Notes: a model not told the origin generated them from the sequence alone. DNA of 64,000 nucleotides from Mobula birostris (GCF_030028105.1 NC_092379.1:23553821-23617820), one strand, 5' to 3'; counted from the first letter of the stretch, positions 1 through 64,000 are shown. Numbers and translations are program-made.

Positions 1-339
1 GGATACAGGAAGAATAATTTCCTCCAGCTCCAGCTGAGGAATCCCAGTCCCGGGTTAAGGGTTCAGCCATGATGTGCAAGAGGACAGGAAGGAAATCACC
101 CTTAGAGAGGGTGAGTGTTTGGAATTCTCCCAAAGCTCAACCCTGTGGAGTTATTGAGTTCATTTAGGACAGGAACTGAGAGAAGTTCTGGATATTCTGG
201 GAATGAGACGATAATAACAGAAAGAGGAGCAGGTCATTCAGAGCCTCGTGTCTGTAATACAGGGACAAGATCCAGACACAGCTCTCCACCAACAACACAC
301 GCAGCTTATGATAAACACTGTACACCATCGCAGACTTCA

Positions 340-2975
340 AAGCTAAATGCAGTGGTTTCCAACATTAATACCTCTCTCCCAGATGAGATAAATCATTTTT
401 ACACCAATTTGATGTCGCCAACGCTGAGCCCTGGAGGAGACCTGCAGATGATGCGACGGCAGCTTGGTCATCTCTGAGACTGAAGTACATAGGTGCTTCC
501 AATGGGTGGACAGTCGCAAGGCTGCAGGACCGGACAGCATTCCAAGGTGGGTACTCACGATGTGCACGGCACAACTAGCAGGTGTGTTTACTGTTACGTA
601 CCCCGTAACTGGGTTGCCAAACCAGCAGAAATGGATCACTCAGTTGGAGTCTGGATTACTAGAACTAAGAAAGTTTTATTAAAGAAACAAGCAACACAGT
701 AATCGAAAGAATAATAAATGCAACAGTTCAGCAATGATAAACACACATGTACACAGAATTAAGAGAACAGGATCAATCAAGCTCTATCGTTGTCTAGGGG
801 TAAATGACCAATTTCAAAGTGATACAAAGTCCAGTTCAATTTAGTTCAGTTCGCAGAAATCGTTGCCATGGCGATGGACAACGTGGGGGAGGGGAGGGAG
901 AGAGAGAACGAGAACGACTGATCATTCAGAACGGCTTCCACTCACAGACCGGCGATATTGCTTGCAAGCACTTTCGGGCGAGTCCTTTGTGATGTCACCT
1001 GGGGTCACCGACTGTGACCCCTCCTCCAGATGCGGTCGATCCTCTGCAGTGAACCCGGCACCCAAGCAAGGGCGGACACACACTGGGTTCCCGCTGATCG
1101 TACTTTTCCACCCTGTGCGTTTGTGGCCCGGTACTTCCCACCGACTCGTGAGAGGCGCACCGCTTCCAGGGTCTCGTTACCTCGCGTGTCGTGTGTGTGT
1201 CCTGCCTTAGCGAACCTGTCCTTTTTTATCCCCCTGCTGGGGTATCGCCTGTCCATCACTTCAAACAGTTCAGGGTTCAAAGGGGGAGCCGCTCTAGACA
1301 GCTCTCTCTCCCGTCCCTTCATTACACATCTCCAGATCGCCTGTTCATCACTTCAAACAGTTCAGGGTTCAAAGGGGGAGCCGATCTTGACAATACCCAG
1401 ACTGATGGCTCCTTCATTAACACCTCCAAATGCTGCTTCATTGCTCCTTATCTCTCCCTCCCCTGAGGACAGGTGGCAGACCAACTGCTGATGCCACTGG
1501 TGCTATCCCAGGCCAGCAAACATCTTAATTTATGTGTATTCTCGTCACATTACAGACATTTTTAATCTCTCCCTCTCCCAGTGTAACGTGCCCTCCTGCT
1601 TCAAAACATTCACCACTGTTCCTGTAGCTAAAAAGACCAAGCTAACATGTCTGAATGACTGGAGTCCTGTCGCACTCACCTCAATAATAAACAAATGCTT
1701 TGAGAGGCTGGTCAAGGACTATATCTGCAACATGCTGCCACCCACACTGGACCCTCTACAAATCGCCTACTGACAAAACCGACAGACAGATGATGCAATA
1801 GCCACAGCTCCTCGCACTGCCCTTACACATCTGGAGAAGAAGGATGCTTATGTGAGACTGCTGTTCTTGGACTACAGTTCAGCATTCAACACCATAATTC
1901 ACTCCAGGCTTGACAAGAAGCTCAGAGACATCGACCTTCACCCTGCCTTGTCTAGGAGGGTCCTGGACTTCTTGTCAGATCGCCGGCAGGAGGCAAGAGT
2001 GGGCTTACTCACCTCTGAACCTCTGATCCTCAACACAGGTGCCCCTCAGGGCTGTGTCCTAAGACCCCTCCTTTACTCTCTTTATAGCTATGACTGTGTC
2101 GCCACCCATAGCCCCAATCTGCTAAATAAATTTGCTGATGATACGACACTGATTGGCCTAATCTCAAATAATAATGAGGCAGCCTACAGATAAGAAGTCA
2201 TCATCTTGACACAGTGGTGTCGAGAAAACAACCTATCCCTCAATGCAGCAAAAACAAAGGAGCTGGTCGTGGACTGCAGGAGGAATGGAGACAGGCTAAC
2301 CCCTATTGACATCAATTGATCTAGGGTTGAGAGAGTAAGCAGCTTCAAGTTCCTCGGCATAGACATCACTGAGGATCTCACGTAGTTTGTACATACCGGC
2401 TGTGTGGTGAAAAAGGCACAGAAGCACCTCTTTCACGTCAGATGGTTGAAGCAGTTTGGTATGTGCCCCCAAATCCTAAGAATTTTCTACAGGGGCACAA
2501 TTGAGAGCATCCTGACTGACTGCATCACTGCCTGATATGGAAACTGTACTTCCCTGAATCGCGGGACTCTGCAGAGTGTGGTGCAGACAGCCCAGAGCAT
2601 CTGTAGATGTGAACTTCCCACTATTCAGGACATATACAAAGACAGGTGTGTAAAAAGGGCCCGAAGGATCACTGGGGACCCGAGTCACCCCAACCACAAA
2701 CTGTTTTAGCTGCTACCATCCAGGAAATGGTCCCACAGCATAAAAGCCAGGACTAAAATGCTTCAGGACAGCTTCTTCCACCAGGCCATCAGATTAATTA
2801 ATTGATGCTGATACAATTGTATTTTATGTTATATTGACTGTCCTGTTGTACATACTATTTATTATAAATTACTATAAATTGCACATTGCACAATTAGACG
2901 GAAACGTAATGTAAAGATTTTTATGTGCCATGTATATGAAGGATGTGAGTAATAAAGTCAAGTCAAGTCAATTCA
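340..2975 (+). mobile_element. Decayed Rex1/Babar-type non-LTR retrotransposon (RT), split by a solo LTR
   Basis: SLPDEINHFY, KAAGPDSIP..CTAQLAGVF|TDIFNLSL, GAPQGCVL.PLLYSLY and KFADDT motifs with stops; aataaa plus (caagt)n tail at ~2950. Confidence 0.85.
592..1549 (-). mobile_element. Solo LTR (Gypsy-like, 958 bp)
   Basis: Starts TGTTACG and ends CGTCACA; 4-bp TSD ttac (588-591, 1550-1553). The LINE frame rejoins across it. AATAAA on the minus strand at ~675. Confidence 0.85.
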
Positions 2976-4329
2976 TTCAGGTAGATCCTGACTGATCTCC
3001 TAGCTCAGACTCATAGCGTTCTGTGTTTGATATTTCAGTATTTGTGTAATGTTGTAAATATATAGTTTGAGTAAGCATTTTTCTTTAAGTAATTCGTTAC
3101 GGTTATATGTATAAATATGACAATTACATAGGTCATCACTCTACCACATGATAATGGCACCCCTCACTTAAAGTAAATACCAAATTAGACTCACATTTCA
3201 GACTCCCATGTCCTCCTTTGAATTAATGTGATGTTTTAAAGTTACAAAACATAACACATGGCGAACAGTACAGCATAGCCAGCAGTGTCTGTGCTGATAT
3301 CATGTCAGTCGAACTAATTCCACCTCCCTACATATAACCTGCATCCCTCCATTCCTGCCTGCTCAGGCATCTAACAGCCTCTTAAACACTACCATTCCAT
3401 CTGCTTTCACCACCACCAGCACTGTCAGCTTGTTCCAGGCACCCACAATTGCGTGTGAGACAAGAACTTGCCCTGCAAATCTCCCTTAAACTCTTCCTCT
3501 CACCTCAATCCTCTTCCTTCTTGCATTAGACATTTCTATTCTGGGATAATGACTCTGACCGTCCACTGCAAACTTATCAACCTGTGAGGTCTTTCCTCAG
3601 TCTCTGCTGCATCTGAGAGAACAATCAAGTTTTGACCAAATTCTTTTTGCAGCTTACGTCCTCTAATTCCGGCAGCATCCTGATGACATTTTGGCACCCT
3701 CTCCAAAGCCTCCACATCCTTCCTGTAATGGGGCAAACAGCACTGCACACCACACTCGGAAACTTCTGGCTGCAGTCAGCTGTCTGCGCTCTGTTTGTGC
3801 TACCTAACTCCTTAATCTCTGCATGGAAAGCTGTTCAGGGTGAAGTACCTTACACTTCCCTGGAATGCAGGAAAATAAGGAGAGGGGAGATCTCATGGAG
3901 GTGTGTGAAATTATGGGAGTTATAGGTAAGATGAATGCATGCAGACTTTCCCCCCTCAGGTTGGGTGAGATTAGAGCTAGAGGTCATAGGTTATGGCAAT
4001 ATATTAAAGGAAAATCTGCTGGGGAACTTCACATTGTAAGTGGTGTAAGTGTAGAATCAGCTGCCAGTGGAAGTGGTGGATATGGGTTTAATTGCAACAT
4101 TTAAGAGAAGTTTGGAGATGTACATGGATGAGAAGGGTAGAGAGGGCTATGGTCCAGGCGTCGGTAGATGGGACTAGGTAGAAGATTAAGTCAGCATGGA
4201 CTAGATGGGCTGAAGGACTTGCTTCTGTGCTGTAGTACTCTATAACTCTGACTTCACATTTGTAAAGTTCCACTGACCATTACCTGACCTGAGTTTCTTC
4301 AGTATTCTGAGTATGTTTCAGGAGGACCA

Positions 4330-5030
4330 GGAATCCACCACAGAAACTCCAAGTATGGGATGGACTGCAGATTTGGTGCAGAACCACTAAGAGGCAGCAC
4401 TGCACTGTTAGTCAACAGCACAGAGACAGAAGGAAATGTGAGGTAGAGTGCAGATTTGGTACAGACTCACTAGGTGGGACTACTAGACTAGTCACCCTAC
4501 ATAGAGCTCCACAGAAAATGTGGAGTAGCTGCTCTGGTGCAGACTCACTATGAGGCACTGCAAGACCATCGATCCATCACAGGGACAGTGGCAATTGTGG
4601 GGGTGGTTCATTCACTACAGCCTCACTAGGAGGCACTGCAAAACTGCAGATTCACTACAAAGCTGGTAGGAAGTGTTGGGTTTATGGTCTGGTGCAGACT
4701 CACTAGGAGGCGCTGCAAGACCACAGATCCACCACAGAGGCAATGGGAAGTGTGGGGTCGTTCATCCACTGCAGACTCATTAGGAGGCACTGCAAGATCA
4801 CAGAGCCACCACAGAGACGGTGGTAAATGTGGGGTAGTTCGTCCACTGCAGGCTCACTAGGAGACACTGCAAGACCATTTATCTGCTACAGAGACCGGGG
4901 AAGTGTGGGTTATTTAGTCTGGCACAGATTCATTAGGAGGCACTGCAAGACCACCGATCCACGACTGATACAGTGGGAAGTGTGGAGTAGACAGTTGATA
5001 TGGAGCAGACTCTCTCGGAGGTTGTGCTGG
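4330..5030. repeat. Degenerate ~60-bp minisatellite
   Basis: Recurrent gcagactcactaggaggcactgcaagaccacagatccaccacagagacagtgggaagtgtggggt units. Confidence 0.8.
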
Positions 5031-5384
5031 ACCGCAGAGTGGAGGCTGTCTGTGGCCAAACCTCCATCACTTTCCCATCTTCCTGACCCATGTCCCAAAG
5101 GGACTTTGCACTTTGACCGGTACTGAGAGTGACCAGGGAGATGACAGGTGAGAGCTGGGGGAGTCACACTGACCTTCAGGGGGATTACAGGCAACATGGG
5201 CAGTTAGCATTTTTGCTTTCACTCACATTTTGATTTAGACTAGAGTAAGTCTTCCTGCAGGCAGGAAGGAATGGAGGAAAGGTCACACTGCAATTCTATA
5301 AAATCTGAACACTGCAGGCTTTCTTCAATGTCTGTGGGAAGGTTTAATGTTGTGCCTTGGGGAGTAGATGGTGGGGATTATCAA

Positions 5385-7630
5385 CTTAGGTGACAGAAAT
5401 TTGTGTAGGAGAACACGTTACACCTAGGGATCATAATGCCACTGGTTTAAAGGTAAATATGGAGAAAGATAGATCTAGTCCACGGGTTGAGATTCTAAAT
5501 TGGAGAAAGGCCAATTCTGATGGTATCAGAAAGGATCTGGCAAGAGTGGTTTAGGACAAGCTGTTTTATGGCAAAGGCATATTTGATAAGCGGGAGGCCT
5601 TCAAAAGTGAAATTTTGAGAGTACAAAGCTTGTATGTGCCTGTCAGAATAAAAGGTAAAGATAACAAGCGTAGGGAACCTTGGAATTCAAGAAACATTGA
5701 GACCCTAGTTAAGAAAGAAAAGGGAGGTGCATAGCAGGCATAGGCAGATAGGAACAACTGAAGTGAATGCAAGGGAACAGTTAAGAAAGAAATCAGAAGG
5801 GCGAAGTGAAGGCATGAAGTTGCACTATCAGACAAGATGAAGGAGGATCCTAAGGGATTCTACAGATATGCTCAGAGCAAAGGGATTGCAAGGGACAAAA
5901 TAGGTCCTTTGCAAGATCAGAATGATAATCCATGCATGGAGCCAAAAAAGGGAGAACTTAAATGCATTTCTTTGCATCTGTACTTACTCAAGAGATGGGC
6001 GCAGAGACCAGAGAAGTCAGGCAAAGAGACATTGACTTCATGGACCCTATACAGATTATAGAGGAGAAGGTGTTTGCAGTCTTGAGGCAAATTAGGGTGG
6101 ATAAATTCCCAGGGTCTGGCAAGGGGTTCCCTTGGATGCTGTGGGAGGCAAGTGCAGAAAATGCAGGGACCCTAGCAGAAATACTTAAACCATTTGTAGC
6201 TTCAGGTGAGGTGTTGGAGGATTGGAGGATAGCTAATGTTTTTCCTTTGTTTAAGAAAGGCTCTAAAAATTAAACGAGGAAATTATTAGCCAGTGAGCTT
6301 GACATCAGTAGTGGGAACACTGAAGGTACTCTACGAGACTGGATATATGAGTATTTGGATAGACATGAACTGATTCGAGATAGTCAGCATGGCTTGGTGT
6401 GTGGTAGGTTGTGTTTACCTAATCTTATAGAGTTTTTTGAGAAAGTTACTAGGAAAGTTGATGAAGGAAAGGCAGTGAATGTTATTTACAAGGCCGTACA
6501 CAAGGACTCGATGGGAGGTTCATTCGCTTGGTATTCAAGACAAGGTAGTAAATTAGATTAGTCATTGGCTTTGTGGGAGAAGCTAGAAAGTGGTAGTAGA
6601 TGGATGCCTCTCTGACTGAAGACCTGTGATTAGTGGATTGCAACAGAGATTGGTGCTGGACCCATCGTTGTTTGTCATCTGTATGAATGATCTGGATGGA
6701 AATTTGGTTAACTGGGGATCAGCAAATTACGCAGATGATATTAAGTTTGGGGGTGTAGTGGACAGCAAGGAGGACTATCAGAACTTGCAGCAGGATCTGA
6801 ACCAGCTGGAAAATGGACTGAAAAATAGCAGATGTATTTAATGCAGATAAATGTGAGGTGTTGCACATCTGTACGACCAACTGGGGTAGGTCTTACATGA
6901 TGAATGGTAAAGCACTGAGGAGTGCTGTAGAACAAAGGCATCTGGGAATATGGGTCCATGATTCATTGAGAGTGGTGTTACAGGGAGATTGGTTTGTAAA
7001 GAAAACCTTTGGCACTTTGGCCTTCATAGATTAAAGTCCTGAGTAGAGGAGATGGATGTTATTTTGTAGTTGTATAAGACATCAGTGAGGCATAAATTGG
7101 ACTATCATTTGCAGTTTTTGTCATCTGCCTACAGGAAAGATGTAAATAAGGGTGAAAGAGTGCAGAGAAAATTTACAAGAATATTGCCAGGACTGGAAGA
7201 CCTGGGTTATAAGGAAAGATTGAATAGGTTAGGACTTTATTCCTTGGAGTACAGGAAACTGAAGGGAGATTTGATAGAGGTATATAAAGTTATGAGGAGT
7301 ATAGATAGGGTAAATGGAAACAGACTTTTCCCACTAAGATTGGGTTCTGACTACAACCAGAGGTTATGGTTTAATGGTGAAAGGTGAAAAGTTTAAAGGG
7401 AACATGAGAGGAAGCTTTTTCACTTAGAGAGTCATGAGAGTGTCCAATGAGCTGTCGGCCCAAGTGGTGTATGCCAGTTCAATTTCAAATGTTCAGAGAA
7501 GTTTGGAGAGGTACATGGATGGCAAGTGTATGGATGTCTATGGTCTCGGTACAGGTCAATGGGAGTATGCAGTTTAAATGTTTCTGCATTGACTAGATGG
7601 GCCGAAAGGGCCTGTTTCTGTGACTCTATT
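5385..7630 (+). mobile_element. CR1-clade LINE, decayed ORF2 and 3' end
   Basis: DSQHGLVCGRLCLPNLIEFFEKVT, YADDIKFGG and RVQRKFTRILPGL..LGYKERLNRLGLYSLE motifs; boundaries approximate. Confidence 0.85.
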
Positions 7631-7779
7631 AAACGTGAACTGTGCACCCCATCCACAGATACTGCCTGTCTTGTTGGGTATTTCCATGATTGTTTCTGGC
7701 ATCTGAAGAGGCCAGTTGGCCCATTGTGCTAATTCCTGCTCACAGAGCAATTGCTCCTGTAACCTACCCACATACATAG

Positions 7780-10700
7780 AACATAGAACAGTAGCTCATA
7801 ATGTTGTGCCAAGCCATTTAAATTAGCAATCGAATGGCCAACTCAACTAATTTAATTCTGCCTCACAATGTCCATATCCTTCCATTTTCTTCATATTCAT
7901 ATACTCATCTCAACGTCTCTTAAAAGTATCTAATGTATCTGTCTGTACCATTACCCCAGGCAGCACATACCAGGCAACCACCACTCTCAGTCTGTAAAAA
8001 AAAAACAATCCCCTCACATCTCCTTTGAAATTATCTCCTCTCACCTTAAATGTTTGCCCACCAGTATTAGATATTTCAATCCTGGGAAGAAGATACTGCC
8101 CTCTATTCTATCTATGCCACTCATAATCTTGTAAACCTCTGTCAGATCTCTCAGCCTCCACCACTTCAGAGAAAACAGCCAATGCTTGTCCAACCTTTTG
8201 CTAGGTCATGCCTTGGCGCATCCTGCTTAAACCCCTTCTGCACTCTGCTCAAAGACACAACGTCCTCCCTATGATGGAGTGACCAGAACTGAACGCAGTA
8301 TTCTAGATACAGCTAACTGGAGTTTTGCAAAGCTGCAACATAACTTCCTGACTTTTGAACTCAATGCTTTGACTAATAAAGGCAAGCATGCCATATGTCT
8401 ACTTAACCATCCTATCTATCTACGTAGCAACTTTTAAGTAGCTAGGAACTTGAAGCCCAAGATCCCTCTCCACATCAATATTGTTAGGGGTCTTGCTCTG
8501 AACAGTGTACTGTCTCTTTACATTTGTCCTACCAGAGTGCAACACTTAACGTTTGGGTGGGTTAAACTCTATCTCCCATTTCTCTGCCCATATCTGCAAC
8601 TGAATTCTTTGCCAGTCACCTATGTTATCCAGAACATCACTAATCTTCTTATCACCTTCAAGCTTACTAACTCACCCATCTACATTTTTATACAGGTCAT
8701 TTATATATGTCACAAGCAGCAGAGGTACAGATCTAGCACAGATCCCTGCAGAATACCATTCATCACATGCCTCCAGCTAGAATTATTCTCTTTGACTATT
8801 ACCCACTTTTTTAATGCGCAATTTGGTTCTGAATTCAAATGACCAACTGATCATGAATCCTATGTTTTTAAATAAACTGGATGTGCCTCCAATGAGTGAT
8901 CTTGTAGACAATATCCACAGTTCTATCTTCACCATACACCCTTGTCACCTCATCAAAAAACTCAATCAAGTTAGTAAGACCCAACTTACACAACACAAAA
9001 CCACCTGGCTTTCCCTAATTCGGCCATAGTTTTCCAAATGTTCACAAATCCTCTCCCTAAGAATTCCCTCCAGTCATATCCCTGCCACAGACATGAGATT
9101 CACTGGTCTATACTTTCCAGGAATATTCCTGTTCCCCCTCCTGAATAAAGGAACAAGATTAGCTACTCACCATTCCTCTGGGACCTCACCTGTGGCTAGA
9201 GAGGACACAGAGATATTGTTCAAGGCCCTTGCCTCTCTCAATAACCTAGGGTATGTCCCACTGAGCAGTGGGGACTTATCCACCTTAATGCTTTTTAAGA
9301 GACCCAACACTACCTCCTCTTTTACACTGAAATAGCCTGGCATAGCAATATGCTCAGGACAGATATCTCCATACTCCAAGTACTTGTCCTTTGTAAATAC
9401 TGATGTAAGGCACTCATTAAGAAGATTCCAAAAATACTCTGCATCCAAGTAAATGTTCTCCCCTTTATCCTTGTCATTGTCCTACCCTGTCTCTAGTATC
9501 ACCTTCCTCTTGATATATGCACTGAATGACTTGGGATTCTCCTTAATCCTACTTGCCAAAGGACTTTTCATGGCCCCTCCTGGCTTTCCTAATTCCCTTC
9601 CTGAATTCTTTTTCTGACTTTCTTATACTCCTCAAAGGTTCTGTTTGATTTCTTCACCACTAAAGTCATCACTTCGCTCGACAACCGAGGTTCTCTTACC
9701 TTGCCATCATTGACCTTCCTTCTGACTGCAACACACTTGTCCTGTGTGCAGTTGGTTTTTGAACACCCTCCACATGTCAGATGTTGACTTACCCAAGAAC
9801 AGTTGTTCCCAATTAACTCTCCCTAGTCCTTGCTTAATGCTCTCAAAATTTGCACTGTTCCAATTTAATACTCTCCCACAAGGTCCACCCTTATCGTTAT
9901 CTATAGCTATCTTAAAACTTAAGGAGTTATGGTTACTGCTCCTTAACTGCTCAACCACCTCAGTCTCCTGTCCAGGATCATAACCTAACACCAGGTCCAG
10001 TACACAGCCTCATATTGTTGAACTAACTACGTATTGATTTTAAGAAACTCACCTCAATGCATCTAACAGATTTTGTCCCATCTAAACCCTTCGTACTAAG
10101 AAGATCTCAGTTTATATCAGGCAAGTTGAAGTTCCCCATGGCAATAACCTTATTGCTTTTGCTCATTTCCTTAACGTGCTTGCATAGCTGTTCTTCAGTG
10201 TCCCAGTATCTATTGGGGTGGGGGAGGCAAACTCTGTAGTACAATCCCGTTAGAGTGATCACACCTTTCCTTTTTTTTGAGTTCTACCTTGGGAGCTATG
10301 ATAGCTTAGCAGTTACCATGATGCTATCACAGCTTGGGATGTTAGAGTTCAGTGTTCAATTCCGGCAGCACCTATAGAGTCTCTCTATGTCCACTCCAGG
10401 GAGCATGTGGGTTTTCCAAGAGCGCTTCATTTTGCTCCCCCAGTCCAATGACCTACCGTTAATTGTTCATTGCAAAGTATCCCGTGATTAGGTTATGGTT
10501 AAATCGGGGCTATTGCGGATTCCTGGGGTAGGGCAGTTTAAAGAGCTGGAAGGGCCTATTCCACACTGTATCACAAAATACATGATAAACAAAATACTGA
10601 CTTAGTGAATGAGATCTCCATTATGTCCCCTCTGAGTGCATCTGTTGTATTGTTTCCTGGTTAGTAGTGCAACTCTGCATCCCTTCTTTTACCTCCCTCT

Positions 10701-10960
10701 CTGTCTTTTCTAAAACTTCAAACCCTGGAATATTAAACATCCATTCCTATCCCTCTCTCGAACAAGCCTCTGTAATGTTCTCAGCATCATAGTTCCATGT
10801 TCCATGATCCATGCTCTAAGTTCATCACCCTTACCCATAATACTCCTGGTATTAAAATTCACACTCTTCAAACTATCCATCCCATCGTATCTATTACTTT
10901 GCTTCTGCCTGTTACTTAGGTCCTGACATCTACAGTTGATACACTCCCCGGTACCCTCTG
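7780..10960 (-). mobile_element. CR1-clade LINE fragments (RT and endonuclease), decayed
   Basis: Minus-strand FTSVFTKD, IKVDKSP, SNHNSLSF and NFNTRSIMGKGDELRAWI motifs; interrupted by a SINE at ~10290-10585. Confidence 0.8.
10291..10585 (+). mobile_element. tRNA-derived SINE (elasmobranch HE1-like)
   Basis: A-box-like tagcttagcagtt, B-box gttcaattcc, CR1-like 3' tail. Related reverse copies at ~11170-11340, 44520-44670, 50590-50760, 56400-56580 and 61130-61290. Confidence 0.6.
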
Positions 10961-11589
10961 TAGATACTGACACACTTCGTAAGAACTGATGTTAATACTA
11001 ACACATTCCGTGTTAGCCCATGTAAATATAGACACACTGCTGGTCACCCTTGGTAAATAGTGACACTCTCTCTACAGTCTGCACATCAAGGCCAGTTCAA
11101 CAATCTAACTCCCATTTAAACTAGTCCCTTTGGCATGTTTCCAGGATCCCACCAGTTCCTATAGATTCTAACCTTCACACACACCCGAAGCTCAGCTCAT
11201 GGGTTGTGGGAAGAAACAGGAGTACCTGGTGGAAGCCCAGCAGGTCATAGAGAGAATGTGTAAACTCCACGCTGATATTGCTGAGGATTGGGATCAAACC
11301 TGGACTTCTGGAGCATTGAAGTCGTGTCTTGTCGCTGGATTAATGTTTGAGGATCAAACTGATCATATCCCTCAGGTCACAGTTTATAGGGGGCCCTGGG
11401 AGTGTGTCAGTAGATACAGGAGTTTCTGGAGAGGGTGTCAATGTCTATAGCGCACACTGGAGAGTGTGTCTGTATTTTATGTATGTCAGTGCGGCTATCA
11501 GGAAGACAGATGACAGGGCAAAATTGCAGCCAGTGGGATGAGTTGCGGTGTAAAATGGGGAAAAATTGAAAAGTATGACAAATACAGAA

Positions 11590-14500
11590 CAAAAGGTGAT
11601 TTATTTGTATGCACACAGTATATGGAATTAGGTAGATGATCTTGCAGCACATTTAGAGATTGGTACAGTAGGTATGATGTTGTGGGCATCACTGAGTCGT
11701 GACTGAAAGAAGATCATAGCAGGGAGCTTAAAATCCAAGGATACACATTGTTTTGAAAGGACAGACAGGTAGGCAGAAGGGGAGGGGTGGTTTATTTGGT
11801 AAAAACATGAAATCAAATCCTTAGAAAGAGGTGACATGCAGAATCCTTGTGGGCTGAGGTAAGAAAATACGGGTGTAAAAAGATCCTGATGCAGGCCAGA
11901 ATGTGGCAGGTAGATTGAGAAAATCAGATTGTTACTGGATCCGAAGAGAGAGAATTTGCAGAACGCCTATGAGATGGCTTTTTAGAGCAGCTTGTGGTTG
12001 AGCCCATTTGGGGGAAGATTATTCTGGATTGGGTGTTGCGTAATGAACTGGATTTGATTAGGCAGCCGAAGGTAAAGGAACCCTTTGGAGGCAGTGATCA
12101 TAATTTGACAGACTTCACCCTGCAGTTTGAGAGGGAGAAGCTAAAGTCAGATATAACAATATTACAGCGGAGTAAAGGGAATTGCAGGGGCATGAGAGAG
12201 GAGCTGGCCAAAGCTGATTGGAAGGGGACACTAGTCGGGATAATGGCAGACGAGCAATGGTTGGCATTTCTGGGAGTAGTTTACAGGATAGATACGTCCC
12301 AAGAAGATAAAGTATTCTAAAGGCAGGATGATGCATGTATGCTGACAAGGGAAGTCAAAAACAACATAAAAACCAAAGGCAGGGCATATAATTGAGCAAA
12401 AATGAGTGGGAAGTTAGAGGATTGGGAAACTTTTAAAAATGTGGAAGGCAACTAAAAAGCCATAAGGATGGAAAAGATGGAATATGAAGGTAAGCTAGCC
12501 TATTATCTCAAAGAGGATACTGAAACTTATTCATATAGATAAAGAGTAGATATTGGGCTACTGGAAAATGACGCTGGAGATGTAGTAAAGGGGGCGAAGG
12601 AAATGAAAGATGAATTAAATAAGTATTTTGCATCCACCTTCATTGGAAGACACTAAAAGTATGCCAGAAGTTCGAGAGTGTCATCAGGCAGAAGAGAGTG
12701 CAATTGCTATTACTAGGGATAAAGGTGCTTTGGAAGCTGAAAGGTCTGAAGGTAGATAAATCACCTGGACCAGATGAACTACACCCAGGGTGCTGAAAGA
12801 GATAGCCGAAGAGAGTGTGGAGCTATTAAAATAATCTTTCAAGAATCACTTGATTCTGGCATGGTTCCGGACAACCGGAACAGTGCAAATGTGACTCCAC
12901 TCATTAAGAGGGAGAGAGGCAGAAAAATTAAATTATTCGTCGAGCACCTCCACTTGGTCCGCCACAACAGACGGGATCTCCCGGTAGCCACCAACTTCAA
13001 CTCTGCTTCCCGTTCCCATTCAGATATGTCCATACATGGCCTCCTCTACTGCAATGATGAGGCTAAACTCAGGTTGGAGGAGCAACACCTCATATACCGT
13101 CTAGGTAGTCTCCAGCCCCTTGGTATGAACATAGAATTCTCCAACTTCCGGTAATTCCCCCCCCCTCTTCCTCTATTCCTATTTCACTCTACTCCCTCCC
13201 CCAGCTCCCTCATGGTTCCACCTCCTTCTTCTCCAACCCATTGTTTGCAGGGCTATGACGTCAATGCTTCCCCTCCCCTACCCCTTTGTCTTTCAAATTA
13301 CTGGTCTTTCAACTGAAGCTACAAGCATTCTTCAAATCCTTCCCATCTTTCATTCTTCAGTCCTGACGAAGGGTTCCGGCCCGAAACATTGACTCATCAT
13401 TTCTGACTGATGCTGCCTGACTTGCTGAGTTCATCCAGCGTTCTGAAAGTGTTGCTTTGATCTCTTACAGCATCTGCAGATTATTTTGTGTTTGTAGTGA
13501 ATTATAGGCCAGTTAGCCTAACCTCAGAGGTTGGGAAAATATTGGAGTCAATTATTAAGGCTGAGGTCTCAAGGTACTTGGAGATAAGTGATAAAATAGG
13601 CAAAAGTCAGCATGGTTTCCTTAAGGGAAAATCTTGCTTGAAAAATCTGTTGGAATCCATTGTGGAAATGGCAGGCAGGACAGGTGAAGGAGGATTGGTG
13701 GATGTTACATACTTAGATTTCCAGAAAGCCTTAGACAAGGTACTGCTCACGAGACTGTTTACCAAGATAAGAGACCATTGTATTAGAGGAAAGATAGTAG
13801 CATGGACAGAGGATTGACTGACTGGTAGGAGGCAAACTGTGAGAATAAATAGAATCTTTTATGGATGATATGTCCATGACTAGTCAGTGACTAGTGTTGT
13901 TCTGCAGGAGTCACTGTTGGGACCACTTCTTCTTATGTTACATGTCAACGATTTGGATGATGGAATTCATGGTTTTGTGGCCAAGTTTGTGGCCGATATG
14001 AAGACAGATGGAGGAGCAAGTTGTGTTAATGAAGCAGGGAGGCTGCAGAAGGACTTAGACAGATTAGGAGAATGAGCAAAGAAGTGACAGATGGAACAGA
14101 GTACTGGGAAGTATATGGTCATACATTTTGGTTGGAGAAACCAAAGTGTAGACTATTTTCTAAATAAGCAGAAAATTAAAACATTCTGAGGTGCAAAGGA
14201 ACTTGGGAATCTTCATGCAGAGTTCCCTAAAGGGTAATCTGTAGGTTGAATCAAAGGTGAGGAAGGCAAATGCAATGTTAGCATTTATTTTGAGAGGACT
14301 AGAATATAAAACCAAAGATGTAATGCTTAGGTTTTATAAGGACTGGTGAGGCCTCACTTGGAATACTATGAGCGGTCTTGGGCATTTCATTTAAGAAAGG
14401 GTGTGCTGTATTGGAGAGGGTTCAGAGGGGGTTAACAAGAATGTTTCTAGGAATGAAACGGCTCTGGCTCCTCATGCTTTTTCCCAGTGTTGATGAAGGG

Positions 14501-15050
14501 TCTTGGTCCGAAACATCGACTGTACTCTTGTACTCTTTTCCATTGATACTGCCTGACCTGCTGAATTCCTCCAGCTTTTTGTGTGAGTTGCTTGGATTTC
14601 CAGCAACTGCAGATTTTCTGTTGTTTGAGCTGTCATATAAGGAGTGTTTGATGCATTTATGTCTGTACTCACTGCAATTTAGAAGAATGAGGAGGGAACT
14701 AATTGAAACCCATCAAATATGGAAAGGCAGAGACAGAACAGATGTTTCTATAGTTGGGGATTCTAGGACCAGAGGGCACAGCCTCAGATTAGAGGATGTG
14801 CATTTAGAATAGAGATTTGATGGAATTTCTTTTGGCAAAGGATGGTGAATTTGTGCAATTTGTTGCCTCAGGTGGCTGTGGAAGCCAGGTCATTGGGTGT
14901 ACTTAAGGCAGAGGTTGATAGTTTCATGATTAGTCAACGTGTGAAAGGTTACGGGGAGAAGGTGGGAGAATGGGATTGAGAGGCAAAAAGGATCAGCAGA
15001 ACATGCTCAGTGAGACAAATGGCTTAGTTCTGCTCCTCTCTGTTGTGGTC
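11590..15050 (+). mobile_element. CR1-clade LINE ORF2 (APE + RT), decayed, with nested insertions
   Basis: VGITES, GGSDHN..F, NYRPVSLTS, SQHGFLKGKSCL, DFQKA and KFVADMK motifs; inserts at 12937-13499 and ~14460-14630. Confidence 0.85.
12937..13499 (+). mobile_element. Penelope-like element 3' fragment (GIY-YIG end + terminal repeat)
   Basis: EHLHLVR..DLPVATNFNS.S.SHSDMSIHGLLYC..EAKLRLEEQHLIYRLGSLQPLGMNIEFSNF; possible TSD aattat (12931-36, 13500-05). Confidence 0.8.
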
Positions 15051-18000
15051 TTATGGTATTTACATAGGGTCAAGGGAGTGCTGTCAGTACTTTCAGGAGG
15101 TCCCCTTGGGAGTGTGTCAGTTTTTACAGGAGCCCCATGGAGTTTGGCAGCACTTAAAGGGGAATCCATGGAGTGTGCCTGTATTTACAGGGGACCTTGG
15201 GGAGTGTGTCAGTATTCACATCAGACCTAGGGGGTGTGCAGGTATTTACAGGTGGTTGTGGGGTGTGTGGTAGTATTTACAGGGGGTTCTATGGACTATT
15301 ACATTTAGTAAGGATGTCTTTGGTATTGTAGCAGTTTTTAACAGATGCACTGGGAAGTGTGTCAGCACTTACAGGGGGTTTTAAGCAGTGTGTCAGTATT
15401 AACTGGGGGTTTTAGGGAGTGTTCAGTATTTACAGAGGGCTTTAGGAAATGTGTCAGTATTTACAGGGGTTTTAGAGATTGTGTCAGTATTTACAGGGGG
15501 TCCCAGGGAATGTGTCACTATTTACAGAGGGTCACAGGCGGTGTGTCAGTACTTACAGAGTATATTAGGGAGTGTGTCAGTATTGACAGGGGGAGCTAGG
15601 GAGCGGGTCAGTATTTACAGAGGGTTTTAGGGAATGTGTCGGTATTTACCGGGGGTTCCAAAGAGTGGGTCAGTATTTATCGGGGGTTCCAGGGAGTGTG
15701 TCAGTATTTACAGGGGGACCCAGGGAGTGTGTCAGTTTTTACAGGTGGTTTTAGGGAATGTGTCAGTATTTACCGGGGGTTCCAAGGAGTGGGTCAGTAT
15801 TAACCGGGGTTTCTAGGGAGTGTGTAAGTATTTACTGGGGGTGCAGGGAGTGTGTCAGTATTTACAGGGGATCACAGCAAGTCTGTCAGTATTTACAGTG
15901 GGACCCAGGGAGTGTGATAGTACTTATAGGGGGATTTAGGGAATGTGCCGGTACTTACAGAGGGATTTAAGGAACGTGTTGGTATTTACCGGGACTCCCA
16001 GGGAGTGTGTCAGTATTTACCGGAGCTTTTAGGGAGTGTGTCAGTATTTACAGGGGGCCCCAGGGATTGTGTCAGTATTTACAGGGGGGCCCAGGGATTG
16101 TGTCAGTATTTACAAGAGGTCTGAGGGAGTGTGTTAGTATTTACAGTGGGACCCAGCTAGTGTGTCAGTATTTACAAGGGGTCCCAAGGAGTGTCAGTAT
16201 TTACAGCGGGTTTTAGGGAGTGTGTCAGTTTTTACTGGGTCTTTTAGGGTGTGTGTCAGTATTTACAGGGGGTTTTAGGGAATGTGCCAATATTTACAGA
16301 GGGATTTAAGGAACGTGTTGGTATTTACCGTGGGTCCCAGGGAGTGTGTCAGTATTTACCGGAGCTTTTAGGGAGTGTGTCAGTATTTACAGTGGGACCC
16401 AGCTAGTGTGTCAGTACTTACAGGGGGTCCCAAGGGCTGTCAGTACTTACAGTGGGTTTTAGAGAATGTATCAGTTTTTACCGGGGCATTTAGGAAATGT
16501 GCCAGTATTTACAGAGGGATTTAAGGAATGTGTCGGTATTTTCCGGGGGTCCCAGGGAGTGTGTCAGTATTTACTGGAGCTTTTAGAGAGTGTGTCAGTA
16601 TTTACAGGCTGGTCCCAGGGAGTGTGTCAGTATTTACAATGGGACCCAGGGAGTGTGTCAGTAATTACAGGGGGTCCCAGTGAGTGTGTCAGTAATTACA
16701 GTGGGACCCAGGGAGTGTGTCAGTTTTTACTGGGTCTTTTAGGGTGTGTGTCAGTATTTACAGGGGGTTTTAGGGAATGTGCCAATATTTACAGAGGGAT
16801 TTAAGGAACGTGTTGGTATTTACCGTGGGTCCCAGGGAGTGTGTCAGTATTTACCGGAGCTTTTAGGGAGTGTGTCAGTATTTACAGTGGGACCCAGCTA
16901 GTGTGTCAGTACTTACAGGGGGTCCCAAGGGCTGTCAGTACTTACAGTGGGTTTTAGAGAATGTATCAGTTTTTACCGGGGCATTTAGGAAATGTGCCAG
17001 TATTTACAGAGGGATTTAAGGAATGTGTCGGTATTTTCCGGGGGTCCCAGGGAGTGTGTCAGTATTTACCGGAGCTTTTAGAGAGTGTGTCAGTATTTAC
17101 AGGCTGGTCTCAGGGAGTGTGTCAGTATTTACAATGGGACCCAGGGAGTGTGTCAGTAATTACAGGGGGTCCCAGTGAGTGTGTCAGTAATTACAGTGGG
17201 ACCCAGGGAGTGTGTCAGTATTTACAGGGGGTTTTAGGGAATGTGTCAGTATTTACCGGCGATTCCAGGGAGTGTGTCAGTATTTACCGGGAGTCCCAGG
17301 GAGTGTGTCAGTATTTACAGGGGGTTTTAGTGAATGTGCCAATATTTACAGAGGGATTTAAGGAATGTGTTGGTATTTACTGGGGTACCAGGGAGTGTAT
17401 CAGTATTTACCAGAGCTTTTAGGGAGTGTGTCAGTTTTTAGAGGGGTTTTAGGGAGTGTGTCTGTATTTACTGTGTGTCTTAGGGAATGTGTTAGTTTTT
17501 ACCGGGGCTTTTAGGGAGTGTGTCAGTATTTATAGGGAGTTTTAGGAAATGTGCCACTATTTACAGAGGGATTTAAGGAACGTGTCGGTATTTACCGTGG
17601 GTCCCAGCAAGTGTGTCAGTATTTACAATAGGACCCAGGGAGTGTGTCAGTTTTTACAGGGTGTTTTAGGGAATGTGTCAGTATTTACTGGCAGTTCCAA
17701 GGAGTGTGTCAGTATTTACCGGGAGTCCCAGGGAGTGTGTCAGTGTTTACAAGGGGTCCCAGCAAGTGTGTCAGTATTTACAGTGGAATTCAGTGAGTGT
17801 GTCAGTATTTAGAGGGCTTTTTAGGGAATGTGCCAGTATTTACAGAGGAATTTAAGGAGTGTGTCAGTATTTACCGGGGGTCCCAGGGAGTGTATCAGTA
17901 TTTACAGTGGGACCCAGTTGGTGTGTCAGTATTTGCAGTGGGTTTTAAGGAATGTGTCAGTTTTTACCGGGGCATTTAGGGAGTGTGACAGTATTTACAG

Positions 18001-20880
18001 GGACTTTTAGGGAATATGCCTGTATTTACAGAGGGATTTAAGGAATGTGGTGGTATTTACCGGGGGTCGCAGGGAGTGTATCAGTATTTACAGTGAGACC
18101 CAATTGGTGTGTCAGTATTTGCAGCGGGTTTTAAGGAATGTGTCAGTTTTTACCAGGTCATTTAGGGAGTGTGTCAGTATTTACAGGGGGTCCCAGCAAG
18201 TGTGTCAGTATTTACAATGGGACCCAGGGAGTGTGTCAGTATTTACAGAGGGATTTAAGGAATGTGTCGGTAATTACGGGGGGACCCAAGGGGTGTGTCA
18301 GTGTTTACCGGAGCTTTTCGGAAGTGTGTCATTATTTACAGTGGGCCCCAGCAAGTGTGTCACTATTTACAGTGGGACCCAAGGAGTGTGTCCGTATTTA
18401 CAGGGGGTCCCAGGGAACGTGTCAGTATTTACAAGGGGTCCTAGGGAGTGTGTCAGTATTTACAAGGGGTCCTAGGGAGTGTGTCAGTATTTATAGTGAG
18501 TCCCAGTGAGTGTGTCTGTATTTGCAGTTGGACCCAGGGCGTGTGTCAGTATTTACAGGGGGTCCCAGAGAATGTGTCAGTATTTACAGGGGGTTTTAAG
18601 GAATGTGCCAGTATTTACAGAGGGATTTAGGAATGTGTTGTTATTTACCGGGGGTCCCAGGGAGTGTGTCAGTATTTACCGGAGCTTTTAGGGAGTGTGT
18701 CAGTATTACAGGGGGTCCCAGGGAATGCGTCAGTATTTGCTGTGCGACCCAGCTGGTGTATCAGTATTTACCAGGGGGTCCCAGGGAGTGTCAGTATTTA
18801 TAGGGGTTTTAGGGAGTGTATCAGTATTTACAGCGTGTTTTAGGGAATGTGTCAGTTTTTACCGGGTCTTTTAGGGAGTGTGTCAGTATTTATAAGGAGT
18901 TTTAGGAAATGTGCCACTATTTACAGAGGGATTTAAGGAATGTGTCGGTATTTACCAGGGGTCCCAGGGAGCGTGTCAGTATTTACCAGAGCTTTTAGGG
19001 AGTATGTCAGTATTTACTGGGGGGTCCCAGCAAATGTGTCAGTATTTACAGTGGGATCCAGGAAGTGTGTCAGTATTTACAGTGGGACCTAGGGAGTGTG
19101 TCAGTACTTACAGTGGGACCCAGGGTATGTGTCAGTTTTTACAGGGGGGTTTTAGGGAGTGTGTCAGTATTTGCAGAGGGTCTCAGAAAGTGTGTCAGTA
19201 TTTACAGGGGGTCCCAGAGAGTGTGTCGGTACTTACAGGGGGATTTAGGGAATGTGTCGGTATTTACCGCGGGACCCAGGGAGTGTGTCAGCATACACAA
19301 GTTGTCCCAGAGACTCAGTATTTACAGGGGGTCCCAGAGACTCGGTATTTACAGGGGGTTTCAGGGAGTGTGTCAGTATTTACTAGGGGTTTTAGGCAGT
19401 GTGTACAGTATTTAGAGAAGGTCCCAGGGAATGTGTCAGTATTTACAGGGGCCCTGGGGAGAGCAACAGTATCTATAGAAGGTTTCAAGGTGTGGGTCAG
19501 AATTTACAGACTGTCCCGGGGAGTGAGGATGTCCAGTGGAGTGTGTCGGTAGTTACAAATGGTCCTGGAGTGTGTGTCTGTATTTTCAGGAGCCCCAGGG
19601 AGTGTATTGTTACCTATGGGGGTTAATTGAGGAGTGTGTCAGGACTTACAGGATTCTTGGGAAGAGTGATTGTTTTCACAAGTGGGCCCTGTGGAGTGTG
19701 CTAGTATTTACAAGGCATCAGCTTTTACAGCATGTCCTTTGGGCAGTGTGCCAGTGTTTACATGACATCCCGTGGAGTGTGTCAGTATAGACAGGGGGTC
19801 CCAGAGAGTGCTTGTCAGTATAGACAGGGGTCCCAGAGAGTGTGTGTCCATATAGACAGGTGGTCTCAGAGAGGTAGTGTCAGTATAGACAGGGGGGTCC
19901 GAGACAGTGTGTATCAGTATAGACAGGGTGTCTCAGAGAATCTGTGTCATCCTGGTGTGTGTGTCTGTATTTACATCATGTCTCTGGGTAGTGTGTCATT
20001 ACTTACAAGGGTCCTTTGGAATATGACTGCTTTTACTGGCAGTTTGTGGAGGGTGTCATTATTTTTAGTGGGTTCTGGTAAGTGATTTCCAGGGGATCCT
20101 GGGGAGTGTGTCAGTATTTCCAGAGGTACTGTGGAGTGTGTTAGTGTTTTCAGGGGCACCGGGGACCTTGTCAGTATTTACAGTGGGGCCCTGGGAATGT
20201 CCAGAGATTTACTGAGTTTCACTGTGGGGTCCCGGGGAGTGGGTCAGTATTTGTAGAGGTACCAGGCAGTGTCTCAGCACATACAGGGTGTCCCAAGGAG
20301 TGTGTCAGTATTTAAAGGGAGTTCTAAGGAGTGTGTCAATATTACATGGGGTCCAGGGGTGTGCAATGATATTTATAGGGGTTCAAGAGAGTGTGCCAGT
20401 AGTTACAGGGGGTCCTGGGTGGATTAGTATCTGCAAGGGCTTCTGGAGAGAGTGTCAATATTTACAAGGGGATTTGGGGAGAATGGTAGGATCAATATCG
20501 GTATGGGTAAGAGTGCCTGTATTTACTAGGGGTGCCGGAGGAATGTTTCTGTATTTACAGTGTGTCCCTGGGTGTTGTTTTTGTATTTACAGGGAAGCCT
20601 TGGGGAGATTGTCAGATTATGCAGGGGGCTCCAGGGAAGATGTCACTATTTACAGGATGTCCTAGGAGTGGGTCTGTATTTACAGTGTGCCCTTGTCAAG
20701 TTTGTCAGTATTTATATCGGTTTACCATGGCATGTTTCAGTGTTTTTAGGGAGGGGATCCAGGATGTGAGTTAGTATTTATAGGGTGTCCTGTGGAGTGG
20801 TTTTGTATTTACAGGAAGTCCCAGGACAGTGTATCGATATTTACAGGGGCTCCCAGGGAGCTGGTCAGTATTTATTGAAG
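15050..20880. repeat. 31-bp G-rich tandem satellite with ~495-bp higher-order duplication
   Basis: Unit ~agtgtgtcagtatttacagggggtcccaggg; near-identical blocks offset by 495 bp (e.g. 16301 vs 16796); diverged at the edges. Confidence 0.95.
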
Positions 20881-20894
20881 GTCCTGAGGAGTAT

Positions 20895-22850
20895 CACACA
20901 CAAAATTGTTGGAGGAACTCAGCAGGTCAGGCAGCATCTGTGGATATGAATAAACAGTTGACATTTTGGGCTGAGACCCTTCAACACCGAGAAGGAAGAG
21001 GGAAGATGCCAGAATAGAAAGGTGTTGGGGGGCAAAGGGGAAGGAGGCTAGCTGGAAGGTGATAGGTGAAGCCAGGTGTGTGGGAAAGATCAGAGCCGGA
21101 GAAAAATGAATCTGATCAGGAGAGAAGAGTGGACTATAGGAGAAAGAAAAGGAGGAAGGGACCCAGGGGGAGATGATAGGCAGGTGAGAAGAGATAAAAG
21201 GTCAGAGTGGGGAATAGAAAGGAGGTGTTGATATTTTTCTACCGGAAGGAGAAATTGATATTCATGTCTCCAGATTGGAGACTCCCAGATGGAATATAAG
21301 GTGTTGTTCCTCCACCCTGAGGGTGCCCTCACCTAGTACAAGAAGAGACCAAGGACCGACATGCTGGAATGGGAATAGCAGTTGGAATTAAAATAGTTGT
21401 CCACTGGGAAATTCCGCTTGTGGTGGATGGAGTGGCGGTGCTCGATAAAGTGGTTTCTCAATTGACGACAGGTCTCACCAGTGTAGGGGAGGCCACATCG
21501 GAAGCACTGGACGCAATAGATGACCACAGAAGATTCACTGGTGAGATGTTGCCTGACCGGCAAGGACTGCTTGCTGCCCTGAATGGAGCTGAGGGAGGAG
21601 GTGAATGGGCAGATGTAGCACTTTGGCTGCTAGCAGGGATGTGCCAGGAGGGAGATTAGTGAGGAGGGACCAATGGACAAGGGAATCACAGAAAGTGGAG
21701 GGGGTAGAGGTAAAGATATGTTTAATGATAGGATCCCTTTGGTGATAGCGGAACTTGAGGAGGGTGATGTGTCGTATTTGGAGGCTAATTGAGTGGTAGG
21801 TCAGGACAAGAATAATTCTATCACTGTTAAGTCAGCAGGAAGATGGGGCAAGTGCTGCTGTTTAGGAAATAAAGAAAATGCAGGTGAGAGCATCATCAAT
21901 AGTGGAGAGATGGAAACCCCGTTCTTTAAAGAAGGGGGTCATCTCTGATGTCCTGCAATGGAAAGTTGCTTCCTGGGAACAGATGCAATGGAGGCGAAGG
22001 AACTGAGAAAGGGGTATAGCACTTTTACAGGAGATAGAGTGGGAAGATGTACAGTCAAGATAAACATGGGAGTCAGTAGGTTTATAAAAGATGTTGGTTT
22101 ATAAATGTTCGTCTCCAGATATGGAAGCAGAGAAATTGCAAAATAGGAAGGAAGTGTCAGAGATGGATCAAGTAAATTTTAGGGCAGGGTGGAACTTAGA
22201 GGCAAAGTTGATGAAACTGATGCACTCTGCATGAGCGCATAAAGCAGCACCATTGCAGTCGTCAATGTAGTGGAGGAAAGGTTGGGGAGTATTACCAGGG
22301 AAAGCTTTGGACGTGAATTGTTCTAGGTAGCCCATGAAGAGGCAAGCATATCTGGGGCCCATGAGGGTGCCTGTGGCTACCACGGAGTATGGAGAAAGTG
22401 GGAGGAGCTGAAGGAAATATTGCTGAGGGTGAGGGCCAGTTCTACCAGAAGGAGGAAGGTGGTGCTGGAGGGGAACTGGTCGGTTCTTTTATTGAGAAAG
22501 AAGTGCAGAGATTTAAGGCACTTGTGCTGGGAGATTTAGGAGCTGGATATCCATGGTGAAAATGAGGTAGTCAGGCCCAGGTAATTGAAAGCTACTGAAG
22601 AGATTGAAAGTATGAGAAGTGAAACAGATGTAGGTGGGAAGGGACTGAAACAAGGGGGTAGAATGCAGTCAGGGTATGAGGACATGAGTTCAGTGGGGCA
22701 GGAGCAGACAGAGACAATAGGCCTGCCCTGACTGTCATGTTTGTAGGTCTCGGGTAGGAGGTAGAAGAGAGTAGTGCGGGGCAATGGAATTATGTGTTTG
22801 GTGGCAGTAGATGGGAGTTCCCCAGAGTTGATGAGGTCAGTGATGGTAGA
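20895..22850 (-). mobile_element. Penelope-like retroelement (RT + GIY-YIG), decayed
   Basis: GTLMGPRYACLFMGY..FLHYIDD RT motif; VIYCVQCFRCGLPYTGETCRQLRNHFIEH GIY-YIG motif; GRPIVS..CPTEL motif. Confidence 0.88.
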
Positions 22851-23565
22851 TATTGAGTGATGGTACATGTCTATATTTTACAGTCGGTTCCTGGGGAGTT
22901 TGGAGGACTGATCATTATTGGAACATTTTCTCCGTGCCTTTTTTACTTTTAATATTTAAGTGCTACAGAATCTGTGCGCATTTTCAGGCGGGTAAGTGCT
23001 TGCTCAGTGGGTTCAGTAGCGTCATTGTGTGGTGCTTACGGTCAGTTCTGTGGGAATCTCGCGAGGTCAGGAAGCATGTGTGTAAGATAAACAAATGTTA
23101 CGGTTTTAACAGCAAAGATCTTCAGCGCATTTGCCTTGATGTAAGGTCTCCCAACAGAAGTGTAAACTCTGTCTCTCACCAAAGCCATTGCCTGGCAGCT
23201 CCTGTTTTTGTTTGTACATTGAGGTTAGTGACTGAGCATGGAAACACGCCCTTTGGTCCACTGAGTCTGTGATCGCGAACAGTTTCCACTGACATCAATT
23301 ACTCTCACCATCTACACTTTAGCTCCAATTCATGAATATTACTCCTGGAAATGGGAGAAGGTAGCTCACTCTCTCCCTAGGTGAACAGAGGGGGACATCT
23401 CGCACATAATCACAGCTAGCGTACAGAGATGTTCCCAACAGGACTGAAGCAATCAGGTATAAGTCCGTCCTGACATCCATGGCCCCGTGTTTATAAGTTC
23501 CTACCTTCTGCCCCCTCATCGCGGATTGTACTGTGAGCACACACCACGCAGAGATGAATAGATAG

Positions 23566-23568
<3 letters not shown>

Positions 23569-23634
<66 letters not shown>

Positions 23635-24529
23635 TCAGTCAGAGAGAGACAGAGGTAGGGAGAGGGAGGGAAGGAGAGAGAGGGTGAGAGAGAGAGAGAG
23701 AGAAAGAGTCAGAGAGAGACGGAGAGAGAGAGGTAGGGAGAGGGAGGGAGGGAGAGAGAGGGTGAGAGAGAGTGAAGAGTGAAGAGAAAAAGGGAAGCAG
23801 GGGAGAAAGAGGTGGAGAGAAGGTAAAAGAATCAGATGGGAAGAATGAAAGAGAGCAGAGAAATGAAGGCAAAGAGAGAAAAAGACAGACAAAGATAGAG
23901 GCAAGGAGAAGGAGAGAGGGAAAGGAAGATAGCAGGGAGAGAGACAGAGAGACAAAGAGAGAAGACAGTGTGGGCACAGTGACAGAACAAGAGAATGCAG
24001 ACTGAGAATAATGCAGTGAGAGAGAGGCAGGAGGAGAGATTGGCGGAAAGAGACAGAAACATGCAGGCGAAGAGAGCAAGAGATAGATGCAGAGTGGGAG
24101 ATGTAGAGAGAATGGCAGAAAGAGACAGACAGAGAGAGAGAGGCAGACGGAGAGAAAGTGAGTCTGAGAGAAAGGGAGGAATGCAGAGACAGGGCAGAGT
24201 GGCAAATGCAGAGAGTGAGACAGAGAGAGAGAAAGAGAGTGAGACAGAGAAGTAAACAGGGAGGCAGAGAAAAGGTGAGGCAGAGTTGGAGAGAGGCAGA
24301 AAGTTAAATGGAGAGAGTCGATGGAGAGAGGGGGACAGAATGGAAGAGTGAGAGAAATGCAGAGAAAGGGGTACAGTAAAAGGGGTTCAGCAAGACAACT
24401 TCAGAGTAAGAGGCAGATGAAGATGGCGAGCTGGACAGAGAAAGAGAGAGCAAGGCAGAGGGAGAGGGGACAGAGTAAAAAGCAAAGTAAGAGGCAGGCG
24501 GAGGGGCAATGGGGAAGAGATACAGAGAG
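23569..24529 (+). repeat. (GA)n microsatellite and purine-rich low-complexity tract
   Basis: Pure GA run 23569-23629, then GA-rich sequence running into the gap. Confidence 0.95.
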
Positions 24530-24999
24530 NNNNNNNNNNNNNNNNNNNNNNNNNNNNNNNNNNNNNNNNNNNNNNNNNNNNNNNNNNNNNNNNNNNNNNN
24601 NNNNNNNNNNNNNNNNNNNNNNNNNNNNNNNNNNNNNNNNNNNNNNNNNNNNNNNNNNNNNNNNNNNNNNNNNNNNNNNNNNNNNNNNNNNNNNNNNNNN
24701 NNNNNNNNNNNNNNNNNNNNNNNNNNNNNNNNNNNNNNNNNNNNNNNNNNNNNNNNNNNNNNNNNNNNNNNNNNNNNNNNNNNNNNNNNNNNNNNNNNNN
24801 NNNNNNNNNNNNNNNNNNNNNNNNNNNNNNNNNNNNNNNNNNNNNNNNNNNNNNNNNNNNNNNNNNNNNNNNNNNNNNNNNNNNNNNNNNNNNNNNNNNN
24901 NNNNNNNNNNNNNNNNNNNNNNNNNNNNNNNNNNNNNNNNNNNNNNNNNNNNNNNNNNNNNNNNNNNNNNNNNNNNNNNNNNNNNNNNNNNNNNNNNNN
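24530..24999. other. Assembly gap (470 N)
   Basis: N run. Confidence 1.
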
Positions 25000-25189
25000 G
25001 AGGGAGGGGGAGACAGAGCTGCGAATGTTTTACAGTCCTGGTATACAAATAGACCACCTCCAGTCAAATTCAGCGGAGAATTTGACTCAGAGTTACAGTT
25101 GGGGAATTTGATATGAGTTCTCCTGACTGTAATGTGTCCAGATGGAAAATAGTTTCATTCACGTATCCTTGAAACAGTGCAAAGAGGTC

Positions 25190-25350
25190 ATCGTGAGAGT
25201 GGGGTGGGAAGTGAAAGTGATAGGTCGCTGCTGACGTCTGAGTGCAGTAGCCACGCCAAGAGATGGCCCAGTCCGTGACCTGGTCCTGGTTTCTCCCGTC
25301 TCGGGAACTTCATTGTGAACACTGCCTGTAGTGCACTCGACTTAAGCAGT

Positions 25351-25388
<38 letters not shown>

Positions 25389-26200
25389 TGTATGTGTGTG
25401 TGCGTTTTCAAGCGCGCGTGTCTGGGAGGGTGTTTGTTCTTTGCAATTTTCAAACCGCCCACTTGCGGTCCAACGGACTCCCCCCACCCCCCGGCGTGCG
25501 CCAGCTGAGGACTGGTCCTAGCCTCTTCAAGGCAGTGGAAACTATACGTCTCTGAGATACTTTCCATTGCCCGACACCTGCTGACTGACCCACTTTCCGG
25601 GACGCACTGAGTTCCCACAGCCCGGTTCTTTGCTTCCGGCGAACGCGTGTCTAAGTGGGTCAAACGCTCAGAAGAGTCGGGCTTGGGGGAAGGCTGCGAA
25701 TGACGCTGCCTTGCAATTCAGCAGGAAGGGGAGACAGGCGACATCAACAACCGCAGGTTTCGGGTGATTGCAGCTACAACAGGAAGTGAGATAACGATCA
25801 CCTGCAACTTATGAGAAAAACATGTTTATTTCTTTGGGCTGAGAGACTTCCTCCCGTTGCCTGTCTCACTCAAGAAAAGAATAATTGGTTCACCGAGTTT
25901 CCCTCACGCAAATGGATTGTCCTTGAAGTGACAGGTGTCAATCCTTGTTTTGGAATAAAGTGCTAAAGGATGTTCCGATAACTAATACTCACACGCGCGC
26001 ATACACACACAAACAAGCAACCAAAACAAAACACAGCTGCTGTTGTTTGGCCGGGATTGGACTTGTTGTCCCAAGCTGGCCTAAACTGGCAGCAGATAAA
26101 TTGTCTTGAGCCGGATTTTCCCACAGGGCGCTGGACGAACGAAAATAGCGGGTTGTGAAGCATCTGTGAAGGGAAACAGATAATCGACGTCTCAGGTTCA
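25190..26200. promoter_or_regulatory. Candidate TCR-alpha 3' enhancer / CpG-rich regulatory region
   Basis: EICE GGAAGTGAAA 25207-16; CRE-like TGACGTC 25232-38; TCF/LEF CTTTG 25439-43; RUNX TGCGGT 25464-69 and AACCGCA 25749-55; ETS CAGGAAGTG 25780-88; GATA AGATAA 25789-94; E-box CACCTG 25799-804. Lies ~5 kb 3' of TRAC. Confidence 0.45.
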
Positions 26201-27019
26201 GGACATCGACTGTCCATTTCCCTCCACCGATGCTGCCTGCTCTGCTGAGGCCCCCAGCAACTGGCTTCATCGTACTGACTCACTTTCAGGGAGAACTCTT
26301 TGTCTCATGTTCTCGAAGTTTATCGGTTATTTACTAATTACTATTATTATTTCTTTTTGCATTTGCGCAGTCTGTTGGGTGCGGTGTTTCACGACTGTGA
26401 CGATTGAATTTGCAGAATTTGCCCGCAAAAAATGATTCTCAAGTGACTAATATTTACTTTGACAATAAACGTATTTTGAACTTTGACCCGTTGGATGTGC
26501 AGTACTCCCTCGACGTCACTCCTGCCTCAGCACCGGGCCTCCCGCAGTGCGGCGCTCCTCGCCTCTGCCTTTTGCCCCGCAGTGCGGAGCAAACCCAGCG
26601 TTGCCTCATCACCAGCAGCCGGGTCTAGTAGACGCCTGTACGCTGCAAGGCAAAAGCCGAGACAACACATAGAATGGCAATGAATCGGGACAAACTTTGA
26701 AGGTTTCGTGCACTGGAGATCGTTTTATTTCACAAAATATGAATTTTCGACGTATCTTTCCTTCTGAAATGTGTTTTTTTAATTGGGCATTCGCGAATAC
26801 ATCTGAACTGGGCTATTGGATGAAAGTTTCCAATAAAAGTTAACACGATGACCCAGTTTCTCTCCGTATATGCTGACTGATTTGCTGAGTGCTTCCTCAT
26901 TAGTTTAAGATTTCCAACGTATACAGATGTTGTTTTAATTTTAAGTTTTTAATACAGGTATCTTAAATGCTCTCGTCATCAGTAAGAGGAAAAGCCCATT
27001 TATGTCAGTAGAGATTACA

Positions 27020-27800
27020 GTTACCAGGGGGCTGTGGGGGCCTGTGGGAGTTACAGAGGCGGGTGGGCTGGAGAGGTTACATGGTCAGGGAAGGGGTGAA
27101 GAGGCCGAGGGGTTTACAGAAATAACGAGAGGCGCCGTGCCCTTGGGGGTTACATAGATAGGGAAGTATGTAGGGGCAGGGGCAGTGGGGTGGGATTACA
27201 ATGGCACAGGGTGGTATAGGAGACAGTTCGGTTTACAGAGGCAGGAAGAGGTGTGTGTGTGTGTGTGGGGGGGGCGGAGTTACAAGGGATGATGGACCAT
27301 ATGGGATTACAGAGACAGGGAGAAGCGTGTGGCCGAATAGTTCACTGAGATAAGGACGGGGAACGCTGTAAGGGAAGCAAGGAGTTATAGAGATAAACCA
27401 TGGTGTGGAGGCCCGAAAGGTCTATAAGAGACCGGGGAAGGGTGTAGAGATCTCAAAGTGTTATAGAGATAGGAAGCAGTATAGAGCCTGGAGGGGTTTA
27501 CAGAGACGGGAGCAGTATAGGATTCAGAGGAGTTTACAGAGAAAGTGAGGTTTGTTAGGGCAGTGCGGGTTTACAGAGAAGAAAGGGGGGTGGGTCTCTG
27601 GAGGGAGTTACAGAAACAGGGAAGGTGTAGTGACCAGAGAGTTGGGAAGTGGATGAGGGTTACAGAGATAGGGAACGCTTTAGGGGGACAGAGGAGGTTA
27701 CAGGGATTGGAAAGGTGTAGGGGCTGGAGGGCGCTACAGAGAATGGGAAGGGTGTCGGGGAGGAGACAGGGAATGGTGAAGGAACTGGAGCGGTTTGCAG
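27020..27800. repeat. Degenerate G-rich ~33-36 bp tandem repeat
   Basis: Recurrent (g/t)ttacagaga(t/c)aggga core with G runs. Confidence 0.75.
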
Positions 27801-30544
27801 AGATGAGATGGGGTATTGGGTCTGAGGACTTTGGAGGCAAGCTGGAATGTGATTTCTAAAAGACCCAAAAGCAACGATCACAGATGCTGATAGTCTGAAG
27901 CAGGACATTAAATGGGGAATAATTCGACCGGTGTTGCAGCATCTGAGAAGACAGAAGCAGAATTCTCGTTTCAGGTTGAAGAACCTTCATCAAAATTTCA
28001 AAATTATAACATTGCTTCAATAGGACACTAGAAGTAACTCCAACCCCAGTGATTTCCCTCATAGAACGATAGAGTCATAGACCACAGTAACAGGCCCTTC
28101 GGCCCGATCCGTTTGTAAAATTATAGTATTGCTTCAATAGGACTCTTGAAGTGTCTCTAACCACAATGACTCCTCTCATAGAATGATAGAGTCATAGAGC
28201 ACATTAACAGGCCCTTGGGCCCGATTCGTCCATGCTGGCCAATATGCGGATCACATTTTTTACATCTAGCCCATATAAATTTAATCCTTTCCTATCCACT
28301 TCCTCTGACAGCCTAGAACATCTGTCCTTCAGATAAAATCAGCGAGACATAGAGTAGACATTTTGACTCATCTATGCCAACAATTATGCTTATCTATACT
28401 GATGCCACTTGCCGTCATCGATTATACACCACTCTCTACCCATTCATGTACCCGCCCCGATGCGGGTTGTGTAATGTTTCTGCCTCCATCCCATCTGGCA
28501 GCTCATTCCCGACACCAGCTGCTCTTTGTGTGAAAAAGATCCCCTCTGATCCAATTTAAGTCTGTTGTCTCTCGACTTAAGCCCGCGCCTTCTTGTTTTA
28601 AACTCCCCTAACATGGGAAACAGACTCTGTGTAGTCACCCTTTTTATGTCTCTCCCGATTTGATTATACTTCTATAACGTCGCCTTGTTTGCTCCGGGGT
28701 GTTTGTGTGGGGGGGGGGGGGGAGGGGGAGGGGATCCATTCTCCCCTGGTAACTCAACTTCTCCAAAGCGCTGAATCTTCACCGCATCATTTCAGAAGAC
28801 CATAAGGCCATAAGATATGGGAGCAGAATAAGGCCATTTGGGCCACAAGTCTGCTCTGCCATTTCATCATGGCTTATCAAATTTTCCTCTCGGCACCAAT
28901 CTTCTGGCTTGACGACCGTATGCCTTCATGCCCTGACCAATGAAGAATCTATCACCCTCCCCATTAAATACTGTATACATAAAGGCTTGGCCTCCGCAGC
29001 TGACTTGTGGTAAAGGGTTCCACAGCTTCACCACTCTCTAGCTGAAGAAATTCCTCTTCCTCTCCATTCTAAAAGAACGCCACTCTATTCTGAGGCTGTG
29101 TCCTCTGGTCTAAGACTCTCCAACCATAGGAAACATTCTCTCCACATCCACTCTGTCAAGGCTTTTCATCATTCGATAGGTTTCAATAAGCACCCCCTTC
29201 ATACTTCTGAATTTTAGTGAATACAGTCCCAGAACCGTCAAATGCTCTGGGCCTGTGTTAACAAGAATTCATGAGAATGAAGGGTGAACTAATATTCCTG
29301 ACCGAACCATTTTCTTTCTCCTAGATGGCGATGTTCCAAGTGTGACCTAACTATTGTTAGTTCCGGCCTAACGTCTTGTTTTGTGGCTGGATTTTGACAC
29401 ATGATAAGTACTGGTACCAAGAGCTTCTGGATCACAACCAGGGTTTAAATACAGATACGTTGGAGTGCGTCCAAGTCTCAGGGGACTAGATGGGACCAAT
29501 GTTTGCAGGGAGAGATGCGAGGCCCGACATCACCCTTGTCCATTTTCGTTGAAGTCGCAGAAACTCTGCGGGGATTTTGACGGATAGTTCCTTAACCAAA
29601 ACTGATGCAATGAAATGAATCACAAGGAGCTACTGAGTGATATCAACATAGAATTTATTGATATGACGGAACGGTTTGGAAAGCCACACTTCAATTGAAA
29701 CCCACATGATATCTGTATTGTTTGGCTTAGGCAATGAGCGAGAGCTATTTTTTCATTTGTTACCATTTACAAAACTCTTGAAATATTTACATTAGTTCGC
29801 CAAGAAAATGATTGGGTATAGAGAGCTTATATTCCATAATAGCTTGACTTCCCTCATGGTCTGCCCTCTGTGCCAGGGAAGCTTAAGGGAATGGGGGAAG
29901 GGGCGACGTTCTTTACCCTTGCGTCAAGGTTATCAAGTCCATTTTATTGTTCATGGTGATAACTGCATGAGCAACTAGGCTGGCTGAAAGAGTTAGCGGG
30001 CTGTGGTAGGATCTGGACTCAATATGTGGGCCCATTCTGCGTCCACGAGGAGGAATTTTTTCCATCACAGACAGGGATTTTAACATCACAGTTGACTGGT
30101 TTTAAACTGAATAAATGTGGAAAAAATCCCCCTTCCCAAATTTCAGATTATTTCTTGAATTTGAATTCTTCAGAAGGTAGTCGTGCAATTTGAACTTCAG
30201 ACGTTGGATTTTTTATACAGGCACGTCCATCTAAGGACCGGTCCACCCCCAAATTTACTGGGAGCCCGCGCCGGGGATGCGGGATGTTCCGCGGGGCGGG
30301 AACCACTCTTCTCAGCGGAGTGAAAGAGGAGATTCAATGGAAGCGGGTTCAAACTGAGAAGGAGGAAAGGGTACTGTTGCTGGCAGAAGGGTCATGAGGG
30401 GCACTGAAAGCGAATGAAAGGAACAAGAAAAGAATTGGCAGGGTCGGGGAAAGGAGCACGAATCAGGAAGAGTTCTCTGGGAGTCGGCACGGACTCAATG
30501 GGCCGACCAACCTCCTACCTTGTAAGCACTCTCAGGGTAAGGGG

Positions 30545-30871
30545 CATTCATAATGCAAAGCCGTTTATATAGAGATAAGAAAATGATGCAAAGCTGATAA
30601 AATCTAAACCTTACAGGAGCGAACAGTATAATATATTGTATACGTAAATGCAGGAGAAAGGGTTTTTTTTACAAGATGTTGAGGTTGCAAAGGAAAGGCG
30701 ATATACGTCAGGCATTTACAACAGCAGGAAACTTCTGTCGATTACAGCGGAGTTACTGCCTCTGGATTTGGATCGCTTTAAACATTTTTCAGCGAGTCCA
30801 CCACTCCTGGCTCCGGTTTGGCTTCACGCCAGGGTTCCAGGTAGCCGACAGGTCCCTGGTTCTGTCTCCAT
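30545..30871 (-). other. TRAC: Probable TRAC exon 4 (3' UTR only); distal end uncertain
   Basis: Pyrimidine-tract acceptor ctcttccccctctctccccatctag| at 30872, 461 bp after the post-stop donor. PolyA site unclear: TATAAA variant at 30564-30569; AATAAA at ~29943 and ~29654. Confidence 0.55.
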
Positions 30872-31332
30872 CTAGATGGGGAGAGAGGGGGAAGAGCTTA
30901 GTTTTCTCACTGTTTCTCTGTCCACCCAAATTGGTCTAACCGCGGTCCCTATAGGCCAGGCCTGCAGTTTACTGTCAAACTGTTGCAGTGCACAGCCAGC
31001 CGATTTGGCTCAACATGTTCGAGGTTCTGCTCTCTGTTATTGAACCCCACCCTTCAGCCACATCATACTGTCAGCATGGATGCTAAGGGAGCGTCTCAAC
31101 GTGGAAGGGGCGCTTTGAGGAAGTGCGGCACTTTGGGTGGATTGGTACTGAGGGAGATCTGTGAGAGGGATGGTGCTGATGGAGGAGTGCACTGCAGTGC
31201 TGCTAATGTTAACAGTCCTCTTTAATTCTGCAATTACCATCAAATCAGCTATTCACAGCGTTTAGGACTTCGGGCTTCCACGCTACCAGAAGCCGTTCGG
31301 TTCGTCGACCCTCTGTTAGTTCTGCCCCTCAC

Positions 31333-31440
31333 CTTATTATATCCAAGCACGAGCAGTCATCAAGATGTTGAAGATAACGCTTTTGAAGAACAGAATCCTC
31401 AATCCGAAGACTGTGAGTGAGAGCTCTCGTACTTCTTCTC
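31333..31440 (-). CDS. TRAC: TCR alpha constant exon 3 (TM + short cytoplasmic tail; stop at 31337-31339)
   Basis: Acceptor ctcctttctcccccggtag. Translates EEVRELSLTVFGLRILFFKSVIFNILMTARAWI*, with the TM Arg/Lys pair and the alpha-type FNxLMTxRxW motif. TAATAAG|GTGAGG donor follows the stop. Confidence 0.95.
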
Positions 31441-31844
31441 CTACCGGGGGAGAAAGGAGAGGAACAATGAGATGGCATTCCAAGTTGCCCTTGGGAATAC
31501 GAGAAAACGGAACAGGAGTCGTGGATTCACTTAGCCATATCTGCATCTTCCTGCCTGTTGCCTACCACTCTCTATTCTAAGCTTAGTCAAATCTCTCGCT
31601 CATCATGGCTTCGGATATGTCCAGGGACTTGATCTCCACAGCTACCTGGTGTCAGGTCCACAGATGTACTTTTCTCCTCCAGGAAGACACGTACTCCTTC
31701 CCGTCTTAAATGGCACCTTTCCTGAAATTTGGGCCCGCTACATAGTGTTGGGACCAAATCCACAATGGGAATCTCCCCTCTAATCCTCACTCTCTATCAA
31801 AGTCCCGCACAACCTCTTTGAATAGAATTACCTACCTACCCTAT

Positions 31845-32045
31845 TATTGACCCAGCCTGCTCATTCCCAAACCCCACACTTGACCCAACCTGTTTACTTC
31901 CTGACCGCACTGTTGAGTCATGCGGCCCATTCCCCAACCCCATAATGGACCCGAGATTTTCACTCTCCAACCGCACTGTTGATTCAGCCTGCTTATTTCC
32001 CAACCCGCCTGTTAACCGATACTATTGCTCATACCCAACTCTCCT
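31845..32045 (-). repeat. Degenerate ~33-bp minisatellite (inverted relative to 32298-32640)
   Basis: cactgttgattcagcctgcttatttcccaacc-type units. Confidence 0.7.
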
Positions 32046-32164
32046 TACTTTAGCTTCTATCTATAGTTTCTGAGAATATAGTGGGCTACAGTGGATTGCA
32101 GTTGGTATTCCCAAAATTCCTTCAAGCGTAAAGTTTGCATCGAATATTTATAGCAAGAACTTAC

Positions 32165-32209
32165 CGTCTGTATCATTGTCAAATTCAATGCAACCCGCCT
32201 GGACATCAT
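32165..32209 (-). CDS. TRAC: TCR alpha constant exon 2 (connecting peptide with interchain Cys)
   Basis: tctttcag|ATGATGTCC...ACAGACG|GTAAGT. 45 nt, phase 1-1, gives DDVQAGCIEFDNDTDG. The size matches mammalian TRAC exon 2. Confidence 0.9.
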
Positions 32210-32297
32210 CTGAAAGAGATACAAAGTAACATCATGAGTCTAGTCCATGGACAGTCATCAAATGTCACACTGATCAGACAGGGTAAGGAGCGCACCA

Positions 32298-32640
32298 GGG
32301 TCGGGGAATGAGCAGGTTCTGTCAACGCTGGAGTTGGGGAATGAACAGGTTAGTTCGATAGTGGAGTTGAAGAATGAGCGTGCTGGAGGACAGCAATGAA
32401 TTTGGGGAATGGACAGGTTGGATCAACAGTGGTGTTTCGGGTGAAATGGTTGCATCAGCACTGTGGTTGCTGAATGAAAAGGTTCGGTCAGCAGTGGTAT
32501 TGAGGAATAAATAGATTGGGTCAGCAGTGGAGTTGGAACGAGGAAAGTGGGTCAACACTGTGATTGCCAGTTGGGCAGGTCGATTCAAGGCTGAAGAATG
32601 AACAAGTGAGTTCAACGCTGGTGTCGGGGGAATAAACAAG
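32298..32640 (+). repeat. Degenerate ~33-bp minisatellite
   Basis: tcaacagtggagttggggaatgaacaggttgg-type units. Confidence 0.75.
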
Positions 32641-33144
32641 TTATATGGAGAGTTACTAGCGTTTGCATAGTGGTTTTATTACAAGGATATTTGCTGAGCG
32701 AGGATTTCCTGGTCTGGGAGAAAGAGTAAGAAGTTCACACTTTAAATCATGGAGGAACGGAATTCACCCCCTGGGTGTGAGGTTGAGTTTATGGGAATGA
32801 TCCCAAACAAAGCTGCGGAAAGACCTGGTAAATACAGATGAGAGATGACCGCCACTTGTGATTCTATAACCATTTAGTTCACTTCCTAGCCGTTTCCCCG
32901 TGGGCTTCTGTAGTTCGGCACCCGAACTACTGATGTTTTGGGCTCTTGCTCGGTAGATGACGTTTGCAAATTCCACTCACTAGTGCCCCAGTTCCCGCGG
33001 AAGCTTTCCCACTCACTGTGTCCCTGGTTCTTTCCCACCCTTGAATCCCGCCAGATTTACTGAAATATTACAGTGCAATTTTTTTTTCAGCGCATTAACA
33101 TATGCCATTTGAGTCGAGTTTTCGTGTTAAAACGATCAACGTAC

Positions 33145-33426
33145 CGTCTGAGTAGTTGGTATCGTTGAGTAGGCATTTCATTTCATTCTTCACACTGGAC
33201 CATGGCGCAGTCAGGAAAGCCAGTAAGCTGTAACTTCTGTCCTCAATGGAGACGTGAAAATCGTTTTTATTTCTCCGCTGGCTATCGCTGCCTACCGACA
33301 CTTCGAGGTTGTAATCATTGGGGAAGTAGTCAGTGGCAAGGCAGGCAGCCGGTACCTGTGCGTCGCTGGCGTTCGGCGGAGAGGGTCGGAGAAAATAGAC
33401 GGACGGCTTCAGTGGGTTACGCCGAT
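33145..33426 (-). CDS. TRAC: TCR alpha constant exon 1 (Ig C1-like domain)
   Basis: Acceptor tcttcttctttcctctgcag, donor GACG|GTACGT, 282 nt, phase 1-1, open. Translates xRRNPLKPSVYFLRPSPPNASDAQVPAACLATDYFPNDYNLEVSVGSDSQRRNKNDFHVSIEDRSYSLLAFLTAPWSSVKNEMKCLLNDTNYSD: PSVY A-strand, ACLATDYFP B-strand Cys, SYS motif, second Cys. Confidence 0.93.
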
Positions 33427-36400
33427 CTGCAGAGGAAAGAAGAAGACAAGGTGAACCCCTTGGTCAGCGGTCTTGCTCGTACTTCCGCCGATCCCGGACC
33501 GAACCCTGTGACTGTCAGAACGGTCACAGCTTAGACACAGGCCATTCGGCACACTGCGCGTGTTTACTATATACCTCAGATCCCTTTCCCTCCTCTGTCC
33601 TGGACATACAGCGACACAGCACAGGCTTTTCGGCCCACCGAGTGTGGATAGACCATCGAAAACGTGAAACGTGGTGCTTTCTGGGAAGTCAAATAGGGTA
33701 GGGCATACATCGCATGGCATTTCTGTCGATGAACATAAGGGCATTTAGGCTTTGGTTTCTAGCTCTTTGAAAGTGGCAGCACAAGTGGATATGGCGGTGT
33801 ATAAGCCATATGGCTTCAGAAGGCATAAGGCCTGGATGCCTTAGAGAGGATGCTTCCGGTAGAGCTGTAGTCGAGGATCCTAGGGCACCGGCTAAGAGGA
33901 AAAGAGCGTTCCTTTAGAACTGAGGTGAGGAAGAATTTCATCAGCCTGAGGATGCGGAATCGGTGAAACTCTTTGCCCAGAAGGGCGGCGGAGACCAACT
34001 GGGTGGATTTAATGAGGAGATTAACAGATTCTGATTGGGAACTATGCTAAGAGCTGAGAATGGATGAATGAGGTTGAACAATTCAGCCACAATTGAATGA
34101 CGGTGCGGACTCAATTGCCTGGATGGGCGAATCCTGTTCCCGTACCTTACATTCACCCTCTTGCCTTCAGAGGTGGTTTCTTATAATATCAGATCTAAAC
34201 CTTGTAACTTTACAAGACGCTGGTATTGGCTATAAGGCGAGGTTGGGCTGATTTCTCTGGAGCGTCGGATGCTGGGGTTTGAACTGACAAGTGTTTTTTA
34301 AAAAAATTCTGAGCGGCATAGATAGGGCAGAACATCCACCCCCAGACTAGAAATGTCACAGACTGGAGGACATAGTTTAAAGGTGAAAGGGGGAATGTTT
34401 GATGGAAATTTTGGGGTAATTTGCTTTTACAAATATAGCGACAGGGACCTGGAGACGTATTTGGATAGACACACAACATGCAAGAGAACAGAAGGTTATG
34501 GATTATGTACAGGCTTTAGTATAATTTGGCATCATCTTCGGCCAAAGGGCCTTGTCCTATGGTCTTGTCCTATGGCCACATTCAGTTCCCTTCATTCTTT
34601 TTTGCCTTGGCTTTCTGACCATGGTTTCGAATGAGCTAAAAGAGTGAGGGGTGAGGGCTCACTGTCCTCCTTGTATGAAAATTCTAAAGGTTTACCATAG
34701 TACATGGGATGGGGGCAGGAGGTATGTGTACCCGGCCTCGTAACCAGACAGAAAGAGGGAGTGGTAGGGGACCTATAGGAAGCAGTGATAATTTAATATG
34801 ATCAGACACTAAGACCATCAGATATAGGAGCAGAATTAGGCCATTGGTCCAGTTAGCTTGCTCCGTCATTTCATCATGGCTGATCAATTTCCATCTCAGC
34901 CGTTATCCCCTGCCGTCTCCCCGTATCCCTTTATGCTCTAACTAATCAAGGATATATCAAACTCTTCTTTGAATATACCCAATGACTCGGCTTCCATAGC
35001 TGCCCGTGGCAACGAATTCCATAGATTCACCACCCGCTGGCTAAAGACAGGCCTCATCATTTCCGATCTAAACGGACGTCCCTGTATTCTGAGTCTGTGT
35101 CCTCTGGTCTGAGACTCCCCCACCATAAGAAACATTCTCTCCACATCCACTCTATCGAGGCCTTTCAACATTCTCTAGGTTTCGATGAGCCCTCCCCTCC
35201 ACCCCCCCCTTCTTCTGAATTCCAGTGAGTAGCGGTCTAGAGCCATCAAACAGGTCAAAGTCTGGATTTGTTTGATAGTATTCGATTCAATAATAACTCT
35301 CTTTTGTCACAATTTACTCCTTGTCAGAGCCATCTCAGTGAAGTTAATTAAAGAGGTGGCAGACGCTTGGAAACTGCAATAAAAACGGAAAATGAAGAAA
35401 ATCCTCAACAGATCAGGCAGCATCGGTAGAGAGGGAAACGGAGTTAACATTTCAGTTCTGGGGCTTTGGGGTCAGAACGGGATAAAAGAGAAAGCAAGTT
35501 AATTTGCAGTAGCAGTGAAAACTAACTCGGTTTTCCGATTTCTTGGTTCTGTACAAAGGGACTTTGGCTTGTAACGCCAACGATTCGTCTCCCCACAGAT
35601 GCTACCCTACCTACCGAATTTTCCAGCACTTTCTGTTAACATTTCTAAAGGTGAGGGATCTCAAACTGGATCAAGTTTGACTTAGATGAAGTTGTGGTTA
35701 ATCAAGTTCCAAATCAAACTATCAGTTTGTATTCGTAGTAGTTATTATATGCAGAGTTTCAGAAAATCGTACAAAAATGAGGTTTAAATGTTACATTAAA
35801 TTCAATCAAACGCTATTTTTGTTGAACATGCTACTTTCTAATATACAATTACACTACGTACACATGACTAATATATTAAAGTGATATTTACATTACATGT
35901 CCTTTATTAACGTATTGTCTCTGCTTGTCTGCATCTTTCTCATTCCCACCTGACCCTGCACATTATCCGTCCGTCGATTCCCCGGTTTTAATCAGCAGAT
36001 AATTAGATTGCCTGCAAGCCGTCAACTTTACAAATGCTATTCGGAGCACAAAAACATATCAAGCTGAAATGTCCTCTGACCAGAATGAGAATTCAGAAGT
36101 TAACCATGTCATATAAAGAACATACTATGCGCCATTAAGTGGGTACTGGGTGCTACGGGAGTTCTGGGTGCCTGATAGCTGGCATATTCTTAGCTCCTGA
36201 ACTTGTTGTTTTATGCTGTATGACTGAACTCGTGGTTTTAGTTGTAGGAAGAATGTAGGAAGTGGAGATTATATCTCACAGGAACATTTGTTTTACACGC
36301 TCTTCCAATTAACATGAATAATGCTTATCTCTAACCGTTATTAGTCATTGAAGCAATCGACAGGGAAACAACCCTTTTTACATATTGGGTCCATCAAGCA

Positions 36401-36520
36401 CATGTTTGCATTAATTCTAGAATGGTCTCATTTTATTGGATCCACATTAAAATTCGTCCGGACAAACCAATAAACCTCTCACCTACACCTTATGGTCAAC
36501 CTGAAGTGACTAAGCCGGTG

Positions 36521-36522
<2 letters not shown>

Positions 36523-36570
<48 letters not shown>
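36523..36570. repeat. (GT)n microsatellite (others at 25352-25388 and 52164-52193)
   Basis: Direct observation. Confidence 0.95.
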
Positions 36571-36571
<1 letters not shown>

Positions 36572-39078
36572 GGGGGGTGGGGTGGGGGAGGTGTTTGGTG
36601 GTGGAAGTTTGTGGAAAAGACCGGGAAGTCGGGATGGAACCCAGTTGCTAGAACGGCGAGGCAGCGGTTGTGCCTGCTGTGCCGCTGGATTGGATTCACC
36701 ACACCACATGTAGTGTGTCTGGATGTTAGGAAGTGAGCAATCCTTTTGAAACACGGCTGACGCCCTGGTGAAGGTGCTGCTACCATGCTGTCTGGGAGGG
36801 AGTCCCAAGGTTTAGAGCCAGTGATGTCTGGATGCCAAGAATATGTCAGTGGAAACTACAGTCAGGTGAAGCTGAATAAAGAGTATTTGGTGAAGAAGCT
36901 TCTGGTCGTTGGGATCTATTTGCAGTAGAATTTTCCAATCTGGGGTTAACGGTAGGGGTCCATGACATAAAAAAGTTTGGAACCCCCTAGTCTACAGTCT
37001 CTATATCAACTCCCTTCTTCGTCCTTCCTCCAATACCCACTAATGTTCCCCTCCAGCTGGACATCTTTCCCTTCTGAATAAGTCCTTCTGGACAGCTCCG
37101 TAAGGGTGATGGTTTCACAGTAGTCTTGACCTAAGGCAAGATAAAATCCAGAAAACATAGCATTTGGTAGGGAACTGAGTGAAGTATTGAACAGGGGAGC
37201 TGGGGTTCCTTTCCAAGTTCTTCGACCTAACAGTCAGGTCCAAACAAACATTCAACACCACATGCGTCAGAAGTCCCCAGTCTTTCCTAAACGAGGAAAC
37301 TAGTTCAATCAACGAACCAGACTTGCCGTTTGCTTATTTCCAAGCAAGGCAGATTCACATAGAGTTATAATCTATGCTACTCGTATCGTTCACACAGCAT
37401 CACTTGTCCACACATAAGCTCTGTGCCATGGTTGTATGTGTAGCAAGTGTATCTTACAGGGTTCACGAAGAGTGCATTGAGGTATCACATTCCCACTTAC
37501 ACTCTCTGGAATGTCTCTGGATTGCGGGCAATTTTCTGCTAAATAGACCATGTCCTAGAGCATATTATCTGAAAGTCGGACCAACTATAGCTTAGATTTC
37601 AGGAATTTCTCCCATCGCACTCTTATACTTACCCTCTCTCACCCTTGCACTCTCCCACATTGCTCACTCTATCTATCTACCAACGTGCTTTATTCTACCT
37701 ACTGATATCAGTCATTTTCTCTTCTGCTTACTTCCCTCTGATCCCCCTTCTCTTTACGTCTCAGTAATTATTTATCTATATATGTGTCTCTCAACTTACA
37801 TTACTCTCTACATACATTTCAACCATATCTCATCTGTCTGTATTTGTCTATCCGACAGCGCCCTATCTATGTATTTGTTTATCTTCCAGTCTGTCCATTA
37901 GTTTGCTTCTCTCTGTAATTGTTCTTTGTCTTTGTAGCAATATTGTGGTTTATTGGAAACATTTCATTTACTGTTACAGCTTTAATATTAGAGTTAATAT
38001 TTTAATTACCAACTTAGAGCGAATGTAACAATTTTTAAAAGACAGATCTATTAAACTGCCTTTAATTTGGGATGAGAATTAAGTGAATTGGTTTACCAAC
38101 TATTTAGCAGATGAAGATTACATATCTATTAAACTAATTGCTGAGAAATCTGTTTACTTTTTATCTATTAAACTAATTGCTGAGAAATATGTGTATTTTG
38201 TTTTACTAACAGCTGAAAACATAATAACTCCCAACGCACTCACTGGCTCCGATACTCTCTTTAGTTCTACGTTCAAATATTATCAGATAATACACTTCAA
38301 AGTTCAAAGTTTCCGACCCTCTACTCGGTGGCGGAACCAGTGTCATTGAGTTCTAGAGCCATAGGGTCCATACAACACAGAAACAGGCCCTTTAACCCAT
38401 CCTGTCCATGTAAAGTATCAAGTACCCATCTATATTCATTAACCCCGCCTCTTTCTACCTTCTCTACAACGTAAAACTTCCTTTCGTCCAAGATTATGGA
38501 ACCTTGAATGACAAACATTGTTGAAGTTTGGATCAGGAAAAAAAAGTGAATGGATGATCAGTACAAACAAGCAAATCCGTTGAGCAATATAAAAGATGTA
38601 GGAGAGAATTTCATAACACAATAACAGCGAAATAAGAGCGGGAGTAAGCTCGTCAAGCCTTTTCACTATTAATTATGATCATGTCTGACCTCAACACTTT
38701 TTCTGTGCTATTTTCCCAAACGCCCCAGTTCCTCGGCCTTAGTATTTATCTATCTCCACGTTATCGTTTATTTAGACGGGCAGTAATCGGTACAGGGAAT
38801 GTGCTGCTAGGAGAGGTGTTAGAGGCTGGTATCATTACAAATTGGAACATAACCAAATTCATGAATATGAAGTGTTTAAAGGGATATGCGGCAAATGCAG
38901 CTCAATGGCCTTATTTTCGTTTGGCATCGTGGTCAGCTTGGGCGAGTAAGGCCAAAGGCCTGTTCTGTACTGTACAAATCGATGAATTTCCACGAATCTA
39001 TAAATATATCAAATGACCTGCCTTTCATCTTCATTCTGGGGTAGAGAATTTCAGAGATTCACTATACTTCCAGGCAGA

Positions 39079-39151
39079 GCCTGGGTAGCTCAGTCGGTAG
39101 AGCATCAGACTTTTAATCTGAGGGGCCAGGGTTCAAGTCCCTGTCCAGGTG
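39079..39151 (+). tRNA. tRNA-Lys (anticodon UUU)
   Basis: GCCTGGGTAGCTCAGTCGGTAGAGCATCAGACTTTTAATCTGAGGGGCCAGGGTTCAAGTCCCTGTCCAGGTG, 73 nt. Folds as a cloverleaf with A and B boxes; no encoded CCA; TTTT terminator a few nt downstream. Confidence 0.92.
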
Positions 39152-40166
39152 CTGCTTTTCAATTCGGAACAGTAAACTGCCTTTAGTAGACGATATTATC
39201 GAAGACATCTCAAGGCTTTATTTTTGGAAATTTGAAGGATATTCCACACACATGGTGGTGGTTGAATGGAGTACATAAGCTTGGGAAGTACGCGTTCTAA
39301 CTGATCTAACACACAAACACACACATGCTCCAAGCTATTTGTGTATCCGTCCTTGAACTCACGAGGCTCCAAGTCTTTCTCCTTGACAATTACAAATCAG
39401 GACTATTCATTTAGGACCTTTCCCACATTCCTTGCAACAGAGGGCCATATGTTCTTTCGCAGAATACTGTGGGAAAATAGGGGAAGATTACTGGGATCTC
39501 GATGGAGACTTTTGCATCTTCTTTAGTCATAGGTAAGGTCTGAGCAACCTGGAGGATAGCTCGAATCTTTCCTTTATTTCAGAAGTGCAGCATAGATAAT
39601 CCAGTAACATCAGAATAGTGAGCCTGATGTCAGTGGTAGGGAAATTATTGGAGATAATTATAAGGGGGACATTTGGAAAGACAGGGTGTACTGACGGATA
39701 GGCAGCGTGGCCTTGCGTTGGGAAAGTCTGCCTCACTAACACGATTGAGTTTTTTGAGGAGGCAACTGAGAAGGAAGGGCAGAAGGCATTGTCTGTGGAC
39801 TTCAGTAAAGGCCTTATGGAAGGCTCTACCACAGGGCCCTGCGTGGTAGTCTGATCCAGAAGGCTAAGTTAGATGAGAGTTAAGACTGTTCAGCTAATTG
39901 CATCGAAAATGAGCTTCAGGATAGGAGACAGAGGGTAAAGCTGGAAAGATATTTGTCTGATTGGAAGGCGGCATCCAAATATTTAAATTGAACCAAAATG
40001 GTATCTTTCGGGAACAGCAATGGACAGCAGTATATCATTTCAACTTTTCACCCTGGATTCTAATCGTATTGCCCCCTGACCCAATTCAGCCAGTTTCCCT
40101 TGATTTATAACGAAGGATTTTTCTTTCTGAGATGAATTGTACCAAACAAAATCAAGGTTGACTTAC

Positions 40167-40223
40167 GTGGAGTTACAGTCACAATCGTGCCAGATCCAAA
40201 TGTTATTTTGTTGCTGATACCCA
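40167..40223 (-). CDS. TRAJ: TRAJ segment (family A, C-proximal), GISNKITFGSGTIVTVTP
   Basis: Donor GTAAGT (plus acttac 40161-66); RSS plus-strand cacagta 40224-30, 12-bp spacer, acgaaaaca 40243-51. Confidence 0.92.
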
Positions 40224-40259
40224 CACAGTACTGGACAGCCTCACGAAAACACTACTTAC

Positions 40260-40316
40260 GTGGAGCGAGTGTCAAGCTGAACCCAGGTACAAATATTATT
40301 CGCCGGCTTTTACCCA
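40260..40316 (-). pseudogene. TRAJ: Defective TRAJ, GKSRRIIFVPGFSLTLAP
   Basis: Intact donor (40254-59) but FVPG replaces FGxG. Heptamer degenerate (no CAC); nonamer-like accaaaaca 40335-43. Confidence 0.75.
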
Positions 40317-40589
40317 AACTGGGGCGAAAACCTCACCAAAACAATGTCTATGAAGTGGTACAGAAATACAAACCTTTGGGACTGATGAATATAGAACGCA
40401 ATGGTCCCTGGACTTTAACAGGACTTTATAATTTTACATCTATCTTTTATCTCAGGGTTCCAGCATCTGTGGTTTTTGTGACAACACAAAAACATTTAGG
40501 GTACAGGATTAGACCCTCAAGCCTGTCTTGAACTTGAACTGATTTGTCCCAGGTTCGATCTCCTGACTGTGAAAGTTCTCCACAGCCTT

Positions 40590-42020
40590 CTATCTTAAGA
40601 CAGGAGCAGAATTCGGTCATTTGGCCCATCGAGTCTGCTCTGGCAATTAATCGTAGCTGATCATTTCCCTCTCATCCCGAATCCCTTCATGCCCTGACTA
40701 ATCAAGAATCCCTTAACCTTTGCTTTGAATAAACCCAATGACTTGGCCTCCACAGCCACCTGTAGCAACAAATTCCACAGATTTACCACACTCTGGTTAT
40801 GGAAGCTGCTCCTCATCTCCATTCTAAATGGATGTTCCTCTATTCTGAGGCAATGTTCTCTGGTCTTGGACTACCCCACCTTAGGAAACATCTTCTCCAA
40901 GGCCTTTCAACATTCGATAGGTTTCAATGAGATTCACGCCCCCTCCATTCTTCTGAATTCTAGAGTGTACATGCCTGGAGCCAGCAAACACCCGGAATAA
41001 TTTTCCTGAACCCTCTCCAACGTCAGCACATACTTTCTTAAATAAGAGGCCAAAACCGCTCATAATACTCCAAGCGAGTGCCTTACAAAGCCTCAATATT
41101 ACATCCTTGCTTTTATATTCTAGTCCGCTCGAAATGAATGCCAACATCGTATTTGCATTCCTCACCGTCGGAATCAACCTGCAAGTTATCCTTTAGAGAA
41201 TCCTGCAGGAGGACTCCTAAATCCCTTTGCACCTCAGACTTCTGAATTTCCTCTCAATTTCGAAAACACGTTTTTATTTCTTCTACCAAAGTGCATGGCC
41301 ATGCATTTCCCGACACTGTGTTCCATCTTCCACTCTGTGGCCATTGCCCTAATTTGTATAAATCCTTCCGGAGCATCTCTGATTCTTCAAAACTACCTGT
41401 CCTTCCACCTATCTTCGTATCATCCGCAAACTTGGCCACAAAGCCACCAATTTTGTCATCCAAGTCATTGACATATAACGTAAAAAGAAGCGGTCCCAAA
41501 ACAGACCCTTGTGGAACACTACTAGTCACCCGCAGCCAACCAGAAAAAGCTTCCTTTATTCCCACTTTTTACCTCCTGTCAATCAGCCAATGCTATATCC
41601 ATGCTAATATCTTCCCTGAAATACGATGGGCTCTTAACTTGCTAAAGAGCCCTCATGCGTGGCACCTTGGCAAAGGCGTTCTGAAAATCCAAGTGTACAA
41701 CATCCACCGATACCCCTGCTTGTTCATTCTTTAAAGAATATGAGCAGATTTATTAGGCAAGATTTTCGCTTAAGGAAACCATGTTGACTACGGCGTATTT
41801 TCACATGTGCCTCCACGTACACTGAAACCACAGCTTTAACTATCAACTCAAACATCTTCCCAACCACTGAGGTCATAATAACAGGCTTTCATTTCATTTC
41901 TTTTCCCTCTCTATTCTTTTGAAGAGTGGAGTGACGTTTTCAATTTTACAGTCCCCTGGAACCATGCTCCATCACTTCTTGAAAGATTATTACTAATACC
42001 TGCAGAACCGCTTTAGCCAT
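40590..42020 (-). mobile_element. CR1 LINE 3' portion inserted between J family A and B in the C-proximal unit only
   Basis: SSVPQGSVLGPLLFTLYVNDLD..KFADDTKIGG motif. The A-B distance is 2.3 kb here vs 0.84 kb in other units. Confidence 0.85.
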
Positions 42021-42495
42021 CTGTTTCTATTTTCTGATCATCCAGAACTTCACCCGTTGATAGTCCAACACTCAGAAACACCCAGAAGGAAGAAATAAAT
42101 GGCGCAATTTAAAGGAGAAGAAATCACAGGAATCCTCAATTTTAAATAAAAGATCCCTTCCCCCATATGTTCTTTAGACAAGAATCTTCAGTTGGTGAAA
42201 ATCCTCCTCACCCAACCTCCCAGCTTTCTCTTAATCTTACTCGGTTCAATAAGATCAGCTATCATCCTTCTAATATGCTTATTTTCAAGACTTACTTGGT
42301 TGTACAAGAAGCATGATCTAAGTAGCAAGTATTGATGTGCTGACGGATAAAGGTATACAGAGTCCCTGATCACTTAAAAGATACCTTTATGGTGCCAATC
42401 GCACCAACAGGTCAACAGAGCGCCTTTTCTGTCAATATTTCTATGCTCCAAGAGGGAATAACAGATCAAATGATTGATAAGCAAGGATGACTTAC

Positions 42496-42552
42496 TTGGA
42501 GTTACAGTCAGTCCAGTTCCAGGTCCAAATATTATTTTGAAATCACTCTTCA
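42496..42552 (-). CDS. TRAJ: TRAJ (family B), KSDFKIIFGPGTGLTVTP
   Basis: Donor 42490-95; cacggtg 42553-59, 12-bp spacer, tcaaaatct 42572-80. Confidence 0.9.
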
Positions 42553-44022
42553 CACGGTGTGACACATCCACTCAAAATCTCTACGATCAATTGTGGCGTG
42601 CGGCCCGTGGGATACTGTGCACATTTAAATGATGCTCACACTTCACGCTTTGGAAGGAAATTGTGCACCGAACGAAGAAATGAAAACATATGGACAAGAG
42701 TCGCTCGTCTGGCCCTCTGAGCCGGTTTTACCAGTCAATACAACATGGTTGATCCACCATCGCAATAACATGCACAACTCGCCCTGTACTTCTCCGTGCT
42801 TTATGCATAGACATAATTAGCTGCTGAGTACACAATTGGCTAAAACATCTTTTTAAAATCTATAAAGCCAATAATAGATATGCATAATTGCTATCTATTT
42901 ATCTATCTTTCCACCTTATCTTTTTTATCCATCCAGCTATCCAGCCGTCTATCTACATTTAACCACTTATCAGCCTGTCTGTTTTTTCATACACGTCTCT
43001 GACTCTATCTTTCAGTTCGGCTATTCATTTGAATCTCAGTTCATCGGTCTGCCTGTTTGTCCGTCTAACTAGATTACAGAGTACAGTGGACATTTTATTC
43101 CTAGTCTGTGACATCTGAAAATGGTTTTCAAAAGAAGGAGAAAGTGTTGAAAGAGGCATACAGAATATTTGTCTTCACCAGGCAGCTAACTGCAGGAACT
43201 TTATGGAAGAAAATTAGAAACAATTGGTTTGGTCACTCTTGGAATATTATGCAGCCACTCTATAGGAAGGATTTGATGGTGTTGGAGAGTGTCCAGAAAA
43301 AGATTCATTAAGCTGTTGCTCAGGTTGGAGAGTTTCAGCTATAATTGATAGTCTCAGTTTGTTTCCCTTGGATCTGGCGAAGGTGAGAGTGTCCTGGTTA
43401 AGGTGTACACAGTGGTCTCGGGCTAACTTCAGCAGCAAAAGTTGGCTATGGGAAAGGTACGTAACGATGGAGGACATAGGTTTAGAGAGGATTGGATGGT
43501 TATTCATAGAGGAATCTTTCATCTAGATGATGGCCGGGATCCGGAATGCCCAGCCAAAAGTCGTGGAAGCTCTACGCAAAATATTTCAGAAATACGTAGA
43601 CGACAACTTGAATCGCCAAATCATCAAAATCTATGGGTATCCGTCGAAAAATGGGTAGGTAGGAAGCTCATTATTGGCGTGGATATGTTGGGCTGTGGAC
43701 TGTAACAGTAATATTACCTTCAAATTCTGTGAGTTAATCAACAACATGTCCTACTTTTTACTTTTCTGATGAAGAGAAACTCTGCCATTTTACTTACTAA
43801 GTTGAACAACGAGTTTTGTCCCACTTCCAAACGTTAACTTGTTGCCCATTCCATATATCACACAATAACTGAATTTAATACAATAAATACCCGCTGACCA
43901 CCCCATTATAATACTCCAAAAATGAAACAGCCTGGTTACCGCAGCCAATCCCAAATTCAGGCACATTGGAGCTAATTATTCTCATAAACCTTCCATGTTA
44001 AGAGCAGGTGAGGGTGACTTAT

Positions 44023-44079
44023 TTGGAATCACAGTGACTCTAGTTCCTGGTCCAAAGGTTAATGGTTGGATGTTAGTCA
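44023..44079 (-). pseudogene. TRAJ: TRAJ (family D) with dead splice donor, TNIQPLTFGPGTRVTVIP
   Basis: Open frame and good RSS (cacactg 44080-86 / 12 / acaataacc 44099-107), but the donor reads ATAAGT (plus acttat 44017-22). The paralog at 50092 has GTAAGT. Confidence 0.85.
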
Positions 44080-44994
44080 CACACTGTTAGATAACATTAC
44101 AATAACCCGGATCGAGTAAATGACACTTTATGGGAAATATTGATAAGTGGCCTTAAATATAGTGTCTGCTGTGCTGCATTATAAACTACGAATATAACTA
44201 ATGTAAGTATTTGCTGATACATTATTTTATTTCTATTTGTTAAAGTACGTCTCAATCTATAAATGGACATATTAGCTCAGTCACAGAAAGATACATCTTA
44301 GAAACAGACCCTTCAGCCCAACGAGTCGTGCTGACCATTAAACGCCCACTTGCACTAATCATAAGATCGTACAGCACCGACACTGGCCCCTAAGCCCAGT
44401 TAGACCCTCTTGCACGTAATTATATAAATCCTACCCTAACTATTTATCTCTTCCCAAATTTTCATCAACTCTTTTCAGACTCCTGCATTCGCACACACAC
44501 TGGAGGCAATATGTCCATTATCCTTCCAAACTGCTTGACATTGAAACGGGGAAGGAAGTCAGAGAAAATCTACAAGGTCGCAGGAAATTCAGGCCAACTG
44601 CACACATTCAGCTCTGGAGCTGAGGATGGAATGCAGATCTCTGGAGCTGTCGTGGCGTTACCTACTGCCCCACTCTGCCGTCTCATCTATGTGGGACTTA
44701 TATCTCTTTTTGTCTTTCAATTAACACTCTTTGCCTTCCCGCCCCTCCATTTATACGTGGTTTAAGACATTTCAATAAAAAGAGTCCGGTATCCAATTTT
44801 ATTTTCAACTAATCATTAAAAAGGTAATCACCTGGAAAAGGAATTTATTTCACCTGAAGTAAATTGACCTGCAACCAGATTGAAAGCTAACCGATCTATT
44901 TAAGGGTTAGAGGTTGCACCAAATCGTATTTTCAAACATGTTGTGTCCCAGATTTACACTTCATCCTTTAGGGTAGCCAAACATGAGCACTTAC

Positions 44995-45056
44995 TGGGTC
45001 TATAATCACGTTGGTCCTACTCCCGGATATTAACTTGCTAATGCCTGTATCATTCA
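44995..45056 (-). pseudogene. TRAJ: TRAJ pseudogene (family E), NDTGISKLISGSRTNVIIDP
   Basis: Donor intact but phase 0 (1-nt loss); SGSR replaces FGxG; heptamer caaagta; poor nonamer. Confidence 0.75.
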
Positions 45057-45403
45057 CAAAGTATTTGACCCTCTTTGAAATGAACCCGTTTCATTATATT
45101 TTAAAAGGGTCATTTGCAATGCCTTCCTTGTCAATTGACCCTAATTAATAAAAGTACTAAGAAGGTTTTGTCAATGATGTCGTCTGTATCTGAATCTAGG
45201 GGATGTGGGAGAGGTCTTATATTAGAACTGTTGATCAGTAATCGACAGGGATTGAGACACGAAGGATAGCGGTTAATGTGGTAGGTTGGATATATAACAG
45301 TTCAGAGAAAGTGGCTTGGAACGCATATGGGTGGATAGCTTAACTCCCCAAAGTCGGTGAAACGTTTTCCAGAATACTATGGAAAACAAGGGAAATATTG
45401 CTG

Positions 45404-45611
45404 CTAACACGAGGAATTCTGCAGATACTGGAAATTCAAGGAACACACATCAAAAATGCCGGTGAACGCAGCAGGCCAGGCAGCATCTCTAGGAAGAGGT
45501 ACAGTTGACGTTTCAGGCTCTTTCTTCAGTTAGTCCTGACGAAGGGTCTCGGCCTAAACGTCGACTGTACCTCCTCCTAGAGATGCTGCCTGGTCTGCTG
45601 TGTTCACCAGC
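45404..45611. mobile_element. Penelope-derived short insertion with internal inversion, 11-bp TSD
   Basis: TSD aaatattgctg (45393-403, 45612-22); empty site in the paralog at ~51596; inverted arms 45461-517 and 45553-608. Confidence 0.88.
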
Positions 45612-46356
45612 AAATATTGCTGATATCCTGATGGAGAATTTTACATCTTCGTGGTCACAGTTGAGGTGTCAAAACACTGGAGGACACCTGGCGTTTTCTG
45701 TTATTTCAGCAGTATGGCTAAAAGAGGCTGGTGAACCCAAAATCAGTGGTCGGTGGATGAAGAAAATTCTAAGGAGCAGGAATTCTGTAGATTTGGCAAA
45801 ACAAAGATACATAAGGGCAGTTCGCATGCTATAGTGTGTGGTAAATTCTGCCTTACTAATTTGATTGAATTTTTTAAAGGAGAATACCGAGAAGACTTAC
45901 GAAGCTAGGGCAATAGATGTCTCTACAAACTTCAGTAAGGCGTTACCGATGGTCCTACCACTAAAGACCTGCGTGGTAGCATGATTCAGAATGATGCAGA
46001 TGAGAGTCACAGCTATTTTGCTAATTGGATGCAAAATGGACTTTATGATAGGAAGAAATGGGTAATGGTAAAACAATTTTCTTTTATGATTGAATTTTAG
46101 TATCTGAATATATTAATATTTAAATGCCATCAGCTCGCAGCAGCAATAGGACATATACTCCCTATCTACTTTCAAAGACAGAAGCAGTGTATGTGTGTGT
46201 GTATACATATATATATATGCACATATATATTTGCTTTTCACCTTGGAGTCTACTACTGTTCTCACGTGACACAATTCAACAAGACTTTCTTGATTTTTAA
46301 ACTTACAAAGTTCACTCAGGGATATATTGCACCCAATACAAGCAAAGTCGACTTGC

Positions 46357-46413
46357 GTGGAGTTACAGTTAGGCTGGTTCCTTATCCAAATGTTATTCCG
46401 TAGCTCTGACCCA
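46357..46413 (-). pseudogene. TRAJ: TRAJ pseudogene (family A), GQSYGITFG*GTSLTVTP
   Basis: In-frame TAA inside FGxG and donor GCAAGT. RSS cacagca 46414-20 / 12 / acaaaaaca 46433-41. Confidence 0.9.
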
Positions 46414-47194
46414 CACAGCAGTGGGCAGCCTCACAAAAACACGTCTGCTAGGTGCTATAGAAATGTAAACGTTTGTTTTGGTAATGATGACTGTAGATTG
46501 TGATGTCCCCAGGACTGAAACTTACCAGGAGTTTCTTTTTTAAAAAAATCTCGGGGTAGCAGAATTTGTTTTATTCTGATTAGAAATAAACACTTAAGGA
46601 CAGTAGGCCACCCTGTCACTCAGACCTGCCCTACTATTCAACATGAACTGATATGTCCCAGGTCCCATCTCCTCTTTTGCACGAGATCGTCATAAGCTTG
46701 AATTTTCCAATCACACAGAAATTCATCTACTTACTCCTTCAATATCACCGATGGTCCACCTCTCACAATCAGTTGCGGTGTGGACTTCCAGAGATTCACT
46801 CGTCCCTGAAAGAATAAATCTCTAAATGCACAGTTTCAAATAATAGATCCTTTCCCTTGCTTGTCCCTCATTTACTGGTCTTCAAATGGTGGAAACATCT
46901 TCTCATCTAACTGTCAAACCTTTTCGAAATCCACACTTTTCAATAAGATCACCTATCGTTCTTCCAATAGATCGTAACTCTAACTTTTCAACATTTTGTA
47001 CAAGGTGCGTGGTCGCACTAACAACTATTATAACAGCTGTCGGCTTCAGATCCGTACAGTAGCTAAGCCAATATCAAGATACTATCAATCCCGCCAGCAA
47101 GGCCACAGAAAGACCAGAAAGTAAATATTTCTAGGCGGCAATAATGCCAAGCAGGAATAATGGACCAAGTGATTGGTGAACAAGGGTGACTTAC

Positions 47195-47251
47195 TTGGAG
47201 TTACAGTGAGCCTGGTTCCCGATCCAAATATTACTTTGACGTTATTATTCG
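47195..47251 (-). CDS. TRAJ: TRAJ (family B), NNNVKVIFGSGTRLTVTP
   Basis: Donor 47189-94; consensus heptamer cacagtg 47252-58 / 12 / ccaaaaact 47271-79. Confidence 0.93.
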
Positions 47252-48691
47252 CACAGTGTGAGACGTCCACCCAAAAACTTGGCCCCATTGCCAGATGTGG
47301 CCTTTGGCTCATGAGATTCTGTGCACATAGATATGATATTCATACTTCTCATTGTGGAGGGGAATTGTATTCTAGGGAAAGACCCAGGGGCAGGAATCAA
47401 CAATTTGGTTCTCCTTGCTGGCTCTGTCACTTAGTACAATCATGACGATCCACCATCTCAATGCCATGCACTACTTCAGGGTGCTTCTTGCATAGGGATA
47501 ATTATCGGGAAATTAGTGACAGAGCACTGCCTTTGAGATATAATGGTAACATTCCATACATGCAATTCCTGACAATCTATCTGTAAAGAGTAAGCACTTA
47601 TCTGTCTATATGTTGTCAGTCCGTGTACTTACCTACCTACCCATCTATCGATCTATCTGTATTTTCCCATGCATCAGAATGAATCAGAATCTCTTTGTCT
47701 GTGTACCTTTCGTTTCGTCCATTTGTCTGAATCTCGATTAATCTGTCTGTCCAACTAGATTACAAGTTATGGTGGGCATTTGCTCTCCTAGGCTACGAGA
47801 CCTGAAAATCGATTTGAAAAAAGATGGAAGTGTTGAGTGAGTCACACAGAGTACTTGTCTTCACTAACCAGGCAATAGAACACAAAAGCAGGAAGGTTAT
47901 GTAACAAGTTTTCAAAAGATTGGTTTGGTCACTCTTGGAATATTATGCAATGTTATGGACGCCTCACTATAGAAAGGAATTGATTGTGTTGGGGATGTGC
48001 ATAAAAGATGCGTAAGGTTGTCGCCCAGGTTGGAGCAATTCAATTATGATTGATAGCGTCCGTTTGTTGCTCTTGGAGCTGTCCAGCAAACGTTCATGAA
48101 AAAGGTACTTAAAGTTAGAGGACATAGGTTTAGGGAACGATTAGAGCTCTTAGGGTTATCCAAAGAGGGTTTTTTTTTCACCCAGAGGATGGATGGGTCG
48201 GTATGCACGTTATTTAAGAATTATGTAGAGGATAGCGTGAATGGTCAAATGATCAAAGTGTATAGGCGATTAATTCGTATTTGGGTAGGTAGAAAGCTGA
48301 TGATTGGCGTGAATATGATGGGCTGAAAGGCCGTATTCCTTACATTCTAACTTTTATATTACCTTAAAATTCTGTGAGTTAGTTGCATATTTTGCCTGTT
48401 TTGGCAAAAAGGCAGAATGTCCTGCATTTCCTTCGCTGAGGAAGAGAAACTCGGTCATTTTGCTTTCTGTGTTCCACAAGGAGTCTTGGTCCACTTCTAA
48501 ACATTAATTTACTGCCCATTCCACAATTTACACAGGAAAAGAAACTCTTACAATAATATCCGCTGACTAACCCATTGTAGTGTTTCAAAAAGAAATCAGT
48601 ACTTTTATTCCAGCGAATCCCAAATTCAGGCATATGAATGCCGATTACACTCATAAACCGTTTATGTTAAGAGCAGCTGAGGGTGACTTAC

Positions 48692-48748
48692 TTGGAATCA
48701 CAGTCAGTCTAGTTCCCGATCCAAAGATTATTGGTAAGTTGCTTTTCA
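48692..48748 (-). CDS. TRAJ: TRAJ (family C), KSNLPIIFGSGTRLTVIP
   Basis: Donor 48686-91; cacactg 48749-55 / 12 / acaataacc 48768-76. Confidence 0.92.
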
Positions 48749-50097
48749 CACACTGTTGGATAACATTACAATAACCCGGAGCCACTAAGGGGCTCTTTAT
48801 GGGAAATATTAGTGAGTCCACTTAAACATAATACTTGCTCTGCTTCATTATAAAACAGAATTGCAACTTATGTAAGCAACTGCTGATACATTATTTTACT
48901 TCTGTTTGCTAATGAATGTATGAATTTACTAATGGACGTATTAGGCCAGACACGAAAATTTACGAAACAGAAACAGATCCATCCTATCACTTATTCATTC
49001 AGCTATCTATTTGTCTATCTACATTTTACCATTCATCAGACTATTTGTTTTCCCAATTGTTTTCTGTGACTCTGCATTTTTCAGTTCGTCTATTCATGTG
49101 AACCTCGATTCATCGGTCTGTCTATTTGTCTGTCTAACTAGATTATAGGCTATAGTGGACATTTTTTTTCCTAGTCTGTGACATCTGAAAATGGTTTTCA
49201 AAAGAAGGAGTAAGTGTTGAAGGAGGCATACAGAATATTTGCCTTCACCAGCCAGATAAGTGCAGGAAATTTATGGAAGAAAATTAGAAACAATTGGTTT
49301 GGTCACTCTTGGAATATTATGCAGGCACTCTATAGGAAGGATTTGATGGTGTTAGAGAGTGTAAAGAAAAGATTCATCAGGCTGTTGCCCAGGTTGGAAA
49401 GTTTCAGCTATAATTGATAGTCTCAGTTTGTTTCACTTGGATCTGGCGAAGGTGAGAGTGTCCTGGTTAAGTTGCACACAGTGGTCTGGTGCTAACTTCA
49501 GCAACAAAAGTTGGCTACGCTAAAGGTACGTAAGGATGGAGGACACAGGTTTAGAGAGGAGTGGAGCTTTTATAGTTATTGATAGAGGGATCTTTCATCT
49601 AGAGGATGGTTAGGATACCGGACGCCCTGTCAAAAGTGGTGGAAGCTGTATGCAAAATATTTCAGAATTATGTAGACGACAACTTGAATCGCCAAATCAT
49701 CAAAGTCTATGGGGATCCATCGAAAAATGGGTAGGTAGAAAGCTCGTTACTGGCGTGGATTTGTTGGGCTGTGCACTGTAACAGTAATATTACCTTCAAA
49801 TTCTGTGAGTTAATCAATAACATGTCCTACGTTTCCTTTTCTAATGAAGAGAAAATCTGCCATTTTACTTACTAGGTTGAACAACGAGTTTTGTCCCACT
49901 TCCAAACGTTAACTTGTTGCCTATTCCATATATCACACAGAAACTGAGCTTAATGCAATAAATACCCGCTGACCACCCCATTATAATACCCCAAAAATGA
50001 AACAGCCTAGTTACCGCAGTGAATCCTAAATTCAGGCATATTGGAGCTAATTATGCTCATAAACCTTCCATGTTAAGAGCAGGTGAGGGTGACTTAC

Positions 50098-50154
50098 TTG
50101 GAATCACAGTCACTCTTGTTCCTGGTCCAAAGGTTAATGGTTGCATGTTATTCA
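50098..50154 (-). CDS. TRAJ: TRAJ (family D), NNMQPLTFGPGTRVTVIP
   Basis: Donor 50092-97; cacactg 50155-61 / 12 / acaataacc 50174-82. Confidence 0.92.
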
Positions 50155-51071
50155 CACACTGTTAGATAACATTACAATAACCCTGAACCAGTAAATGACA
50201 CTTTATGGGAAATATTGATAAGTGACCTTAAATATAATGTCTGTCCTGCTGCATTATAAACCACAAATATAACTAATGTAAGTATTTGCGGATACATTAT
50301 TTTATTTCTATTTGTTAAAGTATGTCTCAACCTATAAATGAACATATTAGCTCGGTCACAGAAAGATACATCTTAGAAACAGACCCTTCAGCCCAACGAG
50401 TCGTGCTGACCATCAAACGCCCACTTGCACTAATCATAAGATCGTACAGCACCGACACTGGCCCTTAAGCCCAGTTAGACCCTCTTGTACGTAATTACAG
50501 AAATCCTACCCTAGCTATTTTTCTCTTCCCAAATTTTCATCAAGTCTTTTCAGATTCCTGCATTCGGACACACATTGGAGGCAATATGTCCATTATCCTT
50601 CCAAACTGCTTGACATTGAAACGAGGAAGGAAGTCAGAGAAAATCTACAAGGTCGGCAGGAAATTCAGGCCAACTGCACACATTCAGCTTTGGAGCTGTC
50701 GATGTAATGAGGATCTCTGGAGCTGTCGTGGCGTTACCTACTGCCCCACTCTGCCGTCTCATCTATGTGGGACTTATATCTCTTTTTGTCTTTCAATTAG
50801 CACTCTTTGTCTTCCTGCCCCTCCATATGTACGTAAAGTTTAAGACATTTCAATAAAAAGAGTCCGTTATCCAATTTTATTTTCAACTAATCATTGAGAA
50901 GGTATCACTTGGAAAAGGAATATATTTTACCTGAAGTAAATTGACCTGCAACCATATTGAAAGCTAACCGATCTATTTAAGGGTTAGAGGTTGCACCAAA
51001 TCGTATTTTCAAACATGTTATGTCCCATCTTTACACTTCTTCCTTTAGGATAGCCATACATGAGCACCTAC

Positions 51072-51258
51072 TGGTTTCCATAATTACATTGGTCCTACTC
51101 CCGGATATTCTGACGTAGGGTCTCGGGCTGAAACGTCGACTGTACCTCTTCCTAGAGATGCTGCCTGGTCTGCTGCGTTCACCAGCAACTTGAATTTCCA
51201 GCATCTGCAGAATTCCTCGTGTTCCCGGATATTAACTTGCTATTGCCTGTATGATTCA
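51072..51258 (-). pseudogene. TRAJ: TRAJ pseudogene (family E) interrupted by a 113-bp insertion
   Basis: Removing 51110-51222 and one TSD copy gives NHTGNSKLISGSRTNVIMET; donor GTAGGT; heptamer caaacta. Confidence 0.8.
51110..51222 (+). mobile_element. Penelope-derived short insertion inside a J pseudogene, 11-bp TSD
   Basis: TSD tcccggatatt (51099-109, 51223-33); empty site in the paralog at ~45020; same subfamily as 45404-45611. Confidence 0.9.
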
Positions 51259-52159
51259 CAAACTACTTGACCCTTTTTGAAATGAACCAGTTTCATTATA
51301 TTTTGAAAGGGTCATTTGCAATACCTTCCTGGTTAATTGACCCTAATTAGTAAAAATACTAAGTAGGTTTTATCAATGATGTCGTCTGTATCTGAATCTA
51401 GGAGATGTGGGAGAGGTCTTATATTAGCACTGATGATCAGTAATCGACAGGGATAAAGACATGAAGGATAGCGGTTAACGTGGTGGGTTGGATATAGAAC
51501 AGTTCTGAAAATGTGGCTTGGAACGCATATGGATGGATAACTTAACTCCCCAAAATCGGTGAAACGTTTTCCAGAATACTGTGGAAAACCAGGGAAATAT
51601 TGCTGCATCCCGATGGAGAATTTTACATCTTCGTGTTCACAGTTAAGGTGTCAAAACACTGGAGGACTCCTCGCGTTTTCTGTTATTTCAGCAGTATGGC
51701 TAAAATAGGCTGGTGAACCTAAAATCAGTGGTCGGTGGATGGAGTAAATTTTAAGGAGCAGGAATTTTGTAGATTTGGCAAAACGAAATACATAAAGGCA
51801 GTTCGCATGGTGTAGTGTGTGGTAAATTCTGCCTTACTAATTTGATTGATTTTGTAAAAGGAGAATACCGAGAAGACTTACGAAGCTAGGGCAATAGATG
51901 TCTCTACAAACTTCAGTAAGACGTTACCGATGGTCCTACCACTAAAGACGTGCGTGGTAGCATGATTCAGAATGATGCAGATGAGAGTCACAGCTATTTT
52001 GCTAATTGGATGCAAAATGGACTTTATGATAGGAATAAATTGGTAATGGTAAAATAATTTTCTTTTCTGATTGAATTCTAGTATCTGAATATATTAATAT
52101 TTAAATGCCATCAGCTCGCAGCAGCAATAGGACATATATCCCAATTTACTTTCAAAGAA

Positions 52160-52196
<37 letters not shown>

Positions 52197-52322
52197 TTGC
52201 TTTTCACCTTGGAGTCTACTCCTGTTCTCACATGACACAATTCAACCAGGTTTTCTTGATTTTTAAACTTACGAAGTTCACTCAGGGATATATTGCACAC
52301 AGCACAAGCAAAGTCGACTTAC

Positions 52323-52379
52323 GTGGAGTTACAGTCAGGCTGGTTCCTAATCCAAATGTTATTCGGTAGCTCTGACCCA
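52323..52379 (-). CDS. TRAJ: TRAJ (family A), GQSYRITFGLGTSLTVTP
   Basis: Donor 52317-22; cacagta 52380-86 / 12 / tcaaaaact 52399-407. Confidence 0.92.
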
Positions 52380-53164
52380 CACAGTAGTGGGCAGCCTCTC
52401 AAAAACTCGTGTGCTAGGCGCTATAGAAATGTAAACCTTTGTTTTGGTAATGATGGCTGTAGATTGCGGTGGTCCCAGGACTGAAACTTAGCAGGAGTTT
52501 CTTTTTTAAAAAAAATCTCGGGGTAGCAGAATTTGTTTTTGTTTTCTGATTAGAAAGAAACTCTTATGGACAGGAGGCCACTCTGTCACTCAGACCTGCC
52601 CCTCTATTCAACATGAACTGATTTGTCCCAGGTCCCATCTCCTCTTTTGCACGAGATCGTCATAAGCTTGAATTTTCCAATCACACAGAAATTCATCTAC
52701 TTACTCCTTCAATATCACCGATGGTCCACCTCTCACAATCAGTTGCGGTGTGGACTTCCAGAGATTCACTCGTCCCTGAAAGAATAAATCTCTAAATGCA
52801 CAGTTTCAAATAACAGATCCTTTCCCTTGCTTGTCCCTCATTTACTGGTCTTCAAATGGTGGAAACATCTTCTCATCTAACTGTCAAACCTTTTCGAAAT
52901 CCACACTTTTCAATAAGATCACCTATCGTTCTTCCAATAGATCGTAACTCTAACTTTTCAACATTTTGTACAAGGTGCGTGGTCGCACTAACAACTATTA
53001 TAACAGCTGTCGGCTTCAGATCCGTACAGTAGCTAAGCCAATATCAAGATACTATCAATCCCGCCAGCAAGGCCACAGAAAGACCAGAAAGTAAATATTT
53101 CTAGGCGGCAATAATGCCAAGCAGGAATAATGGACCAAGTGATTGGTGAACAAGGGTGACTTAC

Positions 53165-53221
53165 TTGGAGTTACAGTGAGCCTGGTTCCCGATCCAAATA
53201 TTACTTTGACGTTATTATTCG
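53165..53221 (-). CDS. TRAJ: TRAJ (family B), NNNVKVIFGSGTRLTVTP (identical to 47195-47251)
   Basis: Donor 53159-64; cacagtg 53222-28 / 12 / ccaaaaact 53241-49. Confidence 0.93.
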
Positions 53222-54685
53222 CACAGTGTGAGACGTCCACCCAAAAACTTGGCCCCATTGCCAGATGTGGCGTTTGGCTCATGAGATTCTGTGCACATAG
53301 ATATGATATTCATACTTCTCATTGTGGAGGGGAATTGTATTCTAGGGAAAGACCCAGGGGCAGGAATCAACAATTTGGTTCTCCTTGCTGGCTCTGTCAC
53401 TCAGTACAATCATGACGATCCACCATCTCAATGCCATACACCACTTCAGGGTGCTTTTTGCATAGGGATAATTATCGGGAAATAAGTGACAGAGCACTGC
53501 ATTTGAGATATAATGGTAACATTCCATACATGCAATTCCTGACAATCTATCTGTCAAGAGTAAGCACTTTTCTGTCTATATGTTGTCAGTCCGTGTACTA
53601 ACCTACCTACCCATCTATCGATCTATCTGTATTTTCCCATGCATCAGAATGAATCAGAATCTCTTTGTCTGTGTACCTGTCGCTTCGTCCATTCGTCTGA
53701 ATCTCGATTAATCTGTCTGTCCAACTAGATTATAGGTTACGGTGAATATTTGCTATCCTAGTCTGTGAGACCTGAAAATGGTTTTGAAAGAAGAAGGAAG
53801 TGTTGAACGAGTCACACAGAATACTTGTCTTCATTAGCTAGGCAATAGAATACAGAAGCAGAAAGGTTATGGAACAAGTTTTCAAAAGATTGGTTTGGTC
53901 ACTCTTGGAATATTCTTGGAATGTTGTGCACGCCTCACTATAGGAAGGATTTGGTTGTGTTGGAGAGTGTGCATAAAAGATTCGTGAGGTTGTCGCCCAG
54001 GTTGGGGCGTTTCAATTATGATTGATAACGTCAGTTTGTTGCTTTTGGAGCTGGCCAACTAAAGTTCATGAAAAAGGTACTTAAAGTTAGAGGACATAGG
54101 TTTAGGGAACGATTAGAGCTCTTAGGGTTATCCAAAGAGGGTTTTTTTTCACCCAGAGGATGGATGGGTCAGTACGCATGTTATTTAAGAATTATGTAGA
54201 GGATAGCGTGAATGGTCAAATGATCAAAGTGTATAGGCGATTAATTCGTAATTGAGTAGGTAGAAAGCTGATGATTGGCTTGAATATGATGTGCTGAAAG
54301 GCCGCATGTCTTGCATTCTAACTTTTATATTACCTTAAAATTCTGTGAGTTAGTTGCATATTTTGCCTGGTTTGACATATGCGGCTTCCATTCTCGGCAT
54401 AATAAATAGCATGTCCTGCATTTCCTTCACTGAGGAAGAGAAACTCAGTCATTTTGCTTTCTGTGTTCCAAAAAGAGTCTTGTTCCACTTCTAAACATTA
54501 ATTTACTGCCCATTCCATAGTCTACGCAGGAAAAGAAACTCTTGCACAAATATCCGCTGACTAACTCATTGTAGTGTTTCAAAAAGAAATCAGTCCGTTT
54601 ATTCCAGCGAATGCCAAATTCAGGCATATGAATGCGGATTACCATCATAAACCGTCTATGTTAAGAGCAGCTGAGGGTGACTTAC

Positions 54686-54742
54686 TTGGAATCACAGGCA
54701 GTCTAGTTCCCGATCCAAAGGTTAATGGTAAGTTGCCATTCA
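54686..54742 (-). CDS. TRAJ: TRAJ (family C), NGNLPLTFGSGTRLPVIP
   Basis: Donor 54680-85; cacactg 54743-49 / 12 / acaataacc 54762-70. Unusual T>P in the G strand. Confidence 0.88.
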
Positions 54743-55949
54743 CACACTGTTGGAGAACATTACAATAACCCAGAGCCACTGAGGGACTCATTATGGGAAA
54801 TATTAGTGAGTCCACTTAAATACAATGTTTGCTCTGCTTCATTATAAACCACAAATGCAACTTATGTAAGCGACTGCTGATACATTATTTTACTTCTATT
54901 TGCTAATGCATGCAATAAGTTATTAATGGACGTATTAGCCCAGTCACGAAAATTTACAACGCAGAAACAGATCCATCCTAGCACTTATCCATTCAGCTAT
55001 CTATTTGTCTATATACATTTTGCCATTCATCAGCCTGTTTGTTTTCCCGTAACCGTCTCTGACTCTGCATATTTCAGTTATTCTATTCATGTGAATCTCG
55101 ATTCATCGGTCTGCCTGTTTGTCTGTCTTACTAGATTGTAGGCTATAGTTGATACTTTTTCCCAGTCTGTGACATCTGAAAATGGTTTTCAAAAGAAGGA
55201 GAAAGTGTTGAAGCAAGCATACAGAGTACTTGTCTTTACCAGCCAGATAACAGCAGGAAGGTTATGGAACATATTTACAAACGATTGGTTTGGTCACTCT
55301 TGGAATATTCTACAGCCAGTCTATAGGAAGGATTTGATTGTTTTGGAGTGTGCCAAAAAAGATTAATCAGGCTGCTGCCCAGGATGAAGAGTTTTAGCTA
55401 TAACTGATAGCCCCAGTTTGTGTCAAAATTTGGCTATGGCAAAGATACTTAAAGATAGAGAACATAGGTTTAGAGAGGATTAGATCTTTTATGGTTATTC
55501 ATAGAGAGAGCTTTCATCTAGTGGATGGTTGGGATCTGGAATGCACTGCTCAAAGTGGTGGAAGCAGTACGCACAGTGTTTCAGAATTATGTAGACGACA
55601 ACTTGAATTGCCAATTCATCAAGTTCTCTGGGGATCCGTTGAAAAATGGGTAGGTAGAAAGCTCATTATTGGTGTGGATATGTTGAGCTGAAACAGCTCA
55701 TTCTCTGCACTGTAACTTTTATATTAACTTCAAATTTAATATAAAAAATAAAAAAAAACATTAATTTGTTGCTCATTCCATACTTCATACAGCAACTGAA
55801 ACTTATATAACAAATATCATCTGACCAACCCATTATAGTACCTGAAAAAGAAAACAACCTGGTTATCGCAGCAAATCCTAAATTCAGGCACATTGGAGCT
55901 AATTATGCTTATAAACCTTCCATGTTAGCAGCAGGTGCGGGTGACTTAC

Positions 55950-56006
55950 TTGGAATTACAGTCAATCTGGATCCTGGTCCAAAGGTTAGTGGTAAGTTGT
56001 TATTCA
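55950..56006 (-). CDS. TRAJ: TRAJ (family D), NNNLPLTFGPGSRLTVIP
   Basis: Donor 55944-49; cacaccg 56007-13 / 12 / acaataact 56026-34. Confidence 0.88.
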
Positions 56007-56884
56007 CACACCGTTAGATAACATTACAATAACTCGGATCCAGTAAAGGACACTTTATGGAAACTATAATGTCTGCCCTGTTGCATTATAAAACAGAAAC
56101 ATAACTAATGTAAGCATTTGCAGATACATCATTTTACTTCTATTTGCTAAAGTATGTATCAATCTATGAATGGACATATTAGCTCAGTCACAGAAAAATT
56201 CATCTTAGAAACAGACCCTTCCGCCCAGCAAGTCTTGCTGACCATCAAACACTCGTTTGCACTAATTCTATTGTCTTACAGCACCGACACTGGCCCTTAG
56301 GCCGAATCAGTCGTCACCGACCTTCTTGTACCCAATTACAGCATTGTACCCTAGCTATTTTCTCTTCCCAAATTTTCATGAAATCCTTTCAGATTCCAGC
56401 ACTCTCCCACACACTGGGGGAAATTTACAGTAACCAATTACCCATCCAAGGCAGTCGGAGAAAATCTACAGGGTCGCAGGAAAATCAGGCCAACTGCACA
56501 CATTCAGCTGTGTAGCCGAGGATGGAAATTGGATCTCTGGAGCTGTCGTGGCGTTGCCAGTTTCCTCACTCTGCCATCTCATCTATTTGTGACATATATT
56601 TCTTTCTGACTTTCTATTAACTCTGTTTTTCTCCCCACCGGTCCATCTAAACAGAAAAACTTTTCAATAAAAATGTGCGTTAACCAGTTATATTTTCAAC
56701 TAATCTTTGAGAAGGTAACCATTTAGTGAAGGAACATATTTATCTGAAAGTAATTGACCTACAACGATACTGAAAGCTAACTAATTTGTTTAAGGGTTAG
56801 AAGTTGCACCAAATCATATTTTCAAACATGTTATGTCCCAACTTTACACTTCTTTCTTCAATTTAGACAAATATGAACTCTTAC

Positions 56885-56946
56885 TGGGTTCCATAGTATA
56901 TTGGTCCTACTCCTGAATAATAACTTGTTATTGCCTATGTGATTCA
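56885..56946 (-). pseudogene. TRAJ: TRAJ pseudogene (family E), NHIGNNKLLFRSRTNILWNP
   Basis: FRSR replaces FGxG; 1-nt deletion (phase 0); heptamer caaagta 56947-53; donor GTAAGA. Confidence 0.72.
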
Positions 56947-57294
56947 CAAAGTACTTGACTCTCTTTGAAAAGTATCCGCTTCAGTTTTAAAACCTTCCTT
57001 GTTAATTGACGCTAAATGATAAAAAATATTAAGTTAAGTTTTATCCCTGAGACCAACGATAGTATTTCCACAGAAACCAGCCCAGTTGTCTTTCTACAGA
57101 CACATCAAAAACCTGAAGTAGTTTACAGCCAATGTAGCTTCTGAAGGTTTAGCCACCTCTTGTGCAGAAAGGTTCAGTCCGAACCTTGCAGTCCAAACTG
57201 TCCCAAAAGATGCCGTCTATTTTTGAATCTAGTGTATGAGGGCGACGTCTTAAATTAGTACTGCTTGTCAGTAATCGCCAAGGATATGGACATG

Positions 57295-57436
57295 NNNNNN
57301 NNNNNNNNNNNNNNNNNNNNNNNNNNNNNNNNNNNNNNNNNNNNNNNNNNNNNNNNNNNNNNNNNNNNNNNNNNNNNNNNNNNNNNNNNNNNNNNNNNNN
57401 NNNNNNNNNNNNNNNNNNNNNNNNNNNNNNNNNNNN
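57295..57436. other. Assembly gap (142 N)
   Basis: N run. Confidence 1.
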
Positions 57437-58290
57437 CAGAATACTATACAAAACAAAGGAAATATTACTGAGATTCTGATGGAGATCTTGCATCTTCTGT
57501 AGTCATAGGTGAGGTGTCAAAACTTTGGAAGTCACCTAGCTTTTTCTATTATTTCAGCAATATGGCTACAGCAGAGAATTACAGGGGTGAGCCTAAAGTC
57601 AGTGGTCAGTGGTTGAAAAAAATTCTAAGGAGCAGGAATTCTGTACATTTGGGAAAACAATGATACATAAAGTAGTCAGCATGGTATAGTGTGGTAAATT
57701 TTGTCTCACTAATATGATTGATTTTTTTGAGGAGGCAGCTAAGACTTATGAAGGCAGGATAGTAGACGTTGCCTATATGAACTTCAGCAAGGCTTCCCTG
57801 ATGGTTCTACCACAAAATTCTACGTGATCAAGAATGGTTAAGGTAGATGAGAGTCATGGCGATTTAGCTAATTGGATCCAAAATGGACCACGATAGGCAA
57901 TAGGTAATGGTAGAAAATATCTGATTGAAATTCTGTACAGTATCCGAATATATAAATTGATCGAAAATGTCAGCTGCTAGGGACAACAATTTTGCCATTT
58001 TATATTCAAAAAGAGGAGCAGTATATATTTTCGCGTTTCAGCCTGCCTGGGTTTGCTGTTTCTCTCTGATCTGACTTCCGTGGTTTTTCTTTGTTTTGAG
58101 GCTACCTGGAGAAGAATAACTTCAGAGTGCTGCATCAATACTTTGATAATCAATGAACCTTTGAGCTTTTAGAACCTTTGGATTATATGCCTTTTGTCAC
58201 CTGACACAATTCAGCCAGATTTTCCTGATTTCACACTTACAAAGTTCTCTTAGTGATAATTTGCACACAATACAAGCAAAGTCGACTTAC

Positions 58291-58347
58291 GCGGAGATAC
58301 AGTCAGGCTGGTTCCTAATCCAAATGTTATTTCATAGTTGCCACCCA
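58291..58347 (-). CDS. TRAJ: TRAJ (family A), GGNYEITFGLGTSLTVSP
   Basis: Donor 58285-90; cacagta 58348-54 / 12 / acaaaaagc 58367-75. Confidence 0.92.
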
Positions 58348-59134
58348 CACAGTAGCGGATAGCCTCACAAAAAGCACGTGTGATTGGAACTATAGATATG
58401 TAAACCTTTGGGACTGGTGGCTACGGAATTTGATGGCCCCAGGACTGAAATTTACCAGGATTCGCTATTTATTTTTAATCTTGGGTTTGCAGCAGCTGCT
58501 TTTTTTTTTCGGATGACAAAGAAACACTTAAGAACCAGGAATAGGCCACTCGGTCCCTCGGACCTGCTCCACTATTCAACATGAACTGATTGTCCCCAGA
58601 CTCCATCTACTCTGCTGTACGAGATTTGCTCTGTATTTTCCGATCTTCCAGAATTATATCTAATTAGTCCTTCAATATCGTTGATGGTCCAACCCTTACA
58701 ACCGGCTGTGGTATGGAATTCCAGCGATTCACTCTCCATGAAAGCGTAAATCTCCAATTCCACAGCTTCAAATTAAAGATCCCTTCCCTTGTTTGTCCCT
58801 TATTCAAAAATGTTAACTGGTGGACACATCTCCTCATCAAACTGTCAAGCCTTCTCGGAATCTTACACGTTTCAATAAGATCACCCATCATTCTTCTGAC
58901 ATGTCTTTAATCTAACTTTTCAACACTTTGTACAAGGAGGATGGTCGCACTACTGAATATTATAGCACTGTCTTCGTCAGATGCAAGCAGTGTCTGACCT
59001 AATACCAAGATACGTATATGGTATCAATCCCACCAGTAAGTCCACAGAAAGCATCTCACTGTTAATATATCTAGACGATAATGATGCCAAGCGGGAACAA
59101 TGGACCAAGTGTTTGAAGAACAAGGGTGACTTAC

Positions 59135-59191
59135 TCGGAGTTACAGTGAGTTTGGTTCCGGATCCAAAGATTACTTTGAGGTTGTCATTCA
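59135..59191 (-). CDS. TRAJ: TRAJ (family B), NDNLKVIFGSGTKLTVTP
   Basis: Donor 59129-34; cacagtc 59192-98 / 12 / ccaaaagcg 59211-19. Confidence 0.9.
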
Positions 59192-60701
59192 CACAGTCTG
59201 ACACCTCCACCCAAAAGCGGTCATTCGTGGCGTTTGGCTCATGGGATACTGTACACATAAATATGATGCTCACACTTCTCATTTTGGAGGGAAATTGTAT
59301 TCCAGAAAACAGGCACAGGGGCAGGAATCAACTGTTTTTCCCTCCGAGTTGGTTCTGTCATTCAATGCAATCATGGTTGATCCACCATCTCAGTGCCATA
59401 TACTATATCTGGGCGCTTTTTGCAACGATATAATTACTGCCAATAGTGATAGAGCATTGCATTTGAGATATAATAATAACATTGCATCCATATTATTCCT
59501 GTCGATCTTTCAGGAGTCAGCATCTATCAGTCTATATGCTGGCTGTTCTTGTATCTACCTGCCCATCTATCAATCTACCGATACTACACCATGCATCAGA
59601 CTGAATATTCCCCTCATACACCTCTCAGTCTCTCAAGTATCTTTTACAGTAGTTCGCCCATTCGTCTGACCCTCAATTCACCAGCCTGTCTATCTATATA
59701 CTAAATTATAGGTTACAGTCGAAAATTACTTTCCTAGTCTGTGAGTTCTGAAAGTGATTTTTAAAAGAAGCAGAAAATGGTGAAAGAGGCAAAAGGATCA
59801 TTTGCCTCAGCTGTAATGTTATTAAGCGTTCTGTACGTCTCACTACAGGAAGAATTACTCGCACTGGAGAGCGTACAGAGAAAGTTCACCTGGTTGCTGT
59901 CTGGGATAGAACGTTTCGGTATGTTGTGAGACTGTATAGTCTGGGTTTGACTACTTTGAAGCGAGGGATATTGAGTGGAGGAAGGACCTGATAACTGTGC
60001 GCACAATTATGAGGCATTAAGATACAGTAGCAAACATTCTCCTGTAGCAAAATTAAACAACAATAGAGGACAAAGGCTTAGGGAAATATAAAAATCCTTG
60101 TGGGAATAATTGGAGGATCGTGTTTTTTTTCCACCATGAGGATGGCTGGTATCTAGAACACATTGCTTGATGGAGTGAAATAAGCAGTACTCACAACATT
60201 TAAGAAATACGTAGACGAGGACTGGAATCCCTGAGACATGAAAGGACATGAACGAAGTGCTTTTATTTCTGAATAATATAGGTAGAAATTCGAAGATTGT
60301 GGTAGTTGTGATGGACTGAATAGATTGATTCTGTACAATCTAAGGGTAATTTTGCTCTCAAATCCTGCGAGTTAATTGCAAATTTTACACTTTTTCTTCG
60401 AAGATAGAGCTTCCATTCTCTGCTTAACTAATTAAATGTCTTGTGTTTTCCTTTACTGAGAAAGGAAGACACTGCTAGTTTGCTTACTGGATTCCACGAA
60501 GATTTTTGTTTCTCTTCCAAACTTTAATTTGTTGCCCATTGGGTAATATATACAATGCCTGATCTTCTTACAGAAAATACCCGCTGGCTAACCCCTTACA
60601 GTATTTAAAAAAAAAGAAGGCAAACTAGCTATCAAAATGAATCTTAAATGTCGGTAATAACGATAAGCAGTCTGTGCTAACAATGAGTGTTGGCGACTTA
60701 C

Positions 60702-60758
60702 TTGGAATCACATTCAGTATGGTTCCTGATCCAAATGTTAATGGTAGGCCACTATTCA
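60702..60758 (-). CDS. TRAJ: TRAJ (family C/D), NSGLPLTFGSGTILNVIP
   Basis: Donor 60696-701; cacactg 60759-65 / 12 / acaataacc 60778-86. Confidence 0.91.
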
Positions 60759-61580
60759 CACACTGTTAGATGGTCTTACAATAACCCTGAGCTATTAAGG
60801 GAAATATTAATGAGTGCACCCAACTATAACGTTTGCTTTTCTTCTTCGTAAACTACAAATTCAATTTGTATAAGTAATTGCTGATATCTTACTTTAATTT
60901 TCTTTGCTAACGTAGGCATCAGTTGAGGAGTGGACATATTAGCTCATAGTCACAAAATGATATAACTCAGAAACGCGCCATTCAGCTGAATGAGTCCGTT
61001 CTGACCATCAAACACTAATTTGTACTAATCATAGGATCATACAACACAGATTGAGGCCGTTTGGCTCAATGAATCTGACTGACCCTCTTGCACATCAGCT
61101 CCTTTCAGATTCCAGCAGCAATTTGCAGTAACGAATTAGACTACTAACTTCTCTTCCTTTAGAACGAGGGAGGAATTACAACAATCCTGTAGATCACAGG
61201 AAGAACCTGCAAACTCTGTGCAGTCATCCCAGGAACTAAAGATGGAATGTGGATCTCTGGAGCTGTAGTGGCTTTACCACCTTCTCCACTGTGCCATCTG
61301 TGTGTGACGTTTATCTCTTCAATTTTCTATTCTCCCAAAAAAGATCTCCCCATCCATGCACTGATACATGAAGTTCAAGTCCTTTCAATTAAAGAGTGTG
61401 TATTTCAATTTTATTTTCATCTGGTTATCAAGAAGGAAATAATTTGGAAAAGAGAATATATTTTGCCTCAGCCAAATTGACCTGTAACTAGATTTACGGG
61501 TTGGAAGTTGCTTCAAGCTACATTTTCATGCCGTATGTGTTACAATTTATGTTTCATGATCTACAAATGTAAACACTTAT

Positions 61581-61643
61581 TGGGTTCCATAGTCACACTT
61601 GTCCCAATCTCAAAAATTAAAGTGTTATTACCCATATAATTCA
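61581..61643 (-). pseudogene. TRAJ: TRAJ pseudogene (family E), NYMGNNTLIFEIGTSVTMEP
   Basis: FEIG motif; donor mutated to ATAAGT; heptamer cataatg. Confidence 0.75.
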
Positions 61644-62779
61644 CATAATGATTGACCCTCTTTCAAATATATCCGCTTCACTCTCTTTCATCCAATTCAT
61701 CCTACTTTGTGAAGGGCCTTCCTCGTTAACTGACCCCAATTGATGTCAATATTTTGTAAGTTTTATCCCTGAGAACAACCACCGTAATTCCATAGAAACC
61801 AACTAAATGTCCAAAGGATTGTATTTCTATAGCATGCCTCGCATCCCTAACTCAGTTCACTGTCAATACAGCACTTTGAAAGATTAGCCACTGCCAGCTT
61901 GTGGAAAAAAGGATAACAAATATATTTTCCAGATGCAACAAGCCAGCTCCGCATGTAAACGTTGGTGCTAACTCCCAAAATGACCCTCGAATTATGCAGA
62001 GTCAAGACAGTTCTTCACTGGACATTTGCAGGCGATGGGACGTGGGGTTGTGAGAGACTGTGAGGGACTTTGAGATGGCCGAGATAGGGCAATGCAGTAA
62101 ACTGCAGGGGCTGTATTAAAGATTTTGCTGACTAGGCAAATAAATACCAACAACCTCAGCAGCAATTAAAGAGGAGAAGTCTGCTATAATGGAAATAATA
62201 TGCTCATAATTAGTTTTGAAATATAGCGGCCATTTTAACAAGTATTACTTTTCAGTGAATGAATGAGCTTACATTGGAATCATTTACCGCTTGCATTCTC
62301 CATCCATTTTAACTTCCTCTTTTTATCTTCTCTTATATTATTTTCCTGCACATTTTTCTCTATCTCTGCAGGTCCACCGATCAACATAACCGTCATAACA
62401 ATCGTTTCATATTGAACATGATTTGCAACACCCTCTGGGTTTGATTTAAGAGATAGAGCAGACAAATGACATTTTCCTACTTTTTATGAAAAAAAAACAC
62501 ACAAATATGTTTTAAGCAAAATTGCTGCAAAATAACGATTGTTTCACACTTACTAGGTTCCACAATCAGTCTCGTTCCACTTCCAAATACCAGCTTGTCT
62601 CCCGCTCCATAATTCACACAGTACCTGATTCTCATACAATAACACCACTAGCCAATCCATGTTGTTTTTCTGAAAATCTCAGCACACAACGACCTCCTAA
62701 CAGAAATATCTCTGGTCAATCTCTGGTCAATTAGAAATAATAAAGGATTTTTAAAAATTTGGAACCAAGAGTAACTTAA

Positions 62780-62836
62780 TTGGAATTACAACGATTTTGG
62801 TCTCTGATCCAAAAAATAGTCTGTAATTATTGTTCA
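62780..62836 (-). pseudogene. TRAJ: TRAJ pseudogene, NNNYRLFFGSETKIVVIP
   Basis: FGSE motif; donor mutated to TTAAGT; degenerate heptamer; nonamer-like ataaaacc ~62856. Confidence 0.75.
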
Positions 62837-64000
62837 CATGGAGACATTCACTCACATAAAACCTCTGTGCCATTACCAGTTGCTTTTTACCGTATACAGC
62901 TAAATATTACTTTCATGCTGCAGATTAAGAGATAAAACTACTGACTACTATTGATGATATTAAGAGACTTACAGGAATTACGAATGAATCTTAAAATTAT
63001 TCATTATTAATCACATGATTATGAATGCTTTTAATATGTGCTTGTCATGATTTCATCAATCTGTCTATTTCTCTATATTAAAACAGAAAGTGCAGGGAAA
63101 ATTAACAGGCTTAGTGGCGTCTGTGGAAGCAGAACAGGAGTTATTTATAAGCTTGATCAAGAGCCTTTGACTTGAAACTTTATCTCTGCTTCTCTTTCCA
63201 TGGCTGGTGTCTGACCTGCTGAGTGTTTCCAGTATTTTATGTTTTTACAGTTACAGAGCTGGACAGCAGAGAAGCTAGTCCAATAGCCTAACATTTTTAT
63301 CCCTCCCTTTTGCCCGTCTATATTAATTCAATTTCCTGGCATGACCACCATATCTTATCACTTGCCTGTTAATATGTCTCTCTAAATGACACTACCTACG
63401 GGATTTTATTTCATTCCACCACCTCTTCTAGCAGTCATTCCAGATATCAATCACTGTGTGAAAAAAAATAATCACCTCCCCACAGAACCCCTATGAAGCT
63501 CCGTCCCCCACTTTAAACCCTCTCCCCATTGTTTTTGATGTCACGACCATAGGAAATATTTACTATTTACGCAATCTGTCACCCTCAGAATCTTATATAT
63601 CTCAACCAGAATTTGTGTTAACTAGTGTATATCGACTCTGTTTACTAAATGGATAGTTGAGTACTTCATGATACTTTATTGCCAACTTTAAGTTCTTACA
63701 GCAATTAACATTGTTGTATAGTCTTTGGTTTGCCAAGAATGAGAACATAATCATACTTCCTATGTTTATTGGTCGATACACTTAGGCTTGTTTCCATTCT
63801 CGTTTCCTGAAATTCTCATATGAAATTCCAAATAACCTTTCCTTATTTTGGGGATCTGGGCAGAGCTGGTCAATCAGCATTTATTGCCCTTGAGAAAGTG
63901 GCAGTAATTTAGAGCATGAGGGAAGCGTCTCTTGATAGGACAACACTCCGACCCATGAATTAGCCTGGGGATTTTCATTTGGACTGCTAATGACACTATA

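What the first reader, a model, noticed from the sequence alone, without database searches (positions are those of the whole stretch)
39300..61750. TRAJ array built from ~6-kb multi-J block duplications
The order E-A-B-C-D recurs in full twice (44.9-56.8 kb). The flanking units have only one C/D-type J, and C and D are themselves duplicates with shared flanks. The 20 segments therefore reduce to about 5-6 lineages, so germline J diversity is much lower than the count suggests. Mammalian TRAJs are mostly old and highly divergent, so this visible recent birth-and-death pattern is notable.
Basis: seen in the sequence. Interest (0 to 1): 0.7.

Follow-up and report, generated by a model that had tools for sequence, protein, structure and literature searches.

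The report
Manta ray TRAJ array block duplications
This is the end of a manta ray T-cell-receptor alpha joining-segment array nearest the constant gene; it grew by repeated tandem copying of multi-segment blocks, which is real and cleanly traceable but an ordinary way for such gene arrays to evolve.

Summary
Confirmed. The window is the Mobula birostris TRA locus. TRAC lies on the minus strand at 33.4-31.3 kb. Upstream, at 40.2-62.9 kb, are 27 J-like elements in the same orientation, 25 of them inside the finding. Fifteen are intact, with a 12-bp-spacer RSS, FGXG and a GT donor; twelve are defective. They fall into five lineages (A, B, C/D, E, F).

A ~6.0-kb block of seven J-like elements is present twice in tandem (42925-48990 and 48991-54984), 7.8% diverged in the spacers. 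Older copies flank it: K2P 0.17-0.25 for 55.0-61.1 kb, ~0.30 between the E'C and ED modules, and >0.6 for the outer units.

The young junction is a hybrid module that switches parentage at ~49.1-49.2 kb, as unequal crossing-over between older modules predicts. A 778-bp near-identical tract (46654-47431) makes two J segments identical, which indicates gene conversion. The same hairpin repeat entered each copy at a different site.

A Mobula hypostoma gene model carries the ortholog of the copy-1 J (C2), sharing four C2-derived residues. The duplication therefore predates that species split and is not an assembly artefact.

The N gap (57295-57436) lies in a spacer with collinear flanks. Duplicated TRAJ genes are already reported in catfish and salmon, so novelty is modest.

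The parts
33146..33424 (-). TRAC exon 1 (Ig C1-set domain)
   Evidence: tblastn 100% over 93 aa to P0001, an NCBI M. birostris TCR alpha chain. Pfam C1-set. Homolog search.
32163..32210 (-). TRAC exon 2 (connecting peptide)
   Evidence: tblastn 100%.
31340..31438 (-). TRAC exon 3 (transmembrane region)
   Evidence: tblastn 100%.
40167..40251 (-). J A1, intact; the intact J closest to TRAC
   Evidence: 12-bp-spacer RSS, FGSG, GT donor.
40260..40343 (-). J A'1, defective (FVPG, degenerate RSS with 13-bp spacer)
   Evidence: nhmmer E=1.9e-6. Sequence.
42496..42580 (-). J B1, intact. Its ortholog is used in M. hypostoma model P0025 (22/24 aa).
43798..43888 (-). J E1, intact but ends in L instead of P (young copy 1)
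44023..44107 (-). J D1, intact ORF and RSS, but the splice donor GT is replaced by AT (young copy 1)
44994..45082 (-). J F1, defective (SGSR in place of FGXG, poor nonamer)
46357..46441 (-). J A2, defective (stop codon inside the FGXG motif; GC in place of the GT donor)
47195..47279 (-). J B2, intact and identical to B3
   Evidence: NCBI model P0006 uses B2 or B3.
48468..48558 (-). J E'2, defective (FRSG, no GT donor)
48692..48776 (-). J C2, intact. Its ortholog is used in M. hypostoma model P0019 (49/52 aa).
49873..49963 (-). J E2, intact (young copy 2)
50098..50182 (-). J D2, intact; spliced to TRAC in NCBI model P0011
51072..51098 (-). J F2, 3' remnant only. The RSS and 5' half were displaced by the repeat insertion at 51099-51222.
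52323..52407 (-). J A3, intact
53165..53249 (-). J B3, intact and identical to B2
54462..54552 (-). J E'3, defective (FRSG, no GT donor)
54686..54770 (-). J C3, intact; spliced to TRAC in NCBI model P0008
55756..55840 (-). J E3, 5' remnant. The coding part is cut off before FGXG by a T-rich stretch.
55950..56034 (-). J D3, intact (FGPGS)
56884..56972 (-). J F3, defective (FRSR)
58291..58375 (-). J A4, intact
59135..59219 (-). J B4, intact
60488..60578 (-). J E'4, defective (FGRE; heptamer ends in GTA)
60702..60786 (-). J C4, intact
61581..61671 (-). J F4, defective (FEIG, no GT donor)
62554..62644 (-). J G (E lineage), intact, outside the finding. Spliced to TRAC in P0014; amino acids identical in M. 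hypostoma P0002.
62780..62862 (-). J H (C/D-like), defective (FGSE, no GT donor), outside the finding
42925..48990 (.). Young duplicate, copy 1. On the + strand it holds E1 D1 F1 A2 B2 E'2 C2.
48991..54984 (.). Young duplicate, copy 2 (E2 D2 F2 A3 B3 E'3 C3). High identity to copy 1 continues for another 460 bp, to 55444.
54985..61100 (.). Older copy of the same block (E3 D3 F3 A4 B4 E'4 C4); K2P 0.17-0.25 to the young pair. It contains the N gap at 57295-57436.
49100..49200 (.). Crossover zone inside the hybrid ED module. To the left the module resembles the 54985 module; to the right it resembles the 42925 module.
   Evidence: Three-way informative sites.
46654..47431 (.). Gene-conversion tract matching 52624-53401: 2 mismatches in 778 bp against ~61 expected. 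It covers J B2/B3.
   Evidence: Read-contig depth there is about twice that of copy-specific contigs.
45405..45624 (.). Hairpin (MITE-like) repeat insertion found only in copy 1
   Evidence: DNA fold of -71.6 kcal/mol, z = -12.
51099..51222 (.). Insertion of the same repeat family found only in copy 2, at a different site. Contig depth there is ~10^6 in all four runs.
57295..57436 (.). Assembly gap in the F3-A4 spacer. The flanks are collinear with the paralogs.

Best explanation
The region is the TRAC-proximal quarter of the Mobula birostris TCR-alpha J (TRAJ) array, transcribed on the minus strand.

It arose from a small set of ancestral J segments (five lineages; deeper in the tree, two super-lineages). 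These were copied as multi-J blocks by unequal crossing-over between paralogous modules already present in the array.

The latest event was a crossover between two older E-D modules. It duplicated a ~6.0-kb block holding seven J-like elements. This happened before M. birostris and M. hypostoma separated.

Since then:
- the two copies diverged by ~8% at roughly the neutral rate, in the J segments as well as the spacers;
- each received a separate insertion of the same hairpin repeat;
- several J segments decayed through a lost donor, a lost FGXG motif, a stop codon or truncation;
- a ~0.8-kb gene conversion re-homogenised one J pair (B2 and B3).

Functionally, the intact J segments are substrates for V-to-J recombination and splice to TRAC. 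Because they lie near TRAC, they would be the last targets reached during successive V-J rearrangements. That last step is inferred from the mammalian model and is not shown here.
For: LOCUS IDENTITY. TRAC exons match at 100%. J anatomy is complete: nonamer, 12-bp spacer, heptamer ending in GTG, FGXG, and a donor after the first base of a codon. NCBI models join J B2/B3, C3, D2 and G to TRAC.

BLOCK STRUCTURE. Self-BLAST, global alignment, K2P layers and the J tree with five clades.

MECHANISM. In the middle ED module, informative sites favour the 54985 module to the left of ~49.15 kb (20 against 11). They favour the 42925 module to the right (12:3, 12:4, 5:0 and so on). The breakpoints lie at the edges of the older 1.3-1.4-kb modules.

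INDEPENDENT HISTORY OF THE COPIES. The same hairpin repeat family sits at different sites, 45405-45624 and 51099-51222.

GENE CONVERSION. 2 mismatches in 778 bp against a 7.8% background.

AGE AND REALITY.
- M. hypostoma P0019 matches C2 at 49/52 residues and C3 at 39/52.
- It agrees with C2 at 11 of the 12 positions where C2 and C3 differ. Four of those are C2-derived states, judged against D1/D2/D3/C4 as outgroups.
- A 501-bp read contig with no mismatch spans the copy junction (48697-49197).
- A second species (organism B) has a contig across the junction, 48874-49224, with 12 differences in 351 bp. The paralogous junction in this genome differs there by ~40.
Against: - No orthologous DNA could be fetched from another species. 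The cross-species argument rests on one translated gene model and on short k-mer contigs.
- Logan contigs merge close paralogs. All 40 listed 'other letters' were the paralog's letter, so the reads cannot count copies.
- Depth fits equally well two diploid copies or two half-depth haplotypes: ~10-13 for copy-specific contigs and ~21 for the identical tract.
- The X5 run may come from the same animal as the assembly.
- V-J rearrangement and actual use of these J segments in T cells were not observed.
Confidence: 0.9

Rival explanations
1. False duplication. On this view the two 6-kb copies are two divergent haplotypes of one block, which the assembler placed in tandem.
For: Copy-specific contigs have about half the depth of the identical tract, which haplotypes would also produce. 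A join inside a homologous module is also where an assembler could switch sequences.
Against: - 7.8% substitution divergence, separate repeat insertions and other indels over 6 kb are far beyond ordinary allelic difference.
- There is no gap at the junction, and a zero-mismatch 501-bp read contig crosses it.
- The C2 version exists in another species, with four shared derived residues. The C3 version is expressed in M. birostris.
- Organism B holds 96-98%-alike contigs for both halves of the laid stretch and for the junction.
Confidence: 0.04
2. Concerted evolution. On this view the two copies are as old as the 75-79% layer and only look young, because repeated gene conversion keeps them alike.
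For: Gene conversion does act here: the 778-bp near-identical tract.
Against: - Outside that tract, identity is fairly even (86-96% per 200 bp) across 6 kb, with sharp outer limits at 42925/48991 and 49451/55444.
- The junction module is a simple two-parent hybrid.
- Patchy conversion would instead give a mosaic of old and young tracts.
Confidence: 0.05
3. The J-like elements belong to a locus other than TRA, such as TRD or a non-rearranging family.
For: None beyond the general similarity of J segments between loci.
Against: They lie directly upstream of TRAC in the same orientation, and gene models splice them to TRAC. A density of 27 elements in 23 kb fits TRAJ arrays only.
Confidence: 0.01

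Closest known systems
Teleost TRAJ arrays (channel catfish 125 TRAJ, PMC8656973; Atlantic salmon 128 TRAJ, PMC8559430)
   Same: Both are long J arrays upstream of TRAC that contain lineage-specific duplicates. In catfish, 71 of 125 TRAJ fall into 21 subgroups at 75% identity or more. In salmon, 'many TRAJ genes ... are duplicated'. Some J segments lack FGXG or are pseudogenes.
   Different: - Here the duplication unit is resolved as a 6-kb, seven-element block, with a mapped crossover, a conversion tract and a nested age series.
- The defective share is much higher: 12 of 27, against 4 of 125 in catfish.
- J spacing is ~0.9 kb, against ~0.44 kb in catfish.
- The host is a cartilaginous fish.
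Mammalian TRAJ arrays (61 TRAJ in human, pig and sheep; PMC4574546)
   Same: Same position and orientation relative to TRAC, the same RSS-12, FGXG and donor anatomy, and a comparable array length (~80-100 kb).
   Different: The mammalian count is stable across orders, and by my own knowledge the genes are largely one-to-one orthologs. The manta array shows young paralog blocks, two identical J segments and many decayed copies.
Block (cassette) duplications in other antigen-receptor loci, e.g. the catfish TRDV-TRAV arrays (PMC8656973)
   Same: Tandem repetition of multi-gene units, supported by phylogeny.
   Different: Those cases involve V genes. Here the repeated units consist only of J segments and their spacers.
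TG microhomology and fixed RSS position classes of fish J-alpha elements (Giorgetti et al. 2023, PMC10322711)
   Same: 13 of the 15 intact J segments start with TG directly after the heptamer. The heptamer-to-Phe distance falls in two classes, 23 and 29 nt, six bases apart.
   Different: This was only noted here. Junction usage was not tested.

Membership tests
TRAJ gene segment | Recombination signal 5' of the segment: nonamer, 12-bp spacer, heptamer ending in GTG next to the coding end | tested here: met
   All 15 intact J segments have a 12-bp spacer, a heptamer matching 5-7 of 7 and ending in GTG, and a nonamer matching 5-8 of 9.
TRAJ gene segment | F-G-X-G motif in an open frame of about 19-21 codons | tested here: met
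   Met in the 15 intact elements and in D1, whose only defect is the donor. Lost, interrupted or truncated in the other 11.
TRAJ gene segment | GT splice donor after the first base of the last codon, in phase with TRAC exon 1 | tested here: met
   GTAAGT-type donors sit 34 nt after the Phe codon. NCBI proteins read ...VIP-N-RRNPLK across the splice.
TRAJ gene segment | Lies upstream of TRAC in the same orientation | tested here: met
   J segments at 40.2-62.9 kb and TRAC exon 1 at 33424-33146, all on the minus strand.
TRAJ gene segment | Joined to V-alpha segments by RAG in T cells and used in expressed TCR-alpha chains | not testable with these tools
   Only J-to-C spliced gene models and contigs from a probable RNA run over the array are available. 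No V-J junctions were seen.
Tandem segmental duplication by unequal crossing-over (non-allelic homologous recombination) | Head-to-tail copies with nothing between them | tested here: met
   42925-48990 is directly followed by 48991-54984.
Tandem segmental duplication by unequal crossing-over (non-allelic homologous recombination) | Pre-existing homology at the breakpoints and a hybrid junction element | tested here: met
   The breakpoints lie in the older ED modules, and the middle module switches parent at ~49.1-49.2 kb.
Gene conversion between paralogs | A sharply bounded tract of near identity within otherwise diverged copies | tested here: met
   2 mismatches in 778 bp against 7.8% elsewhere. 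Read-contig depth is about doubled there.
Assembly false duplication (haplotigs in tandem) | The copies differ only at allelic level, and the junction is unsupported by reads | tested here: not met
   7.8% divergence plus separate repeat insertions; a zero-mismatch contig across the junction; a copy-1 ortholog in another species.
Assembly false duplication (haplotigs in tandem) | Each copy has half the genome-wide read depth | tested here: inconclusive
   Copy-specific contigs have depth ~10-17 and the identical tract ~21. No single-copy baseline outside the duplicate could be laid, because read laying is capped at one call.

The most novel reading that the evidence does not exclude
The TRAC-proximal end of the mobulid TRAJ array is a zone of ongoing turnover under relaxed constraint. 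Block gain by unequal crossing-over, gene conversion and rapid decay (44% defective) would all act there. J copy number and content would then differ between manta and devil ray species and perhaps between individuals. That would contrast with the frozen one-to-one J-alpha orthology of mammals. It would also offer a natural test of how much the last-used J segments matter for receptor editing.
Probability: 0.3. Interest if true: 0.45.

Novelty: new member of a known kind. Interest (0 to 1): 0.3.

Why it matters
- It gives a base-level account of how a TCR-alpha J array grows and decays in a cartilaginous fish: the duplication unit, the crossover point, a conversion tract, and the pseudogene load.
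- I found no published description of TRAJ germline organisation for this group in the searchable library.
- For annotation and repertoire work on rays it has practical consequences. Counting J-like elements overstates the usable repertoire: 15 of 27 are intact. B2 and B3 cannot be told apart in transcripts. Short-read assemblies will merge parts of the two copies.
- Conceptually it extends to elasmobranchs what is already known from teleosts. It does not open a new question.

Tried and rejected
- FETCHING THE ORTHOLOGOUS LOCUS. Look-ups with P0001-P0004 found no gene on record. P0019 (M. hypostoma) and P0008 (M. birostris) were found but returned no DNA, because the file was too large or the gene range was 106.8 kb.
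- SHARE OF 31-MERS AS A TEST FOR BOTH COPIES IN ORGANISM B. Rejected as indecisive. The two copies of this genome already share 26% of their words because of the conversion tract, against 0.30 and 0.42-0.45 for organism B.
The runs are short Logan contigs that merge close paralogs. All 40 listed differences were the paralog's letters. Copy number, allele status and organism B's copy content could therefore not be read off. Depth could not separate two loci from two haplotypes.
- THE 'GOES BACK 5981' AND 'SKIPS 148' JOINTS. These are paralog contigs laid on the other copy, not real rearrangements.
- SELECTION ON THE J SEGMENTS. Divergence between the young copies is 11.3% in the RSS, 7.7% in the CDR3 part and 6.8% in the FR4 part, against 7.8% in spacers. 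There is no clear purifying or diversifying signal, and the counts are small.
- MORE J SEGMENTS BETWEEN TRAC AND A1. Only two decayed relics were found.
- ABSOLUTE DATING. No divergence time for the two Mobula species was extracted.
Full report
**The gap, tested first**

The window has two N runs, 24530-24999 and 57295-57436. Only the second lies inside the finding.
- The 89 bases before it match paralog positions 51375-51463 and 45173-45252.
- The bases after it match from 51572 and from 45370.

Order and orientation are therefore kept across the gap. The unread part corresponds to 108-117 bp of F-to-A spacer in the paralogs, against 142 N written. Neither paralog has a J in that interval. 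The gap is non-coding, so no reading frame is at stake. Nothing was filled in or looked up.

**What the locus is**

A stop-to-stop frame on the minus strand at 33463-33098 hits Pfam C1-set. It is 99% identical to 'T cell receptor alpha chain MC.7.G5-like' of Mobula birostris. The three coding TRAC exons map at 100% to 33424-33146, 32210-32163 and 31438-31340.

All J segments lie upstream on the same strand, so the region is the TRAJ array of the giant manta ray.

The J used by model P0001 is not in the window, and the NCBI gene range is 106.8 kb. The window therefore holds only about the TRAC-proximal quarter of the array.

**The J inventory**

A motif scan, a profile search and inspection give 27 J-like elements between 40.2 and 62.9 kb. 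Twenty-five of them lie inside 39300-61750.

Fifteen are intact: A1, B1, E1, B2, C2, E2, D2, A3, B3, C3, D3, A4, B4, C4 and G. Each has:
- a nonamer, a 12-bp spacer and a heptamer ending in GTG;
- an open frame with FGXG;
- a GTAAGT-type donor 34 nt after the Phe codon.

Twelve are defective:

| Element(s) | Defect |
|---|---|
| D1 | donor GT changed to AT |
| A2 | stop codon inside FGXG; GC in place of the GT donor |
| E'2, E'3 | FRSG; no GT donor |
| E'4 | FGRE; heptamer ends in GTA |
| F1, F3, F4 | FGXG lost |
| F2 | 5' half displaced by a repeat insertion |
| E3 | 3' half cut off |
| A'1, H | degenerate |

NCBI models splice B2/B3, C3, D2 and G to TRAC. A probable RNA run of the species holds about half the 31-mers of the array, while two sister runs hold ~1%.

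**Repeat structure**

A tree of the elements resolves five clades, A, B, C/D, E/E'/G and F. They form two deeper groups.

On the + strand the order is: A1 A'1 B1 | E1 D1 F1 A2 B2 E'2 C2 | E2 D2 F2 A3 B3 E'3 C3 | E3 D3 F3 A4 B4 E'4 C4 | F4 G H.

- Self-BLAST aligns 42925-49451 with 48991-55444 at 91-92%.
- A global alignment gives 86-96% per 200 bp.
- Spacer divergence is 348/4449 = 7.8%.

| Comparison | K2P |
|---|---|
| Young pair (copy 1 against copy 2) | 0.07-0.09 |
| Young pair against the 55.0-61.1 kb copy | 0.17-0.25 |
| E'C modules against ED modules | ~0.30 |
| E'4C4 or F4 against their relatives | 0.40-0.46 |
| Unit I, and the G/H pair | >0.6 |

The corrections concern strand, element count, the omitted E-type element, and the true limits of the young duplicate.

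**Mechanism**

The young duplicate starts and ends at the edges of the older 1.3-1.4-kb E-D type modules.

I compared the three ED modules site by site. The middle one (48991-50390) agrees with the 54985 module to the left of ~49.15 kb, by 20 informative sites to 11. To the right it agrees with the 42925 module (12:3, 12:4, 5:0, 8:1 and so on).

That is the hybrid expected from unequal crossing-over between two paralogous modules on misaligned chromatids.

After the event:
- A hairpin-forming, extremely abundant repeat entered copy 1 at 45405-45624, and the same family entered copy 2 at 51099-51222. The copy-2 insertion destroyed the 5' half of F2.
- A tract at 46654-47431 became nearly identical to its partner: 2 mismatches in 778 bp against ~61 expected. 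This makes J B2 and B3 identical. Read-contig depth there (~21) is about twice that of copy-specific contigs (~10-13).
- J parts diverged at about the spacer rate: RSS 19/168, CDR3 part 12/156, FR4 part 15/222.

**Is it real, and how old is it?**

Reads helped less than hoped.
- The runs are short Logan contigs that merge close paralogs. All 40 listed 'other letters' equal the paralog's base.
- Depth cannot separate two loci from two haplotypes.

Some read evidence is still useful.
- A 501-bp contig with no mismatch crosses the junction (48697-49197).
- Organism B, a related species, has a contig across it (48874-49224) with 12 differences in 351 bp. The paralogous junction in this genome differs there by ~40.
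- Organism B's other contigs are 96-98% alike over 46.6-50.8 kb.

The stronger evidence comes from a gene model.
- Mobula hypostoma isoform P0019 reads through the RSS and upstream flank of its J. Over 52 residues it matches C2 (copy 1) at 49 and C3 (copy 2) at 39.
- Of the 12 positions where C2 and C3 differ, it has the C2 state at 11.
- At four of these (positions 6, 8, 35 and 40) the C2 state is derived, judged against D1/D2/D3/C4.

The C2 lineage therefore already existed when the two species split. The duplication is older than that split and cannot be an artefact of this assembly. C3 and D2, both in copy 2, are themselves expressed in M. birostris models.

**Comparison with what is known**

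- Mammals keep 61 TRAJ across human, pig and sheep (PMC4574546).
- Teleost arrays are larger and hold recent duplicates. In catfish, 71 of 125 TRAJ fall into 21 subgroups at 75% identity or more, and 4 are pseudogenes (PMC8656973). In Atlantic salmon, 'many TRAJ genes ... are duplicated' (PMC8559430).
- Shark papers state only that sharks have many J-alpha segments (PMC5931798).
- I found no germline description of a cartilaginous-fish TRAJ array.
- The TG start of 13 of the 15 intact J segments, and the two RSS position classes (23 and 29 nt), fit the pattern reported for cartilaginous and ray-finned fishes (PMC10322711).

**Verdict**

The process is ordinary birth-and-death evolution of a tandem array. 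It is new for this animal group and unusually well resolved: crossover point, conversion tract, nested ages and a 44% defective share. It is not a new kind of system. Interest 0.3.

Noticed in passing
window 15054-20900 (core 15356-19451): A G-rich minisatellite on the + strand: 31-bp unit, ~133 copies, 74% matches. GC skew stays at +0.38 to +0.41 from 14 to 24 kb (+0.26 to +0.28 on to 28 kb). It lies ~10 kb beyond the 3' end of TRAC. Function unknown.
   Followed up: partly
window 35677-35777 and 37385-37436, minus strand: Two decayed J relics between the last intact J (A1) and TRAC. The first keeps a nonamer-12-heptamer-like signal and a frame reading ...YKLIV*FGT*LTTTS, with two stops and no donor. 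The second keeps only an RSS-like signal and a J 5' end.
   Followed up: partly
window 45405-45624 and 51099-51222; weaker copies near 13.35-13.48, 14.5-14.6, 20.9-21.0 and 26.2 kb: A hairpin-forming, MITE-like repeat family. The DNA fold is -71.6 kcal/mol (z = -12). Contig depth is ~10^6 in runs of three Mobula-group organisms, so it is one of the most abundant repeats of these genomes.
   Followed up: partly
window 45000-55000: One probable RNA run of the species (X5) holds 0.49-0.50 of the 31-mers of the J array, while two sister runs hold 0.01. Organism B shows the same contrast (X10 at 0.17-0.21 against X32 at 0.01). This suggests tissue-specific transcription through the unrearranged J array. 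RNA status is only a guess in the record.
   Followed up: partly
window 46844 and 47302: These are the only two mismatches inside the conversion tract. At both, the contigs of all four runs show the copy-2 base, not the base written in the window. They may be assembly errors in copy 1, or variants dropped by the contig builder.
   Followed up: partly
window 33146-33424 (TRAC exon 1) against 62554-62644 (J G): TRAC exon 1 is only ~73% identical in amino acids between M. birostris and M. hypostoma over the query. J G is identical in amino acids, including the translated RSS. The constant-domain surface appears to evolve fast in these rays.
   Followed up: no
window 23569-24529, next to the gap at 24530-24999: A long GA/TC-rich low-complexity stretch borders the first assembly gap. 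I did not examine it.
   Followed up: no
window 1-14500: Many short ORFs here look like fragments of retroelement reverse transcriptase. Inverted copies match 39.5-41.9 kb (for example 13508-14425 against 41886-41006 at 72%). This explains why unit I (A1 to B1) is 2.3 kb long instead of 0.85 kb.
   Followed up: no
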